DNA of 64,000 nucleotides from Carpediemonas membranifera BICM (Eukaryota > Protista > Fornicata), in assembly GCA_019828565.1 (NCBI GenBank), contig JAHDYR010000012.1, forward strand, positions 124,001-188,000, read 5' to 3'. Both the position numbers and the translations under genes were made by a program. The notes below the pieces were generated by a model. The model was given only the letters and a program-made list of their open reading frames with translations, was not told the origin of the DNA and ran no database searches. The stretch's first letter is position 1; each line of letters opens with the position of its first letter. Shown piece by piece: positions 1 through 64,000 of the stretch.

Positions 1-1094
1 GGGACGAGGGAGAGCTGGAGACGAGTACGGAGAGAAACTCGCCTCAATATACTTCTTGGCTAACAGCTCCCGGACGTGCTCATCAAACAGACCCTGCTTC
101 TGGTGAGGAATGTAATTTGACCTGGACGCTACTACTCCTTCAAGATCAGGTCATAAGGCTCTAAGGCAGAAAACCCCTCACGCTCCTCGAAGCAACGGCT
201 GAACTTGGCGATGATTCGCGCATGCATCGCTGTAAAATCTGTTGACATAGTGTAGGACTGCATCGCGTCCATTGGGGGGACGGACGGTTCCATATCGTCA
301 GAGTCCCGGCTCGCTTGAGATTCCGCGACACTGGGCAGGATGCCCCACTCAACCATCGTTGGGTACGACAATAGAAGGTCGTAGATGCATTCAACTCCGT
401 ATGCGGCGACAGTAGTCGACAGTGCCTTTGGAGTGAAAGGTGACTTATGCATGAGAAGGGGAATCTCATAGCAAACGTCGGACTCAATAGATCCCCCTGG
501 AGTCTTGATGACGATAGGTTGACTGAGCTTCGTCGGAATAAGTTCAGCAGCGGTTGCCGACTGGGGATTCACCAAGCAAATATCCGCCCCGCAGTCGAAA
601 AGTACACGCTCCCATTGCACACTGTGATCATTACCGACCGGAACCTCTGCTGTTACTATCGGGAGCGCGTTGCTGTGTGTCTGACTCAACGATGTCAGGA
701 CATGAGCGGGTGCACGAGAAAAGGATGAACAAGCCTGGGGGTTTACTGAAGTACCCCGACAGAACTTGTCTTGATGTCCCTGCTTACCGCACTTGCTGCA
801 GACAGTCTTCGGGTTCCGACACTGGCGCGATGTGTGACCGGACTTGCCGCAGTTGTAGCACACGATGGTACGGCTGGTGCTCTGATGATCGGTGCTTGAG
901 CCGGTCTGCTGACTTCTCTGCATTTCAGACTGGGCTCCCCGGTACTGGTGCTTGCCATGAGACTGGTGCTCACCCGGGTGAGGCGGGCCGCCCTGTCGGC
1001 GCAGACCTCGAGAATGGCTTGCGCGCTGGTCCTTAGGAGGGCGGTTTCGAGGCTGAGAATCGGACTTGATGGTCCTGGAAGTAATCATCGCAGC
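1..1094 (-). pseudogene. Element A gag C-terminus (2 CCHC knuckles), aspartic protease and start of RT
   Basis: CYNCGKSGHTSRQC, CSKCGKQGHQDKFC, protease LFDCGAD. After a frameshift near 135 it reads ...ELLAKKYIEASFSPYSSPA (RT N-terminus). Confidence 0.88.
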
Positions 1095-1204
1095 TGTAGT
1101 GTCGCGTATACATTATATATTGGGTCTCGTTTAGTCATGTCGACACCCATTGTGTCGACTCTATAAATCACTCTCCCCTCCCGTTAGTGTTGTACAACAC
1201 CACA
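1095..1204 (+). repeat. 5' LTR of element B (110 bp)
   Basis: Direct repeat of 20444-20553; contains GTCGACAC-ccatt-GTGTCGAC. Confidence 0.95.
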
Positions 1205-1317
1205 GTAATTACTGCTAGCATGTTCAACGCCAACGCTCTGGACTTATTCTCCGCTCCCTATCTTGATGGAATGACCGCCTCTCAGTGGCAGTCCTTCCGC
1301 GAGGCTTATTACGCCTA

Positions 1318-4300
1318 TGTCACCGGTCTATAAACTGCTCCGTCCAGTTTTGACCACTTTTACCCCGCTGCGGTTTACTGTAAATGATTTCAACCGACAA
1401 TACTAGTATTAGCTGTGCTGATGTCGTTAACTGTTCAAATTCCTGAGCTTTCTCCTTCAAATCTAACACTAGAGACTCTTGAGGAGTTTGAGCGCCGAGC
1501 AACGATTTTTACTATACAAAACCCAAGCATCCCACTGTCCGTCCTCATTGAGGAGTCATTTGCCCTCGAACTCAAGGCCGAAGGCATAGACACATCCGAC
1601 AAGAACTACACTCTCAAGAACTTCACCGAATGGTGTCGCCAGCGGCTCCTTCCCCACTCCATCTTAGCACTCGTCGAAGAGCTCCAAGACCTTCGTTTCC
1701 CCATGGTGCCGAGCACCGCACGCAACTTCGAAGCTGGCACGAGACTACAAGCGGCAGCATTCCGCAAGCGCATCGAGCTCTACTCCAAGACGCCAGACCC
1801 AGAAGGGTTCTTGGAACCCATCGACGACAACCCCAATGCCGACGAACTGCTCGCAAGCTTTGATAAGCTGGCTGCACGGCTCTTCAGGGAGTCCCTGAAC
1901 CCGACAGCATTCCGCAAGAAGGCACAGACCTTGCTTGCTCTCCACAACGTCAAGACCTTCGAGGACACCGTAGCGGTGGCTCTTAGGGCTGCTAGGGCGT
2001 ATGACCATGATCAACCCCTCTCGCAAACCCCGGCCGGCGGACCCAAGGCCCCGGCCCAGGCCAGGAAGGCCCAGTACCGCCCGGACGCGGCCAAGCGCCC
2101 GCCGGCCGACGGACCCAAGAAGCCGTCGCGCCCCTGTCGTTTCTGTGGCGGTCCCCACATGGACTTCAGATGCGATAAGCACCCCCGCTACAGCGAGAAC
2201 AACAACGCCGACAGCGCGTCGACTAACGAGAAGGGCGGGAAGGGTCCACTGACGACCCCCGCTACTGTAAAAGGCAAAACTTACTCGTTCGTTGTAGACA
2301 CTGGTGCAAGCCGAAGCTTCATTAGTTCGAAGGCACTACGTACCCTACCCAAGGACACAGTGCAGACCTCTCTCGAGGAAAAGATCAAGGTCACGCTAGG
2401 AGACGGACGCTCCCTCGTGACAGATCAAGCAGTCACATTTAAGGCAGCATTCCCAGCACTAGGTGTCACACCGTTGGAGGTTACATGGAAGTACTACGTA
2501 CTCCCCGGTGAGTTCTTCAAGGTTCTCATCGGGTGTGACTTGCTGAGGTCACTCGCACTCATTGGCGATGGCACACTCAACCTTAACCTGCACAAGCTCT
2601 CCTCAATTGAGGGAGGACGAGGACTGGCTGCCGTTCTACCATGAATATCTCACGGAGGACGCAAACATGGCGATAACCGACGACTACTGTGGTGTCCACG
2701 TCCCGGAGTCGAAGATCCGACCCGAGATTCTCGAGATAATCAACTCATTTGACGATATCTTCGAGGAAGAACTACCCAAGGAAGGGTCTCGACTGGAACC
2801 CATGTCGATTGAACTGATAGACGAGCGGGCAATTGTACAATGCCGCGCTCGCAGACTCGACCCAGTGACCCAAGGCCTGGTGTCGACAGAGCTAGAACAA
2901 CTCAGGCGAGACGGGATAATCCAGGACTCGACTGGGCCGTACAGCTCGCCGATCGTAGTAGTCAGGCAGGGCCACAAAGGATCGACCAAGATCCGTCTTT
3001 GCATTGACTACAAGGAGTTAAACTCCAAGACAGTGAGGGATAACTTCCCCCTGCCTAACACGCGCGAGTTTGTAGACCGAGCATCAGGCTGTAAATACTT
3101 TGCAGGCCTAGACCTCAGACAAGGCTACTACCAGATGCGGATGCACGAGGAAGATATCCCCAAAACCGCTTTTGTCACTCCAGACGCATACTGCGAGTTC
3201 ACCAGATGTCCATTCGGCCTGATGAACGCCCCGGCGAGATTCCAACGCGCCATGCAGAAGGCGTTCGCCGAGGTCCTCCACAAAGGGGTGGACATCTATC
3301 TTGACGACATCTTGATTTACGCCAAGACCGAGGCCCAGTTTCTCACCCTGATCAAAACCGTCTTCAGGATCTGTAGACATTATTCACTGCGCCTTAAAGG
3401 CCCGAAGTGCACGATAGGCTCAGCCCACGTCGAGGCCGTCGGGTATATTGTCTCGGAGAAGGGGAAACAACTTGCCCCAGAGAAGGTAGAGGCGGTAAAC
3501 GCCATACCGCTCCCGTCCACCGCAAAGGAGCTTCAGAGGACACTGGGATCATTCAACTATGTCGCCCAGTTCGTCCCGGACTCATCACGAATCCTCAAAC
3601 CTCTCAACGAGATGCTAACGGCACAGGAGAACTCAAAGAACATAACTTGGAACCCCAAACAAGAAGAGGCGTTTACAACGTTCAAGGAGAGACTCAGCTC
3701 AGACACAGTCCTCCATTTCCCCGACTTCTCAAAGAAGTGGACCCTCGAGACGGACGCGTCGAACGACGGACTAGGGGGCATTCTGTTCCAAGAAGACGAC
3801 TCCGGCAACCGAGAGATCGTCTCGCTCTTCGCAAAGTGTCATACGCCAACCCAGACTAGGTGGCCGACCTACGAACAAGAGCTTCATGCTATCATCTTTT
3901 GTCTCACGAGACCTGACATGGCTCAACTTTTCCGCCTCAAGGACAACATACAGATCCGCACCGACCACCAGAATCTGGTATATCTCATGCAGAGGAAGGA
4001 GCTTTCCAAGAAACTCCTCAGGTGGACGTCTGTCTTGTCGGACTACAACATTACGATCGAGCATATTGCTGGAGAGACAAACAAGATGGCAGACATGCTG
4101 TCGCGTATCCTTCCCCGAGGGGGACCTCGGGCCGCAGCTGAACCTGCTAGAGGCGGAGGACGCCGGCCCAGGGCTGACCCTTGAGTTGATCCAGGCTGCC
4201 CAGGCCATGGCACCTGGAGTCAACTCGAGTCGGCTGGGAGAAACTAGAGGGAGTATCCATCGAAAACTCGATCTACTTCAAGGACGGAGTGCCGATTATC

Positions 4301-5677
4301 CCCAAGGGAGAGACACGCGACAAGGCCCTTCGGACCGCTCACCAATTTCATACGGGAGCAAATTCAACGTTCCAAGCACTCGCCACGTCTGCATTTTTGG
4401 CCGGGGATGCTCTTGGACGTCAAAAAGCACATCAAGACGTGCCCCATTTGTCTGAAGACTCGCATCAAGGACTACTTTATCGCCCAAAAGGGCCAGACAA
4501 GACGCACCAGACCATGGGAGACAGTGGCAGTCGACACAATTGGCCCTCTCCCAACGGATTCGCTGGGCGCTCGCTACATCATTGTGGCTGTAGACATGTT
4601 TACAAGATACACCGAGCTCGTCGCAGTCGCATCGATCGACGCCGAGACCTCCGCCAGGGCCCTATGGGACCACGTTTTCACGCGACACGGGATACCGGCG
4701 GAGATTCTGTCCGACGGCGGCCCGGAGTACGCGAACTCGATAGTTGAACAACTCACAACGTCATTGAAAGTCGCACACCACTTCACCATCCCGTTTCATC
4801 CACAGAGCAATGGTCTCGTGGAGAGAAGGAATGCGGAGATTGGAAGACACCTACGGTGGCTTGTCCTGGCAATAGCCTACAAAGACCAGTGGTGCGGACT
4901 CCTACCGACGGTCCAGATGATTATCAACGGCACGACACATACGGCCACGAAGTTCTCCCCGCACGAGCTGATATTTGGCCATGAGCACAACATGTTTACA
5001 AGCTGGTGGACGAACGACAACAACTCTCCGATCAGAGATTTCCCAGAGTTCAAAAAGGACCTGGAGCTGGCCCTTAACGCCCTGGAGACCACTGCCAGAG
5101 AGAGTGTGGGCCCGGGCCAAAAGACAATAGTCAACACCGAACTGAAGCCGGGTGACTACGTCCTCTGGAAAGATGAGGCCCCTCAGAAGCTAGACGCGCG
5201 CAACAGGGGCCCATGGAAGGTACACGATGTACTTGATAATAACAGAATAGTCCTGCAGTCGATACTCGACGGATCGACCAGATCAACCCACATTGAAAAA
5301 CTCATGATGTTCGACACGGATGCCGTAACGGACACGATGATGCTTCAACTTGCAAGCTTCGACCAGAAAAAATGGGAGGTAGAGCGAGTAGTATCGGTAG
5401 ACTGGAAAGAAGGGACAGCCGCCATCAAGTGGGTAGGATTCGAAAACATAACGGAAGAACCACTCTCGGGAGTGAAACACCTCGAGGAGATGAAGAGGTT
5501 GGCCCGTAAGGCGAGGAAGAACCTGAAACTCTACTAACCATCTTTTTCCCCCGTTCCTTGCAGGTTGGGGGTTTTCTCATCAAAAAGGGAGGTAGTGTCA
5601 CCGGTCTATAAACTGCTCCGTCCAGTTTTGACCACTTTTACCCCGCTGCGGTTTACTGTAAATGATTTCAACCGACA
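1318..5677 (+). mobile_element. Ty3/gypsy chromovirus C, full length
   Basis: Identical 82-bp LTRs at 1318-1399 and 5596-5677; 4-bp TSD CCTA; PPT AAAAAGGGAGGTAG. Confidence 0.95.
1421..5537 (+). CDS. Element C Gag-PR-RT-RNaseH-IN-chromodomain polyprotein (several frameshifts in this assembly)
   Basis: CRFCGGPHMDFRC, VVDTGA, YLDD, ETDAS, CPIC, VAVDTIGP/SDGG/NGLVERRN, WEVERVV..IKWVGF. Spread over ORFs 1415-2644, 2562-4184, 4289-4747 and 4407-5537. Confidence 0.88.
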
Positions 5678-5903
5678 CCTAGAAAGAAGAAAGAAATTTA
5701 TGGTGCTTGGATTCTGACCCCGGACTGAGCTTGTTTCCCGTTGTCTTGGAACTGAGTGCCCCGGGGTACTGCCTATTTCCCGTGGCAAACTGGTCAGCAG
5801 CGTTTGCCTTGGGCTTTCGGTGCTACTGTCTCCGCGGAAAGCCGATTCCAATCGCCCCAGAGGCCCTGCGGCCATCTCCGTGCAAATATGCTTTCCTGTC
5901 TCC

Positions 5904-8900
5904 TGTCACAGCATCTCCCTCACTCCCAGTGCACTTTAAGGTAAATGGATTTCCCCGTTTTCTGCTGCCATCCGGCACAGTGATCACTCCTGGAAAATGG
6001 TAACGCAGAATCATCTGTTCCTATCTGATCTAGATCCTGTTACGATCAGAACCTTCACTCGGCACTTCCGTGTCCTCAAAGCCCAATTTCCAACTCTTTC
6101 GCCATCCGACTGTATTTCAGAAGAGATTCTTGATGTCCTTGAGCTTCGATATGAAGTTGATCTCTCTTCCGCAACCATTGAAGATATCGAGGCTTCTCTC
6201 CTCACGCACCTCCTACCTCCAACACTCAATGGATGCCTCCGAGCAATGCGTGCCCTCCAGATGTCTAATCACGACAACAAGCTTCACTCGATCCTCTTGT
6301 ACGTCCGAGAGCTCCGTGCGCTCTACAAGCACGCTCTAACGTTCATCCCCGACCACGACCCGCCCAAGCCTGAAGCTGATGATGACGACCCCGACGTAGA
6401 CGCTCTCGCTGAGCTACTGGGCTCCTCGCCATCCGGGCCTAGCCCCGCTCATCGGGGCCTGAGCAAGGTCGCCGCCCGTGTACTCCTCGCCGCCATCAGG
6501 CCAAGTGAGCTTCAAGCTCGCCTCAAGACCGAGGTTGAGCTACAAGGCGCTCGCCTGTTCGAGGATACCGTTCAGATCGTGAAGACCGAGGTCGAGCGCC
6601 TCCAGGCGCTGGCAAGCGATCTGGCAGGCCTCGACATCTCGTCTTTGACACCGTCCACCACGTCAGCTGCCGTGTTGACCTCCGTTGACCGCCCTCGCCA
6701 AGGTGGCGGGCAGAGCCGCCAAGGCCGCCCCGCCATAGGCCGAACACATGGGCTCCCGGCCACACCCTCCAAGACCCCCTGCCCATTCTGTGGTGGTTGG
6801 CATTGGAGGTGGCAGTGCCCTAAGGCCGACGCCGCCCAGCGAGGCTCCACCCAGCAGTCCAACCAGTCGCCGCACCCGGCACAACCGACCGGCCAGCATG
6901 ACAAGCAACAGCCACATACCCAAGCCCGACATACTTCGGGCAACGCCAACCGCCAGCTGCCAGTGCCTCAACCAAATGCGGATCCCACTCAGCTGTCCGA
7001 CCGCCGCGCTGGTAGGATGAACCTCCGCCCCAGCAGCACCCTCAAGAAGGGAAGACCAGTGCATGAGACCGCCCATGCCCAGCCGGTGCAGTCTGTCGAC
7101 GAACCACAGCCCGACTCATCCTACTTCACCGTCCAAGGGAAAGTCAACGGCGAGACGCAGACAATCCTGATTGATTCCGGTTCCGCCCCAAGCTGTATTT
7201 CGCAGTTGTTGGCCGAGCGCCTCAAGGCCACGATCGACACATCCGTCTCAATTGCTCTGTTGGACGTCAATAAGCAGCTTTTTATGACGAAGGGCGTAGC
7301 AAAGGTGAGTCTGAGCCTTCCATCTGCGGGCAACGCCATGGTCACTACCGAGGCCACCTTCCACGTAATCGAACGCGACGATGATCACATACTCGTTGGT
7401 TGTGATATCCTCAGAGCTCTTGGCTTCCTCAGCGCCAAGGGCCTCTTCGTCCCTACAGGCGTCGACTGCAACGAAGACCCCCAGACCACCGAAGGGCTCC
7501 CTCCCCACAAGTACCTAGACCCAGTCCCTGTCGCTGAAGCCTCAGCTGCTCCACAGTTCTTCAGCGATGAAGTGGACGTATGTCCTGATCAACTACACGA
7601 CCCTATCCGTGAGATCCTCCGCAAGCATGACGCCGTGTTCGATCCAAACCTCCCCGAAGAGCCGGCAGCCTTCCCCCCCATGACCATCCCGACCGACGGC
7701 TACATTGTCAACATGAAGCCACGCCCTCTGGCTCCAGCCAAGACGGAGTGGCTGCACGATCATGTCTCAGACTTACGCGACAAGGGCATCACCGAGGCCA
7801 ACACCGGCCCATATGCCAGTCCAGTAGTCCTCGTGCGAAAGGGGGACGCTTGGCGGCTTTGCATCGACTATGTCCTACTCAACAGCCACACCACCCGTGA
7901 TCGACACCCCCTCCCCAACATGCGCGAGTTCCTTCGCCGAGCAAGTGGGTGCGACCGATTTGCCGCCCTGGACCTGACCTCAGGCTATTGGCAGGTGCCT
8001 ATGGCTGACGAGGACAAGGAGAAGACCGCGTTCATCGCCCCTGGCGTGCATGAACAGTTCACCAGGATGCCTTTTGGGCTTGCCAATGCCCCGTCGCATT
8101 TCCAGCGAGGTATCGAGACTATCCTCGGGCCCATCCTCCATAAGGGGGTTGACCCGTACATCGATGACCTCTTCATGTACTCCTCCGAGGAACTTTTCCT
8201 CAAGCTTCTCGATGACACCCTCACTCGCCTGGAAGAAGCCAACGTCCGCCTAGGCGCAAAGAAGTGCCGAATAGGCTATTCCGAGGCCCCCATAGTTGGT
8301 TTCATTGTCGACAAGGCTGGAGTTCACGTAGACCCTGAGCGCACCCGCGCCCTACGAGAGCTTCCCCTCCCCACTGATGTCCACGGGCTCAGGACCGTGC
8401 TCGGCAAGTTCCAGTTCTTAGCCTCATTCATCTCAGAGAAACGCCATGAGCTGTTCAAGCCCCTTACCGCTCTCCTAGAGAAGGACGCCGTCTTCAGCTT
8501 CGGCCCAGCCGAGACTGAGGCTTTCAACACCCTTAAGTCCCTCTTCACCGATGACCTCTTCATCGCTCACCCAGACTTGTCCCTTCCTTGGACCCTCGAG
8601 ACCGACGCTTCCAATGTCGGAGCCGGAGGTGTACTCTACCAGACTCCCAACGACAACTCGGGCAGACAAGTGCTGGCCTATTTCTCTCATACGTTCACCC
8701 CCACCCAGACCAGATGGGCTACCTGCGAACAGGAACTTTTCGCCATCGTATACGCCTTCACGCACCCCTCCCTCACCCACCTTCTGCGCGTGAAGCATGT
8801 AACCCTCAGAACAGACCACCGTAATCTGATCTACATGATCTACAAGTCCGCGACGAACGACAAGATCCTCCGCTGGCGTCTGACGCTAGCCGACTTCAAC

Positions 8901-10483
8901 TTTGAAATCACACACGTTCCCGGGAAGGATAACGTCATAGCTGATTCGCTCAGCCGGTATGGCCACGGCCAGACTACAGCCCAACCCGTCGCCGCCATAT
9001 CTGTCGATGCCCGGTTCAAGGACAGACTGGCACACTTCCAAGGAGAGGACCCGGAGATCAGCAAGCTGCCGGTAGACGCTGATGGTCTCCGACGCCGGAA
9101 CGGAGCCTGCATGATCCCGACCTGTGATCAAACGAAGGGCTTACGCCAAGAGCTTATTGCCATCGCTCACCGTGGCCACCACGGAGCTAGAGCCACGTAC
9201 ACCCGCCTCCGCGATGACGGCTACACCTGGGTCAGCGCGACTCAAGAGATCGCCGCCTACGTCCACTCCTGTCCGATCTGTCTCAAGGCTAGACTCTCTG
9301 AGTTCGCTCAGTCAAGCCTAGGGACCACGGCCGTGTATAAGCCTTTCCACACGGTCGCCATTGACACCATAGGCCCCATCCCCGCAGACATGTTCGGCCG
9401 CAAGTACATCTTCGTCCTTGTTGATATGTTCACCAGGTACACGGAGTTATATGCCAGCGATGAGAACACTGCCGATGCCGCTGCCTCTGCCATCTGGCAA
9501 CAACTTGTCTGCCGTCATGGCATCCCTGCCGCCATTAAGGCTGACAACGGGCCGGAGTACACTGGTGCCGTGATCAAGGCCCTCCTGTCTGATGCCGAGA
9601 TCACCGAACAACACACTCTCCCGTATCATCCCCAGTCCAACGGCGTTGTTGAACGCCGTAACGCCGAAGTGATGAAGCACCTCCGCTGCCTCACGCTCAA
9701 CTTTAACAAGTTTGACGAGTGGAGCAGGCTTCTCCCTGCCGTTCAGCTTTTGCTGAACACTTCTATCTGCTCTGCCACAGGCCTCACCCCCCACAGCATG
9801 CTTTACGGCGAGCATTTGGACCCGTCCGCCACTAGAGCCCGGCTACTCGCCCCGACTGACCCTACAGCTTCCGAGACAATCCTATCCTCCCATCGTGAAT
9901 ACCTAGACAACCTCACTAACCACCTGAAGTCCCTTTCCAAGAAGGGGGGAGGAGACGCAACGTAAGGTTGTCGAGAAGCGCCTTGCCAAAGGAAAGACCG
10001 CAGAGACCGAGCTCAAGCCAGGTGACCTAGTCCTCGTACAGCGCAACAGGACCCCCAAGTTGCACGGTCACCTGGGACCCTACAAGATCCTCGAGATCCT
10101 CGACCACAAGGCCGTCGTTATCGCCGACATCATCACGAACACCACCACAACCGTCCACCGGGATCACCTGCTCCCGTTCCACGTGAACTACCACTTCAAC
10201 AAGCTCCGCCAGCTAGCTTCCTCAGACGAGGAGACTTTTATCGTTGAGAAGATCCTCAAGCACCGCGTCAAGGACGACATCCTCGAACTGAAGGTGAAGT
10301 GGGAAGGCTACGACGAACCCACCTATGAGCCGGCGACTGCACTCTCCGGAGTCTCGCTCGCTCGTGCTTACCTTAGAGCCAATAAGCTTCGGCTTAGGGG
10401 GGCAAGATGTCACAGCATCTCCCTCACTCCCAGTGCACTTTAAGGTAAATGGATTTCCCCGTTTTCTGCTGCCATCCGGCACA
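5904..10483 (+). mobile_element. Ty3/gypsy chromovirus D, full length
   Basis: Identical 76-bp LTRs at 5904-5979 and 10408-10483; 4-bp TSD CTCC; PPT AGGGGGGCAAGA. Confidence 0.95.
5997..10443 (+). CDS. Element D single gag-pol polyprotein with chromodomain (one frameshift near 9950; stop lies inside the 3' LTR)
   Basis: CPFCGGWHWRWQC, LIDSGS, YIDD, ETDAS, HRGHH..CPIC, DNG, NGVVERRN. ORF 10060-10443 has GPY and FIVEKILKH..VKWEGY. Confidence 0.92.
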
Positions 10484-11406
10484 CTCCCTGAAAGTCCGGC
10501 AACTATCCGGGGAGCCTGGGGGTCTGTCCTCGGGGCATTGACAGGCAGGATCGTCCTGCAGAACCTTGACTATGACACTCCTTGCTTCCCTGCAGTCCTT
10601 GTAGAGCCGTTCAGCCACGGCACCCTCTCGTCTGTCCGGTTCCCCAATTCCATGCCCCCTCGACTCTGTTAAGAAGCCTACCCGAAGGCGGGGAAAGTGA
10701 CTAAGTCCATGCTGTCTACCCCGGTTAGGTGGCGTGGGTCAGGGCATGGGTGGTGTACCCCCAGGCACTAGGCCTGGTTGTCCTGTTACCCCTTACAACA
10801 TTTCGCTTGCACTACATGTCCTTGGTTTCCCATGTCGTTAACAAGGGCGGCAGGGGCACCTGTGCCCCTCCGACCCCCGTGGCCAGTCCCTGCAGTTTCC
10901 TTGGGGTCCCAACGAGTGGTGCAACCATATGAATATGGATTTCCTTGACCTTATCCTTGCTCTGTCCTTGTCGCATGTCCTTTCTTTCTTATTTCTGGTC
11001 TGTCCTTCCTGTTCTTTCCTTGCAGTCGTTCCTTCCCTTGCTTTGGTTCCTGGCTACCGGGATACGTGGGGCCTTTCCTCACTGATCCCAGGAGCTTAGC
11101 ACCCAGCGAGGGTGGTCCATGGCTGATTCCTTGTCCATCCCTTCCCAGTCCTGGAGTCAGGGGTTCATGACATGCTTCTATTCCACCTTGAAGCTGTTGT
11201 AAACCTTTGCCAGTTCCCGTAGTCCTGCCGTGAGGCCTTCCCAAATGTCCTCCGAGCCCCTTATTATTAGTTGCTGCAATTCTAGGATGGGTCTTTCCTG
11301 GTACCATTCGCCCTGGGGGCCCTGCCTTACTTCCAAGTCCTTAGTTTTGTGCTTCGCTGCTGTCCACAGCTTTGTCCAAGCTTCTCCCCTGTCTACTGCC
11401 GGGCAT

Positions 11407-13240
11407 TCACAGATTATGTGCGCTGCCGATCCTAGCCTCTGGCCCTCTGCCCACTCCCCTGATCATTTCCTGCTTCCTTGCTGGTCCTGGCTTTTCCCTA
11501 ATGATCCTGTAGAACAGGCTCACCTCCGACTCCTCCGAGCATAGGGGGCATAGTCTGCTAATTTCTCTCTTCAGGTCAGCGCCTTGGGCCAGCTCTGTGA
11601 TGGCTCTCATAGGGCCCTCCCCTCTCTCTGCCGACGATGGGGATGGGCTGACATTGGCTGCAATGGATACAATTCTCTTCCATTCCGCCCTGCTTTGCCC
11701 CTTCCCAGCCTTTCGGTCTACCGTAGGCTTACCTTGCAGACACTTGCTTAATTTCCTTGTCCCCATGATTTCCATTAGTCCTAGTGCCGTACGGCTTTTG
11801 CACCGCTTCATCCACCCCCTCCTGATCGTTTCCATGCCATAATCCAGTAGCGCTGGTTTAGGGGCTCCCTCTCTGGTGCCCTCCAGTAGATGCTGCACTC
11901 TCTCCCTAGCTTCCCACATAACCGTGCCTCGCCCCCATTCTCTGTTTCTGACTGGTATATCCTGGTCCCTGTAGTTGACTATCCTTTTGACTGCCAGCCA
12001 TTCCATGTGTGCCTGGAGGTCCACCCATCCATTCATCAGCCTCATGGCTGCGCCCCCTCCCGGTCCTGTTCCTGCCATGATTCCCTGCCAGTCATTCCAG
12101 ATCCTTCTACCTCCCGGTGCGTTCCCCCACACCTCGACTCCGAAGAGGATCCTGGGCCATATATATATTTCCAGTAGTAGCCTGCTCGCTAGTGCTGGCA
12201 TGTTTGCCCTGGTCCACCCTGCCCATCTCACCAGTCTCTTGTACCTTTCGCTCTGCTCCTGTTTCCGCCTTATGCAGGCCGACATAGGGTCCTTCCCACT
12301 TGCGATCCATAATCCCAGGTATCTCGCCTCCTTCTCTGGCAGTAGTGTTACCCCCTCGATCCTGACTAGGGCTGTTCTGTCCACGCTAATCATTACATTC
12401 TTCTGGGCGTTCACCCTCATTTCATGCTCTCTGATTATGTCCACCATTATGTTGGCGACCATCTGGCTATGCTCCGGTTTGCTCCCTGTGACCGCAGTGT
12501 CATCCACAAACATGGTAAGTGCTGCCGGTAGTCGGTCGCTGAGGTGGCTCGTGGTCCTTGGCGGTTCTCTGATGTCGTACCGTTCTCCCTTGATTTTCTT
12601 TCTGGCCAGGTGGGGCCAGTTAGCCATGAACAGCACAAACAGTGTCGGTGCCAGGACGCACCCTTGCTTAACTCCCCCTGTTGGTTCTTTCCCATGCCTT
12701 TGCCCCCTTGACTGATATCCAGGTTTCCTTTATTGTGCCTTGAATTGCCCTGATCAAGTGCTCCTCCACCCCCATACCCTGTAGCTTATCCATGAGAATG
12801 TCCCTTGGTACCGTGTCATATGCCTTCTCGATGTCCAGAAAGATTGACGTGGTCTCACCCCCCTCCTGGTGCCGCTGCACAATGTACTGTATCTGCTGGA
12901 TGACGTCCCTGTCTGACTGGAAACCAGCCTGTTCTCTTGGTATGAACCTTTTCGTTGCTGCTTCCAGACGTATCTTGAGCAATCTACCATAGACCCTGTA
13001 CAGCAGTGGTGTCAAGGATATTGGTCTATATGATTCCGGTTTGACCCTTGGCTTCCCTGTCTTGTGTATGGCCGACACTGTGGCATACTTCCATGCTTTG
13101 GGTACGTCGCCCTCCCTGTAGACCCTGTTGATGAGCCTCGTCACTTCCCTAAGGCCTTTCTCATCCAGCTCTCTCAGCATGTCTCCAGATGTGAGGTCAG
13201 GCCCTGGTGCGGTGTCCCTCCTGATCCTTTTGATTGCGGC
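11407..13240 (-). pseudogene. LINE reverse transcriptase region
   Basis: Non-LTR RT motifs; frameshift near 12670. Confidence 0.88.
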
Positions 13241-16200
13241 TGTGCTCGAGAGGACGGAAAAACAACTTGGTGCTTTAGTCAAAGAGAAGTCGACACAACA
13301 GTGTCGACCGGAATGGCGGATCGAATCGCCAATCAAATAAAATATTTGATTGGCACACTGCCACACTACCTCCCCAGAGGCGGAGCCCGAGACCTTCAAG
13401 AGCGGTCAAAGCTCATTTCCGCCTGGCGACAGGCGCACAGCGGGTCCTGCAGCAGGACACGGGCGGACATCTTGGCCGGGCACACCTTCCCTCAAGGCTC
13501 TGACGGGTGGGAGAGTAGAGACAACTTGTACTAGCACGGATCGTTTATTTGTTTGGGCAGGACGCTGAACCAATGTCCTGCCTTGACAGTAGCTTAGAGT
13601 TGCCAGCCATTGCGGCGGCAGGCGGCCTCGACTGGCTGTCTCCATGAAGGGCTGACGTTGAGAAAGTCGTCGAGAGCGGCCATCTGGGCTGTCTCAGCGT
13701 TGAGCGTGACCTCCGAATCCTCTGCTGACTCGCACCCGGCCCAGTGGACTAGGAGGTATATGGTCTTCGATCTGGCTGGACGACGGGCCGAGACGATGTG
13801 GTCTACGGCGTACTCCCCCTCTTGCTCGGCGACTAGGGTCTTGAGCTCGTCGAGGTCCGTGGAGCCAGTCCAGGCCTTGATGCGGCGGTCGGAAACTTCC
13901 ATGGTCTTATCGGTCGTGATGTGTTGGATGATCGACGACGACGTGTGGTCACCGCGGCGCAGATATCTGAACGGACCGCGCCAGTTTGCCTCGATCTTGG
14001 CGGACTTCGGGCGAAGGAGGAGTACGAGAGAGCCGGGCTCGTGCGTGGGGGGCACATTGGTGGGAATTGCAGCCTTCTTGGCGGCGTAGCGAGCGAGGGC
14101 TTCGCGGGCGGCCTTTAGGCGCGAAGGATCGGCCTTCCCTTCGGTGAATGGGAAGAGGATGTCCAGAGGAGAGGCCTTGGTGGACGAAACCTGCTTGGAA
14201 TTGAGGATAAGCTCGACAGAGGGCAGATGTTCGTCCCAGGGTTGCATCGTAGCGGGCTTGATGATCTTTTCGATCTCGAAGTTGTACCTTTCCACAATGC
14301 CGTTGGACTGTGGGCTGTAAGGGGCGGAAAAGCGGTGATTCAACGAGAGTGCGCATGTAAGCTCATCTATTAGCTTCGCTGTGAACTGCGAGCCGTTGTC
14401 GGACTGGATCTCGCGAGGTACGCCGTAGGCACCGCAGTAAGCATAAAGCGCGCGAGCGGCCGCGAGGGCGTCAGTGGACGTGGCTGGGAACAGTCTGATG
14501 TACCTGGAGAAGGTGTCCACGATCGAGATGATGTAGGAGTTTCCCGACGGCGTGGTGGGTAGGGGCCCAAGAGTGTCGACCTGAACTCTGTGGAAAGGAG
14601 CGTCCGAGGAGGATGGGTGATACGCGATGGGGCACTCTCTGGCAGGGGCATGCAGCTGGCAGTGGGGGCAGGCCTTGATCCAGCGTCTGATGTCTTTGTA
14701 CATGCCAGGCCACGTGGTCTTGGCGGCTTTGACACGGCGAATGCACTCGTCGACGCCGAAGTGTCCGACCGCGTCATTGTGGACGGCGGAGAACTTGTCG
14801 AAGTGAGGCTCTTGGACGACAGCGTTGACTACAGGCGCGTCGGGGAGGATCCGGGAGAGGACGTCTGCAATGACGTTGTCGACGCCACGGACGTGCTGAA
14901 TGGTGAAGCGAAACTCGGATAGTCGTAGGGCCCAGCGGAGAAGCTTTTTGACAGTCGGGGCCTTCCGTCTGAGTTGGACGAGGTTGCTATGGTCGGTGTG
15001 GACATGTAGGTCAGACTTGATCTGGAAGAGGGGTTCGAAGACCTTGTTGGTGAGGACAGAGATCACGGCATGCAACTCTTGTTCGTATGTTGACCAATTC
15101 GACATGGTCTTGTCGTAGGTCTTCTGGAAACAGGCCAGAATTGAGCGAGTACCGTCCTCCTCATCTTGTATTAGCACGCCTCCTTCGCCAAGTGATGAAG
15201 CGTCGGTGTAAATGTGCCAGGGTCTATCGAGGTCTGGGTATGTTAGGCTGATGTGAAGCGCCAACTGGGACTTGATGTCGTCAAAAGCAGTCAGTTGTTC
15301 CTCGCCGAAGACGAACTCGCCGGCTCTGAGTGACCGGTTGAGTGTGGCGAGTGACTTGGTGGCGTCAGGCAGGAACTGTGCGATGTAGTTGATCTTTCCG
15401 AGGATTGACTTCAACTCAGACTGGTCCCGGGGGGCCTGAGGCTGACGATGGCCTGGATGCGGTCGGGGTCGACATGTATGCCATTTCGGTCGACGATAAA
15501 GCCGACCGATCTGACCTCGGAGGCGCCGATGACGCATTTTGCGGGCGAGAGCTTGAGGTTATGCTCCCGCAAGGCCATGAATATGGTGCGCAGGTCGTCG
15601 ATGAACGTGTCATCTGAGTGGGCGGCCTCGAGGATGTCGTCGAGGTACGCCTTGCAGCGGCCGGTGGCAATGGCGGGTGCTATGACAGCCTGGATGGTAC
15701 GCTGGAAGTACGAGGGCGCCGAGGCAAGGCCGAACGGGACGCGGGTGTACTGTAGGTAGTCGTCTGGCGTGACAAAGGCGGAGAGGGCTTGTGAATCTTC
15801 GTGGAGGGGAAGCTGGTGATATCCCTTGACGAGGTCAAGAGCAGCGAACCACTTCGCGCCGCGCATGGACATCAGAAACTCTCTGATGTTAGGTAGCGGG
15901 AAGTGATCCTCCACGAGGTGCTTGTTCAGCTCCGAGTAGTCGACGCACATGCGTGTCTTGTCTTTCTGCTTGACGAGGACGATAGGTGAGGCGAAAGGGC
16001 CTTTGGAGGGAGTGACGATGCCATTCTGGGCGAGCTCCGCTACGATCTCCTTCGTCTTCTTCCTGTTATCAGGCGAGAGGCGGCGCGGCTTAATCTGCAC
16101 GAGGGTATCGTCCTTGACGTGCAAGACCATGGGGGAACGTTGGCCGGTTCAGGACCGAGCGGCTCGAAGATGTCTGAGAACTCTCGCAGAAGTGGCACGA

Positions 16201-17697
16201 CGCGAGAGCGGAGCTCGTCCGAGGGTATTTGGACTGACTGCCAGCCCGAGCGGTAGTCTGCAAGGGCTGACTGTAGCCTTGATCCGGACACCGAGAACAC
16301 TGGGAGGACGACGTCGTCAAGCCGCTGGCGTAGAGTGTGTGAGCCCAAGCGATAGGCCGTCTGAAGTGAGAACGCCGAGGTCTCTGAGAGTGTCGCACCC
16401 GATTAGAGGACACTGGCGGCCAGGGAGGATGATGAAACGGACGGAGACAGCGACAGGGAATCCGGCGAGGCCTGTGAAGAGGATGGGCGCATCTACGGCC
16501 TGATTGACGGTGATTGAGCTGCCGTCGGCGAGAGTGACCGACACGGGGTCGATGCTGGTGCGGGGGAGCTGCCATATCTTTGCGTAACGATCACTCGTGC
16601 ATGAGATTGCTGCGCCCGTGTCAATGATGGCTTGAAGTGGGACGTGCCGCATGAGGCGGGCACCTTAAGGGCGTCGGCTCCGCGACTTTTCGCGAAGTTG
16701 ACCTGTGTCTGGGGACCACGTGACTGACGAGAGGGGCAATCTCGGTCGAAGTGGTTGCCCTGACAGTGGCGACAGGGGCGTGCCGGCTGCCGGGTGTTGT
16801 CACCCGAGGGCCCGGTGTTGCCGTTATTGTTGGCTGGAGTGGAGCTCTGGGCGTAGTAGCCGTAGCGGAGAGCCTCCTCGCGGGCGTTGTCGTCGCGTTT
16901 GGCAACGCGGAGGGCAAGGCGCTGGAGATCATCCATGGCGGTGGGCTTGCGTTCAGCCTTCTTGAACTTCATGACCTCCTTGAAGGGCTTCGGACGTAGG
17001 TTGTCGGTGAAGATCCTCATACAGTCTTTCAGAAAGCCTGAGGGGGATTGAGGATCGGGATCGTCGTCATCAGGGGCATCACCGTCGACGTGCCTTACAG
17101 GGACGATGGCTGCTTCTTCGTAGTCGCTGTCGGAGCTGCTGTCGGATTCGGAGTCGGAGTCGTTGTCGTCATCACGTTGTAGTACGGTGTGCAGGTTAAA
17201 AACCTCGTTGAAGCGGTGGATATAGTCTCGGACTAGAACGATTCTAGACTTCTTGTGCGTTGCGTCCACGGCACAGACAATCTTATCGAGACGTTCCTTG
17301 AGTGAGAGTAGGTCTCTTGGAGCGATCAGACGCTCGATGAGGTGACCCACCTCTTCGTCAGTGAGCGTGTCCAGATCGGCATCGAACTGGAGCTCGAGGG
17401 CGTTGTAGAGGTCGTCGTCTAAAAACAGGGAGATCTTGGCCTCGGGGTAGTATACCTGGAACTTTCTGAATGAGCGCTTGGCGGCCCGCCAGGAGTCGGC
17501 GGAAAGACCGGCCAAGGGGATACTGGGCTGCTCTATGGGAGTAGGCAACACCATGATGGAGAGTATTAATACTGTGCTCGAGAGGACGGAAAAACAACTT
17601 GGTGCTTTAGTCAAAGAGAAGTCGACACAACAGTGTCGACCGGAATGGCGGATCGAATCGCCAATCAAATAAAATATTTGATTGGCACACTGCCACA
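13241..17697 (-). mobile_element. Ty3/gypsy chromovirus E, full length
   Basis: Identical 125-bp LTRs at 13241-13365 and 17573-17697; 4-bp TSD CGGC; PPT GGGGAGGTAG on the minus strand. Confidence 0.95.
13594..17554 (-). CDS. Element E Gag-PR-RT-RH-IN-chromodomain polyprotein (frameshifted in assembly)
   Basis: ATG 17554 (MVLPTP), CRHCQGNHFDRDC, IIDTGA, YLDD, YTDAS, CPHC, SDNG, NGIVERYN, YAVDHIV..LVHWAG. Confidence 0.87.
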
Positions 17698-17701
17698 CGG
17701 C

Positions 17702-18617
17702 TTTGACCTCGCTTTCCTTGAACTCATTTCCGTCCCTGCCCCTCCATGTCTTCCAGGTGGGTTCCCTGCCTCTGCTGACTCTAGCATACTGTTGCAAGAG
17801 GATCTCGCTGATGGCCGCCTTGTCCGTGGTTATCACTCCGTCCTTGAGGAGGCTCTCCGGCATTCCCTTGTATTGGTTGTCACACCACCACCTTCTGATG
17901 GCAGCTTCCACTGAGGCCCTTGAGGCCCTATACCCCCCTTTTGCACTTCTGCTGATGTCGGCCACCCATTTGGCCCTGCGCTCTCCCCAGTATTTCTCCA
18001 GCTCCTCTTTCATCCTTTCCTTCCTGGTCCTGTTGCCTATTTCTGTCCATGGGGTTCGCTGGAGTTCGCTCCACACTCCGTTCCCGAACACTTTGTCCCT
18101 TGCCTTTGCTCCCCTGTTGTTCACTGGGTCGCCCATGCATGCTCTTATAGTCTCTTCCCATTGGTCCGAGCTCTTGATCCTGTTCAGCTTTGAGACTGTG
18201 ACTGGCCCCTCCTTCTTTTCATGGGCCAGGTGTGCACCTCGGGTATGGCCAGAGCCACGTCTCGCTCACTTCTGCCATAGTACCGTTGTTCCTTCCATGC
18301 TAGTGTGATTCCATTGTGTGCTGAGCCCCATACCCCGACCTTCTGAGACTCTACCACCTCAATCTCCGCCCCCTGGATTCCTGGTGTTGTCACTGCAAAG
18401 TCCGGGGTTGATGTTCCTGATGTGAGCGTCCCAGACTTGGGTATGATGGCTTTGAGCCTGTGCTTCTCCATCATATCCTTCCACCGGGTGGATCTTTCCA
18501 TCTGGCCTGGGTCGATGTTCCAGTCTCCCATAATTATGGCCTCCATGCTCCCTTTCATGTCCATGATCTTCTGTATAGTGTCCCTGAATCCATCCTTCTC
18601 CTGCTTGCTGTGGCCGG
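17702..18617 (-). pseudogene. LINE APE endonuclease C-terminal half and linker
   Basis: IIMGDWN, TPDFAV, GSAHNGI motifs; truncated at the 5' end. Confidence 0.8.
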
Positions 18618-19967
18618 ATGGGCGCTGATGCTCTGAGCCGGATCGTGCACCTCAACGCCGCGGAGATCGATTCTGTCCACCAAGAACACATCGCCGCCTG
18701 CCACGGGGGGATAATGGGACATCTTGGCATCAAAGCTACGGCAGACCGGGTCGTCAGCCAGTTTGGTAGCTGGCCTGGCCTGACAAACGAGGTCAAGGCC
18801 TTCATTGAGCAATGCCCAGTGTGCCAGCTCACCCATCCCCGCCGCTCCCCTAAGGTCGCATCGCACAGGACAGCTGGCTCGACACCAATGAGCCGAGTAC
18901 AGCTCGATACGATAGGCCCTCTACCCGAAGCGGGTGGCATGCGACACGTCATCGTCGTAATCGACACATTCTCGAAGCTGACGTACCTCCACCCATCCCC
19001 ATCAACTGACGCTAGTTCCGCGGCAGACGCTATTCTCCAGTGGATCGCACTTCATGGTCGGCCCACTGAGTTACAAACGGACAACAGCACACAATTCGCC
19101 AACAAGACAATCACAGCTCTGAACGAGCGTCTTAAGGTGAAACATCATTTTAGTACACCGTACAGACCCGCGTCCAACGGCATCGTTGAACGATGCAACG
19201 CAGAGATCGTTCGGCATCTCCGTACACTCCTTCTCGAAGGCGCCGACGACGAGTGGCCATCACTCCTTCTTCCAATCGTGGCCCACATCATTAACTCTAC
19301 TCCGAACGCACGCAGCCACCTCTCTCCGTTCCAAGTCATCTACGGCGACCACCACAGGTTCCAAATCGCACCAATCGAGTCCGATCACGAGCTCATCGTC
19401 GCCTTCCAACGCTACATCAACGACATCCGAGAGGTACAAGAGGCAATGCTACGTTCCGAGAGGCCGCGCGACGGATACCGATACGCCACGGACAGTTTTG
19501 TCCTACTCCGACCCGTTGCTGCCCACTTGGGCAAGCTCAGCCGGCGCGCCCGTGGCCCGCTCCTGGTCGTGGGGGCAGGGACCGACCCGAACACATACGA
19601 GCTCCAAGATCTGTGCACGTTGACAACGTTCATCACCCACGCCGACAGAATGATTCCCTTCAACACCTCATTGCCGTACGACCAAGTCGTCGAACTAGCC
19701 GCGCGACAATCAGGCGAGTTCGTGGTCGAGGACATCGTGTCCCACGCCATCGTTGACGCCTGGCTCTACCTAACAATCAAGTGGGCCGGCTACGAGCCTG
19801 ACGAGAACACCATCGAACGTTTTGACCGCGACATCGACCAACTAGCGGCTCTCGACCGATATGTGGAGAAACAGCCAGACGTGCTACCTATCATCCGTAG
19901 CTGCCGGCTGACCATGAAGAGGGGTCGCCGCAGTTTGTCCGCGCAGATGCTGAAGAGATTAGAGTGA
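18618..19967 (+). CDS. Element B RNaseH end, integrase and chromodomain (N-terminally truncated pol)
   Basis: ADALSR, H..GH..CPVC, LDTIGP, TDNS, NGIVERCN, FVVEDIVSH..IKWAGY. Confidence 0.9.
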   Translation: MGADALSRIVHLNAAEIDSVHQEHIAACHGGIMGHLGIKATADRVVSQFGSWPGLTNEVKAFIEQCPVCQLTHPRRSPKVASHRTAGSTPMSRVQLDTIGPLPEAGGMRHVIVVIDTFSKLTYLHPSPSTDASSAADAILQWIALHGRPTELQTDNSTQFANKTITALNERLKVKHHFSTPYRPASNGIVERCNAEIVRHLRTLLLEGADDEWPSLLLPIVAHIINSTPNARSHLSPFQVIYGDHHRFQIAPIESDHELIVAFQRYINDIREVQEAMLRSERPRDGYRYATDSFVLLRPVAAHLGKLSRRARGPLLVVGAGTDPNTYELQDLCTLTTFITHADRMIPFNTSLPYDQVVELAARQSGEFVVEDIVSHAIVDAWLYLTIKWAGYEPDENTIERFDRDIDQLAALDRYVEKQPDVLPIIRSCRLTMKRGRRSLSAQMLKRLE

Positions 19968-20443
19968 AACCGCGATGCTCGCTCGTCGCCTACCATTTCA
20001 CCGAATTATCATCTTTTTTACCGATATTCATCCTCCCACAGCAGTTTGAAGGCGTTTCTCATGTTCGTAGTGTTCTTCGTCCCAGAAACACGAATGCTGC
20101 CACGTCCCTCCTTCGGCACGCATTACTACTGCGAGGTTTCGTTCCACTTTATATGGCCATTCATCACCGCTTGTTTCGAAGCCTTTCGGACATTTGCCAT
20201 TTTCCCCGTCTCTTCTCGTCGTCACCGATTCTCGTCGGTGAGCGACCTTCGAGACCAATGGTCATCACACCGAGTCCGCCTAACAACCGCATGCACACTG
20301 ATGCCACTTCTATTTTTTCGCCTCCTCTTACCTCCGTCCGTTCGTTCATCACCCGACTCCAGCTCAAGTCGTGCACTTTAGGACCTCGAGGACAAAAGTC
20401 CCCTTACCGGGCTTGATGATGCCTACTGACATCATGGGGGCAG

Positions 20444-20553
20444 TGTAGTGTCGCGTATACATTATATATTGGGTCTCGTTTAGTCATGTCGACACCCATT
20501 GTGTCGACTCTATAAATCACTCTCCCCTCCCGTTAGTGTTGTACAACACCACA
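20444..20553 (+). repeat. 3' LTR of element B
   Basis: Identical to 1095-1204. Confidence 0.95.
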
Positions 20554-20981
20554 GCAGCCTCTTGGAGACGCTTGCACGTCTGGAGAGCGACCTGGATGGT
20601 GCTGTTAAGGTCAAGCCCTGTAGCCGCCTCCTTGACTTCCCTACGGAGGTCCTCGTCCTGGATTCCCTTCACGAACATGCTGCGCATCACGGCGTCGGAG
20701 AAAGAGGGAGCCAAGACGGCCTTGCGGCTGATGAATCTGTTGGCATAGAGTGAGAGACGTCCCACGTCAATACCCTGGGTCGTTAGCTGGAAAAGACGGC
20801 GCTCTAGGATCGGATCAGTGGGCTTAATTGCGTTAGCAATCGCTCTGAAAACGAGGTCCTCTCTCTCATGTTTCTTACGCTTCTCGCCCGTCACTGTGTT
20901 GTGCTTCGCGCTCTTGTACGTCTTGGCTACGTCTACACCAACTGCTGCACAGTATGAGGTGACAGCCGGACCCAAACGCTT
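20554..20981 (-). pseudogene. Element A gag, middle fragment
   Basis: Homologous to F gag (GPAV...GVDV...DLVFRAIANAIKP...LFQL...MFVKGIQDEDLRREVK). Confidence 0.88.
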
Positions 20982-21943
20982 TGTGGTTTGACTATACCTG
21001 TTTTACTGGGAGAATAGACTTCGACACAGGGGTGTCGAAGTCAATCCATAAATGTTCTTAAATTGTACTGACTGACACTGCCCCTCCATGCTCAACTGAC
21101 TTGAGTATGAATAACTTGTGCCGGTAGGCCTCACAGGGGAAAGCCTGTGCTAACCTACTTCACCGTTGGCGGCTGGGGAATAGCCCAGTGCCCGGGAAGG
21201 GTACTCTGCCTTAGCTCGGTAACCCTTGCTTCACCGTCGCTAACTGTGGGTAGCACAGCAGCCGGAACACCGTTGACACACTCTTACTGCCACGTAAGGG
21301 TGTCCGGTACAACCGTAGTTGTTCTGTGGTGACGTATCTCCAAATTGATTGACTCAGAATTTCGTGGTACCACTGTGTAAGTATTGCGTCATACGCTCAA
21401 GGGTTAGTCTTACCCGGGCTTACCGCCCTCCCACGGGCCATTACTGGGCCGTATGGTCGTCGATTAGTTCATTCGGATCCTTAAAATGCACAAATGGCTT
21501 CAGTTCGAAACCACCATGGTATGCGGCCTTGAAAGCCCTCATTCTTACATAGCGTTCGAATAACGCCTCTAGAGGCCTCAAAGCCTCTTCGTTGCCGAGA
21601 TATGGCATTTTTTTGCTTTTCTCGTTCGTCGACAGTTGGGACGCCGCGAATATTGCTCTATAACACTAACAACATCAGTATTCGTCTCATAGACGTATAA
21701 ATATCGTGATTTTGCGGACTTATCGTCCTCAACAAGCGTTCATCGGGGTTCACCAAACGGACCCTTTCTCGGTCGGCGAATTCTGCCTAACCCGTCTGCT
21801 TTCGTAAATTACGCGTTGCACCATGCTATTCAGCGTCCTGACTTAGCTGTGTGGAGTCCTGGTCATGACCCAGGTCCTACGTTTTTGTATCATGTAACAC
21901 GTAAATGAAGTTTTGACCGCGGTTAATACTTCCATACGGCCTA

Positions 21944-23374
21944 ATGGAGAACCTTGTGCATGATTTGGACGCACTGATCGCTGATCTTGCTGGCAATGAC
22001 GGCAATCTGCCCGTTGCTGAACGTCTCCGCGCTCTGAAGCGCAAACACCAGTCCGTGCTCGTGCCGGACAGCACCGATATGCCCCAGAGACGTGCTCGTC
22101 CCGAGGAATCTTCCTCAGCACCCATTGTTGAGCCGTCATCGCCACAGGACGTCGTCATCGAGGTTCCTGCGGCTCGCGCGATCACCCGCCGGCACCCACC
22201 TGAGGATATCCGCCGCGTAACGGGTGTTGTCGTCGACGATGAAGGTACGCGTCGCACCTTGACCGGACGCGTCGTGGCTGTCGCCACTTGTTCTGCCCAA
22301 GCTGGTCATGCTGTCAGCACGGTTGAGGCCGCCCAGCGCCGGACCTCCAACCGCCCCGTCACCCGCCAGCTGCTCCGCGGGCACCTCCAAGGACCTCATC
22401 GGGCGGACCTGGCGGAGCGGGAAGCCCGTTTCCAGACCGTAATCGCTTCGGTCTCTGGTCGCGTCTCGAACTGCTTCGAGCTGCCCCTCCAGGGCATGCT
22501 GTCCCGTCTGAGGACCGGACAGGTCTTCAGCGCTGGCGATGAGGCTGGGGACCTCATGACGCGTCAGTCCCTCTTGCTCCTGACGGACTTCGTCACCGAC
22601 GCCGTCGTGGGCCGTGCACTGCGGTCCCACTTTGAGATCGACTCACCTGCCGATGTTGCCCTCGCCGAGGCTCTGCTCGCCTCTGACGGTGTCACGTCCG
22701 GCTGTTTCTCCCGATCTACGGTCGACGTCGTGGTAGCGACCCTGACCCGCATCACTCCCGATCTCGCTGATCGCCAGCCATCCTATCTCCGAACCCTGGC
22801 GAACCAGTCCCTGATGCGGATCATCATGATCTCTTCGCACCCTTCCTTGTACTGCTGTTGGATGGTGGCCCAGGCCCGTCGCGTCGACCGTCTGTCTGCT
22901 CACGAGGCGACACGGTTTGTGACGGACTACTACGCCCTGCTCACAAACGATCGCATCGCACGGATCGAGACCACGATCAGCGCTGCCGAGCTCGTGCCGC
23001 AGGTGTCTGACCCGTCACTCGACTATGTGATCGTCGAGTGCCTCAGGCACATTGAGCTGTACAACGAACAGTTCCGCGAAAGCTTCACCCTTGTGGTTAA
23101 GTATCAGAATTACGCCGTGCCTGGACTCACTCAGCTCACGCAATCCATGTGCACTTGCCTCCCGATCACCAACTACCTCACCAATGCCCGTCTTTGGCCG
23201 CGTGTTCGCCCTGAGTGGCACCCTGAGCTGCTCCTGGCCCGGCTGCGCGAGTCTGCTGGTGCGATCGACGAAGAATACATTCTGTTGGCTGCCTTACCCT
23301 GCCTTTTACAGGTACGTATAAGTGGTAGGCTTATGCTTTTCCGAGAAATATATCTAACGCTTCGCAGTCCTTGA
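21944..23374 (+). CDS. Antisense accessory protein of element F (476 aa, unknown function, chromodomain-like near C-terminus)
   Basis: Long ATG-initiated ORF between pol and the 3' LTR; aligns by eye with the equivalent ORF of element G. Confidence 0.8.
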   Translation: MENLVHDLDALIADLAGNDGNLPVAERLRALKRKHQSVLVPDSTDMPQRRARPEESSSAPIVEPSSPQDVVIEVPAARAITRRHPPEDIRRVTGVVVDDEGTRRTLTGRVVAVATCSAQAGHAVSTVEAAQRRTSNRPVTRQLLRGHLQGPHRADLAEREARFQTVIASVSGRVSNCFELPLQGMLSRLRTGQVFSAGDEAGDLMTRQSLLLLTDFVTDAVVGRALRSHFEIDSPADVALAEALLASDGVTSGCFSRSTVDVVVATLTRITPDLADRQPSYLRTLANQSLMRIIMISSHPSLYCCWMVAQARRVDRLSAHEATRFVTDYYALLTNDRIARIETTISAAELVPQVSDPSLDYVIVECLRHIELYNEQFRESFTLVVKYQNYAVPGLTQLTQSMCTCLPITNYLTNARLWPRVRPEWHPELLLARLRESAGAIDEEYILLAALPCLLQVRISGRLMLFREIYLTLRSP

Positions 23375-23845
23375 CGTTCTCGTAAGGCTCCCAAGTGTCC
23401 TCGCATGGCTCATACCCTTTCCAGTGCACGTGGAACTTCCTATTCTTGATCGACTTCTCATTGGATGAATCGTAAATGCACTCGACAACGTACTCGGCAT
23501 CAGTGGTCGCTGCCAGGGCCTGTGCTGAGTCGCGTGACAAGTCACCCTCGAAAGACCTCACGCGCTCGGATGCTACCCTGAACTCCTTACCCGAGTTCAC
23601 GTCTCTCACATTGTATGCTACCGGTAAGTTGTCGACGATAACCGGGCTCACTAGCTGCATTGGGCCTCGCCAACCTGCCGCAAGCTTGGAAGGTGGCTTA
23701 GTCGGATACTTCACCAGCACCCACTCTGAATCAATAACCGGCGGGGACCCAACCCGGTTGCGCGCGTCCTCTTGCATGGCTCGGATGCGTGCCGCGGCCA
23801 TCTGTCTCGCGAGTTTCACCGCCTCGCCATTATCTGCCGGATAGT
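23331..23845 (-). pseudogene. Element F integrase C-terminal remnant (GPY/F region and chromodomain)
   Basis: KLAAGWRGP, EYVVECI..FHVHWKGYEPCEDTWEPYENV. Confidence 0.88.
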
Positions 23846-24687
23846 CCGCACTTGATCTTATCTCTCTTACAGTCCCGGGCGAAGTGACCTTGCTTGCCGC
23901 AGTTCTGACACTGCTTACTGGCTCTGTCGGGCCGTCTCGTATCAGGCTGGAAACTGGAGTGGTTGTACGCGTGCGGTGGCTCAGGAGCTTGGCGTTGGAG
24001 GGGAGGCTGGTCAGGTCTTGCCTGTTGACGTTCTTGGCGGCCCGGACGGGCTCTGCTAGACTTGACGCGGCTTCCAGGATGTGTTAACGACACTGGATGG
24101 AGGGATGCGTATGATTCAGAGATGAGACGAGCTTCCTCGAGCTTCTTGCAGATCATAAGAGAGGTAATGAAGGTCTCATCGAGCGACATTCCGACTACGG
24201 CGTCTTTGACCTCCTCGCGGAGGAACTCGTCCAGGATTCCGTTCAGGAACATCTGGCGGATCGTAGCAGGCGCCAGATCAGGCTTGATGATGCGGTACCT
24301 TGTACGGAACTTGTCCAAGTACTGTGTGAAGCGCCCCGAATGGACGCCCTTCACAGAGAGCTGGAATAGTTGGCGCTGTAGGATAGCTGATTGAGGTTTG
24401 ATGGCGTCAACGACGGCCTGGAAAGCTAGGTCTTCCGCTCCGGACTTTTTCATACGGACTTGCGGTGCGCGAAAAATAAGGGAGGATGATGTCTTCTGTC
24501 TCCTCGCGCGGCGGTACACCTGCTTAACATCAACACCCGATGAACTGCAGAATGTTAGAACTGCAGGGCCTAAGCGCTTAATGAGGCGGCGCTTTCCACC
24601 GGCCTGAACATGTCTCGTTAGCTTTTCGTGAAATGCCAGAATGGCACTAATGCTTGGCTCGTTCACTGACGGGCCGTTTTCAGTCAT
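23830..24687 (-). CDS. Element F Gag (truncated within the second zinc knuckle)
   Basis: ATG 15 nt after the 5' LTR; CQNCGKQGHFARDC; homologous to A gag. Confidence 0.88.
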   Translation of the reverse strand: MTENGPSVNEPSISAILAFHEKLTRHVQAGGKRRLIKRLGPAVLTFCSSSGVDVKQVYRRARRQKTSSSLIFRAPQVRMKKSGAEDLAFQAVVDAIKPQSAILQRQLFQLSVKGVHSGRFTQYLDKFRTRYRIIKPDLAPATIRQMFLNGILDEFLREEVKDAVVGMSLDETFITSLMICKKLEEARLISESYASLHPVSLTHPGSRVKSSRARPGRQERQQARPDQPPLQRQAPEPPHAYNHSSFQPDTRRPDRASKQCQNCGKQGHFARDCKRDKIKCGLSGR

Positions 24688-24798
24688 TTGAAGTAATATT
24701 ACTGTGGTTTGACTATACCTGTTTTACTGGGAGAATAGACTTCGACACAGGGGTGTCGAAGTCAATCCATAAATGTTCTTAAATTGTACTGACTGACA

Positions 24799-24913
24799 GC
24801 TTGATAAGTCGGCGTTTTCCGCCCGTTCGGACATGGCGATCGAGTTTCTCCTTAAACGAAAGCAGAGCATTAATCTCTGGTTGAGTACATAACGGACCCT
24901 TGTCCTCAGTCAT
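24799..24913 (-). pseudogene. Element A gag N-terminus
   Basis: MTEDKGPLCTQPEINALLSFKEKLDRHVRTGGKRRLIK matches the F gag N-terminus. Confidence 0.85.
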
Positions 24914-24928
24914 TGTAAGTAACGTTAC

Positions 24929-25030
24929 TGTGGGTTCGTGAGAACAAAGCTTTACAAAGAATAGAGCTCGACACCCATGTGTCGAGCTGGACGACTCAAG
25001 ACTATTAAATAATCTATTGATGAACCAACA
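24929..25030 (-). repeat. 5' LTR of element A (~102 bp)
   Basis: TG..CA bounds, internal AGCTCGACAC-ccat-GTGTCGAGCT, adjacent palindrome and gag ATG. The partner LTR is outside the window. Confidence 0.8.
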
Positions 25031-25915
25031 GAGGTTATTGAGCTTAAGAGCTCCTAGGTGCTGAAAATGACCTCCATTGGCCTCAATAGGCCTCGTTGGC
25101 GAGATACGAGAACTTTCACGAAAGCTTCGGATCTTGTGGTGTTGTAGTCCGTTAGGGACAAGAAAGCTTTACAGGGAAAAGAGACGACACCAAATGTGTC
25201 GACAGAAACCTGAAGACGATGTAAATAATACAACTATGTAAATATTGGGTAAGACCCACGACACCGCCCCTCCATGGACCCCAAAGGGGCCATGGCCTCA
25301 GGCGTATGCCACTCGAACGAATGTGCGATGAGGGACTTGACCAGTCCCGAGACCTCCGATGCCACTCATTGGTCTACGAGACTCTGTACCATGGCAGGGT
25401 ACAGGGTGAATGCCTTGTTCAAGTCGGGAGCCAGAATTAGCGGGGTGAATCTGAAAGATTCGGAAAATATCTGCGGATCTCAAAAATCCTATCGTGGTAC
25501 CACTTGTTAGCGCGCTGTGTAATTAGAATGATCTTACGTGAGGCATTCCGCCCCTCCACGGTCGTAAAACGGCCGTTTGAATATTGATTAGATCAAATGA
25601 GCGCCTAAAACTGCTCACTGTGATGATCTTTGTGTTTCTCTTGGTATGTACTTCACGTCGCCGTCCTTATTACATAGAGATCGAAAAACGTCATTAGAAG
25701 CCTCAATTCGGCTTCGTTCGCGAGTTCTCGCGTTTTTTTGCTCTCGACGGTGCGACGTTCTCTCTCGCGGCTGCAAAAGGCCGCGTTCATCCTTAATAAC
25801 ATCAATCGGGCTTGAATTAGCCGTAAAACAGTGTCTTTCAGGTTCCATTGAGGTTGGTTGCTACTTCTTTCGAGTTGTTGTTTTCTCAGTGAAAACGGGA
25901 AGTGACGAACGAGCA

Positions 25916-27170
25916 ATGTCCGACGTACGTGAGCAGATTACGCAGATGCTGGCGCTATTTGATGAGGAGAAAGCCCGAAAGGCCTTCAAACGCTTCTTGA
26001 ACCGCTATCTCGATCGTGCCCGTTTTTTTCAACTCAGCCAGCGACTACCACGCTTTGTTCAGCGCACCTGCTCCTACAAACGTGACATCTATCCGGGACA
26101 CCTCTACTGAGAGCGTTACGAGTGCTCCGGTCACTTCTTGTGTGCGTTCGCCGACGCCGGGCGGTGACGAAAGCCCGGAGGAGGCTGAGACGGTGAGTTG
26201 TGATGCTGGCTCTCCACGTGAGAACCGTGGTGACTCGTGCGAGGCCGAGACCGCTCGTAGCGATGATGAATCCCGGCCGACGGGTCACGGCGACTCGGGG
26301 TCGGGGAGTGAGGAAACCGAGGTCTCGCCGCTCTTCTCTCTGGAGGAGATGATCACCGCTGTTGCCGCAGAGGGCGTGAGTTACATCACTCTAGACATGT
26401 CTGGTACCTTGCGGGCGCTCCGCGCCGGGATGCTCAACTCATATGGGCATCTCGCCGCAACGGAGAACTCTTCTTCCGTTGCGCGTGACATCTGTCGCGA
26501 TGGTCTCGTGTTGCTGGCGCTATCGCGCGAGTACCACACTCGGGCTATGTGTGGTCGGCCTGGCGATCCCACCGATCAGGATCTGGTGGCTTTGCACCTC
26601 TGCCGCCTCGACGCGACCTCGCGTACGCTCTGTCATCAGGGTTTGCGCGAGCGTATTCAGCTTCTCTCGGGGCGTGGTTACACCGTCATGACCCCTCATC
26701 TGCGCCGCGCCATAATGTTAGGTAATGACCCAGACCTGTATGACATGATGGTCGTGGGCCATGCGCAGGGCATCCTAGACGCTGCTGACGTGCGAGAGTT
26801 CAGCCGCCAATACATTGAAGCAATCCGGACCCCCACTGGTTTCGGTCATGTGCGCCACTCTTTGATGGACAACTTCCTGTTCGATGTCCCCAGCAATGAC
26901 GTCCTGCCCGTCGCGCTCGATCATAACGAGCCACGTCGTGTGTATGTGCTTGAGGCAATCGTTGGCCACCATCTGCATGAGAATTCCCTGCGTCTGCTCG
27001 TGCACTATGCTCGACGCGAGTACAGCTCGATTATCCTGGCAACCGAGGCAATCCGTGATAGTCAGGCTGGGGTCAAGTTCTTTGCTGCTCATCCCGAGCT
27101 AGTTCGCTATTGTACCCGGTCTGAGGACGCGAACGGTGCTCTCAGCGGGGGGTGTTTTGGAGTGAGATAA
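25916..27170 (+). CDS. Antisense accessory protein of element G (probable start MSDVREQ; likely 1-nt error in T-run 26023-26029)
   Basis: 384-aa open frame at 26016-27170, homologous to the F accessory ORF; C-terminal VYVLEAIVGH..LLVHY resembles a chromodomain. Confidence 0.78.
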
Positions 27171-27198
27171 AGGTTTGGATTGAGTAGATGCTGAAGGT

Positions 27199-30100
27199 TT
27201 ACAGACCGGCTCGCTTGGCCTCGTCTGACTTCAGGAATATGTCTAGCGCCTCTAGGTCCTTGACTGACGAATAGTCTTGCCACGTGGCCTCTTCGTCTTC
27301 GCACCCAGCCCAATGGACGAGGTATTCCCGCTTGGACATCGGGCCTCGACCTCGAGATCGACTGATTCGCTCAACTTCCCACTCGTCGTCAGCCGTGGCT
27401 GCGAGTGCTTTGATCTGATCTTCTGTCAGCCTGCCGGGATTGAACTTCCGAACTCTCGATGCGTCTACCGTGATCGCTTTCGAGTTGTCCTTCTCAGCTA
27501 GGTCTAAAACCTTATACGCGACAACGACACCGTGTTGTTTCACTCCGGCGAGCCTTCGCATTGGCCCTCTCCATCCAGGTGACAACTTGTTCGGTGGTCT
27601 AGAGGGGTACTTGACTAGGACGAACCTGCTAATAATCTCATTCCTCGAGGCAGTAGCCTTTGCGAGGGCGTCCTCTCTCATCGCCTGGACTCGGCTGCTG
27701 GCGAGTTGGACAGCCGCTGCGGCCGCTTCCCTGTGAGACTCACTCGCGCTCGCTGTACTAGAATCAGTCACATACACGTTCTGTGGTATTCTCAGGTCGT
27801 ACCCGAGAACTATCTCGGCTGGTGACAGGCGTGTAGACGTGCGCGGGGATGAATTAACGATGAACTGGGCGACAGGTAGATTCTCGATCCAGGTTGACCC
27901 TCTGAGCTGAAACTTACGCGCCTTGAGGATGCGTAATACTTGCTGGTTGGCGCGCTCTACCATCCCATTGGATTGCGGGTGGTGAGCCGTGGTAATATGG
28001 ATCTTGAACCCCATCTCATCTGCGATGCGCTTGAAGAGTTGGTTCTTGAACTCTGGTCCTCCGTCGGATTGGAGAACCTCAGGGCACCCGAAACGCAATA
28101 TCCAGTTGTTGACCAGGGCGTCCGCTGCTGCCGCGCCGGTGGTACTCGAAGATGCGACTAGCTCAGTCCACCGACTGCACATGTCGATCATGACTGTGAT
28201 GTAAGCCTTGCCGTCGACGGAGGGGAAAGGCCCCATCGTGTCAACTGCCACCCTACGGAACGGGCGATCTACGGCTGTGTGCAATCCTGACGGGCTGTCA
28301 ACCGGAGGGCGTCTAATCACCTGGCACACCGGGCAGTTTTCGATGACCTTGCTGACAGTCTCACGTGATACTGACTTGCCTTGGTCCTTGAGTCGTTCAG
28401 TAACTACACGTCGGGAGAGGTGGGCCCCGGCGGTGAGGTGTTCTGCTTCAACGTCATCTTCTGATGCGGACTGCATAACGTACACTCGCGATAAGCCGTC
28501 TGCCCCACCGTTATCAAGGCCAGCGACGTGCTTGACGTCGAAGTCCATGTCGGACATAGCCTCAGCCCATCTGCGGACCTTGGCGTTAGTCGACTTGTAC
28601 ATGTAAATCAGGTTGCGATGGTCCGTGAGAAGGGTGAACTTTCCCCAGGAGAGGTACTTGTTCCATCGCTTAATGGCGGCGACGATGGCGAATGCCTCCT
28701 TCTCTCCGACCGACCATCGCGATTGCACTTGGTCAAAGGCCTTGCTCATAAAGCACACGGGTTGGCCTTCCTGCAATAGCACAGCGCCGTAGCCAACTCC
28801 TGACGCGTCGGTCATGATGGTGTGTTCCTTGGACGCATCGAAGATGGCGAGTGCTTCTGCTTGGGCGAGGAGTGTCTTGACTTTGCGTAGGGCTTGCTCT
28901 TGCTCGTCGCCACCCAGCGGGATCTTGGAGGCCATCGCTTGAGTTAAGGGGTGTACTACTTCTGCGAAACCAGGGACATGATCCCGGAAATAGTTAAGAA
29001 ATCCGACGAGCGCTTGCATTCCCTTGACCGACTTAGGCATTTCGAGATCCAGGATGTCTTGAATGCGGTCCGCTGCGATGCGTTGACAGCCATGGGATAT
29101 GACCCTGCCCAGGAACTCGACCTCGGCCCTCGAAAACTGGCACTTGTCACGGTTGAGTTGTAACTTGATCTGTCTAGTACGCTGCAGCACGCTCTCCAGG
29201 TTCTTGAGGTAATCCTCCTCGTTTTCCCCGAAGACAATGATATCGTCGATATAGATATAACAGGCGTGACCAACCAGTTCGGCGAAAGCCGACTCCATGG
29301 CACGCTGAAAGTGAGCTCCTGCGTTCCTTAGCCCGAAGGGCATCCTAGTGTATTGATATTGACCTAGAATGGTGGTGAACGCAGTGTACTTGCGGCAGCG
29401 TTTGGTCAGTTCGACCTGGTGATAACCCGACGACAGGTCTAGTGTGGCGAAGATCTTCTTGTTGGGTAGTTGGGCGATCACCTCGTCGATCATTGGGATC
29501 GGGTAGTCGAAAGTGGGGGTGATCTCGTTGATCTGCCGGAAATCCACGACGAAGCGCGACTTCCCGCCCTTCTTCGGCACCGTCATGGCCGGGGATGCGT
29601 ACGGTGAGTTGCTTCTCTCGATAAACCCCTTCAAGGACAGCTCGTCGATGTGCTCCCGTATTATGTCGACCTTGGCTGGTGGGACGAAGTATGGTCTGGC
29701 GTTGACCACTCGGTCCTCGCGTAGGATGAGGTCATACGGCTCGAGGCGGCTGGGTTCGCTACGGTCCTCGAACACGTCGCTATAACGTCTGATTAGCTCG
29801 GCCTGCCGGTCGATGCTGGTCTGCGACAAAGAAAACAATGGTGCCTGATACTTGTACACGTCCGGAATCTCGATCTCGTCATCATCTTGCTCGTCTGTGT
29901 AGGCTTGGGGAAGGATTCCCAGTGCTACCATGTCTGGATATCCGATAATCATGTCGAACTCAGTGTCAAGTAGCAGCATACGTGGCTTGTAGGAGCACGC
30001 CTTGGGTGTAAACGCTGACGCTAGCAGTCTTACGTCGCCTTCAACAGCGCCTTGCGCGTGAAGAATACCCTTGTTGGCGGTACGGATCGGAATAACCTCG

Positions 30101-31149
30101 GAGCTAACTTTTGTCAGCTTGGACGCCCACGTGCTCTTAATGATCGTGACTCCGGCACCTGAATCAAGTAGAGCAGTGAGGTTGTGACCATTAATCTGGA
30201 CTTTGATCAAGGGAACAGATGGCTTAGTCTCGGTCTCGCCCTTAGTCTTTGACGGTTCGCCCTCGGCCGGTGACTCCTTGGAACTTAAAACACACACGCA
30301 CTTGGAGGATTTACAGTAATCCTCCAGGTGGCCGACACGACCACACTTCTTACATGTGTGCTTGGGCTTCTTACACTTGAACACCGAGTGACCCTTGCCA
30401 CCGCAGTTATAGCAGGTGTAGTTAGAGTAGTCCTTTGCCGGCTTCTCCTTCTTGATTGCCTTGTGGCCCTTGTTGGTTTCAGCCGACCGGTTATCGGACG
30501 AGGGCTTCTTCGGGATCACAGACGAGTCGTGTCTGCGGTCATGGCGGGACGTGTAGGGTTGACGAGAGGGAGCGTCTTCGAAAGCGCTTAGTAGATCCCG
30601 TGACTCTTGGACTTCACGTGCTAGGGCTAGGACGGCGGGCATAGCCTTTTCCAGAGGCTGGTCCTCGATGAGCTCTTGGATGCGGTACATGGCCTTGGGG
30701 TTGCTCTTAAAGGCACGCGTATACGCCTCCTTGAGGTTGTCCTCGTTGAGGGACTTCCCATCGAACAGGGACAAGAGGAGAGTGAACTTCCGATTGACGC
30801 GTGCGACCTGTACCGTGTCGAAGCTGTTGGCTCTTAGACGGAACAGCTGGAGGCGTGAGGTCTTGGTTCTGGGTTGCAGGGCTTGTCCGAGCCGCTTGAG
30901 AGTTCTCTGATCCTTCAGATCGCGGATGTTCTTCCTTGAGGCTACTAGGGGAGTGTGATCGTCGTCTTCGTCCTGCGTAGTGGATAGGATCGTGGCAATG
31001 AGGTCTTGTACCGAGCTATCAATCAAGTCTGAGATATCCCGATGGCCTCCGTAAGCGCGATAGTCGCGGAAGGCCTCGGCGAAAGTGATGAGAGCCTCAA
31101 CTGACGGAACCGTTAGTAGAGGAGGTATAAGGCGTTTCTTATCGTTCAT
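27199..31149 (-). CDS. Element G intact gag-pol polyprotein (1316 aa) with chromodomain
   Basis: 2 CCHC knuckles, LLDSGA, YIDD, MTDAS, CPVC, SDGG, NGMVERAN, WEVERI..YLVHWAG. Confidence 0.96.
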   Translation of the reverse strand: MNDKKRLIPPLLTVPSVEALITFAEAFRDYRAYGGHRDISDLIDSSVQDLIATILSTTQDEDDDHTPLVASRKNIRDLKDQRTLKRLGQALQPRTKTSRLQLFRLRANSFDTVQVARVNRKFTLLLSLFDGKSLNEDNLKEAYTRAFKSNPKAMYRIQELIEDQPLEKAMPAVLALAREVQESRDLLSAFEDAPSRQPYTSRHDRRHDSSVIPKKPSSDNRSAETNKGHKAIKKEKPAKDYSNYTCYNCGGKGHSVFKCKKPKHTCKKCGRVGHLEDYCKSSKCVCVLSSKESPAEGEPSKTKGETETKPSVPLIKVQINGHNLTALLDSGAGVTIIKSTWASKLTKVSSEVIPIRTANKGILHAQGAVEGDVRLLASAFTPKACSYKPRMLLLDTEFDMIIGYPDMVALGILPQAYTDEQDDDEIEIPDVYKYQAPLFSLSQTSIDRQAELIRRYSDVFEDRSEPSRLEPYDLILREDRVVNARPYFVPPAKVDIIREHIDELSLKGFIERSNSPYASPAMTVPKKGGKSRFVVDFRQINEITPTFDYPIPMIDEVIAQLPNKKIFATLDLSSGYHQVELTKRCRKYTAFTTILGQYQYTRMPFGLRNAGAHFQRAMESAFAELVGHACYIYIDDIIVFGENEEDYLKNLESVLQRTRQIKLQLNRDKCQFSRAEVEFLGRVISHGCQRIAADRIQDILDLEMPKSVKGMQALVGFLNYFRDHVPGFAEVVHPLTQAMASKIPLGGDEQEQALRKVKTLLAQAEALAIFDASKEHTIMTDASGVGYGAVLLQEGQPVCFMSKAFDQVQSRWSVGEKEAFAIVAAIKRWNKYLSWGKFTLLTDHRNLIYMYKSTNAKVRRWAEAMSDMDFDVKHVAGLDNGGADGLSRVYVMQSASEDDVEAEHLTAGAHLSRRVVTERLKDQGKSVSRETVSKVIENCPVCQVIRRPPVDSPSGLHTAVDRPFRRVAVDTMGPFPSVDGKAYITVMIDMCSRWTELVASSSTTGAAAADALVNNWILRFGCPEVLQSDGGPEFKNQLFKRIADEMGFKIHITTAHHPQSNGMVERANQQVLRILKARKFQLRGSTWIENLPVAQFIVNSSPRTSTRLSPAEIVLGYDLRIPQNVYVTDSSTASASESHREAAAAAVQLASSRVQAMREDALAKATASRNEIISRFVLVKYPSRPPNKLSPGWRGPMRRLAGVKQHGVVVAYKVLDLAEKDNSKAITVDASRVRKFNPGRLTEDQIKALAATADDEWEVERISRSRGRGPMSKREYLVHWAGCEDEEATWQDYSSVKDLEALDIFLKSDEAKRAGL

Positions 31150-31644
31150 GGCTTGAATTTCTAGAAATGTAGTCCGTTAGGGACAAGAAAGCTTTACAGG
31201 GAAAAGAGACGACACCAAATGTGTCGACAGAAACCTGAAGACGATGTAAATAATACAACTATGTAAATATTGGGTAAGACCCACGACAGTGTTGGAAAAC
31301 ACAAATGGCAAGGAGAGCGATTTATAGAGTCGACACAATGGGTGTAGACATGACTAAACGAGACCCAATATATAATGTATGCGCGACACTACAGATCTTC
31401 GACGGGATTCTTCCTCGCAAGCGGTCCATTAGTCTCAATTAAGCAACATCAAGCTTCTCAGACAGCAGTTTATAGGTTAGGACGTGCTAAGGTCCCGATC
31501 AGATGGGGATCATTGGCGCCAGCGGCGACGACGAGCCAGCGCCTCGAGGGGTGCCACAGCCGTTCCACAAAGCTTGCCAAATCGATTCGTCGGTTCGATC
31601 AAGGCTACGGTGTCAATAATGTTTAATGTCCATCAACCAACAAG

Positions 31645-32688
31645 CTACGCTGACCCAAACCTGCTGCGGGCGGAGGACTGAAGGGCACTCCACGAAAATG
31701 CACTCACACCCAGATTCGGCCGTCGGAACTGAAGGTCGGGCTGCTGTGCCTCAGAAACAAGAGCAGCCTGTTTCGCCTTCGTGTCCTCGTACTGCGTCCT
31801 CACAGAAACAGCCTTAAAGTGCACTTTCGACTTCCCGACAATTGGGAGCTTTTTGAGCGCTGGTGCTCTCGAAAGAGTCGGCTCCTCGTCTGAATCATCC
31901 TCGCTAGAGGCAAGGAGCTCCTCCTCCTCGTCCCTGGGAATGGTCCGGCCGTGGTATGATGCGTCCGACTCTGACTCCTGAGTCGAGTCGTCCTCCGTGG
32001 TCTCTTCTGCCGACTCAGAGCCAGTGGCCGCTTCCTCTTCCCTCTCCTGGGTCTTGCTGTAGTCCTCGTTGTAGTCTTCGTCCTCGCTTGAGCCGGCGGT
32101 CTCCGAGTCGTCAGACCGGGGCGACACACTCGGGAACACGTGCCGCTGCTCCACAGCCACAGCCTCCCCCTGCTGCGGGTACTGGGGCGGGGGCATCTGT
32201 GGTGTGGGCTGGAACCACTGGCTGTCCCCCATCATTCCATATCCCATGGAGGGCATCATCATTGGAGAGGCCTGGTACTGGTACCCCGGCTGGTAGTACC
32301 AACCTTCTATGGCGTTTGTAGAAGCGTTATTGGGGACACCGGGGCGTGGGGCGCTGAGGGGTGCGGTTTGGGCGGGGAATGGGAGCATCGTCATTTGGGG
32401 ATTGGGGAGAGAGGGGGTGAGAAGCTGCATGGGGATGGGATAAGCGCCGGGAGGGAATACTGGAGGGTATTGGGCAACTGTAGTTGGTTGTACGCTCTGG
32501 TATTCATCCTCAGAGTCCGAAGAGCTCGAAGAGTGGTCTGTGTATGTCTCTTCGCTTGGAGACGGGTATTTCTCTTCTTCCTCGTCTTCATATGTGGCGC
32601 GTTTGCTGAAGAAACGGCCAAACCATCCAGGACTATTCGGGTGCTTTCGTTTTTGGCCGGCCATTGCGTTTTCAAATGAAATCGTCAT
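31645..32688 (-). CDS. Hypothetical low-complexity protein (Pro/Gln/Tyr-rich and acidic)
   Basis: Long ORF; probable start MTISFEN at 32688; no recognisable domain. Confidence 0.55.
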   Translation of the reverse strand: MTISFENAMAGQKRKHPNSPGWFGRFFSKRATYEDEEEEKYPSPSEETYTDHSSSSSDSEDEYQSVQPTTVAQYPPVFPPGAYPIPMQLLTPSLPNPQMTMLPFPAQTAPLSAPRPGVPNNASTNAIEGWYYQPGYQYQASPMMMPSMGYGMMGDSQWFQPTPQMPPPQYPQQGEAVAVEQRHVFPSVSPRSDDSETAGSSEDEDYNEDYSKTQEREEEAATGSESAEETTEDDSTQESESDASYHGRTIPRDEEEELLASSEDDSDEEPTLSRAPALKKLPIVGKSKVHFKAVSVRTQYEDTKAKQAALVSEAQQPDLQFRRPNLGVSAFSWSALQSSARSRFGSA

Positions 32689-33849
32689 TTTCTGCTGCTT
32701 AGCCCCAGCGCGGAAACAGAGAGAGCGCGTCGAAACGAGGAAATGGGGAGGAAGAGGATGCAAGCCCTGCGGACCGAAGCTGAGAGGAGGCAACAGGCAA
32801 CGCAAAGGGCCATAGACGAGTAGCACCAACCCCGCCCGTGCCATGGGCCACGCCCATCCAACACGCAGCACCGACCACCCCCACTCAGGAACCATCGGAA
32901 GAAGACCAGGACCAAGCGATGTCCCTGTTGGACCCCGGCAGCATCGTTCCCCACACCCGAGCCGTATGAGGCGGACGGCCAAACCTACTGATCGACAACC
33001 AGGACCTGGTTCCCAGCCACGACGGGACCGCAATCCCCACTGCACTTCTTGAGGGCGCTGCGGCCGAGCAAAACGTCAGCTGCCATCAAGAGACAAGTGA
33101 CCAGTGATAGAGCCAGTCGAGCCTGGAACCGACGAGGACGCGACTGATGTAGATGAACCAGACGATGAACCACCGCTCAGACACCCACCTCAAGATCAGG
33201 CCAGGAAGGGGACACCGAAGGGCCAGACACATACCCACCGCATCAAGCTCGCACGTCGACCGACCATCCGTCAAAGTGCCGGTCTCATGATTAGTTTCCG
33301 ATCGTAGGAGCAACTTGTTCCAACCTGTAAAATGATGTTCCGACTCTGTCTTCAGCGGAGACACACTCGTGCCGGCAGGGTGTGCTGAGCTCTGTTCGGC
33401 CCTTTGCCGACTTCGCTCAAGATGCTATCGTCTGCCGTCGTCTGCGAGCTGACATTCATTCGGGAGAACCCGACAGCCTCCCGTGCGAAGAAGCTGAAGA
33501 AGCCATGCATCTCGACCCTGAAGATGCCCGCGGTGAGTGCCATCCCCATGATTCACCGGGAGACACGTCTTTCGTCTGCTGAAGAAGAGATGGGAGACGA
33601 TTCGGAGACGGAGATCGACGAGCCTGAAGCGGAGCCAAGCCTGCAAGGACGCTTGGGCGTGCAGCCACCCGATGTGCCGCTGGCCACTCCTCAAGCACCT
33701 CAACCGAAGCGTGTCATCTTTGGGCAACCAGTGGGGTCTGTACTATGATCGTGATGGCTGTGAGCTGAAGGAGAGACTTTGCATCAGCAGCCTGACCCTA
33801 GTCAAAAGTGACGCCGGCCGACACCTGTGATCCATCCAGCACATCCGAG

Positions 33850-35513
33850 CACTAGGCATCAGCAGGCCGAGCCATGCCACCAATGGTGGTGGTAGATAAG
33901 AAGTCGGGAGACATCCGCCTGTGGACTACACCCGACTCAACGTTGTAAGCATCAGATACTCCCCACTGCCCGATCTGAAGTCGTTTGTCGCAGGGTTACC
34001 CTTCCTGGCACAATCATGGCGAAATATGGCAAGGTTCCGTCGGCACTAGACTTTACACTCCTCCAGCGGAAGGCTCCGCGGCACCCGAAACAATCCTCTC
34101 AGCCAAGCTCTGGCTTCTCCAGGACACCGTGAACATGTTCACGATGATGCCCAAGAGCACCGCCCCGGACGACACCATCAAGGCGCTCTTGGCCTGCTTA
34201 AGGCGTCTTGATTATTATTATGGAGAACAGTCTAAGCTCACTGCCTGGCGCGAGCAAACAATCGTTTCCTGTGGCCTGTGGCCTCAAACAGCAGTTGTTA
34301 GCTGTCCGTCTGCGTATTCCCGTCTACTGCCACAGTGGAGTCGCCTTCTCCGACATCGCCGCGATATGGCCAACATCAAGGATGTGGTGAATCCGAGATT
34401 GGCCTCAGTGGACTTCAGTGGAGTGGTTGTCAGCGCGGTGGGTAGGATCGCCGGTGCGCCTGATGGTACGACCCGCACATCCAGCCCACTGTCATCCCCG
34501 TGAGGACCCCCGGCGCCAAGTTGATGCCGACATCCGTGGAGCTCAAGGAGACGAGATTATCAGCGTCAGTCAATCCTCCGTGGTCACGTTCACCCTGCCG
34601 TCGTTCGGCCCCCTCCCACCGGATGGCAGCAGGATGCAGCTTCATGAGATCATCATCGACCCAGACCGCTTAAGGGCGACCCGGGCAACTCGGCTCTCAC
34701 TGAGAGAAGCAGGATGCCAGACCAGGGTGTAATGTCGCAGGGAGCTCCAATGTAGTAGCAGACCAGCTGTCGCGCCCAGCGCTCACGCACCCGAAGATAC
34801 AGCGACTGCGGCGTGCGGCCCAACGCCCCATGGATGAAGAGTTCGTGACTTTTAGCCACTCTGAAGACGACGGGAGTAACTCTACGTCTGAGGACGAGGG
34901 CCCGCGAGACCCGAAGATCAGCCAGCGGGACCGCGACGACGTCGAGAAGGCTGTGTTTGCAGCAGGCCAGAGTCGTGCCTTGACTGCTGAAGCTAAGACA
35001 GCGCTACTCAAGGAGGCTCATACCCTTGAGCACGTGGGACTCAAGCAGACACTTCGCAACCTGCGTCAGACTGGCACGATTTGGCCTAACATGATGGCGG
35101 ATGGGGTGTCCCAGATGAGATCCGCTCGGACAGAGGCGGCGAATTCACTGGAGACGAGACCGCGACGTGGCTCCTAGCTTTCGGCGTGAGACCTAAGCTA
35201 ACGTTCGCTTACCATCCACAGGGCAACGGCATGTGCGAAAGGCTGAACCGAACGTGGACGATTAAGCTCAGAGTTTTAATGGGCAACTGTTGTACATTTG
35301 ACCAGTGGACAGACTCGCTGCCGCGCAGTGGTACAGCTGGCCATCAACAGCAGTTTCCGTGAGTTCTTGGTTGACTGGGTCAGCCAGGAAGCGACCTGGG
35401 AGCCGTACTTTGTGGTGAGCGGTCTGGCCGCTCTGGACGAGTTCTTGGCTACCGAAGCCGCCGTTCAGGAGGAGGTAGCTGTAGGGGCCGGGGCGAGAGC
35501 AGCGGCTATTTGA
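33850..35513 (+). pseudogene. Heavily decayed chromovirus relic
   Basis: Fragments PMVVVDKKSGDIRL-VDYTRLN (RT), EAHTLEHVG..WPNM (IN Zn finger), HPQGNGMCERLNRT (IN core), FLVDW..EATWEP (chromodomain). Confidence 0.75.
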
Positions 35514-35688
35514 TTAATGATTTGATGAATACACGATAAGCACTACATGACTAGACCAGGGTGTTATGTCCTCAATGTAACCAGAGAATCGGGTGTCTCG
35601 CGTGTCTTGGCACCTTGATTGCTCGCTGAAATAGTTTACAAAACAGACCCGGCATACAGCATAGACATAACAGGACATGTAAATCAGC

Positions 35689-36449
35689 TCACATCATGAC
35701 GTCAAACGGCCCTGTGTTGGCGAATCCTGGGTGCAGCTCGCTCCAGTTGAGACTGCCGAGTCCGTCCATCAGCAGACTACCGCTGCCATTGATACCACTG
35801 GACAGGGCAGGATCAGCAGCACGAGGGTCTGCCTGTTCCTGGATGACTTCGACTGTCTTGCCGGCGCCCTCGGCCTCTTGGGGGCCAAGGACCGGCGTGG
35901 CGTGACCCCCGTGATCATCCGGCCTCATGGCCACTGGGTTGAACGAGGCGGTGTCTGCAGGCAGTCCGTCCAGCGGTGTGAACGGGAACTCCGTCTGCAC
36001 GAGCGGATTGGGGGCATACTCGTTGTATATGTTGTTCAAATACACTTGTGAGTTCGCAGCTTCGCAGATGTCCTGGGTAAGCCCCTCCTGCGTCTCTGGA
36101 GTGTACTTCCTGAGGTGTGCGGGGTTGTAACCGGCTGGTGTGATCTCTCTTATGCCCAGAGAGGTCGAAAAGACACGGATGCTCGTCCGAAAGCAGGGAA
36201 AGCTCTGGAATTCTGACTCTTTGGGCGGTACGAAGTAATATTGCTCGTATAATACTTGATTCGCATCCTTTTTCTTGCTGTGAAGCCATCTAATCAGCCG
36301 TTTTGTATGAGCTATCCTACACTGGTTCGCCAAGCGCTGGGACAGGAGCTCCTGTACCTCTTTGTTCTCTACAAATTCATTCCAGTTGTCCTCGAATGTG
36401 TAAGTGTCCTCTGGGAGACCTGGTGGAGTCTTTACGCCCAACATCGACG
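35689..36449 (-). CDS. Hypothetical protein; 5' end abuts or is interrupted by element I
   Basis: Open frame of ~250 codons; no recognisable domain. Confidence 0.45.
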
Positions 36450-39400
36450 TGTGGTAAACTGCACTTGATTGATTTCTCTGACCGAGACTACAGAAGCTTC
36501 TACAGTCCATATATGAGTCAAATTACATCGCCGGGACGAAGTATCGTCTCGTGGTCGAATTTTATCGACGACTACAAGGGTACTCTACGATCAAGGGAGA
36601 AACCCGACTTACTGGTATCCTACCTAAGCAGAGAAGAGGTTCGCAGCATGCTCCAAACTCTGATCACTGCGAGCTACACTTATGAAGCCATTGATGGCAC
36701 TAAGCACAAGTTCGTGTCGAGCGACCAATTCCTCGACTACCTTGCGAGCGAGACGCAACCTTACCTAGTTAGACACCGCCAGGCCGTGTCACAATCCGAG
36801 AGTGAGCACAAGCTCGCCGCCACTGAGCGCGAGGTTCGGATATTAGACGACCTCATCGCCGAGATGCTAGCCGCTGGTTATACGAATGCAGACGTGGCTG
36901 AACACCGAAAGAACAAGATCGCTCTCCTCGCTCAATCCTCTACTCTGGCCGCAGCGGTCAAGACTGAAGGACCCGCCAAGCTCCTCGACACCACTAAGCG
37001 GATCGAAGCCCTCACCCTACAGGCGAACAACACCCTAGCATACATGAGGCTGGTGTTACACACCCATACGCAAGAGAGCCTATCCCACCTCCGCGCTCTA
37101 CCCAAGGTGGTGGTTGGGACATCGAGGACGAGCACCATCGCCTCTGCGCTGGCCTACGTCGCGCAGTACGACAGAATCGCCGGGCTGGCACTTGTGGACG
37201 AAGATAGGGCCGACTCGAACGTGCAGCGAGACCTGAAGCAGACCCTCATGAATGGGCTGAACTTCCCTAACGCCGAGAGTCGTGCCCTAGTCTTCGGCGA
37301 GGGATCGTCCAACCTCATAGCCTCAGAGGACACTACACTCACCGACCTTATCGCAACGGCCCGGACCGCCCTGGTCGAGGCTGACACGTCGATCCGTAAG
37401 TATGACCGATTCTACGTCACTACTGCCACAACCATCGACCATGAAGAGACGCCAGGCGCCTCTAAGAGCAAAGGCGCCACTCCGCACCACCAGCCTCAGA
37501 GGCAGGAGAAGCCTCACGCCTCTCGTGAGACAAAGCACAAAGCATGCGACTGGCACTTCACGCGTGGCCACTCGAACGCTGACTGCGAGGTCCTAAAGCA
37601 GCTCACGTCCGACCCGTCTAAGATAACAGACAAGCAAGTACTTATCCACCTCCTCAGAGCAAGCGAGAAGCATAAGACCAAGCACAAGGAGGCCCTGCGC
37701 ATTCGCGACGAACGCAAGCTTAAGGAGCTCGCCCAGGGCACGACTCTACTCATGCAGTCCCCGCAGGCACCCATAGCCACGGAGATCCCCCCCGACTGCG
37801 ACGACTATCTCACTCTCGTCGAGGTTGAAGGCAAGCCTATTGTCGCGGACATGGACACCGGCGGCAAGCAACTCCCCTTCATCATCCGTAAGGACGCCGC
37901 GCAGTATCTGGGCATCAAGCAATCTAAGGCTTCCCCAGTAGTCCTCAACGCCATCGAGGGACCAACAGCCCTCGAGGCGCAGCCCTCCGAGCCGTTTAGG
38001 CTCCGCCTCATAGATCCGAACTACTTCCCGATCCCCACGACCATCACCATCACAGCCCACATTGTCGACACCTTCCCCGTCGCATGCCTCCTGGGGAAGA
38101 GCCTCCTCCGCCGCACCGGAATGGATTTCGGGCCGAACGCCGTAACCGCCGAGGAGCCTCCTCACCTCCATGACGTCTCCAACACCTCAGAGATGCTTAA
38201 TCTCTTTACACCCGACGAGACGGCGGTCCTTCCACAAGTCCATGACAGAGTGGTTGGCGACATACGAGCCAAGTTCCTGCTCTTGCTGGGGACGTTCGCC
38301 TTTATCTTTGGCCCGCTGGGCAAGGAGCCGGCCAAGCTTCCGCCGTACGAGATCCATATCCGCGAGAGTGCCGTCCCTGTGAGGACCGTTCGACGCCTTC
38401 GCAGTGCTGCCCACACTGCTGCAGCAGCGTTCTACATCACGCAGATGATTACTGCTGGGATCCTCGCGACAGTCACAACGGACGAAGGATGGCTGAGCCC
38501 TATCCTCATGGTCCCGAAACCCAGTGCGGACCCGCCTTACAGACTCTGCATCGACTTCAGAGAGCTCAATGAGGCGACAACGGCTGAATGGCATCGCATG
38601 CCCAGTCCTGATGAACTGTTCGAGCAAGTCCGAGGGGCGACCCACTTTGCGAAGTTCGACCTGACATCTGGGTTCTTTCAGCTCTCCTTGGCTGACTCCT
38701 CCCGAAAGTATACGACATTTAGCCACCAAGGTCAGACCCTCCAGTTCACACGGCTGCCGTTTGGGGTTACCAATGGCCCCATGGTCTTTCAGGCCCGCAT
38801 GGAGACCCTTCTGAAGCCCATTCCACACTGCTTGGTCTTCGTGGACGACATTCTACTCTACGCTTCGTCTGAAGAAGAGTTGCTCGGCCAGGTCGAGTCG
38901 CTGTTTGCCGCCCTCGCGGAAGCCAACATTAGGCTGTCACCCACCAAGTCTATCATCGGGGCCTCGGAAGTGGAATACCTAGGCTTTATTGTCTCAGGGA
39001 GTGGGGTCCGCATCGACCCGAAGCGCCTACAAGGCATCACCGACCTTCCCGTGCCGCAGTCCTCCAAGGACGCGAAGCATGTCGTGGGTGTCTTTTCCTT
39101 TATTCGCCAGTTCATTCCCAACTTCGTTGAGAAGGCGCGTCTCCTACAGGACCTCGCGTCTAAGAAGCACGTCTCCAGCGATGACGCCTCTAATTCATTG
39201 TCGATCCTCAAGGCCGCAGCGGCCAACGCAGTTGAGCTCGCTCACTTTCAGCCCGACAAGCCCGTCCACGTGTATACCGACGCATCTAACGTGGGCATCG
39301 GCGCCTCAATTATCCAGGATAAGGGGCCGATCGCCTTTTACAGCAAGAAGCTCTCTGATACGGAGGCCCGATGGACCACCGTCGAGCAGGAGATGTTCGC

Positions 39401-40999
39401 CATCGTGTCCACGCTGTCGCGCTTTCGCTCAATCCTTGCGGGCTCGAACATCATACTACATACCGACAGTCGCAACCTCACATTCATGGCCCGGTCCGAG
39501 ACCCCAAAGGTCGCCCGCTGGGCACTGGAGGTTGCCCAGTACAGCATCACGGAGCTCGTACATGTCGACGGGTGCGCTAACACAGCGGCCGATGGCCTTT
39601 CGCGCGTGCCGACCCTACTAATGGAGTCCCTTCCCGAGCAGCTCAAGAAAGAGCGCTTCCTCTTCGTCCATAACAGACACCACGCGGGTGTCGAGACGAC
39701 GCTCCGCCTTCTAGATGTCGCTGAACTTTCTTGGCCCGGGGCCAGGGAGGACGTCTCACGTTACGTCACGAATTGCGTCACCTGCGCTAAGCAGACCAAC
39801 AGAACGAACGTGCAGTTCACGCCAGGCATGATCCAGACAGCACCGCCGCTCTGTGTCGTCCACATGGACCTCATAGGCCCTATCGACCCGGCCGACCAAG
39901 GCTTCAAATACATCCTCACATGCATCGATGTTGGCACTCGCCTCACGCGAATCATACCCCTGCGCACTAAGGAGCCGCGAGAAATTATTGACCAGGTCAA
40001 AGACGTCATCATCTCCAGACTTGCATGCCCAGACATTATTCAAACCGATTCAGGATCGGAGTTCTGCAACCACGAGTTCTCTAAGTTCTGCTCACAGTAT
40101 GGTATCGTACACCATAACACTACTCCTCTTCGACACGAAGCAAACGGACTTGTTGAGCGCCAGAACCGTGAGATCAACCGGCATCTACGCGTTGGCATCT
40201 CTACACTGATCGACGGCAACAATCGTCATACATGGCGCAGCGTCATGCAACAGACGGAGCTGAACATCAACTCTACGCCTTCGGCTGCTCTCGGTGGCCG
40301 TACGCCTCACGAGGCCGCCTTTTCAGCGGCTCTCATCCACCACCAGGTCAAGAACGGGCCCAGGACTGCCCCAGATACATCGAGCGTCAGCCAAGAGACC
40401 ATGGACCGTGCCATCCACACCATGGCCGCAATCAAAGCTGCTCAGCTCACCAGGAAGGGGGTGAAAGACAGGTTCTATCCCACTCTCGCTTCCCAGCTTT
40501 CTCCCGGCGACTGGGTCCTCGTGCAGCGCGACGCCCCAGTTCCTCGCCTCGAGTTCAAGATGCGTGGCCCCTACCGGGTTTGGGCCGCCACCGAAGACCA
40601 GGGCTACCTCCTTGAGAACCCTGTCACCGGCAAGACTATCAAGAGGCACGCCAGTCGCCTGGCGAAGCTCCAGGAGCGCCTCACGGTCGACGAAGCTCGC
40701 AAGTACTTCGTCCAGGACACTCCCCACGGGATCGTCGACCACATTGTCAAGTGGTTCAAGCGCGCTGACACGGGCATGCCCATGTGCCAGGTGCGTTGGC
40801 TCGGCTACGAGGCCGACGAGGACCAAGACGTACCCATCACTGAGCTCCTCACCAACGATGCGTTTATCCAGTATCGTGACTCAAACGCCCACTTCAACAA
40901 GGTCTGCCAGGACTACCTTGTCCAACACGCTAGGCGTTCTCGCCACTAGGGGGCGATGTGGTAAACTGCACTTGATTGATTTCTCTGACCGAGACTACA
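36450..40999 (+). mobile_element. Ty3/gypsy chromovirus I, intact, with 43-bp LTRs
   Basis: Identical repeats at 36450-36492 and 40957-40999 (TGTGGT..ACTACA); 5-bp TSD CGACG; PPT AGGGGGCGA. Confidence 0.95.
36513..40949 (+). CDS. Element I intact gag-pol polyprotein with chromodomain
   Basis: ATG 36513; CDWHFTRGHSNADC, MDTGG, FVDD, YTDAS, CVTC, TDSG, NGLVERQN, GPY, IVDHIV..QVRWLGY. Confidence 0.95.
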   Translation: MSQITSPGRSIVSWSNFIDDYKGTLRSREKPDLLVSYLSREEVRSMLQTLITASYTYEAIDGTKHKFVSSDQFLDYLASETQPYLVRHRQAVSQSESEHKLAATEREVRILDDLIAEMLAAGYTNADVAEHRKNKIALLAQSSTLAAAVKTEGPAKLLDTTKRIEALTLQANNTLAYMRLVLHTHTQESLSHLRALPKVVVGTSRTSTIASALAYVAQYDRIAGLALVDEDRADSNVQRDLKQTLMNGLNFPNAESRALVFGEGSSNLIASEDTTLTDLIATARTALVEADTSIRKYDRFYVTTATTIDHEETPGASKSKGATPHHQPQRQEKPHASRETKHKACDWHFTRGHSNADCEVLKQLTSDPSKITDKQVLIHLLRASEKHKTKHKEALRIRDERKLKELAQGTTLLMQSPQAPIATEIPPDCDDYLTLVEVEGKPIVADMDTGGKQLPFIIRKDAAQYLGIKQSKASPVVLNAIEGPTALEAQPSEPFRLRLIDPNYFPIPTTITITAHIVDTFPVACLLGKSLLRRTGMDFGPNAVTAEEPPHLHDVSNTSEMLNLFTPDETAVLPQVHDRVVGDIRAKFLLLLGTFAFIFGPLGKEPAKLPPYEIHIRESAVPVRTVRRLRSAAHTAAAAFYITQMITAGILATVTTDEGWLSPILMVPKPSADPPYRLCIDFRELNEATTAEWHRMPSPDELFEQVRGATHFAKFDLTSGFFQLSLADSSRKYTTFSHQGQTLQFTRLPFGVTNGPMVFQARMETLLKPIPHCLVFVDDILLYASSEEELLGQVESLFAALAEANIRLSPTKSIIGASEVEYLGFIVSGSGVRIDPKRLQGITDLPVPQSSKDAKHVVGVFSFIRQFIPNFVEKARLLQDLASKKHVSSDDASNSLSILKAAAANAVELAHFQPDKPVHVYTDASNVGIGASIIQDKGPIAFYSKKLSDTEARWTTVEQEMFAIVSTLSRFRSILAGSNIILHTDSRNLTFMARSETPKVARWALEVAQYSITELVHVDGCANTAADGLSRVPTLLMESLPEQLKKERFLFVHNRHHAGVETTLRLLDVAELSWPGAREDVSRYVTNCVTCAKQTNRTNVQFTPGMIQTAPPLCVVHMDLIGPIDPADQGFKYILTCIDVGTRLTRIIPLRTKEPREIIDQVKDVIISRLACPDIIQTDSGSEFCNHEFSKFCSQYGIVHHNTTPLRHEANGLVERQNREINRHLRVGISTLIDGNNRHTWRSVMQQTELNINSTPSAALGGRTPHEAAFSAALIHHQVKNGPRTAPDTSSVSQETMDRAIHTMAAIKAAQLTRKGVKDRFYPTLASQLSPGDWVLVQRDAPVPRLEFKMRGPYRVWAATEDQGYLLENPVTGKTIKRHASRLAKLQERLTVDEARKYFVQDTPHGIVDHIVKWFKRADTGMPMCQVRWLGYEADEDQDVPITELLTNDAFIQYRDSNAHFNKVCQDYLVQHARRSRH

Positions 41000-41752
41000 C
41001 GACGAAGTAGCGTACATAAACTGCACACTCCGAAGTCGTCAAAGTCGACTGGTCAGAGTCGCATTTGGGTCATTCCAGCTTCATTCGGGCCGTTTTTTTC
41101 TTTTAAAATGAGCATCCCGACTCAACAGGATCAGCATCAGGGAGAGCCCCTCAGTTCCAACGGCCCCGCTCTCCGACCTTGGCAACATCGCGGCGATTCT
41201 CGCCGTGCTGCCTGACCAGCGCGTCACTGCACGCCAGCTGGAGGTTGAGGGCAACCTTCGTGCCCAGCAGGCCAGTTTGGCTGCCTTTTGCGTAATGCCA
41301 ATCTCGCCTCAGGCAGAAGTCCAGTATCCTCTTCCTGCAGCGAAGCATGCCAGTGCCTTCTTTCTTATGGACATCCTTTCCGCTAAACAACACTAAATGG
41401 CTTGAGTGACTCAGCTGCCTCTGTCCGGAGTCGTTGAAATTTCCAGGCTACACTTGCAAGTGCCGCCCAAACCGAATGAAGGATCCCCCGACACTGCTCT
41501 TGTCAGTAGATCCCAATGAGTTGACCGAGAGCGCCGTACCATTTGTGCAGGATAATACTGTTGTGACCTGAGTCATCACACCTGGCAGGAGGTCTGAAAG
41601 AACCAACGAAACGCGCCTTTAATGAATACTGGACAACTGAGGTCCGTCTCATCCAGTAGCTGCACTTGGTGCTTCTGCCCACTACCCGACTCAGGCCCTT
41701 TGCTCAGGTGTCGCGGGAGTGCCCGTTTATCAGTCCCGGTTACAAATGATGA

Positions 41753-43074
41753 CTACTTGCCACTGTCGCTATCGTCGCTGGGAGGTAGCAGGGGCGCCTC
41801 CGCGTCGCTCACGTGCCCGTCCTGATCAATGGGTCCCTTGCCCGGCTTGCCCTCGACGACGACGTACACCGTCGAGAGTAGGGAAGACAGTACACCCAGC
41901 CCGATGATGAAGACCCACACCGGGATCCTGTCTACGGACGCCGTCATGTCGTACAGCTGCCCCGTAAATATCGGGGTGAACACGCGGGCTAGGGCCTGGA
42001 ATAGGCCGTTGAAGCCGGTAATCAGAGCCCGCTGGTCGGCCGCGCAGTGCTGGCCGAGCAAGGCGGCCATGGGGGCCTGGGCGAAGGTCTGGCCGGCAGC
42101 GTTCATGAACATCGCCCAGGGGAAGAGCCAGGCCGGGATGACGTGGCAGAACATGAGCGGGGCCCAGGTGAGCACCGTGCCGAGCGTCATAAGGATCGAA
42201 TCGCGGCGGAGGAGGATCTGCAGCGGCTTGACCAGGATCGAGACAACCGATAGCCCAAGTCCGACCAGGGTGAATATTCGGGCGAATATTACGGTGGACT
42301 GCTCCCTGTCAAGATGGTAGTGGTCAGTGATGTAGAAGGGGACCATGGCAGGCAGGCCGGCTAAGGACATGAAGAGCACGAGGCAAACCAGGTAGAGTAG
42401 CCACAGGCGGTAGTTGAGGAAGACGGTGAGGTAGCTGCGGGCACGGTCTCCGGCGGTGTGTTTGCCTGACTGGTGCATGTTGGGACCAAAGAAGATCAGG
42501 GCGCATGTGACAGTGCCGGCAATGAGGCTGAATCCGGCAGCGATGAAGCAGGTGGGGAGCCAGGCGTCGTCGATGTCACCGTGGTAGTGCTGGACAATCT
42601 TCTTCGAGAGCTGGGAGCCAACGACGTACGCCATGCCATAGAAGAGGCCGCCGACACTGACGACGAAGGACCTGTGGCGAGGCGGGGCGAGGTTGAGCGA
42701 GATGGCCTGGAAGATGTTGAAGCAGGCCGAGGCCGCGCCAGACAGCCCGTTGACGAAAACAAGGCCGAGGTATGTTGACACGAAGGCGGATAGGACGCTG
42801 GACGCCGTCATGACGGCGAAGCAGGCCATGAGAATGACGGAGGGGCGGTGGGAATCGGCGTAGTAGCCCAGAAGGGGGGCGGAGACGAGGGAGGCAAGGC
42901 TCCAGACGGATGTGAGGACGGAGTTGGCTAGATCGTAGTGGCTGTCGACGATTGTCTCCAGATAATACGGCTGGATCGTCCGGATTAGCTGGTTCACGAG
43001 GTCTTGCGTGAAGAAACCGCAGAAAACGCCAGCCAACGCCAAGACCACTCTGAAAAGATGTTGCTTGTCGACAT
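41753..43074 (-). CDS. Major facilitator superfamily transporter
   Basis: About 12 hydrophobic segments; GYYADSHRP resembles MFS motif A. Likely ATG at 43074, with a homopolymer frameshift near 43055. Confidence 0.85.
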
Positions 43075-43213
43075 TGGGGCTAAATGAGAAGGAAATACTG
43101 CAAAGACGATGAAGGAGTTCGTGCCTTCAACAGTAGCAAAGCGGATCGCCACGAGATCTACACAAATTGAGCGAGATCTGAACCCATAGGCTTGAGACAT
43201 TTTTCCGCTTTAA

Positions 43214-45229
43214 TTAAGTATCCTCGCCATCGCCCCGAAGGCATATAACATCCCATATCGGCCGCTTTGTGCCTACCGCGGCGATCGACGCGACCGCATT
43301 CTTGCCACCGCACTCGTAGAGACCGTCGGCAGTCCTGGCAAGCACACGCGACACCGAACTCGCGTCAAATAACTCAAAGGGAGTCGGGGGCACCTTAATC
43401 TGCCGCCATCCGATCATCTGTCTCAAGTTCCTCGAGTCGAACGACGCCAGGCCGACTCTGGGAGTGTCGAGGGCCCACCAGCGGCCGTTGGCGGTCTGTG
43501 CAACGTACATCTGACTTGTCACACTGAACTTGACAATGGGCATAGTAAAAGATTGCGCGATTTCCGAAAACAAACCCAGGTGACCTTCATCCCGGTTAAA
43601 ATTGAAGTCCTTTCCAGCCATATAAATCCGGCCGCCATTGTTATAAAACACTGCGTTCTCCCTGAACACCAAGTCGTCCGGCCGGTCGACGTCCAGCAAC
43701 GTGGCCTGACGCTCGCCCCCCGCCCAGTCCAGTGTCAGTGGCGTCAGCACGTCGACTGGATTGGCGTGTCCCAGGCCGAAGCACCCACTGTGGTTGGCCC
43801 CGAGCACGTAGCACCGGTCCCGGGCGAATATGGCCGTGTGTCCCGACGTGAGGTCTATACGGGTGACGTCTCTCGCGGGTATCGCGGTGAGGGGGGTAAA
43901 CCTGCGAACATGGGCCACGTCCTGGCACACGCCCAGCGCCCCGAACACGGAGCGAGTGAACCGGTTGTCTCCCGCGGTCACGAGGCCGACGGGCGTGGCG
44001 ATGATGGTCCGGCGGCAGTGGGCGGCGATCGTCTGGACAAGCCGGGACTTTCGCCACGGGCCGAGAGACTGCTCGTATTCGGAGACGGCTGGGGCGCTGC
44101 TGAAGGGCACCAGGGTTGGCGTGCGGATTTCTCTGGCGTCGAGACCGAGCTCCCCCGTGAGGTTCTGGCCAAAGACGAATAGACCCTTGGGCGTCACGGC
44201 AAACGAGGACCGGCCGTACTCTGCGGTGTGAAAATGTACCACAGGTGGGACTCGAACCAGCGACCATCTCTTGTTGGACGAGAGAGTGCCCGTGCCTGCT
44301 TCACCAGAGATGTTGTCGCCGTGGGTGAAGAGCTTCCCGTTGAACCAGGTCGCTCTCATCGAGGCCCCGCCCTTCGTGTGTCTCTGGCCAGGTCTGTTGG
44401 CCACAGCGAATGTCCTGAATGTCTTCCTGCACAGGAACGGCAGGATACGGTCTCCGACTGTCCGCGAGTCAAGGCCCGGGTCAGCCCCGGCATGCATGAG
44501 AATGCCCCATATGGTCCCCGGCATCAGCGTGTAGAGGGTGTCGGGGAGGTCGCCTTCGATGTCCAAGGTCCGCGGGCTGGGGCTGGTCCCGTCGAAGGCA
44601 CGGGCGGCGCGGGAGACACGGCGGGACAGCGTGTGGACGAGGGGGACGAGGGCTGGGTCCACGAGCCCGGCCTTGGCTGCCAGCGACGCCAGTGCTGCGG
44701 CCTCGTCCTGCGTGACATTGGGCTCGACGGCGTCCACCGTGCGATCTGGTACTGCGATTCCGAGATGTTCCAGACGGCATATGAGCGCTGTCACTGCGGC
44801 ATGGATGCCTTCGACGAAGTTCCCGGGGATGTCAGCGTCAAACGGGGTCCGTTGATTCAGGGCACACACCGCGTTCTGACGGGACGCCGCCTCCACTAGA
44901 TCGGCCGTGTTGGCGTGGATGGCAGCTAATGTGGCTTTCTTGAACTCGTTTAGCTGGTAATCGAGCTCAGCGGCGGCTTTCAGCGTACCTCTGAGAGAAT
45001 CGGCGCGCTCGCACACGCCACAGTGCTCCAACAGGGCTTCAAGGAACACCTTTTGCTCATACGCGCTATTGAGCGCCTTATCGACTTGTTTCAGCTGAGA
45101 AACAAGGTCCATGCAAACTTGGTCTTCTTCTGACCATCGCGGCACAGATAAGCATTGCCACCGGCACTGCCACGACTTGCTGACTGTCGGCGTGGGGCTG
45201 GCTGGGCTGGCCCAGGGATGTAGTGGCAC
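43214..45229 (-). CDS. RCC1/BLIP-II-like repeat protein with N-terminal coiled coil (probable start 45112)
   Basis: Repeats LFTHGDN..GEAG, LFVFGQN..GELGL, VTAGDN..GALGV, YVLGAN..GCFGLGH. Confidence 0.72.
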   Translation of the reverse strand: MPLHPWASPASPTPTVSKSWQCRWQCLSVPRWSEEDQVCMDLVSQLKQVDKALNSAYEQKVFLEALLEHCGVCERADSLRGTLKAAAELDYQLNEFKKATLAAIHANTADLVEAASRQNAVCALNQRTPFDADIPGNFVEGIHAAVTALICRLEHLGIAVPDRTVDAVEPNVTQDEAAALASLAAKAGLVDPALVPLVHTLSRRVSRAARAFDGTSPSPRTLDIEGDLPDTLYTLMPGTIWGILMHAGADPGLDSRTVGDRILPFLCRKTFRTFAVANRPGQRHTKGGASMRATWFNGKLFTHGDNISGEAGTGTLSSNKRWSLVRVPPVVHFHTAEYGRSSFAVTPKGLFVFGQNLTGELGLDAREIRTPTLVPFSSAPAVSEYEQSLGPWRKSRLVQTIAAHCRRTIIATPVGLVTAGDNRFTRSVFGALGVCQDVAHVRRFTPLTAIPARDVTRIDLTSGHTAIFARDRCYVLGANHSGCFGLGHANPVDVLTPLTLDWAGGERQATLLDVDRPDDLVFRENAVFYNNGGRIYMAGKDFNFNRDEGHLGLFSEIAQSFTMPIVKFSVTSQMYVAQTANGRWWALDTPRVGLASFDSRNLRQMIGWRQIKVPPTPFELFDASSVSRVLARTADGLYECGGKNAVASIAAVGTKRPIWDVICLRGDGEDT

Positions 45230-45383
45230 ATGGATGCTGTAGAACGTCTCGATCCGGGGCAGATTCGCCCTCGCTAATCGAATCTAATCTGAAATGATTC
45301 AATCAAATCAATGGAGACATCCGACTCCCATGCCGACCCACGCGTGTAAATGCGCCATTTATAAAATATTAGCCGCAGTACGT

Positions 45384-46349
45384 TCACAGCACGCTCGTAA
45401 AAGTCGGCTTCATCGTCTGAAGCGCCTTAACGACGCGGCCCTCGTACCTCGACCGGTCCAGCGGCTGGACTGGCCGCAGCTCAGCCATGCGGTGGGCCGT
45501 CAGTGGCCTGGGGGCGGACCCGGTGGACATACTCCTGGGGCGACCCTGTCGTCTCTTATTGAGCCGCTCCGCCCTCTTCTTGAGCTGCGGTGAGACAGAA
45601 ACCCCGGTGAATGGACCCAGGACATACTCTCTCACGAGGTCTACTGGCCTCATTGAGGTCCAATCCGCCATACTCTCCTGAGAGGGTGGGAGAGGTCCAT
45701 TGACCGTGTTCTGGTCCCCATACACAGCTGTGGTCGCCTCACTAGACGGCCCCTTGACATCTTCCGGGTCCATACGGTCCAGGTCGTCCCACAGCATCTG
45801 CTCTACCCGACACGCCTCACGGGCATGTTGCATAGTGTGGGCATCAGCAATAAGCTGCTCAATCTCTACTGGCGTCAGCATCTCCAGACTGCGCTGGAAC
45901 TTCGAGGGGATCCGCCTGGTTCCGTAACACTTGTGGAAGTCCCGCCGTGACGACTCAAGTTTCGACTCCTCCAAGTCGACCGGCAGAGGCGCTGTGGACC
46001 CCAAACTCGCCATAGAAGGGGTCCGGGAGAATGAGGGGGTCATGAGGTCGTCGACAACGTGGTCCATGCTGTGGCGGTGCTTCAGGCGCGCCTCGTTTGC
46101 AACGTGGGCAGCGCGATAGCTCTTGTACCGCGGAGGTTCGGCGTAACGATGATCCTTTTGGGAGTATGTGGCCCGTAAACTGTTGTAATCGGCTGTACTT
46201 GCGTGCCTGTGCTGCTCTGTGCCGTGTGCCGTCGTGTGAAGCTGTGCTTCTCTCAGATCAGAGACGTTGCACGTCCTTGCGTCGCTAATGCGGGTTTTAA
46301 GTGGAGTAGCGGTGACTCCTGCATCTAATGGCTCCTTGGCATATCCCAT
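45384..46349 (-). CDS. Hypothetical protein (321 aa)
   Basis: ATG-initiated long ORF; no recognisable motif. Confidence 0.6.
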   Translation of the reverse strand: MGYAKEPLDAGVTATPLKTRISDARTCNVSDLREAQLHTTAHGTEQHRHASTADYNSLRATYSQKDHRYAEPPRYKSYRAAHVANEARLKHRHSMDHVVDDLMTPSFSRTPSMASLGSTAPLPVDLEESKLESSRRDFHKCYGTRRIPSKFQRSLEMLTPVEIEQLIADAHTMQHAREACRVEQMLWDDLDRMDPEDVKGPSSEATTAVYGDQNTVNGPLPPSQESMADWTSMRPVDLVREYVLGPFTGVSVSPQLKKRAERLNKRRQGRPRSMSTGSAPRPLTAHRMAELRPVQPLDRSRYEGRVVKALQTMKPTFTSVL

Positions 46350-46380
46350 TCCGATGTTTCAAGCGTCTTCGAAATTCACA

Positions 46381-49300
46381 GGAAATGACGCAGTCAATTC
46401 GGATGATTGAGTCAGGATCGAATCGGCGGCGCTTCACAAGCTCGCTCCGTTCCTCTTCTTTATGAGCTCAAACACCGCTGACGAAGAGGTTTCCATCCCA
46501 TCGGAGCTCATTGCGCTTACCTCCCTCCTCCAAAACCTGCCCCAGGGCTTGTCGGCGCAGGAGACATCCCGGGAGGTTTCCCGGCGCCGCAAGGTCGCCG
46601 GCAGGGCCCAAGGGACGTTTGGTATCCAACCCGCATCGGCCACGACCGTTGTGGACTATCCAGTTCCAAACGTTCGGCACAGGAGCGTGTTCTACATCGC
46701 CGACATTTTGTCAGCGATGTCCACCCTGTACGGGGACCTCGGCCTCCTCCAGGCGGGCCTCAAGTGGCTGGTCCAACAGCTGGAGGAGATAGAGACGACC
46801 GAGACCGAGCGCAACCGACTCGGTCGGTATGCCCTTGCGCACGATGACCTGGTCCGCATTCATGAGGCATTCGGCCTCGAGTGCTTGGGCCTCTCGGACG
46901 GGGAGAAGCTGCACGCAGTCCCGGACTCAATCACTTCGTTCGAGGCAATCCGTCGGGCCGAGTACTCTGCCCGCGAGACTCCTGGCGGGGGCCAGTCGAA
47001 GAAGAAGGACAACCAGACCAACAAGCAGACCGACACGTCCAAGAAGGAGCAGGGCAAGAAGGTCAGGGACAAGGACAAGAGGGACAAGGGCGTAAAGGAC
47101 AAGGAGTATGTCGGCTTAATGTCACCAACTTCAGTCGAGTCAGCAGAGACCCCGTCTCCTTCCCTACCCATCGCTATACCTGAGGCAACACTACTCCCGC
47201 GCCATCGAGAGGCTACCGGCGAGGAGCCCGACGCGCTCGACGGAGATGACACTCACCTATCTGAGAGCGAGAACGAAGAGCTGGCACCCACAGACAGGCA
47301 GATGGTTCCGTGCACGCCACCCGCTCCCCAGAATCTGTCCGTTCAGCCGGAGCGTCAGGGCACCCCAGTCCTGGCGACTCCTCGCCCGACACCACCGTCT
47401 CCTCGGTCCATCATCCGGCGGGCGGTGACGCCGATCCGGACGCTAATCCGTCGGCCCAGGCTACACCGACGGGCGGCGAGCCGGGTCATCCCAGAGGACG
47501 TCCGTGACATCCTCACCACGGTGGCGGACGCTGTCGTTGACCCGTCTAAGGTCCCTCCCCCGGCCCCGAACGTGGCCACCAGCGCCAAGGCTGTGGCAAG
47601 GCGAGTCCGCACACGCGACACGGTGGCGGAGTTCTCCGCTGGCCAGGCTATGGTGGGCCGCGCAGATGCTCTCACACTGCTAGGTTTCCCACAGGGCTGG
47701 GTCGAGCGGATCGAAGCGGAGGGGGGCCTTCCCCTCAATACCCCCACCCCCCCACCAGCTCCTCCCTTACCGGCGACTCCTCGGGATCCCGATCGACCGA
47801 GAGTGGCCGCCCTCAACGCGGAGCTCCTCCAGCAGGGTGCGGCTTCGCTGCGTGAGGTGCCAAAGGGTCACCTGGTCAAGCTCTTCCCGGTGGCCAAGTC
47901 CTCGGGAAAGGACCGCGCGGTGCACGACTTCACCGAGGCAAACCTCCACATGCCTCTGGAGCCGTTCGCCTATGAACGCTTTCCAGCTCTGCTGGCGGCT
48001 TCATATTCGTGGGGCGCCACGGTGGACGCGAAGTCTGGCTACTTCCAGCTGCCGATTGCCCTGCGGGACCGGGACTTTGTCTACTGGTTGGCGACCAACG
48101 CGGAGGGTGAGACGGTTCACTTGGGCCTGGACGTCCTCGCCATGGGGCTGACCTCCGCTACGAAGGAATATAGCCGCATCTCCCACTACCTGGCCGGGGC
48201 CATGAGGCGCCTCGGCTTCCCAGCGGCCCCCTACTTAGACGACGGCGCTTGCCTGGGCAGGACGAAGGCAGAGGCGGCCCTATGCGTAGCGGTGTGGGTG
48301 TCCCTCCTGGAGGCGGTCGGCATATTCGTGTCTTGGGACAAGTCTGACCTTACCCCCTCTCGGTCGATCGTCTTCCGTGGTCTCCTGCTGGATCTCCAAC
48401 AGCACCAGGTGCGACTGCCGGAGGACAAGTGCCACGACATCAGCGGAGCCCTCAGCCAGTGGGCGCAGACGGGCGCTACCAGCACCAGGAGGGCCCTATC
48501 ATACGTGGGCAAGGTCGAGTTTGCGTACAACGCGGTTGTGCAGGCTCGTTGGCTCATAAGCAAGGCGCGCCGTAATGTGCTGGCGACCGAGAAGGCCGGC
48601 CGGGACACCGTCCACTTCACCACCGAGGCCAGGCAGGACCTCAGGCGGCTGGCGGCGTTCGTGAAGGCGAACCGTGGTCGCCCAATGGTGGCGAGACCAA
48701 CGTCACTCACGATTGTCACCGACGCCTGCACGACGGGTATGGGAGCAGCAACGCTCGATGAGAACGGCGACGTGGTCGGTACAATTGCTGAGGACATTCT
48801 CCCGGATGAACTCATTGCCCAGAGTGAAATCCGGGCCGTGCACACCGCTCTCCAGACGTTTGATCCCCCAAGGTCGACATCGGTCGTCATCCTGACGGAT
48901 AACGCGGTAACGTACTCCGTCCTGCGGAACTTCAAATGCGCACCCTCGGTGGCGGAGATGAGCTCACCAATATTCGATCTAGTCACAGATCGGGACTGGG
49001 ATGTGTTACCCCTATACATCCAGACCGACCTGAATACGGTCGCGGATGAGCTCTCGCGCGACACGTCAATCCAGGGTCACCTCCTGGAGGGAGTGAGAGC
49101 GTGGGTGCCGAGGAGTGCGGAGTCGCTCCAGATTGATCACCGGACTCCATTCTCATTCTCTGATCCGTTCGCCACCCCCGTCTTCGACTGCCCAGAGGTT
49201 GCGGACAGAGGCCCAAAACCATGGGCTGGTTGGTCCAGAAAGCTCCTGATGGGCTGGACGGGCTGCCTCCTCCACGACGTGGAGTGCCCGAGTGATCCCA

Positions 49301-50958
49301 GGGCTCTTTCAGACGAGGGCGACAGGGCGGAGGACGATGTCGTCGTCCGCGCATACGCCGGGCTGGCTGATCAGGCACAGGCCAGAGCGCCCATCGCGGT
49401 GGTCACCGTCCCGGGTCTGGGTAAGAAGGGTATCCCCAACGGTTCCGTCGATGACCAGGTCCACCACTGGCTGGCGTCCCCAGGCCCGATGAGGCCCAAG
49501 TCGATCACTTTCAGCATGCCCACTACGACGTCATACCTGCCGGTCTGGTGGCCGCTGCTCCGGGACCTACAGGTGACGGTTGACGGAGACCGAGTCACCC
49601 TCCATTCCCCTACGCCAGAGAGTGACACGCTGATTGCTCAATCCCTTGTCCAAGAGGCGGCCGCGACTCGTCAGACACAGGACATCACCAGCCTGCCGGC
49701 ACTTGTAGGCGAGCAGGGGGCGCAGGAGGCCGACACCAGGAACTCTGTTCGGTCGGCCCTCGAAGTTCTTCGGAATGGTAGAGCCGCGGGCGCGTCCCAG
49801 GTCGAGCGCTTGGCCGCAGAAGCTGTGGAGCAGACACTTTCCAGCCGGAAGGAGGCGATCACAACGGCCTGGAACAAGTGGTACGCCTTCTGTATCGCGA
49901 TGTCTCACCCTGCCACAGTGTTCGACCAGACAGCAGCAATCGCCTTCCACCGCTGGGTGACACGAGACTGCCCGACACGGCGAGTCAATAGCGCCACGGC
50001 GAAGACATACGCAGGAACCCTGTCATCTCTACTCTGCACCGACCGGGAGGCCCTGGCGAACAATGTCACGAGAGCGGTGATTCGCAACTTTCACCGTGAG
50101 GCCAATAGGATGGCGGCTACGGCCAAGCGACACGCGGTGCCGGTGAGTGGGCAGCAGCTGACGTTCTTGTGCACGGAGCTGGCGAATGCTTCCGCCATGA
50201 ACGCAAGAGTACGCGCCATGGGTGTTGTGCTGCTTTGCTTCCTCACTGGTGCACGGGCCAACGAAGCTAACGTGACATTCAGGCAGATTTCCACACTGGC
50301 ACGAGAAGAAGTCATCTCCATCAAGATACACCAGTACAAGACAGACGGATCCGCAAACGCAAGACCTGGCAACCCGGCACCACTTGCTGTTCGCCCAGTG
50401 GACATCTATCTGAGGACATATCCTCAATTGGTGAAGACTGCTTTCACCAACCTCCTCAGACGCTCAGTGGAGCACTATTCCGCGATCGGACAACCAGCTT
50501 GCGCTGTTACACCAGTTTTCCCTTCCTTCCCGGAAGATTCACGCCCATTCGGTCATCGCTTTATCGCTCCCACGATCACGACTGAACTGAGTCGAATCCC
50601 CGAACTCGCCGGCCTGACGGGACACAGCGGCAGGATCGGACAGGTTGCCTGTCAACTCTCGCAGGCGAGAACCACAGCCGAGATTAACGAGTGGTTTGGC
50701 TGGCTAGGACATGATACAGTCCAAGGCTACATAGCGGCGGCGCAGGCCGGCCAGCAAGGTGGCGCTCCCCGGGCGATCCAATCGTCTGGGAGCACTACTG
50801 TCGTAGTGGAGGGATCATCGGGAAGTCGCTTGGAGTGCGTCCACGCCCCAACCCAGCCGGCGGGCGTCGGACGCAGTCCCGATGAGATCCCCTCCCTACG
50901 ACAGTAAATGGCGCGAGCCGAGTCATCCGACTCAATCACCGAATTTGATGCGAAATCC
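46381..50958 (+). mobile_element. DIRS-like tyrosine-recombinase retrotransposon
   Basis: RT, RNaseH and YR in one ORF; imperfect inverted repeats at 46381-46432 and 50911-50958. True ends are uncertain. Confidence 0.85.
46462..50907 (+). CDS. Single 1481-aa polyprotein: putative Gag, RT, RNaseH, degenerate MT-like region, tyrosine recombinase
   Basis: VDAKSGYFQL, LAMGL, YLDD, FRGL; VTDAC, SEIRAV, LTDN, ADELSR; YR residues GARANE, YKTD, HSGR, GW, QGY. Confidence 0.9.
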   Translation: MSSNTADEEVSIPSELIALTSLLQNLPQGLSAQETSREVSRRRKVAGRAQGTFGIQPASATTVVDYPVPNVRHRSVFYIADILSAMSTLYGDLGLLQAGLKWLVQQLEEIETTETERNRLGRYALAHDDLVRIHEAFGLECLGLSDGEKLHAVPDSITSFEAIRRAEYSARETPGGGQSKKKDNQTNKQTDTSKKEQGKKVRDKDKRDKGVKDKEYVGLMSPTSVESAETPSPSLPIAIPEATLLPRHREATGEEPDALDGDDTHLSESENEELAPTDRQMVPCTPPAPQNLSVQPERQGTPVLATPRPTPPSPRSIIRRAVTPIRTLIRRPRLHRRAASRVIPEDVRDILTTVADAVVDPSKVPPPAPNVATSAKAVARRVRTRDTVAEFSAGQAMVGRADALTLLGFPQGWVERIEAEGGLPLNTPTPPPAPPLPATPRDPDRPRVAALNAELLQQGAASLREVPKGHLVKLFPVAKSSGKDRAVHDFTEANLHMPLEPFAYERFPALLAASYSWGATVDAKSGYFQLPIALRDRDFVYWLATNAEGETVHLGLDVLAMGLTSATKEYSRISHYLAGAMRRLGFPAAPYLDDGACLGRTKAEAALCVAVWVSLLEAVGIFVSWDKSDLTPSRSIVFRGLLLDLQQHQVRLPEDKCHDISGALSQWAQTGATSTRRALSYVGKVEFAYNAVVQARWLISKARRNVLATEKAGRDTVHFTTEARQDLRRLAAFVKANRGRPMVARPTSLTIVTDACTTGMGAATLDENGDVVGTIAEDILPDELIAQSEIRAVHTALQTFDPPRSTSVVILTDNAVTYSVLRNFKCAPSVAEMSSPIFDLVTDRDWDVLPLYIQTDLNTVADELSRDTSIQGHLLEGVRAWVPRSAESLQIDHRTPFSFSDPFATPVFDCPEVADRGPKPWAGWSRKLLMGWTGCLLHDVECPSDPRALSDEGDRAEDDVVVRAYAGLADQAQARAPIAVVTVPGLGKKGIPNGSVDDQVHHWLASPGPMRPKSITFSMPTTTSYLPVWWPLLRDLQVTVDGDRVTLHSPTPESDTLIAQSLVQEAAATRQTQDITSLPALVGEQGAQEADTRNSVRSALEVLRNGRAAGASQVERLAAEAVEQTLSSRKEAITTAWNKWYAFCIAMSHPATVFDQTAAIAFHRWVTRDCPTRRVNSATAKTYAGTLSSLLCTDREALANNVTRAVIRNFHREANRMAATAKRHAVPVSGQQLTFLCTELANASAMNARVRAMGVVLLCFLTGARANEANVTFRQISTLAREEVISIKIHQYKTDGSANARPGNPAPLAVRPVDIYLRTYPQLVKTAFTNLLRRSVEHYSAIGQPACAVTPVFPSFPEDSRPFGHRFIAPTITTELSRIPELAGLTGHSGRIGQVACQLSQARTTAEINEWFGWLGHDTVQGYIAAAQAGQQGGAPRAIQSSGSTTVVVEGSSGSRLECVHAPTQPAGVGRSPDEIPSLRQ

Positions 50959-51078
50959 TCCTTACCTGCAACGAGCGGCCCTTCAGGCAAGCGCGAGGTG
51001 CAAGAGAGGTCTCGCAGGCACTTAATGGACGGGTTACATGATGATAAATGAATATGCATGGGTTGGGCGAGGGCAAGG

Positions 51079-54000
51079 ACTCGGTCGTTGTCAGGATGGG
51101 CGTTCGTGGGCTGCACACGATGGCAGAAGTGGTGTATGGATGCCTTGAGGATTTCGTCTGTCACTCGGACCTGCACTGTGGCAATCTCGAGCTCCTCATC
51201 GGCGGGACTGGGTTCGTTGACCCGACCCGCCAACACATGTATTTATCCTATTTACTGTATACTGAGCTTAATAAGCTTCTAAGACGTAGCGCTGCTCCTT
51301 CTCGCGCTGCTCGAACAGGGCCTCGGCCTCCTCGCGGTCGACGCCGTTCTCGACGAATGTGCCGATGATAGACTCCTTGAGGCTCTTGGCGCCGACGATG
51401 GTGCCGCAGTAGTAAACGTTGCCGCCGTTCTTGTAGAGCATCTCGAAGACCTCCTTGGCGTACTGCTGGATGCGGTGGTGGACGTAGACCTTCTTGGCCG
51501 ACTCGCGGGAGAAGGCAGTGATCTCCTCGTAGATGCCGTCGTCGCGCCACTGGAGCTCGGTCGGGGTCAGGAGGTAGTCCTCATCGCGGCGTCTGCAGCC
51601 GTAGTAGAGGGTGGCCTTGTTCTGGGGGATGCCCTCGTCGTGGAGCACCTTACGGTACTGGATGAAGCCCTGGAAGGGCGCGATACCTGTGCCGAGGGCG
51701 ACCATCATGTAGGGCGTGTCGGGGTTCTCGGGAGGGACGAGAGGCGAGGACTTGACGTAGGCAGCGCAGCGGTCGCCGACGTTGATGTCCTTGAGCCAGG
51801 TGGTGGTGAGGCCGCCGCACTTCTTGCCCTTGGGGGTGACCCAGTCGACGATGCCGACGGTGAGCTGGATAGCGTGGGGCACCATCTTGTCAGAGGAGGC
51901 GATGGAGTAGAGGCGGGGCTTGATGGCGGGGATGAGGTCGACCAGATACTCCAGGGCGGGGCGGGCCGACGTGAACTCCTCGAGGAACTCGCCGTAGGTG
52001 ACGTACTCGTTCATGTACTCCATGTAGTCCTCCTTGCCGTCCTTCGACACGAGGTACTGCAGGCGCTCGCGCTGCTTGAGGTCCTGGGCGAAGGGGATCA
52101 TGGCGCGCATGAAGGGCTTGGTGACACGGCCGGCAATGTCGAGGTGCTGGGTGAAGATCTCGCGGATCGTCAGGGAGCGGTCGAGGCCGGCGGGGGCCAT
52201 GTTGTTGCCAGTGCCGCGGACGGTGACGCACATGTCGCCGTTGAGCTTGTTGATGTGGAGCCAGTTGTCGACGGTGTTGTCGAGGTTGCGGGGGACGATG
52301 GCCATGTGGTAGCCGGTCGAGTAGCTCAGGCTGGTGTTGTCGAGGGAGAATTCGAAGTGGTGCGAGGCGCGGTCCATCTTGGGGTCCGTGAGCAGCTTGT
52401 TGGCGTTGACGGTGGTCCACTGGCAGTCGGGCGGCGGGGGAGGGGGTTCTGCATGGAGGCGGTGACGAGCACGGCGTACTTGGGCTCGGGGATGGTGGGC
52501 ACTGCGCCGGCGTCCTGGGCGCCGAGGCCCTCCCAGAGAGCCTCAGTCCAATTGCCGTAGCCGTCCTCGTACTTCTCGGGGTGGGACTCGTCACCCTTGC
52601 CGAAGGGGCAGAGGGCGACACCGCCGAGCTCGGCCATGCGGTCGTGAACCTCCTCGGCGGCCTTGCAGAAGAGGGGGTACGCCTTGGAGCCGAGGCCCAT
52701 GACGGCGAACTGGGTGCCGGTGAAGGTATCGTCGGCTAGGCTCGAGTCGGAGAGCCACTCCCAGAAGGCGGCGGCGGAGTCGGGGTGCTCGCCGTTGCCG
52801 AAGGTCGAGGTGATGTAGACCACGAGCTCGGACTTGGCGATCTCGTTGGGCGTGATCTTGTCGACAGCGACGACGCGGGGGGCGAACTCGATGTCCTTGG
52901 TCTTGGCCTCGTTGGCCAGGCGGTATGCGACCTCCTTGGAGGTGCCGGTCTGGGTGGCGAACACGATGAGCATCGGCACGGCGTCGGCAGAGCAGACGTC
53001 GCCGGCGTCGGGAGCCTCGACGACCTCGCCGTCGGGACCGCGCACGAGCGTGGAGCGGTCGGCGTAGGTGGTGTGGAGCAGCTCGTGGGCCTTGTGGGAG
53101 TTGGGCTCGCCGAAGAACTCCTTGTAGATCTGCTGGATCTCGGGGTTCTCGTGGGACTTGCGGAGCTTGGCCTTCTCGTCATCGGAGTAGATGGCCGACT
53201 GGCGCTTCTCGATGATCTTGGGGTCGAGGGACTTGGGCTGGCCGCCGCCAGAGATGCAGCCGCCGGGGCAGGCCATGACCTCGACGAAGTCGTAGTTGCG
53301 CTTGCCAGCAGCGATCTCGGGCATCATGACGTTGGCGTTGGAGATGCCAGACGCGATGGCGATGCGGAGGGTCTTGGTGGGGCCGTCCTTGAGGGGGATC
53401 TCGACCGAGGCCTCCTTGATGCCGTCGAGGCCGCGGGCGGGGGTGTAAGAGAGGGTGCCGAGGGGCTTGCCGGCGAGGATCTCGTAGGCGGTGCGGAGGG
53501 CAGCCTCCATCACGCCGCCGGTGGTGCCGAAGAGGACGGCGGCGCCGGTGGACGAGCCGATGGGGGAGTCGAACTCCTGGTTGGGCAGGGCGGGGAAGTC
53601 GATGTGGTGCTTGCGGATGAGCTTGCCGAGCTCGCGGGTGGTGAGGACGGCGTCGACGACCTTCATGCCGCCGGTGACCATCTGCATGCGGTCGATCTCG
53701 CCCTTCTTGGCCGTGCAAGGCATGACGGCGAAGTGGAAGATGTCCTCGGGCTTGATGCCCATCTTCTTGGCGAAATAGGTCTTGACGACGGAGCCCATCA
53801 TCATCATGGGGCTGCGGGCGGTCGAGAGGTTGTCGAGGTAGTCGGGGAAGCGGGTCTCGATGTTGTTGATCCAGGCAGGGCAGCAGGACGTGAACATGGG
53901 GCCCATCTTCTCGGCCTGCTCGGGGGCGGCGGCCCACTTCTTCTGCATGCGGCCGATGAGCTCGGTGCCCTCCTCCATGATGGTCAGGTCAGCAGTAAAG

Positions 54001-55056
54001 TCTGTGTCGACGACGTAGTTGCAGCCGAGAGCCTTGAGGGCGGCAACCATCTTGCCGGTGGAAACCTCGCCAGCGGCAACGCCGCACTCCTCGCCGATGG
54101 CGACGCGGACGGCGGGGGCGGTCTGGGCAACGATAGTCTTGCCCTCAGCGATGGCGGTGTAGAGGCGCTCGATGTGAGAGACCTCGGAGATGGCGCCGGT
54201 GGGGCAGAAGCTGGAGCACTGGCCGCAGCCGATGCAGCGGGTCTCGTCGAGGCGGAGGCCGCCGTGGGGGCGGACGCCAGAGGCGGTGGTCTCGAGGATG
54301 CCCATCTCCTGGATCTTGGAGCAGGCGGCCTCGCAGCGGCCGCAGTCAACGCACATGGAAGGATCAACCATGATCATGCCGTTGGTGTCGACGTCGCAGG
54401 CGGTGACAGCATCGAAGGTGTTCTCGAACTCGGAGAGATCGAGGCGGCGGGGAGGAACAACGGGCATAGTCTTGGCCTTGAGCTCGCGGAAGACAGCAGC
54501 GGCCTTGGCCTTCACTCTGGGAGTATCAGTGCGGAAGGACATGCCGTCAGCGACCTTAGAGGAGCAAGCCATGGAAAGGTTTCCATCCTCCATGTCCACG
54601 ACGCAAGCCTTGCAGCGCCCGAGGGGCTTAATGCGAGGATGGTAGCAAAGAGTGGGAACGAAGATGCCCTGAGCTCTAGCAGCTTCAAGCATGGTGTAGT
54701 TCTTGGGGACATCGTATGAGGTGCCATTAATGGTCACCGAAACTGTTTCCGCGTTCATGTTGATGCCTTTGGAATGAACTGGAGAGGATCTGATTTTCCA
54801 CGACCGGATCTGCTACGGCGGATAAGATCGATCGGCGCCCAAAACCTCGAAGTGACCCCCACAGAGCTTGGGAGGACCTTCCGAGTGCTGGCAGACCGCC
54901 TGCATTTTTTCTTGGATTTTCACAGCGCGCGCAGGAATCCGATTCGAATCCGGGGAAAATATGGCAGATCACGATAATAAAGATTGGGGCTCAGAGCGCT
55001 TAATGGGCGATGCAGAGCACGGGGGCACGCCAAATATTGGGTCGGTTGGCGGTATC
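51079..55056. repeat. Segmental duplication copy 1 (~3.98 kb)
   Basis: Near-identical to 56047-60025. Confidence 0.95.
51268..54758 (-). CDS. hydA: [FeFe]-hydrogenase fused to flavodoxin and FAD/NAD(P)H-binding (CysJ/CPR-like) domains, copy 1 (frameshift in G-run near 52440)
   Basis: 2Fe-2S (PTLC..CKACVV..C), two CxxCxxCxxxC motifs, H-cluster TSCCPAW, MPCTAKKGE, EVMACPGGCISGGGQP; FATQTGTS; PRLYSIASS; GTGIAPF; YYGCR; YYCG. Confidence 0.95.
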
Positions 55057-55259
55057 ATCTGGAATCTTGTTGGTTCATGGCCCAGTGCCCAATGGGCCCG
55101 AAAAACGCGCCACACGGTGTCGATGTCCTCACTGTAAGTGAAGCTCCTCGAGTGCTCGTACTTACTCCTCGCGTATCTCTTGATCATTTGATTGAGTCTC
55201 GATTAGTCTCGTTTGCCAACGAGAGAGATTTCGACCGAGCTACACTTCATGACTGAAGA

Positions 55260-55600
55260 CTATATCGATTCCTACGGGCTACGCCCGATCGTAGGAAGCG
55301 GGATGTTGCATGCGCGCTGACAAGCTCGGCCCGGTCTCCCAGACAGCGAGACCGCCTGGCTCAGGGCGGCCTCATTTATATATTCTTAGTGGTACATACT
55401 GCTCTCGCACACCTGTCACAGTACCTCCACACTCATCCATTACGACGCCTTCGCCAGACTACACGAGCTTGGCTCGAAGCCCACGGTATCGAGCAGCAGT
55501 CGTGTCTCCCACCCGCCATCAGGGCATTGCCGAACGCCGCATCCGTGATGTCCGCGACCGCCTCCGCCGCCACCGGCGTGAAACCGAGTCTCTCTCTCTG
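55260..55600 (+). pseudogene. Degenerate retroviral-type integrase fragment in the spacer between the duplicated units
   Basis: RAWLEAHGIEQQ followed (after a frameshift) by HQGIAERRIRDVR, resembling the integrase core G-x-x-ER helix. Confidence 0.45.
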
Positions 55601-56046
55601 ATCCGAACACCACGCGATGGCCTGATCCACGCCCAGGTCACCCACCGCACCGAGTCCCCCGAATGCCGTGAGAGAGGGGGGGATGGAGATCCTCATCAAG
55701 CAGCTGCTCGTCACCTCCGAGCAAGCGGAGTGGCAAGATGTCACCCAGTATGTTTACGAACCACCGTTCCGCATTTTTTTCTTTCTCGTGACCCACCGCG
55801 CCACAGCCGCCCAGACACACAAGCTCAGCGCATACATCGATCGAGTCCACGGCCGCCCTAAGGGGGTAGTATGAGTCAATGTGCAGTTTAAATACTCAAG
55901 CGCCACAGTTCACCCGCCTGCCCTGACACCCTCGAGCTCGAACACCGGCACTAGCAACAGGGCCTTCACCATGGGCATCGCACCAGAGTATGCTCGCTCA
56001 GTAGATCGTTCGGTCAACGCGGGTCACGAGACTGGTCGACCCGCCA

Positions 56047-59000
56047 ACTCGGTCGTTGTCAGGATGGGCGTTCGTGGGCTGCACACGATGGCAGAAGTGG
56101 TGTATGGATGCCTTGAGGATTTCGTCTGTCACTCGGACCTGCACTGTGGCAATCTCGAGCTCCTCATCGGCGGGACTGGGTTCGTTGACCCGACCCGCCA
56201 ACACATGTATTTATCCTATTTACTGTATACTGAGCTTAATAAGCTTCTAAGACGTAGCGCTGCTCCTTCTCGCGCTGCTCGAACAGGGCCTCGGCCTCCT
56301 CGCGGTCGACGCCGTTCTCGACGAATGTGCCGATGATAGACTCCTTGAGGCTCTTGGCGCCGACGATGGTGCCGCAGTAGTAAACGTTGCCGCCGTTCTT
56401 GTAGAGCATCTCGAAGACCTCCTTGGCGTACTGTTGGATGCGGTGGTGGACGTAGACCTTCTTGGCCGACTCGCGGGAGAAGGCAGTGATCTCCTCGTAG
56501 ATGCCGTCGTCGCGCCACTGGAGCTCGGTCGGGGTCAGGAGGTAGTCCTCATCGCGGCGTCTGCAGCCGTAGTAGAGGGTGGCCTTGTTCTGGGGGATGC
56601 CCTCGTCGTGGAGCACCTTACGGTACTGGATGAAGCCCTGGAAGGGCGCGATACCCGTGCCGAGGGCGACCATCATGTAGGGCGTGTCGGGGTTCTCGGG
56701 AGGGACGAGAGGCGAGGACTTGACGTAGGCAGCGCAGCGGTCGCCGACGTTGATGTCCTTGAGCCAGGTGGTGGTGAGGCCGCCGCACTTCTTGCCCTTG
56801 GGGGTGACCCAGTCGACGATGCCGACGGTGAGCTGGATAGCGTGGGGCACCATCTTGTCAGAGGAGGCGATGGAGTAGAGGCGGGGCTTGATGGCGGGGA
56901 TGAGGTCGACCAGATACTCCAGGGCGGGGCGGGCCGACGTGAACTCCTCGAGGAACTCGCCGTAGGTGACGTACTCGTTCATGTACTCCATGTAGTCCTC
57001 CTTGCCGTCCTTCGACACGAGGTACTGCAGGCGCTCGCGCTGCTTGAGGTCCTGGGCGAAGGGGATCATGGCGCGCATGAAGGGCTTGGTGACACGGCCG
57101 GCAATGTCGAGGTGCTGGGTGAAGATCTCGCGGATCGTCAGGGAGCGGTCGAGGCCGGCGGGGGCCATGTTGTTGCCAGTGCCGCGGACGGTGACGCACA
57201 TGTCGCCGTTGAGCTTGTTGATGTGGAGCCAGTTGTCGACGGTGTTGTCGAGGTTGCGGGGGACGATGGCCATGTGGTAGCCGGTCGAGTAGCTCAGGCT
57301 GGTGTTGTCGAGGGAGAATTCGAAGTGGTGCGAGGCGCGGTCCATCTTGGGGTCCGTGAGCAGCTTGTTGGCGTTGACGGTGGTCCACTGGCAGTCGGGC
57401 GGCGGGGGAGGGGGGTTCTGCATGGAGGCGGTGACGAGCACGGCGTACTTGGGCTCGGGGATGGTGGGCACTGCGCCGGCGTCCTGGGCGCCGAGGCCCT
57501 CCCAGAGAGCCTCAGTCCAGTTGCCGTAGCCGTCCTCGTACTTCTCGGGGTGGGACTCGTCACCCTTGCCGAAGGGGCAGAGGGCGACACCGCCGAGCTC
57601 GGCCATGCGGTCGTGAACCTCCTCGGCGGCCTTGCAGAAGAGGGGGTACGCCTTGGAGCCGAGGCCCATGACGGCGAACTGGGTGCCGGTGAAGGTATCG
57701 TCGGCTAGGCTCGAGTCGGAGAGCCACTCCCAGAAGGCGGCGGCGGAGTCGGGGTGCTCGCCGTTGCCGAAGGTCGAGGTGATGTAGACCACGAGCTCGG
57801 ACTTGGCGATCTCGTTGGGCGTGATCTTGTCGACAGCGACGACGCGGGGGGCGAACTCGATGTCCTTGGTCTTGGCCTCGTTGGCCAGGCGGTATGCGAC
57901 CTCCTTGGAGGTGCCGGTCTGGGTGGCGAACACGATGAGCATCGGCACGGCGTCGGCAGAGCAGACGTCGCCGGCGTCGGGAGCCTCGACGACCTCGCCG
58001 TCGGGACCGCGCACGAGCGTGGAGCGGTCGGCGTAGGTGGTGTGGAGCAGCTCGTGGGCCTTGTGGGAGTTGGGCTCGCCGAAGAACTCCCTTGTAGATC
58101 TGCTGGATCTCGGGGTTCTCGTGGGACTTGCGGAGCTTGGCCTTCTCGTCCGGAGTAGATGGCCGACTGGCGCTTCTCGATGATCTTGGGGTCGAGGGAC
58201 TTGGGCTGGCCGCCGCCAGAGATGCAGCCGCCGGGGCAGGCCATGACCTCGACGAAGTCGTAGTTGCGCTTGCCAGCAGCGATCTCGGGCATCATGACGT
58301 TGGCGTTGGAGATGCCAGACGCGATGGCGATGCGGAGGGTCTTGGTGGGGCCGTCCTTGAGGGGGATCTCGACCGAGGCCTCCCTTGATGCCGTCGAGGC
58401 CGCGGGCGGGGGTGTAAGAGAGGGTGCCGAGGGGCTTGCCGGCGAGGATCTCGTAGGCGGTGCGGAGGGCAGCCTCCATCACGCCGCCGGTGGTGCCGAA
58501 GAGGACGGCGGCGCCGGTGGACGAGCCGATGGGGGAGTCGAACTCCTGGTTGGGCAGGGCGGGGAAGTCGATGTGGTGCTTGCGGATGAGCTTGCCGAGC
58601 TCGCGGGTGGTGAGGACGGCGTCGACGACCTTCATGCCGCCGGTGACCATCTGCATGCGGTCGATCTCGCCCTTCTTGGCCGTGCAAGGCATGACGGCGA
58701 AGTGGAAGATGTCCTCGGGCTTGATGCCCATCTTCTTGGCGAAATAGGTCTTGACGACGGAGCCCATCATCATCATGGGGCTGCGGGCGGTCGAGAGGTT
58801 GTCGAGGTAGTCGGGGAAGCGGGTCTCGATGTTGTTGATCCAGGCAGGGCAGCAGGACGTGAACATGGGGCCCATCTTCTCGGCCTGCTCGGGGGCGGCG
58901 GCCCACTTCTTCTGCATGCGGCCGATGAGCTCGGTGCCCTCCTCCATGATGGTCAGGTCAGCAGTAAAGTCTGTGTCGACGACGTAGTTGCAGCCGAGAG

Positions 59001-60025
59001 CCTTGAGGGCGGCAACCATCTTGCCGGTGGAAACCTCGCCAGCGGCAACGCCGCACTCCTCGCCGATGGCGACGCGGACGGCGGGGGCGGTCTGGGCAAC
59101 GATAGTCTTGCCCTCAGCGATGGCGGTGTAGAGGCGCTCGATGTGAGAGACCTCGGAGATGGCGCCGGTGGGGCAGAAGCTGGAGCACTGGCCGCAGCCG
59201 ATGCAGCGGGTCTCGTCGAGGCGGAGGCCGCCGTGGGGGCGGACGCCAGAGGCGGTGGTCTCGAGGATGCTCATCTCCTGGATCTTGGAGCAGGCGGCCT
59301 CGCAGCGGCCGCAGTCAACGCACATGGAAGGATCAACCATGATCATGCCGTTGGTGTCGACGTCGCAGGCGGTGACAGCATCGAAGGTGTTCTCGAACTC
59401 GGAGAGATCGAGGCGGCGGGGAGGAACAACGGGCATAGTCTTGGCCTTGAGCTCGCGGAAGACAGCAGCGGCCTTGGCCTTCACTCTGGGAGTATCAGTG
59501 CGGAAGGACATGCCGTCAGCGACCTTAGAGGAGCAAGCCATGGAAAGGTTTCCATCCTCCATGTCCACGACGCAAGCCTTGCAGCGCCCGAGGGGCTTAA
59601 TGCGAGGATGGTAGCAAAGAGTGGGAACGAAGATGCCCTGAGCTCTAGCAGCTTCAAGCATGGTGTAGTTCTTGGGGACATCGTATGAGGTGCCATTAAT
59701 GGTCACCGAAACTGTTTCCGCGTTCATGTTGATGCCTTTGGAATGAACTGGAGAGGATCTGATTTTCCACGACCGGATCTGCTACGGCGGATAAGATCGA
59801 TCGGCGCCCAAAACCTCGAAGTGACCCCCACAGAGCTTGGGAGGACCTTCCGAGTGCTGGCAGACCGCCTGCATTTTTTCTTGGATTTTCACAGCGCGCG
59901 CAGGAATCCGATTCGAATCCGGGGAAAATATGGCAGATCACGATAATAAAGATTGGGGCTCAGAGCGCTTAATGGGCGATGCAGAGCACGGGGGCACGCC
60001 AAATATTGGGTCGGTTGACGGTATC
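56047..60025. repeat. Segmental duplication copy 2
   Basis: Near-identical to 51079-55056. Confidence 0.95.
56236..59727 (-). CDS. hydA: [FeFe]-hydrogenase-flavodoxin-FAD/NAD(P)H reductase fusion, copy 2 (compensating indels at 58090-58383)
   Basis: Same motifs as copy 1. The L3 motif falls in an alternate frame (ORF 57705-58295) because of +1/-2/+1 indels. Confidence 0.95.
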   Translation of the reverse strand: MNAETVSVTINGTSYDVPKNYTMLEAARAQGIFVPTLCYHPRIKPLGRCKACVVDMEDGNLSMACSSKVADGMSFRTDTPRVKAKAAAVFRELKAKTMPVVPPRRLDLSEFENTFDAVTACDVDTNGMIMVDPSMCVDCGRCEAACSKIQEMSILETTASGVRPHGGLRLDETRCIGCGQCSSFCPTGAISEVSHIERLYTAIAEGKTIVAQTAPAVRVAIGEECGVAAGEVSTGKMVAALKALGCNYVVDTDFTADLTIMEEGTELIGRMQKKWAAAPEQAEKMGPMFTSCCPAWINNIETRFPDYLDNLSTARSPMMMMGSVVKTYFAKKMGIKPEDIFHFAVMPCTAKKGEIDRMQMVTGGMKVVDAVLTTRELGKLIRKHHIDFPALPNQEFDSPIGSSTGAAVLFGTTGGVMEAALRTAYEILAGKPLGTLSYTPARGLDGIKGGLGRDPPQGRPHQDPPHRHRVWHLQRQRHDARDRCWQAQLRLRRGHGLPRRLHLWRRPAQVPRPQDHREAPVGHLLRTRRPSSASPTRTPRSSRSTREFFGEPNSHKAHELLHTTYADRSTLVRGPDGEVVEAPDAGDVCSADAVPMLIVFATQTGTSKEVAYRLANEAKTKDIEFAPRVVAVDKITPNEIAKSELVVYITSTFGNGEHPDSAAAFWEWLSDSSLADDTFTGTQFAVMGLGSKAYPLFCKAAEEVHDRMAELGGVALCPFGKGDESHPEKYEDGYGNWTEALWEGLGAQDAGAVPTIPEPKYAVLVTASMQNPPPPPPDCQWTTVNANKLLTDPKMDRASHHFEFSLDNTSLSYSTGYHMAIVPRNLDNTVDNWLHINKLNGDMCVTVRGTGNNMAPAGLDRSLTIREIFTQHLDIAGRVTKPFMRAMIPFAQDLKQRERLQYLVSKDGKEDYMEYMNEYVTYGEFLEEFTSARPALEYLVDLIPAIKPRLYSIASSDKMVPHAIQLTVGIVDWVTPKGKKCGGLTTTWLKDINVGDRCAAYVKSSPLVPPENPDTPYMMVALGTGIAPFQGFIQYRKVLHDEGIPQNKATLYYGCRRRDEDYLLTPTELQWRDDGIYEEITAFSRESAKKVYVHHRIQQYAKEVFEMLYKNGGNVYYCGTIVGAKSLKESIIGTFVENGVDREEAEALFEQREKEQRYVLEAY

Positions 60026-60083
60026 TACAATCCACCAAGACCATCCAAGACTTGATATAAATTCTCTGCCAAAGTTTACTTAC

Positions 60084-61523
60084 TTAGAACGGGATCTTGG
60101 ACTCATCTATGATTGGGAACGAGCAGCTGATGTCGATGCCGAAGGATCCCCGGTCTCTTGCTATACGGATGCGGCCGTTGCCATTCCACTGGGGCCCGTA
60201 CGAGTTCTGGATCTCCCAGTACGCCTCGCCCGTCACCTCGTCAATGCCCGCGCCCGTCAGGAGAACGGCGTGGTTCGTCTGGTGGCAGACGTTCTTGGCG
60301 TGGGCGACGCGGACAGAGCGGTCGGACTCGAAACCGGGGTCGTCGGAGCATATGGAGCACATGAGCGGGCCCACGGTCATCAGCGCGTGAAGCATAGCGT
60401 CCTCGTCGCCCGGCCTGATAACGCGGCCGCCCTTGAGGAAGCCCTTGCCGTACTTCATGCTCTTGGGGACACCCGTGTCCGTACAGGCCTGGACTGAGCC
60501 GATGAAGGGGTAGGCACCGAGCACGGGCATGGCCATGGGATGCTTGAGCAGGCCGGCCATCGTGTGGATGACATTGCCCCCACCGCAGCTGTCGGAGTAG
60601 TACGCCGTGTATGGACAGTCGAGGAACCACTGCGGGCTGGGCAGCAGGAAGTCTGGGTAGTCGATGCCCTTGGCCTTCTTCACGTAGGCCTGGAAACACT
60701 CGGCAATAGTGAATGCCCAGCAGCCGCCGCAGCCAGCCTGGTTCATCACGTTGGGGGCAAAGTGCTTGCCGGCAAAGGTGTAGTCGACGCTACGGAAGCG
60801 GCGGGGCCAGCGGCGGTGGCAGTCGAAGTCGTTGGGGGCCGTATGATACTCGATTCCGTCCTGGGAGAGGACCGCGGCGTTCATGGGCTGGTCTCCGGCG
60901 GGCCGGGTCTGAACAGTGGCGCCAGTGCACGCCGTCGGTGGGAACGTTCCGGCAAAAACTGTGGCGTTGGTCGTGCCCGAGACCGTGGTGAAGGAAGCAA
61001 CACCGTCATTGCCGCTATTGGAGAAGAGGCACCCCACCGGCTGGTGAGTGACCTTATCGACGTACACGACGTGGGGCATGTCCCAATGCTTGTACTCGAA
61101 CGTGTAGACTGACTCGCCGAGGAACTCAGCCTCGCCGACGTGGGAGAAGGCGGAGGCAGCTGAGAAAAGGTTGAAGAGCCATACATTCGTCACGGGCATG
61201 GATTTGTACTCGCCGGAGATGCACACTTCATTGTTAAACGGCTTATACGTATCTCTCGAGATCTTGTAGTACTTGTAGTAATTCGCGAGGTCAGTGATGA
61301 TGCGATCCACGTTGTCATCGGCATCCATGTATGTCTGGACGACTATCTTCTGGCCACCGATAGTTGTCCAGTCAATGTCGTAGTCCTCGTGGGAAAAGGG
61401 CATCGTATTGCTGATCATGGAAACTTCAATGTGGCACTGCGAGGTGCAGGGACTGGTCATGGAAATAGCCGAGGCCTGAACGATTAGCAGCACGAACAGA
61501 GCTAGAAAGCCTGTCGTTCTCAT
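60084..61523 (-). CDS. Papain-family (C1A) cysteine protease with signal peptide
   Basis: QAGCGGCWAF, SPQWFLDC, CGGG, NHAVLLTG, YWEIQNSYG; hydrophobic N-terminus. Confidence 0.93.
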   Translation of the reverse strand: MRTTGFLALFVLLIVQASAISMTSPCTSQCHIEVSMISNTMPFSHEDYDIDWTTIGGQKIVVQTYMDADDNVDRIITDLANYYKYYKISRDTYKPFNNEVCISGEYKSMPVTNVWLFNLFSAASAFSHVGEAEFLGESVYTFEYKHWDMPHVVYVDKVTHQPVGCLFSNSGNDGVASFTTVSGTTNATVFAGTFPPTACTGATVQTRPAGDQPMNAAVLSQDGIEYHTAPNDFDCHRRWPRRFRSVDYTFAGKHFAPNVMNQAGCGGCWAFTIAECFQAYVKKAKGIDYPDFLLPSPQWFLDCPYTAYYSDSCGGGNVIHTMAGLLKHPMAMPVLGAYPFIGSVQACTDTGVPKSMKYGKGFLKGGRVIRPGDEDAMLHALMTVGPLMCSICSDDPGFESDRSVRVAHAKNVCHQTNHAVLLTGAGIDEVTGEAYWEIQNSYGPQWNGNGRIRIARDRGSFGIDISCSFPIIDESKIPF

Positions 61524-63365
61524 CGTCAGATGGATGGTGTGTATTTTGGCGGCAGAAAACTTTTTCTTGCAGTCGAGTTAGAGGAGTATTCCGGACCATT
61601 CCCGCACCATTCGGACGCGCACCCACCCCTGAGGAACCGAAAGAGTCACTGTGGCGATTTTAGGGTACTGACACAGACGAGAGGGCGAGGACAACTAGTA
61701 AACGTTGACCATGGCGGACCAGGGCTGATCCTGAAGGGATGTAGTGTTAAGGAAATTACGCGCAGATGAGGGTTCTCGTCGATTCAGCTGTTAGCTGTCC
61801 AGACAACGATGGTGTTGTCAGGCCACATTATTGGAATGGTCAAATCTGACAAAATGGAAAGATCGACGAAAATGACCCCTTTGGGTTGTAAATCCAAGTG
61901 GGCTTCACACCACGGGCTTTCCTTCCCGTATACACTCGCCAACCGCCAGCAGCCGCGAGGGTCGTCCAAGTGTATCATCCAGGCTCAATGACCTAGGTCC
62001 ATCTGATGTCCGCGCGGCAGTATCACACCGCCCGCGCGCTCCTAGCTAGAAGCCGGGTTCCGCGCCATGCAAGGTGGCGCGGATCTCCCGGTGTGCTGCA
62101 AGGGCCAGAGGCCAATGCAATACCACGGGTCCGAAGACGCCGTGGCGCACAGCTAGGATTTTGACATCATATGATGGTGGCGGACTTACCTAGTTGCCGC
62201 TCCAGGGTCCCGTCGGCTCACCTGATTGATGTTGTTTAGTTCGGCACGAGAAGTGACCGAAACTGAGAGAAATCGGAGAGAGAAAGCGAAAAACGTGATC
62301 TATACATGTCAAATGAGCATTGTACACAAAGTAAGTAACTGAGGTGCTTGGAAAGCCATTCTTCAAGGCTCGAAGCGTTGAATGAAAAAAAGACGAGTTC
62401 ATGGTGATCGATTCAATATCTAATTTGGACGCCTTCTCATGTATTGCACAATCTCGTTGACTCAAGTATTGTAACTAGATTAAATACATAACATAGCCAG
62501 TGTGGTTATGCCGGAAGTGGGAGCGGGCCGAGAGTTGAATGAGTCAAAGTGACAGTCGCAGCGCAAAACACTCAAGGCTGCTTCTGGTCCCCGCCCGCCC
62601 AAGAAGGCGTACAACCACACCGCCCAACAGGACATCTCGTTCTGCCTGAGGCAGGGCTACTCGGCCGTTGACTACTAAGCACCCCACGCAACCCCCTCCT
62701 TACCCTTTGCGTGAGTTGGCTCATAAATGGAACAGTCAAACTGAGTGGTCATTCGACGACTCCAGAAATTAAGGTTGGGTGTTTAAAAAATAAAGATGGG
62801 TCAGCCATCCTGTATGAGCTTCTATTCTGATGCAATGGTGTGAGTTTCATCCCTCTCTGACCTCTACTCGTCATGTTCGATGTCGGTCGAAATCGAAGAT
62901 CGGTCGACTCCAAACGCATACTTCCAGTGTGCGCCCGCTGGTAATGGCCCGGATCTAGATGTTAGAGGGCTATACAAGCTTTATGGCAGAGTGACAGCGA
63001 TTCGATGGTAGTAGTCGAGGTGACGGCATCGCTCAGCTTCAGACCGGGACGATTTTGAAAGTCAGGTGAACATGTCGCCAACCAAATTGATGGCCGATAC
63101 TGCTTCATAATGAGCTCTGAAGCACGCATGCATACTCTAGGGGGGGTGATGGCAGCCGCGGTGGGTTGGAACCAGGTCGACCCAGACCGGTTTGAGCTGC
63201 TTGTTGGTTGCTTGATACGAGCCACCGCAAACCACACCATCAAGCAAAATGAGCTGTACCGAGCTTATCCAACTGCACACCAAGAGTTTGTCAGTCGCGC
63301 TTTACCGTTCAGTGCGACATGACCAAGCACTTCAGTCGGTGATGTCATTTATGTCTATCGGGCAA

Positions 63366-64000
63366 TCAGGGGTCATCCACTCTCTTCACCCGACCCCTGC
63401 CACGGTGGCCATCCCCACGTCCTCTCCCACGTCCTCTCTCGAACCCCCCTCTACCTCTGCCCCTGTGCGACCCGCCTCGGCCGCGGCCTCTATACCCGCC
63501 GCGACCCCTGAATCCATGGGCCCCATTCGCCCCGCCAGACGGGGTGATGGAGACTGGACGCCATGAGGGGATCGCGGGGAAGGCGGAGCAGTCGGCGCTC
63601 AGCAGCATGGGTGGGTCCTGGCTCAGTGCGTTGGCCAGGCGGTGGATGTTGGTGGCGTTGTTCTTGGCTATGTTTGTGGCCTTGATCTGTGCCTCGTCGC
63701 CCGCCTCGACCTTCTCCTCATGAAGGAGCTCGAGTGAAGTCATCCGCGTGAAGCAGACGTCACAGAGCTTCTCATAGACCTTAATAAACTCAGTCTGCCG
63801 CTCTATCGCGCTGTAGTCCACCGGTTGGCCCGTGGAGGCGAGCAGAGGGCTGGGGAGATGGGCCAGCTCGTGGAATAGCTCGGGGCAGGCTGACCCGAGG
63901 ATGTGGAGGATGTAGAGGACCGGTTCAAGCTCGATGAAGGAATACTGCGTCTGTTCGACGACTACATACGTCTCTACGAAGGGATAGAAGAGACGGAGCA
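63366..64000 (-). CDS. Hypothetical protein with RGG-rich C-terminus (5' end beyond window)
   Basis: Frame is open to the window edge; GFRGRGGYRGRGRGG repeats. Confidence 0.6.
   Translation of the reverse strand, partial: LRLFYPFVETYVVVEQTQYSFIELEPVLYILHILGSACPELFHELAHLPSPLLASTGQPVDYSAIERQTEFIKVYEKLCDVCFTRMTSLELLHEEKVEAGDEAQIKATNIAKNNATNIHRLANALSQDPPMLLSADCSAFPAIPSWRPVSITPSGGANGAHGFRGRGGYRGRGRGGSHRGRGRGGFERGRGRGRGDGHRGRGRVKRVDDP

What the first reader, a model, noticed from the sequence alone, without database searches (positions are those of the whole stretch)
1203..36501. Eight divergent LTR retrotransposons replace the tRNA primer-binding site with a perfect palindrome: candidate new priming system
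Seen: directly at the inner edge of every 5' LTR, overlapping its last base(s), is a perfect self-complementary 10-12-mer, different in each family. B CAGTAATTACTG (1203-1214); C AATACTAGTATT (1399-1410); D AGTGATCACT (5979-5988); E AGTATTAATACT (17562-17573); F AGTAATATTACT (24692-24703); A AGTAACGTTACT (24918-24929); G ATTTCTAGAAAT (31157-31168); I AGAAGCTTCT (36492-36501). None starts with TGG. The gag ATG follows only 15-21 nt after the LTR, leaving no room for another PBS. The palindromes are absent after 3' LTRs and the solo LTR. Position and symmetry are conserved while sequence is not. Established: canonical PBSs start TGG (complementary to tRNA CCA), and Tf1-type chromoviruses self-prime using a PBS complementary to the transcript 5' end; I see no copy of these palindromes inside their LTRs. 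Inference: an RNA ending in the palindrome could anneal to the same site on a second RNA (or fold back), with its 3' end positioned to copy U5 as minus-strand strong stop. That would mean dimer- or hairpin-mediated tRNA-free priming. I do not recall this being described.
Basis: partly seen in the sequence, partly recalled or inferred. Interest (0 to 1): 0.95.

Follow-up and report, generated by a model that had tools for sequence, protein, structure and literature searches.

The report
Palindromic primer site in gypsy retrotransposons
A deep group of Ty3/gypsy retrotransposons, seen here in the anaerobic protist Carpediemonas, has a perfect 10-16-base palindrome, different between families, exactly where other retroelements bind a host tRNA to start DNA synthesis, which suggests a tRNA-free, probably RNA-dimer-based priming mechanism that nobody has worked out.

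Summary
All eight 5' LTRs in the window end in a perfect 10-12-nt palindrome that includes the last 1-2 LTR bases. No 3' LTR or solo LTR has one. Across 16 elements with both LTRs resolved, 16/16 inner edges of the 5' LTR carry a palindrome of 10 nt or more. The three control edges give 0/43.

The window is from Carpediemonas membranifera or a close relative. The elements are ordinary Ty3/gypsy, some with a chromodomain. They have tiny LTRs (43-127 nt), normal polypurine tracts, and gag ATGs 16-22 nt after the LTR.

The same feature is present in at least 50 of 81 related loci examined. All fall in one RT clade. A fish and a Cystoisospora relative outside that clade have normal TGG-type tRNA sites. 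Near-identical elements differ by paired changes that keep the symmetry.

Two known alternatives were tested and not met: Tf1-type self-priming, and the hairpin partner described for fungal GalEa copia elements (Donnart 2017), which have a similar palindrome that includes the last A of the LTR.

Best reading: the palindrome is the minus-strand priming site and pairs with its own copy on a second element RNA. The mechanism is inferred, not shown. I rate it a new variant of non-tRNA priming.

The parts
1203..1214 (+). Palindrome of element B (CAGTAATTACTG); overlaps the last 2 bases of the 5' LTR; gag ATG at 1220-1222
1095..20553 (+). Element B. LTRs 1095-1204 and 20444-20553; polypurine tract about 20436-20443; interrupted by C, D and E; IN plus chromodomain at 18618-19967
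1399..1410 (+). Palindrome of element C (AATACTAGTATT); starts at the last A of the 5' LTR; gag ATG at 1421-1423
1318..5677 (+). Element C. LTRs 1318-1399 and 5596-5677 (82 nt); TSD CCTA; polypurine tract 5582-5595; PR-RT-RH-IN split by frame breaks
5979..5988 (+). Palindrome of element D (AGTGATCACT); gag-pol ATG at 5997
5904..10483 (+). Element D. LTRs 5904-5979 and 10408-10483 (76 nt); TSD CTCC; one ORF of 1322 aa (PR-RT-RH-IN); polypurine tract 10396-10407
17562..17573 (-). Palindrome of element E (AGTATTAATACT); gag ATG at 17552-17554 on the minus strand
13241..17697 (-). Element E. LTRs 17573-17697 (5') and 13241-13365 (3'), 125 nt; TSD CGGC; RH-IN ORF 13594-15537
24692..24703 (-). Palindrome of element F (AGTAATATTACT); gag ATG at 24685-24687 on the minus strand
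20982..24798 (-). Element F. LTRs 24703-24798 (5') and 20982-21077 (3'), 96 nt; TSD GCTT; internally deleted (gag plus an IN C-terminal piece only), so non-autonomous, yet LTRs, palindrome and polypurine tract are intact
24918..24929 (-). Palindrome of element A (AGTAACGTTACT); gag ATG at 24911-24913 on the minus strand
24929..25030 (-). 5' LTR of element A (102 nt). The body runs leftwards, is interrupted by F and by B, and continues as gag/PR at 132-1088 (minus strand) and off the window
31157..31168 (-). Palindrome of element G (ATTTCTAGAAAT); gag-pol ATG at 31147-31149 on the minus strand
25143..31288 (-). Element G. LTRs 31168-31288 (5') and 25143-25263 (3'), 121 nt; TSD GTGT; one ORF of 1316 aa (PR-RT-RH-IN-chromodomain). 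The same family is in Carpediemonas membranifera JAHDYR010000062
36492..36501 (+). Palindrome of element I (AGAAGCTTCT); gag-pol ATG at 36513
36450..40999 (+). Element I. LTRs 36450-36492 and 40957-40999 (only 43 nt); TSD CGACG; ORF with PR-RT-RH-IN; polypurine tract 40946-40956
31312..31393 (-). Truncated B-like solo or 3' LTR (96% identical to B LTR positions 1-82), split by the G insertion; its end lies at about 25134-25142 and is followed by no palindrome

Best explanation
The palindrome is the minus-strand primer-binding site of a tRNA-independent priming system.

**Shown**
- It occupies the exact U5/primer-site position at single-base precision in every family.
- Nothing else fits between the LTR and the gag ATG.
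- Plus-strand priming looks canonical (polypurine tract next to the 3' LTR).
- Self-complementarity, not sequence, is what is conserved.

**Inferred**
- The only partner for such family-specific sites is the same site on another copy of the element's own RNA.
- Two co-packaged genomic RNAs would pair palindrome to palindrome (10-16 bp).
- The element's RNase H would cut the RNA duplex, as Tf1's enzyme does at its self-primer.
- The new 3'-OH, lying on the partner's site, would be extended through U5 and R to make minus-strand strong-stop DNA.
- Plus-strand strong-stop DNA would copy the palindrome from the primer, so the second transfer works as usual.
- Dimerisation and priming would then be one event, and each family's own palindrome would keep priming within the family.
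For: - Position: 16/16 5' LTR inner edges against 0/43 control edges. All 8 window elements fit. The left end of the palindrome lies at -1, -2, -3 or 0 relative to the LTR end in 20/20 curated elements.
- No alternative site: the gag ATG is at +16 to +22 and none of the sites begins with TGG.
- Canonical polypurine tracts, TG..CA ends, TSDs and PR-RT-RH-IN order.
- Breadth: 44 of 81 loci pass a strict screen and at least 50 pass on inspection. All 54 labelled rows lie in one RT clade of 81 rows, support 98.
- Relatives outside that clade have ordinary tRNA-type sites.
- Covariation: 40 distinct central 12-mers with 3-4 pair types at each paired position. Pairing falls to chance (23-30%) beyond 6 pairs.
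- L039 and L040 are 97.8% identical with identical flanks. Their palindromes differ only by a symmetric swap of the two central bases. L049/L053 and L017/L019/L036 show further paired changes.
- The internally deleted element F keeps LTR, palindrome and polypurine tract and still has identical LTRs.
- Thermodynamics: the self-duplex is -10 to -18 kcal/mol, and it forms in the predicted dimer minimum-energy structure of 18/20 leaders.
- Precedent for RNase H cutting an RNA duplex to make a self-primer, and for priming in trans in Tf1: Levin 1996 and Haag et al. 2000. Only the titles were seen, in reference lists. The details are from my own knowledge.
Against: - There are no experimental data. 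No RNA 3' ends, strong-stop junctions or transcript starts were available (look-ups found nothing).
- The host tRNA set could not be examined.
- A palindrome is also what a dimeric DNA-binding protein or a pure dimerisation signal would use.
- The metagenome survey selects for palindromes of 10 nt or more, so 100% pairing of the inner five pairs is partly circular. The independent evidence is the position and the paired changes.
- A primer made of the whole R-U5-palindrome fragment raises the question of how plus-strand strong-stop synthesis stops after the palindrome.
- AU-rich duplexes of 10-12 bp are weak without a chaperone.
- In 2 of 20 leaders the predicted dimer does not use the palindrome.
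Confidence: 0.45

Rival explanations
1. The palindrome is only a dimerisation or packaging signal, like the retroviral dimer initiation site. Minus-strand synthesis is primed by something else that leaves no recognisable site.
For: Self-complementary sites are the classic dimer-linkage elements. The self-duplex forms in predicted dimers. Covariation fits equally well.
Against: A dimerisation site has no reason to abut the LTR end to the base in every family, whereas the U5 boundary is set by the primer's 3' end. No other candidate priming site fits in the 15-21 nt before the ATG. Retroviral sites of this kind are short palindromes in a hairpin loop and sit beside a primer-binding site, not in place of one (own knowledge; also stated in PMC5445492).
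Confidence: 0.2
2. The palindrome acts at the DNA level as a promoter, initiator or downstream element, or as the binding site of a dimeric protein. It sits just upstream of gag because LTRs and 5' UTRs are tiny in this host.
For: The sites are AT-rich in a genome of 55-60% GC and lie 3-10 nt before the ATG in many elements. A 43-nt LTR leaves little room for a promoter.
Against: The sequence differs in nearly every family, and only the symmetry is kept, including paired changes in 97.8%-identical elements. A protein site would conserve sequence. Host genes in the window have no such palindrome before their ATG. In other clade members the ATG is 40-110 nt away, but the palindrome still abuts the LTR.
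Confidence: 0.1
3. Priming is by an intramolecular hairpin of the GalEa type. The palindrome pairs with a complementary copy a few dozen bases downstream on the same RNA, and the hairpin supplies or presents the primer.
For: Fungal GalEa copia elements have the same palindrome, including the last A of the LTR, plus a partner 12-41 bp downstream.
Against: No second copy lies within 70 nt downstream in 20/20 elements. The best matches have 3-5 mismatches in 10, and all p values are 0.17 or higher against shuffles. In most window elements coding sequence starts 3-10 nt after the palindrome.
Confidence: 0.07
4. The primer is a host RNA: an internal tRNA fragment, a tRNA half or another small RNA that pairs with one arm of the palindrome.
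For: Half-tRNA priming exists in copia, Ty5 and some plant lineages. Many of the sites share AGT...ACT ends.
Against: None of the sites begins with TGG. The arms differ between families within one genome (AGTAAC, AATACT, ATTTCT, AGAAG, AGTGA and others). Host-RNA pairing would not explain why the second arm always mirrors the first, or the paired changes.
Confidence: 0.05
5. Tf1/sushi-type self-priming: the 5' end of the element's own mRNA folds back onto the site.
For: These are Ty3/gypsy elements, several with chromodomains, without a tRNA site, like the Tf1/sushi/Tcn1 group.
Against: The complement of the site is absent from the element's own LTR. The longest matches are 3-6 nt, which is chance level, in 19/20 elements. 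The exception is one 8-nt match in L032, inside a tRNA-like segment.
Confidence: 0.03

Closest known systems
Fungal GalEa (Ty1/copia) 'Conserved Hairpin Site' (Donnart et al. 2017, BMC Genomics 18:410, PMC5445492)
   Same: No tRNA primer-binding site. A short motif directly after the 5' LTR is a perfect palindrome once the final A of the LTR is included (ACTGATCAGT or ACTAATTAGT). The authors proposed that it replaces the primer-binding site. The mechanism is unknown.
   Different: GalEa is copia-type (IN before RT). Its palindrome is nearly the same in 85% of families, and it has an inverse-complementary partner 12-41 bp downstream that makes a hairpin. Here the elements are Ty3/gypsy, the palindrome differs between families (40 variants), it is 10-16 nt long, and no downstream partner exists.
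Tf1/Tf2/Tj1, sushi, Maggy and Tcn1-type self-priming chromoviruses (Levin 1995, 1996; Lin and Levin 1997)
   Same: Ty3/gypsy elements that do without a tRNA. The primer comes from the element's own RNA. An RNA:RNA duplex at the primer site is cut by the element's RNase H. Trans priming between co-packaged RNAs has been reported for Tf1 (title seen).
   Different: There the site is complementary to the first bases of the mRNA, inside the 5' LTR, and is not palindromic. Here no such complement exists and the site is complementary only to itself.
Retroviral dimer initiation site (kissing-loop palindrome)
   Same: A self-complementary sequence in the 5' leader that can pair two genomic RNAs.
   Different: It is about 6 nt, sits in a hairpin loop downstream of a normal tRNA primer-binding site, and is not at the U5 boundary. 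Here the palindrome takes the primer site's place and abuts U5.
Skipper elements of dictyostelids (Spaller et al. 2016, PMC5006619)
   Same: Chromoviruses that have lost the TGG site, with no LTR complement. [quoted passage not shown]
   Different: Skipper has a polypyrimidine stretch after the LTR, not a palindrome.
copia / Ty5 / Osser half-tRNA priming
   Same: A primer-binding site that does not begin with TGG.
   Different: It is complementary to an internal part of initiator tRNA-Met, has the same sequence across families, and is not palindromic.

Membership tests
Ty3/gypsy (Metaviridae) LTR retrotransposon | Direct LTRs ending TG..CA, with a short target-site duplication | tested here: met
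   Seven 100%-identical LTR pairs, TGT..ACA, with 4-5-bp TSDs
Ty3/gypsy (Metaviridae) LTR retrotransposon | Domain order PR-RT-RNase H-IN | tested here: met
   Pfam hits in this order in D, G, I and C
Ty3/gypsy (Metaviridae) LTR retrotransposon | Polypurine tract directly upstream of the 3' LTR | tested here: met
   G-rich purine runs abut every 3' LTR
Ty3/gypsy (Metaviridae) LTR retrotransposon | Primer-binding site complementary to a tRNA 3' end (starts TGG) | tested here: not met
   None of the post-LTR sequences begins with TGG. Outgroups L085 and L086 do have one.
Chromovirus | Chromodomain at the C-terminus of integrase | tested here: inconclusive
   A Pfam Chromo hit in G and B. None was reported for D, I or the C integrase ORF. 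Many metagenome relatives carry PF00385.
Tf1/sushi-type self-priming | The site after the 5' LTR is complementary to about 11 nt at the mRNA 5' end, inside the LTR | tested here: not met
   The longest complement in the element's own LTR is 3-6 nt in 19/20 elements, which is chance level
Tf1/sushi-type self-priming | RNase H cuts the RNA duplex to release the primer | not testable with these tools
   Needs biochemistry
GalEa-type Conserved Hairpin Site | A palindrome directly after the 5' LTR that includes the LTR's final A, with no tRNA site | tested here: met
   The left end is at -1 in 13/20, at -2 or -3 in 6/20 and at 0 in 1/20
GalEa-type Conserved Hairpin Site | An inverse-complementary second motif (CHSeq2) 12-41 bp downstream that forms a hairpin | tested here: not met
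   No second copy within 70 nt in 20/20 elements
GalEa-type Conserved Hairpin Site | Ty1/copia polyprotein order | tested here: not met
   RT precedes IN
Retroviral dimer initiation site | A short palindrome in a hairpin loop, present in addition to a primer-binding site | tested here: not met
   There is no separate primer-binding site. In predicted monomer folds the palindrome mostly pairs with itself or lies open, not in a conserved loop.

The most novel reading that the evidence does not exclude
A third general way of starting retroelement DNA synthesis, beside host tRNA and Tf1-type fold-back. Two genomic RNAs would pair through a family-specific palindrome at the U5 edge, the duplex would be cut, and each RNA would prime on the other. 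Genome dimerisation, partner choice and priming would then be a single step. On this reading the mechanism is ancestral to a large, mostly uncultured-protist clade of Ty3/gypsy elements, and it arose independently, or was retained, in fungal GalEa copia elements.
Probability: 0.4. Interest if true: 0.85.

Novelty: new variant of a known kind. Interest (0 to 1): 0.72.

Why it matters
- **Priming is a fixed point of retroelement biology.** Almost all LTR elements and retroviruses depend on a host tRNA, and hosts exploit that dependence through 3'-tRNA fragments that target the primer-binding site (review PMC7472051, listed).
- **A clade that primes on its own palindrome would be free of that dependence.** It would also show how dimerisation and priming can be merged.
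- **It could explain the unsolved GalEa motif.**
- **There is a practical consequence.** LTR-annotation pipelines that require a tRNA-type site will miss or misclassify these elements. They appear to be very abundant in environmental protist DNA: hundreds of metagenome relatives, none from a named genome.
- **It is cheap to test.** The paired, family-specific code lends itself to compensatory-mutation experiments.

Tried and rejected
- **Tf1-type complement inside the LTR:** absent.
- **GalEa-type downstream partner:** absent.
- **tRNA genes:** none in the window and one tRNA-Glu in 50 loci. A host-tRNA comparison was therefore not possible.
- **Rfam:** no family hit in the window.
- **Exact-protein look-ups for the D and G polyproteins,** done to find transcript-derived contigs and so define R: nothing on record.
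- **Kipferlia relative L084:** the contig lacks the 5' end, so it is uninformative.
- **Literature searches** for palindromic primer-binding sites, for the motifs themselves, for Carpediemonas retrotransposons and for elements lacking a primer-binding site: only the GalEa paper, and a bivalve TRIM paper that cites it.
- **Levin 1996 and Haag 2000:** not held. They are cited by title only.
- **Wobble (G-U) test to separate RNA from DNA pairing:** uninformative. The positions flanking the palindrome on the left are the fixed LTR end, and no wobble pairs occur inside.
- **Handling of sequences:** The fish element L086 was inspected only for its LTR and primer site. The three RT rows with an in-frame stop went into the tree with X at the stop.
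Full report
**1. What is in the window**

The region 1-41,000 is a pile of nested Ty3/gypsy retrotransposons in a genome of 55-60% GC.

Seven pairs of 100%-identical direct repeats of 43-127 nt mark elements B, C, D, E, F, G and I. All repeats begin TGT and end ACA. They are flanked by 4- or 5-bp target duplications, and a G-rich polypurine tract precedes each 3' copy.

Element A has only its 5' LTR in the window (24929-25030, minus strand). Its body is interrupted by F and by B, and B in turn holds C, D and E.

Pfam gives protease, RT, RNase H and integrase in that order, with a chromodomain in G and B.

The right-hand third of the window holds host genes typical of an anaerobic protist, including an Fe-hydrogenase-flavodoxin fusion. 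The G-type LTR and its palindrome recur, with 98% RT identity, in Carpediemonas membranifera contig JAHDYR010000062. The window is therefore from that species or a very close relative.

**2. The observation**

Each of the eight palindromes is perfect and sits at the stated coordinates. It begins with the last base of the 5' LTR, or the last two bases in B.

The gag ATG follows at +16 to +22. None of the sites begins with TGG. The 3' LTRs and a truncated B-like solo LTR are not followed by palindromes.

Perfect palindromes of 10 nt or more occur about once per 900 nt in the window, as in shuffles (71 observed, 65 +/- 7 expected). Eight of eight at one defined position is therefore far beyond chance.

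For 16 elements with both LTRs resolved, the inner edge of the 5' LTR has a palindrome of 10 nt or more in 16/16. The other three LTR edges have one in 0/43.

**3. How wide it is**

The closest relatives of the D polyprotein are unnamed proteins from a metagenome assembly (PPCM01, 60% identity). Next comes a Carpediemonas protein at 39%.

Their contigs show the same anatomy. One has an 86-nt LTR followed by a 12-nt palindrome starting at the last A of the LTR. The Carpediemonas one has an 88-nt LTR followed by AAGTAATTACTT.

A scan of public metagenome contigs with an alignment of these polyproteins gave 80 loci. I applied a strict screen that required three things:
- a perfect palindrome of 10 nt or more;
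- a CA context;
- position directly upstream of the start of a long polyprotein ORF.

It was passed by 44 of the 81 loci held at that point (80 metagenome loci plus the Carpediemonas locus L003). Inspection adds at least seven more. Most of the rest are contigs that lack the 5' end.

On an RT-RNase H tree, all 54 rows labelled as palindrome-bearing fall in one clade of 81 rows (support 98). This is a FastTree tree with local support values only. A fish element (LTR 1801 nt, site starting TGGCGC) and a Cystoisospora element (site starting TGGTGCC) lie outside it and have ordinary tRNA-type sites.

The top 120 relatives of one freshwater member are all unnamed metagenome proteins. The hosts of most of the clade are therefore unknown.

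**4. What is conserved**

Among 59 elements there are 40 different central 12-mers. Each of the five inner pairs uses three or four pair types. The sixth pair is complementary in 81%. Beyond that, pairing drops to chance at 23-30%.

The inner five pairs are complementary by the selection rule, so the independent evidence is the position and the behaviour of close relatives:
- L039 and L040 are 97.8% identical over 6.5 kb.
- They have identical sequence for 60 nt before and 33 nt after the site.
- Their palindromes differ only by a swap of the two central bases, which keeps the symmetry.
- L049/L053 and the L017/L019/L036 series show further paired changes.

Selection therefore acts on self-complementarity, which points to base pairing rather than recognition of a sequence.

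**5. Known mechanisms tested**

- *Tf1-type self-priming* needs a complement of the site inside the LTR. The longest matches are 3-6 nt, at chance level, in 19 of 20 elements. The single 8-nt match, in L032, lies in a tRNA-like piece of a 224-nt LTR.
- *The fungal GalEa copia elements* are the one published case with a palindrome that includes the last A of the LTR. They have an inverse-complementary partner 12-41 bp downstream. No such partner exists here in 20 of 20 elements.
- *Host genes* in the window carry no palindrome before their ATG.
- *Known RNA families*: Rfam finds nothing.
- *tRNA pairing*: a tRNA 3' end cannot pair with a site that lacks TGG, and family-specific symmetric sites cannot all match one host RNA. 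A direct comparison with the host tRNA set was not possible.

**6. Most likely mechanism**

The boundary between U5 and the primer site is created by the 3' end of the minus-strand primer. A feature that abuts the LTR end to the base in dozens of divergent families is therefore most simply the primer site itself.

Its only constant property is that it pairs with itself. The partner is most simply the same site on a second copy of the element's RNA.

I propose the following steps:
- Two genomic RNAs pair through the palindrome.
- The RNA duplex is cut by the element's RNase H, as in Tf1 (Levin 1996; title seen, details from my own knowledge).
- The new 3' end is extended over the partner's U5 and R.

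Trans priming between co-packaged Tf1 RNAs has been reported (Haag et al. 2000; title seen).

The self-duplexes are worth -10 to -18 kcal/mol. They form in the predicted dimer structure of 18 of 20 leaders. This is plausibility only, since any palindrome would do the same.

The non-autonomous element F keeps LTR, palindrome and polypurine tract and has identical LTRs. That fits a cis-acting replication signal.

The different palindromes of nine families in one genome would confine priming to RNAs of the same family. This is inference.

Nothing here shows the cleavage, the primer or the dimer. I put the specific model at about 0.45, and the weaker claim that the palindrome is the site where a non-tRNA primer starts minus-strand synthesis at about 0.7.

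**7. Open problems with the model**

- How plus-strand strong-stop synthesis stops after copying the palindrome, if the primer is a long RNA fragment.
- Where exactly the cut falls: at the 3' end or at the centre of the palindrome.
- How a 43-nt LTR (element I) can hold U3, R and U5. A likely poly(A) signal sits at LTR positions 5-10, judged from similar motifs after host stop codons.

**8. Novelty**

Non-tRNA priming is known in several forms: Tf1/sushi/Tcn1 self-priming, half-tRNA priming and the Skipper polypyrimidine site. A palindrome overlapping the last A of the LTR was described in 2017 for fungal copia elements, without a mechanism.

I found nothing on such a site in Ty3/gypsy elements, on its variation between families, or on a clade-wide distribution. 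The library searched lacks most subscription journals and Repbase reports, so an earlier mention cannot be excluded.

I therefore rate it a new variant of a known kind.

**9. Handling notes**

The fish element was only inspected for its LTR and primer site. Rows with in-frame stops entered the tree with X at the stop.

Noticed in passing
window 36450-36492 and all LTRs listed under parts: The LTRs are extremely short (43-127 nt) and the pairs are 100% identical, so the insertions are recent. In element I a GTAAAC motif sits at LTR positions 5-10, and similar motifs follow host stop codons. That leaves almost no U3, so where its promoter lies is unexplained.
   Followed up: partly
window: LTRs of A (24929-25030), B (1095-1204), E (17573-17697), F (24703-24798), G (31168-31288): These five LTRs share a perfect mid-LTR hairpin, (G)TCGACAC-N4-GTGTCGA(C). 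An AT-rich box lies upstream, and a TGTAAAG / AGTAAAA / TATAAAT-type motif lies 16-36 nt before the LTR end. It looks like a miniature U3-R-U5 layout with a structured R.
   Followed up: partly
window 20982-24798: Element F is an internally deleted, non-autonomous derivative (gag plus a C-terminal integrase piece, no RT). It has intact, identical LTRs, so it was presumably mobilised in trans.
   Followed up: partly
window 1-41000: The insertions are deeply nested: A is hit by F and B, B by C, D and E, and G sits in a B-like LTR. Chromodomain elements appear to be piling into each other next to ordinary host genes.
   Followed up: no
window 51079-61000: A tandem duplication of about 4969 bp, 99-100% identical, carries an Fe-hydrogenase fused to flavodoxin/FAD/NAD domains. 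One copy is an ORF of 1163 aa (56236-59727, minus strand). The other is split.
   Followed up: no
window 46394-50948: An ORF of 1481 aa (46462-50907) has RVT_3 (RNase H-like) as its only Pfam hit. It is flanked by 20-nt inverted repeats (46394-46413 and 50929-50948, 80% complementary). It may be another kind of mobile element.
   Followed up: no
L032:5834-6056: The 224-nt LTR of this metagenome element contains two segments like a tRNA T-arm or B box (GGTTCGAGTCC and GGTTCGATATT). The second overlaps the only 8-nt complement to a palindrome found inside any LTR.
   Followed up: no
L004-L083 (metagenome loci) and proteins P0121-P0240: The palindrome-bearing clade is very abundant in freshwater and marine metagenomes, often as stand-alone 5-6-kb contigs with assembler-length terminal overlaps. 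No top relative comes from a named genome, so the hosts are unknown.
   Followed up: partly
L039:4638-4647 vs L040:3743-3752: Two elements 97.8% identical differ in the palindrome only by a swap of the two central bases (TA versus AT), with identical flanks. This is a clean paired change.
   Followed up: yes
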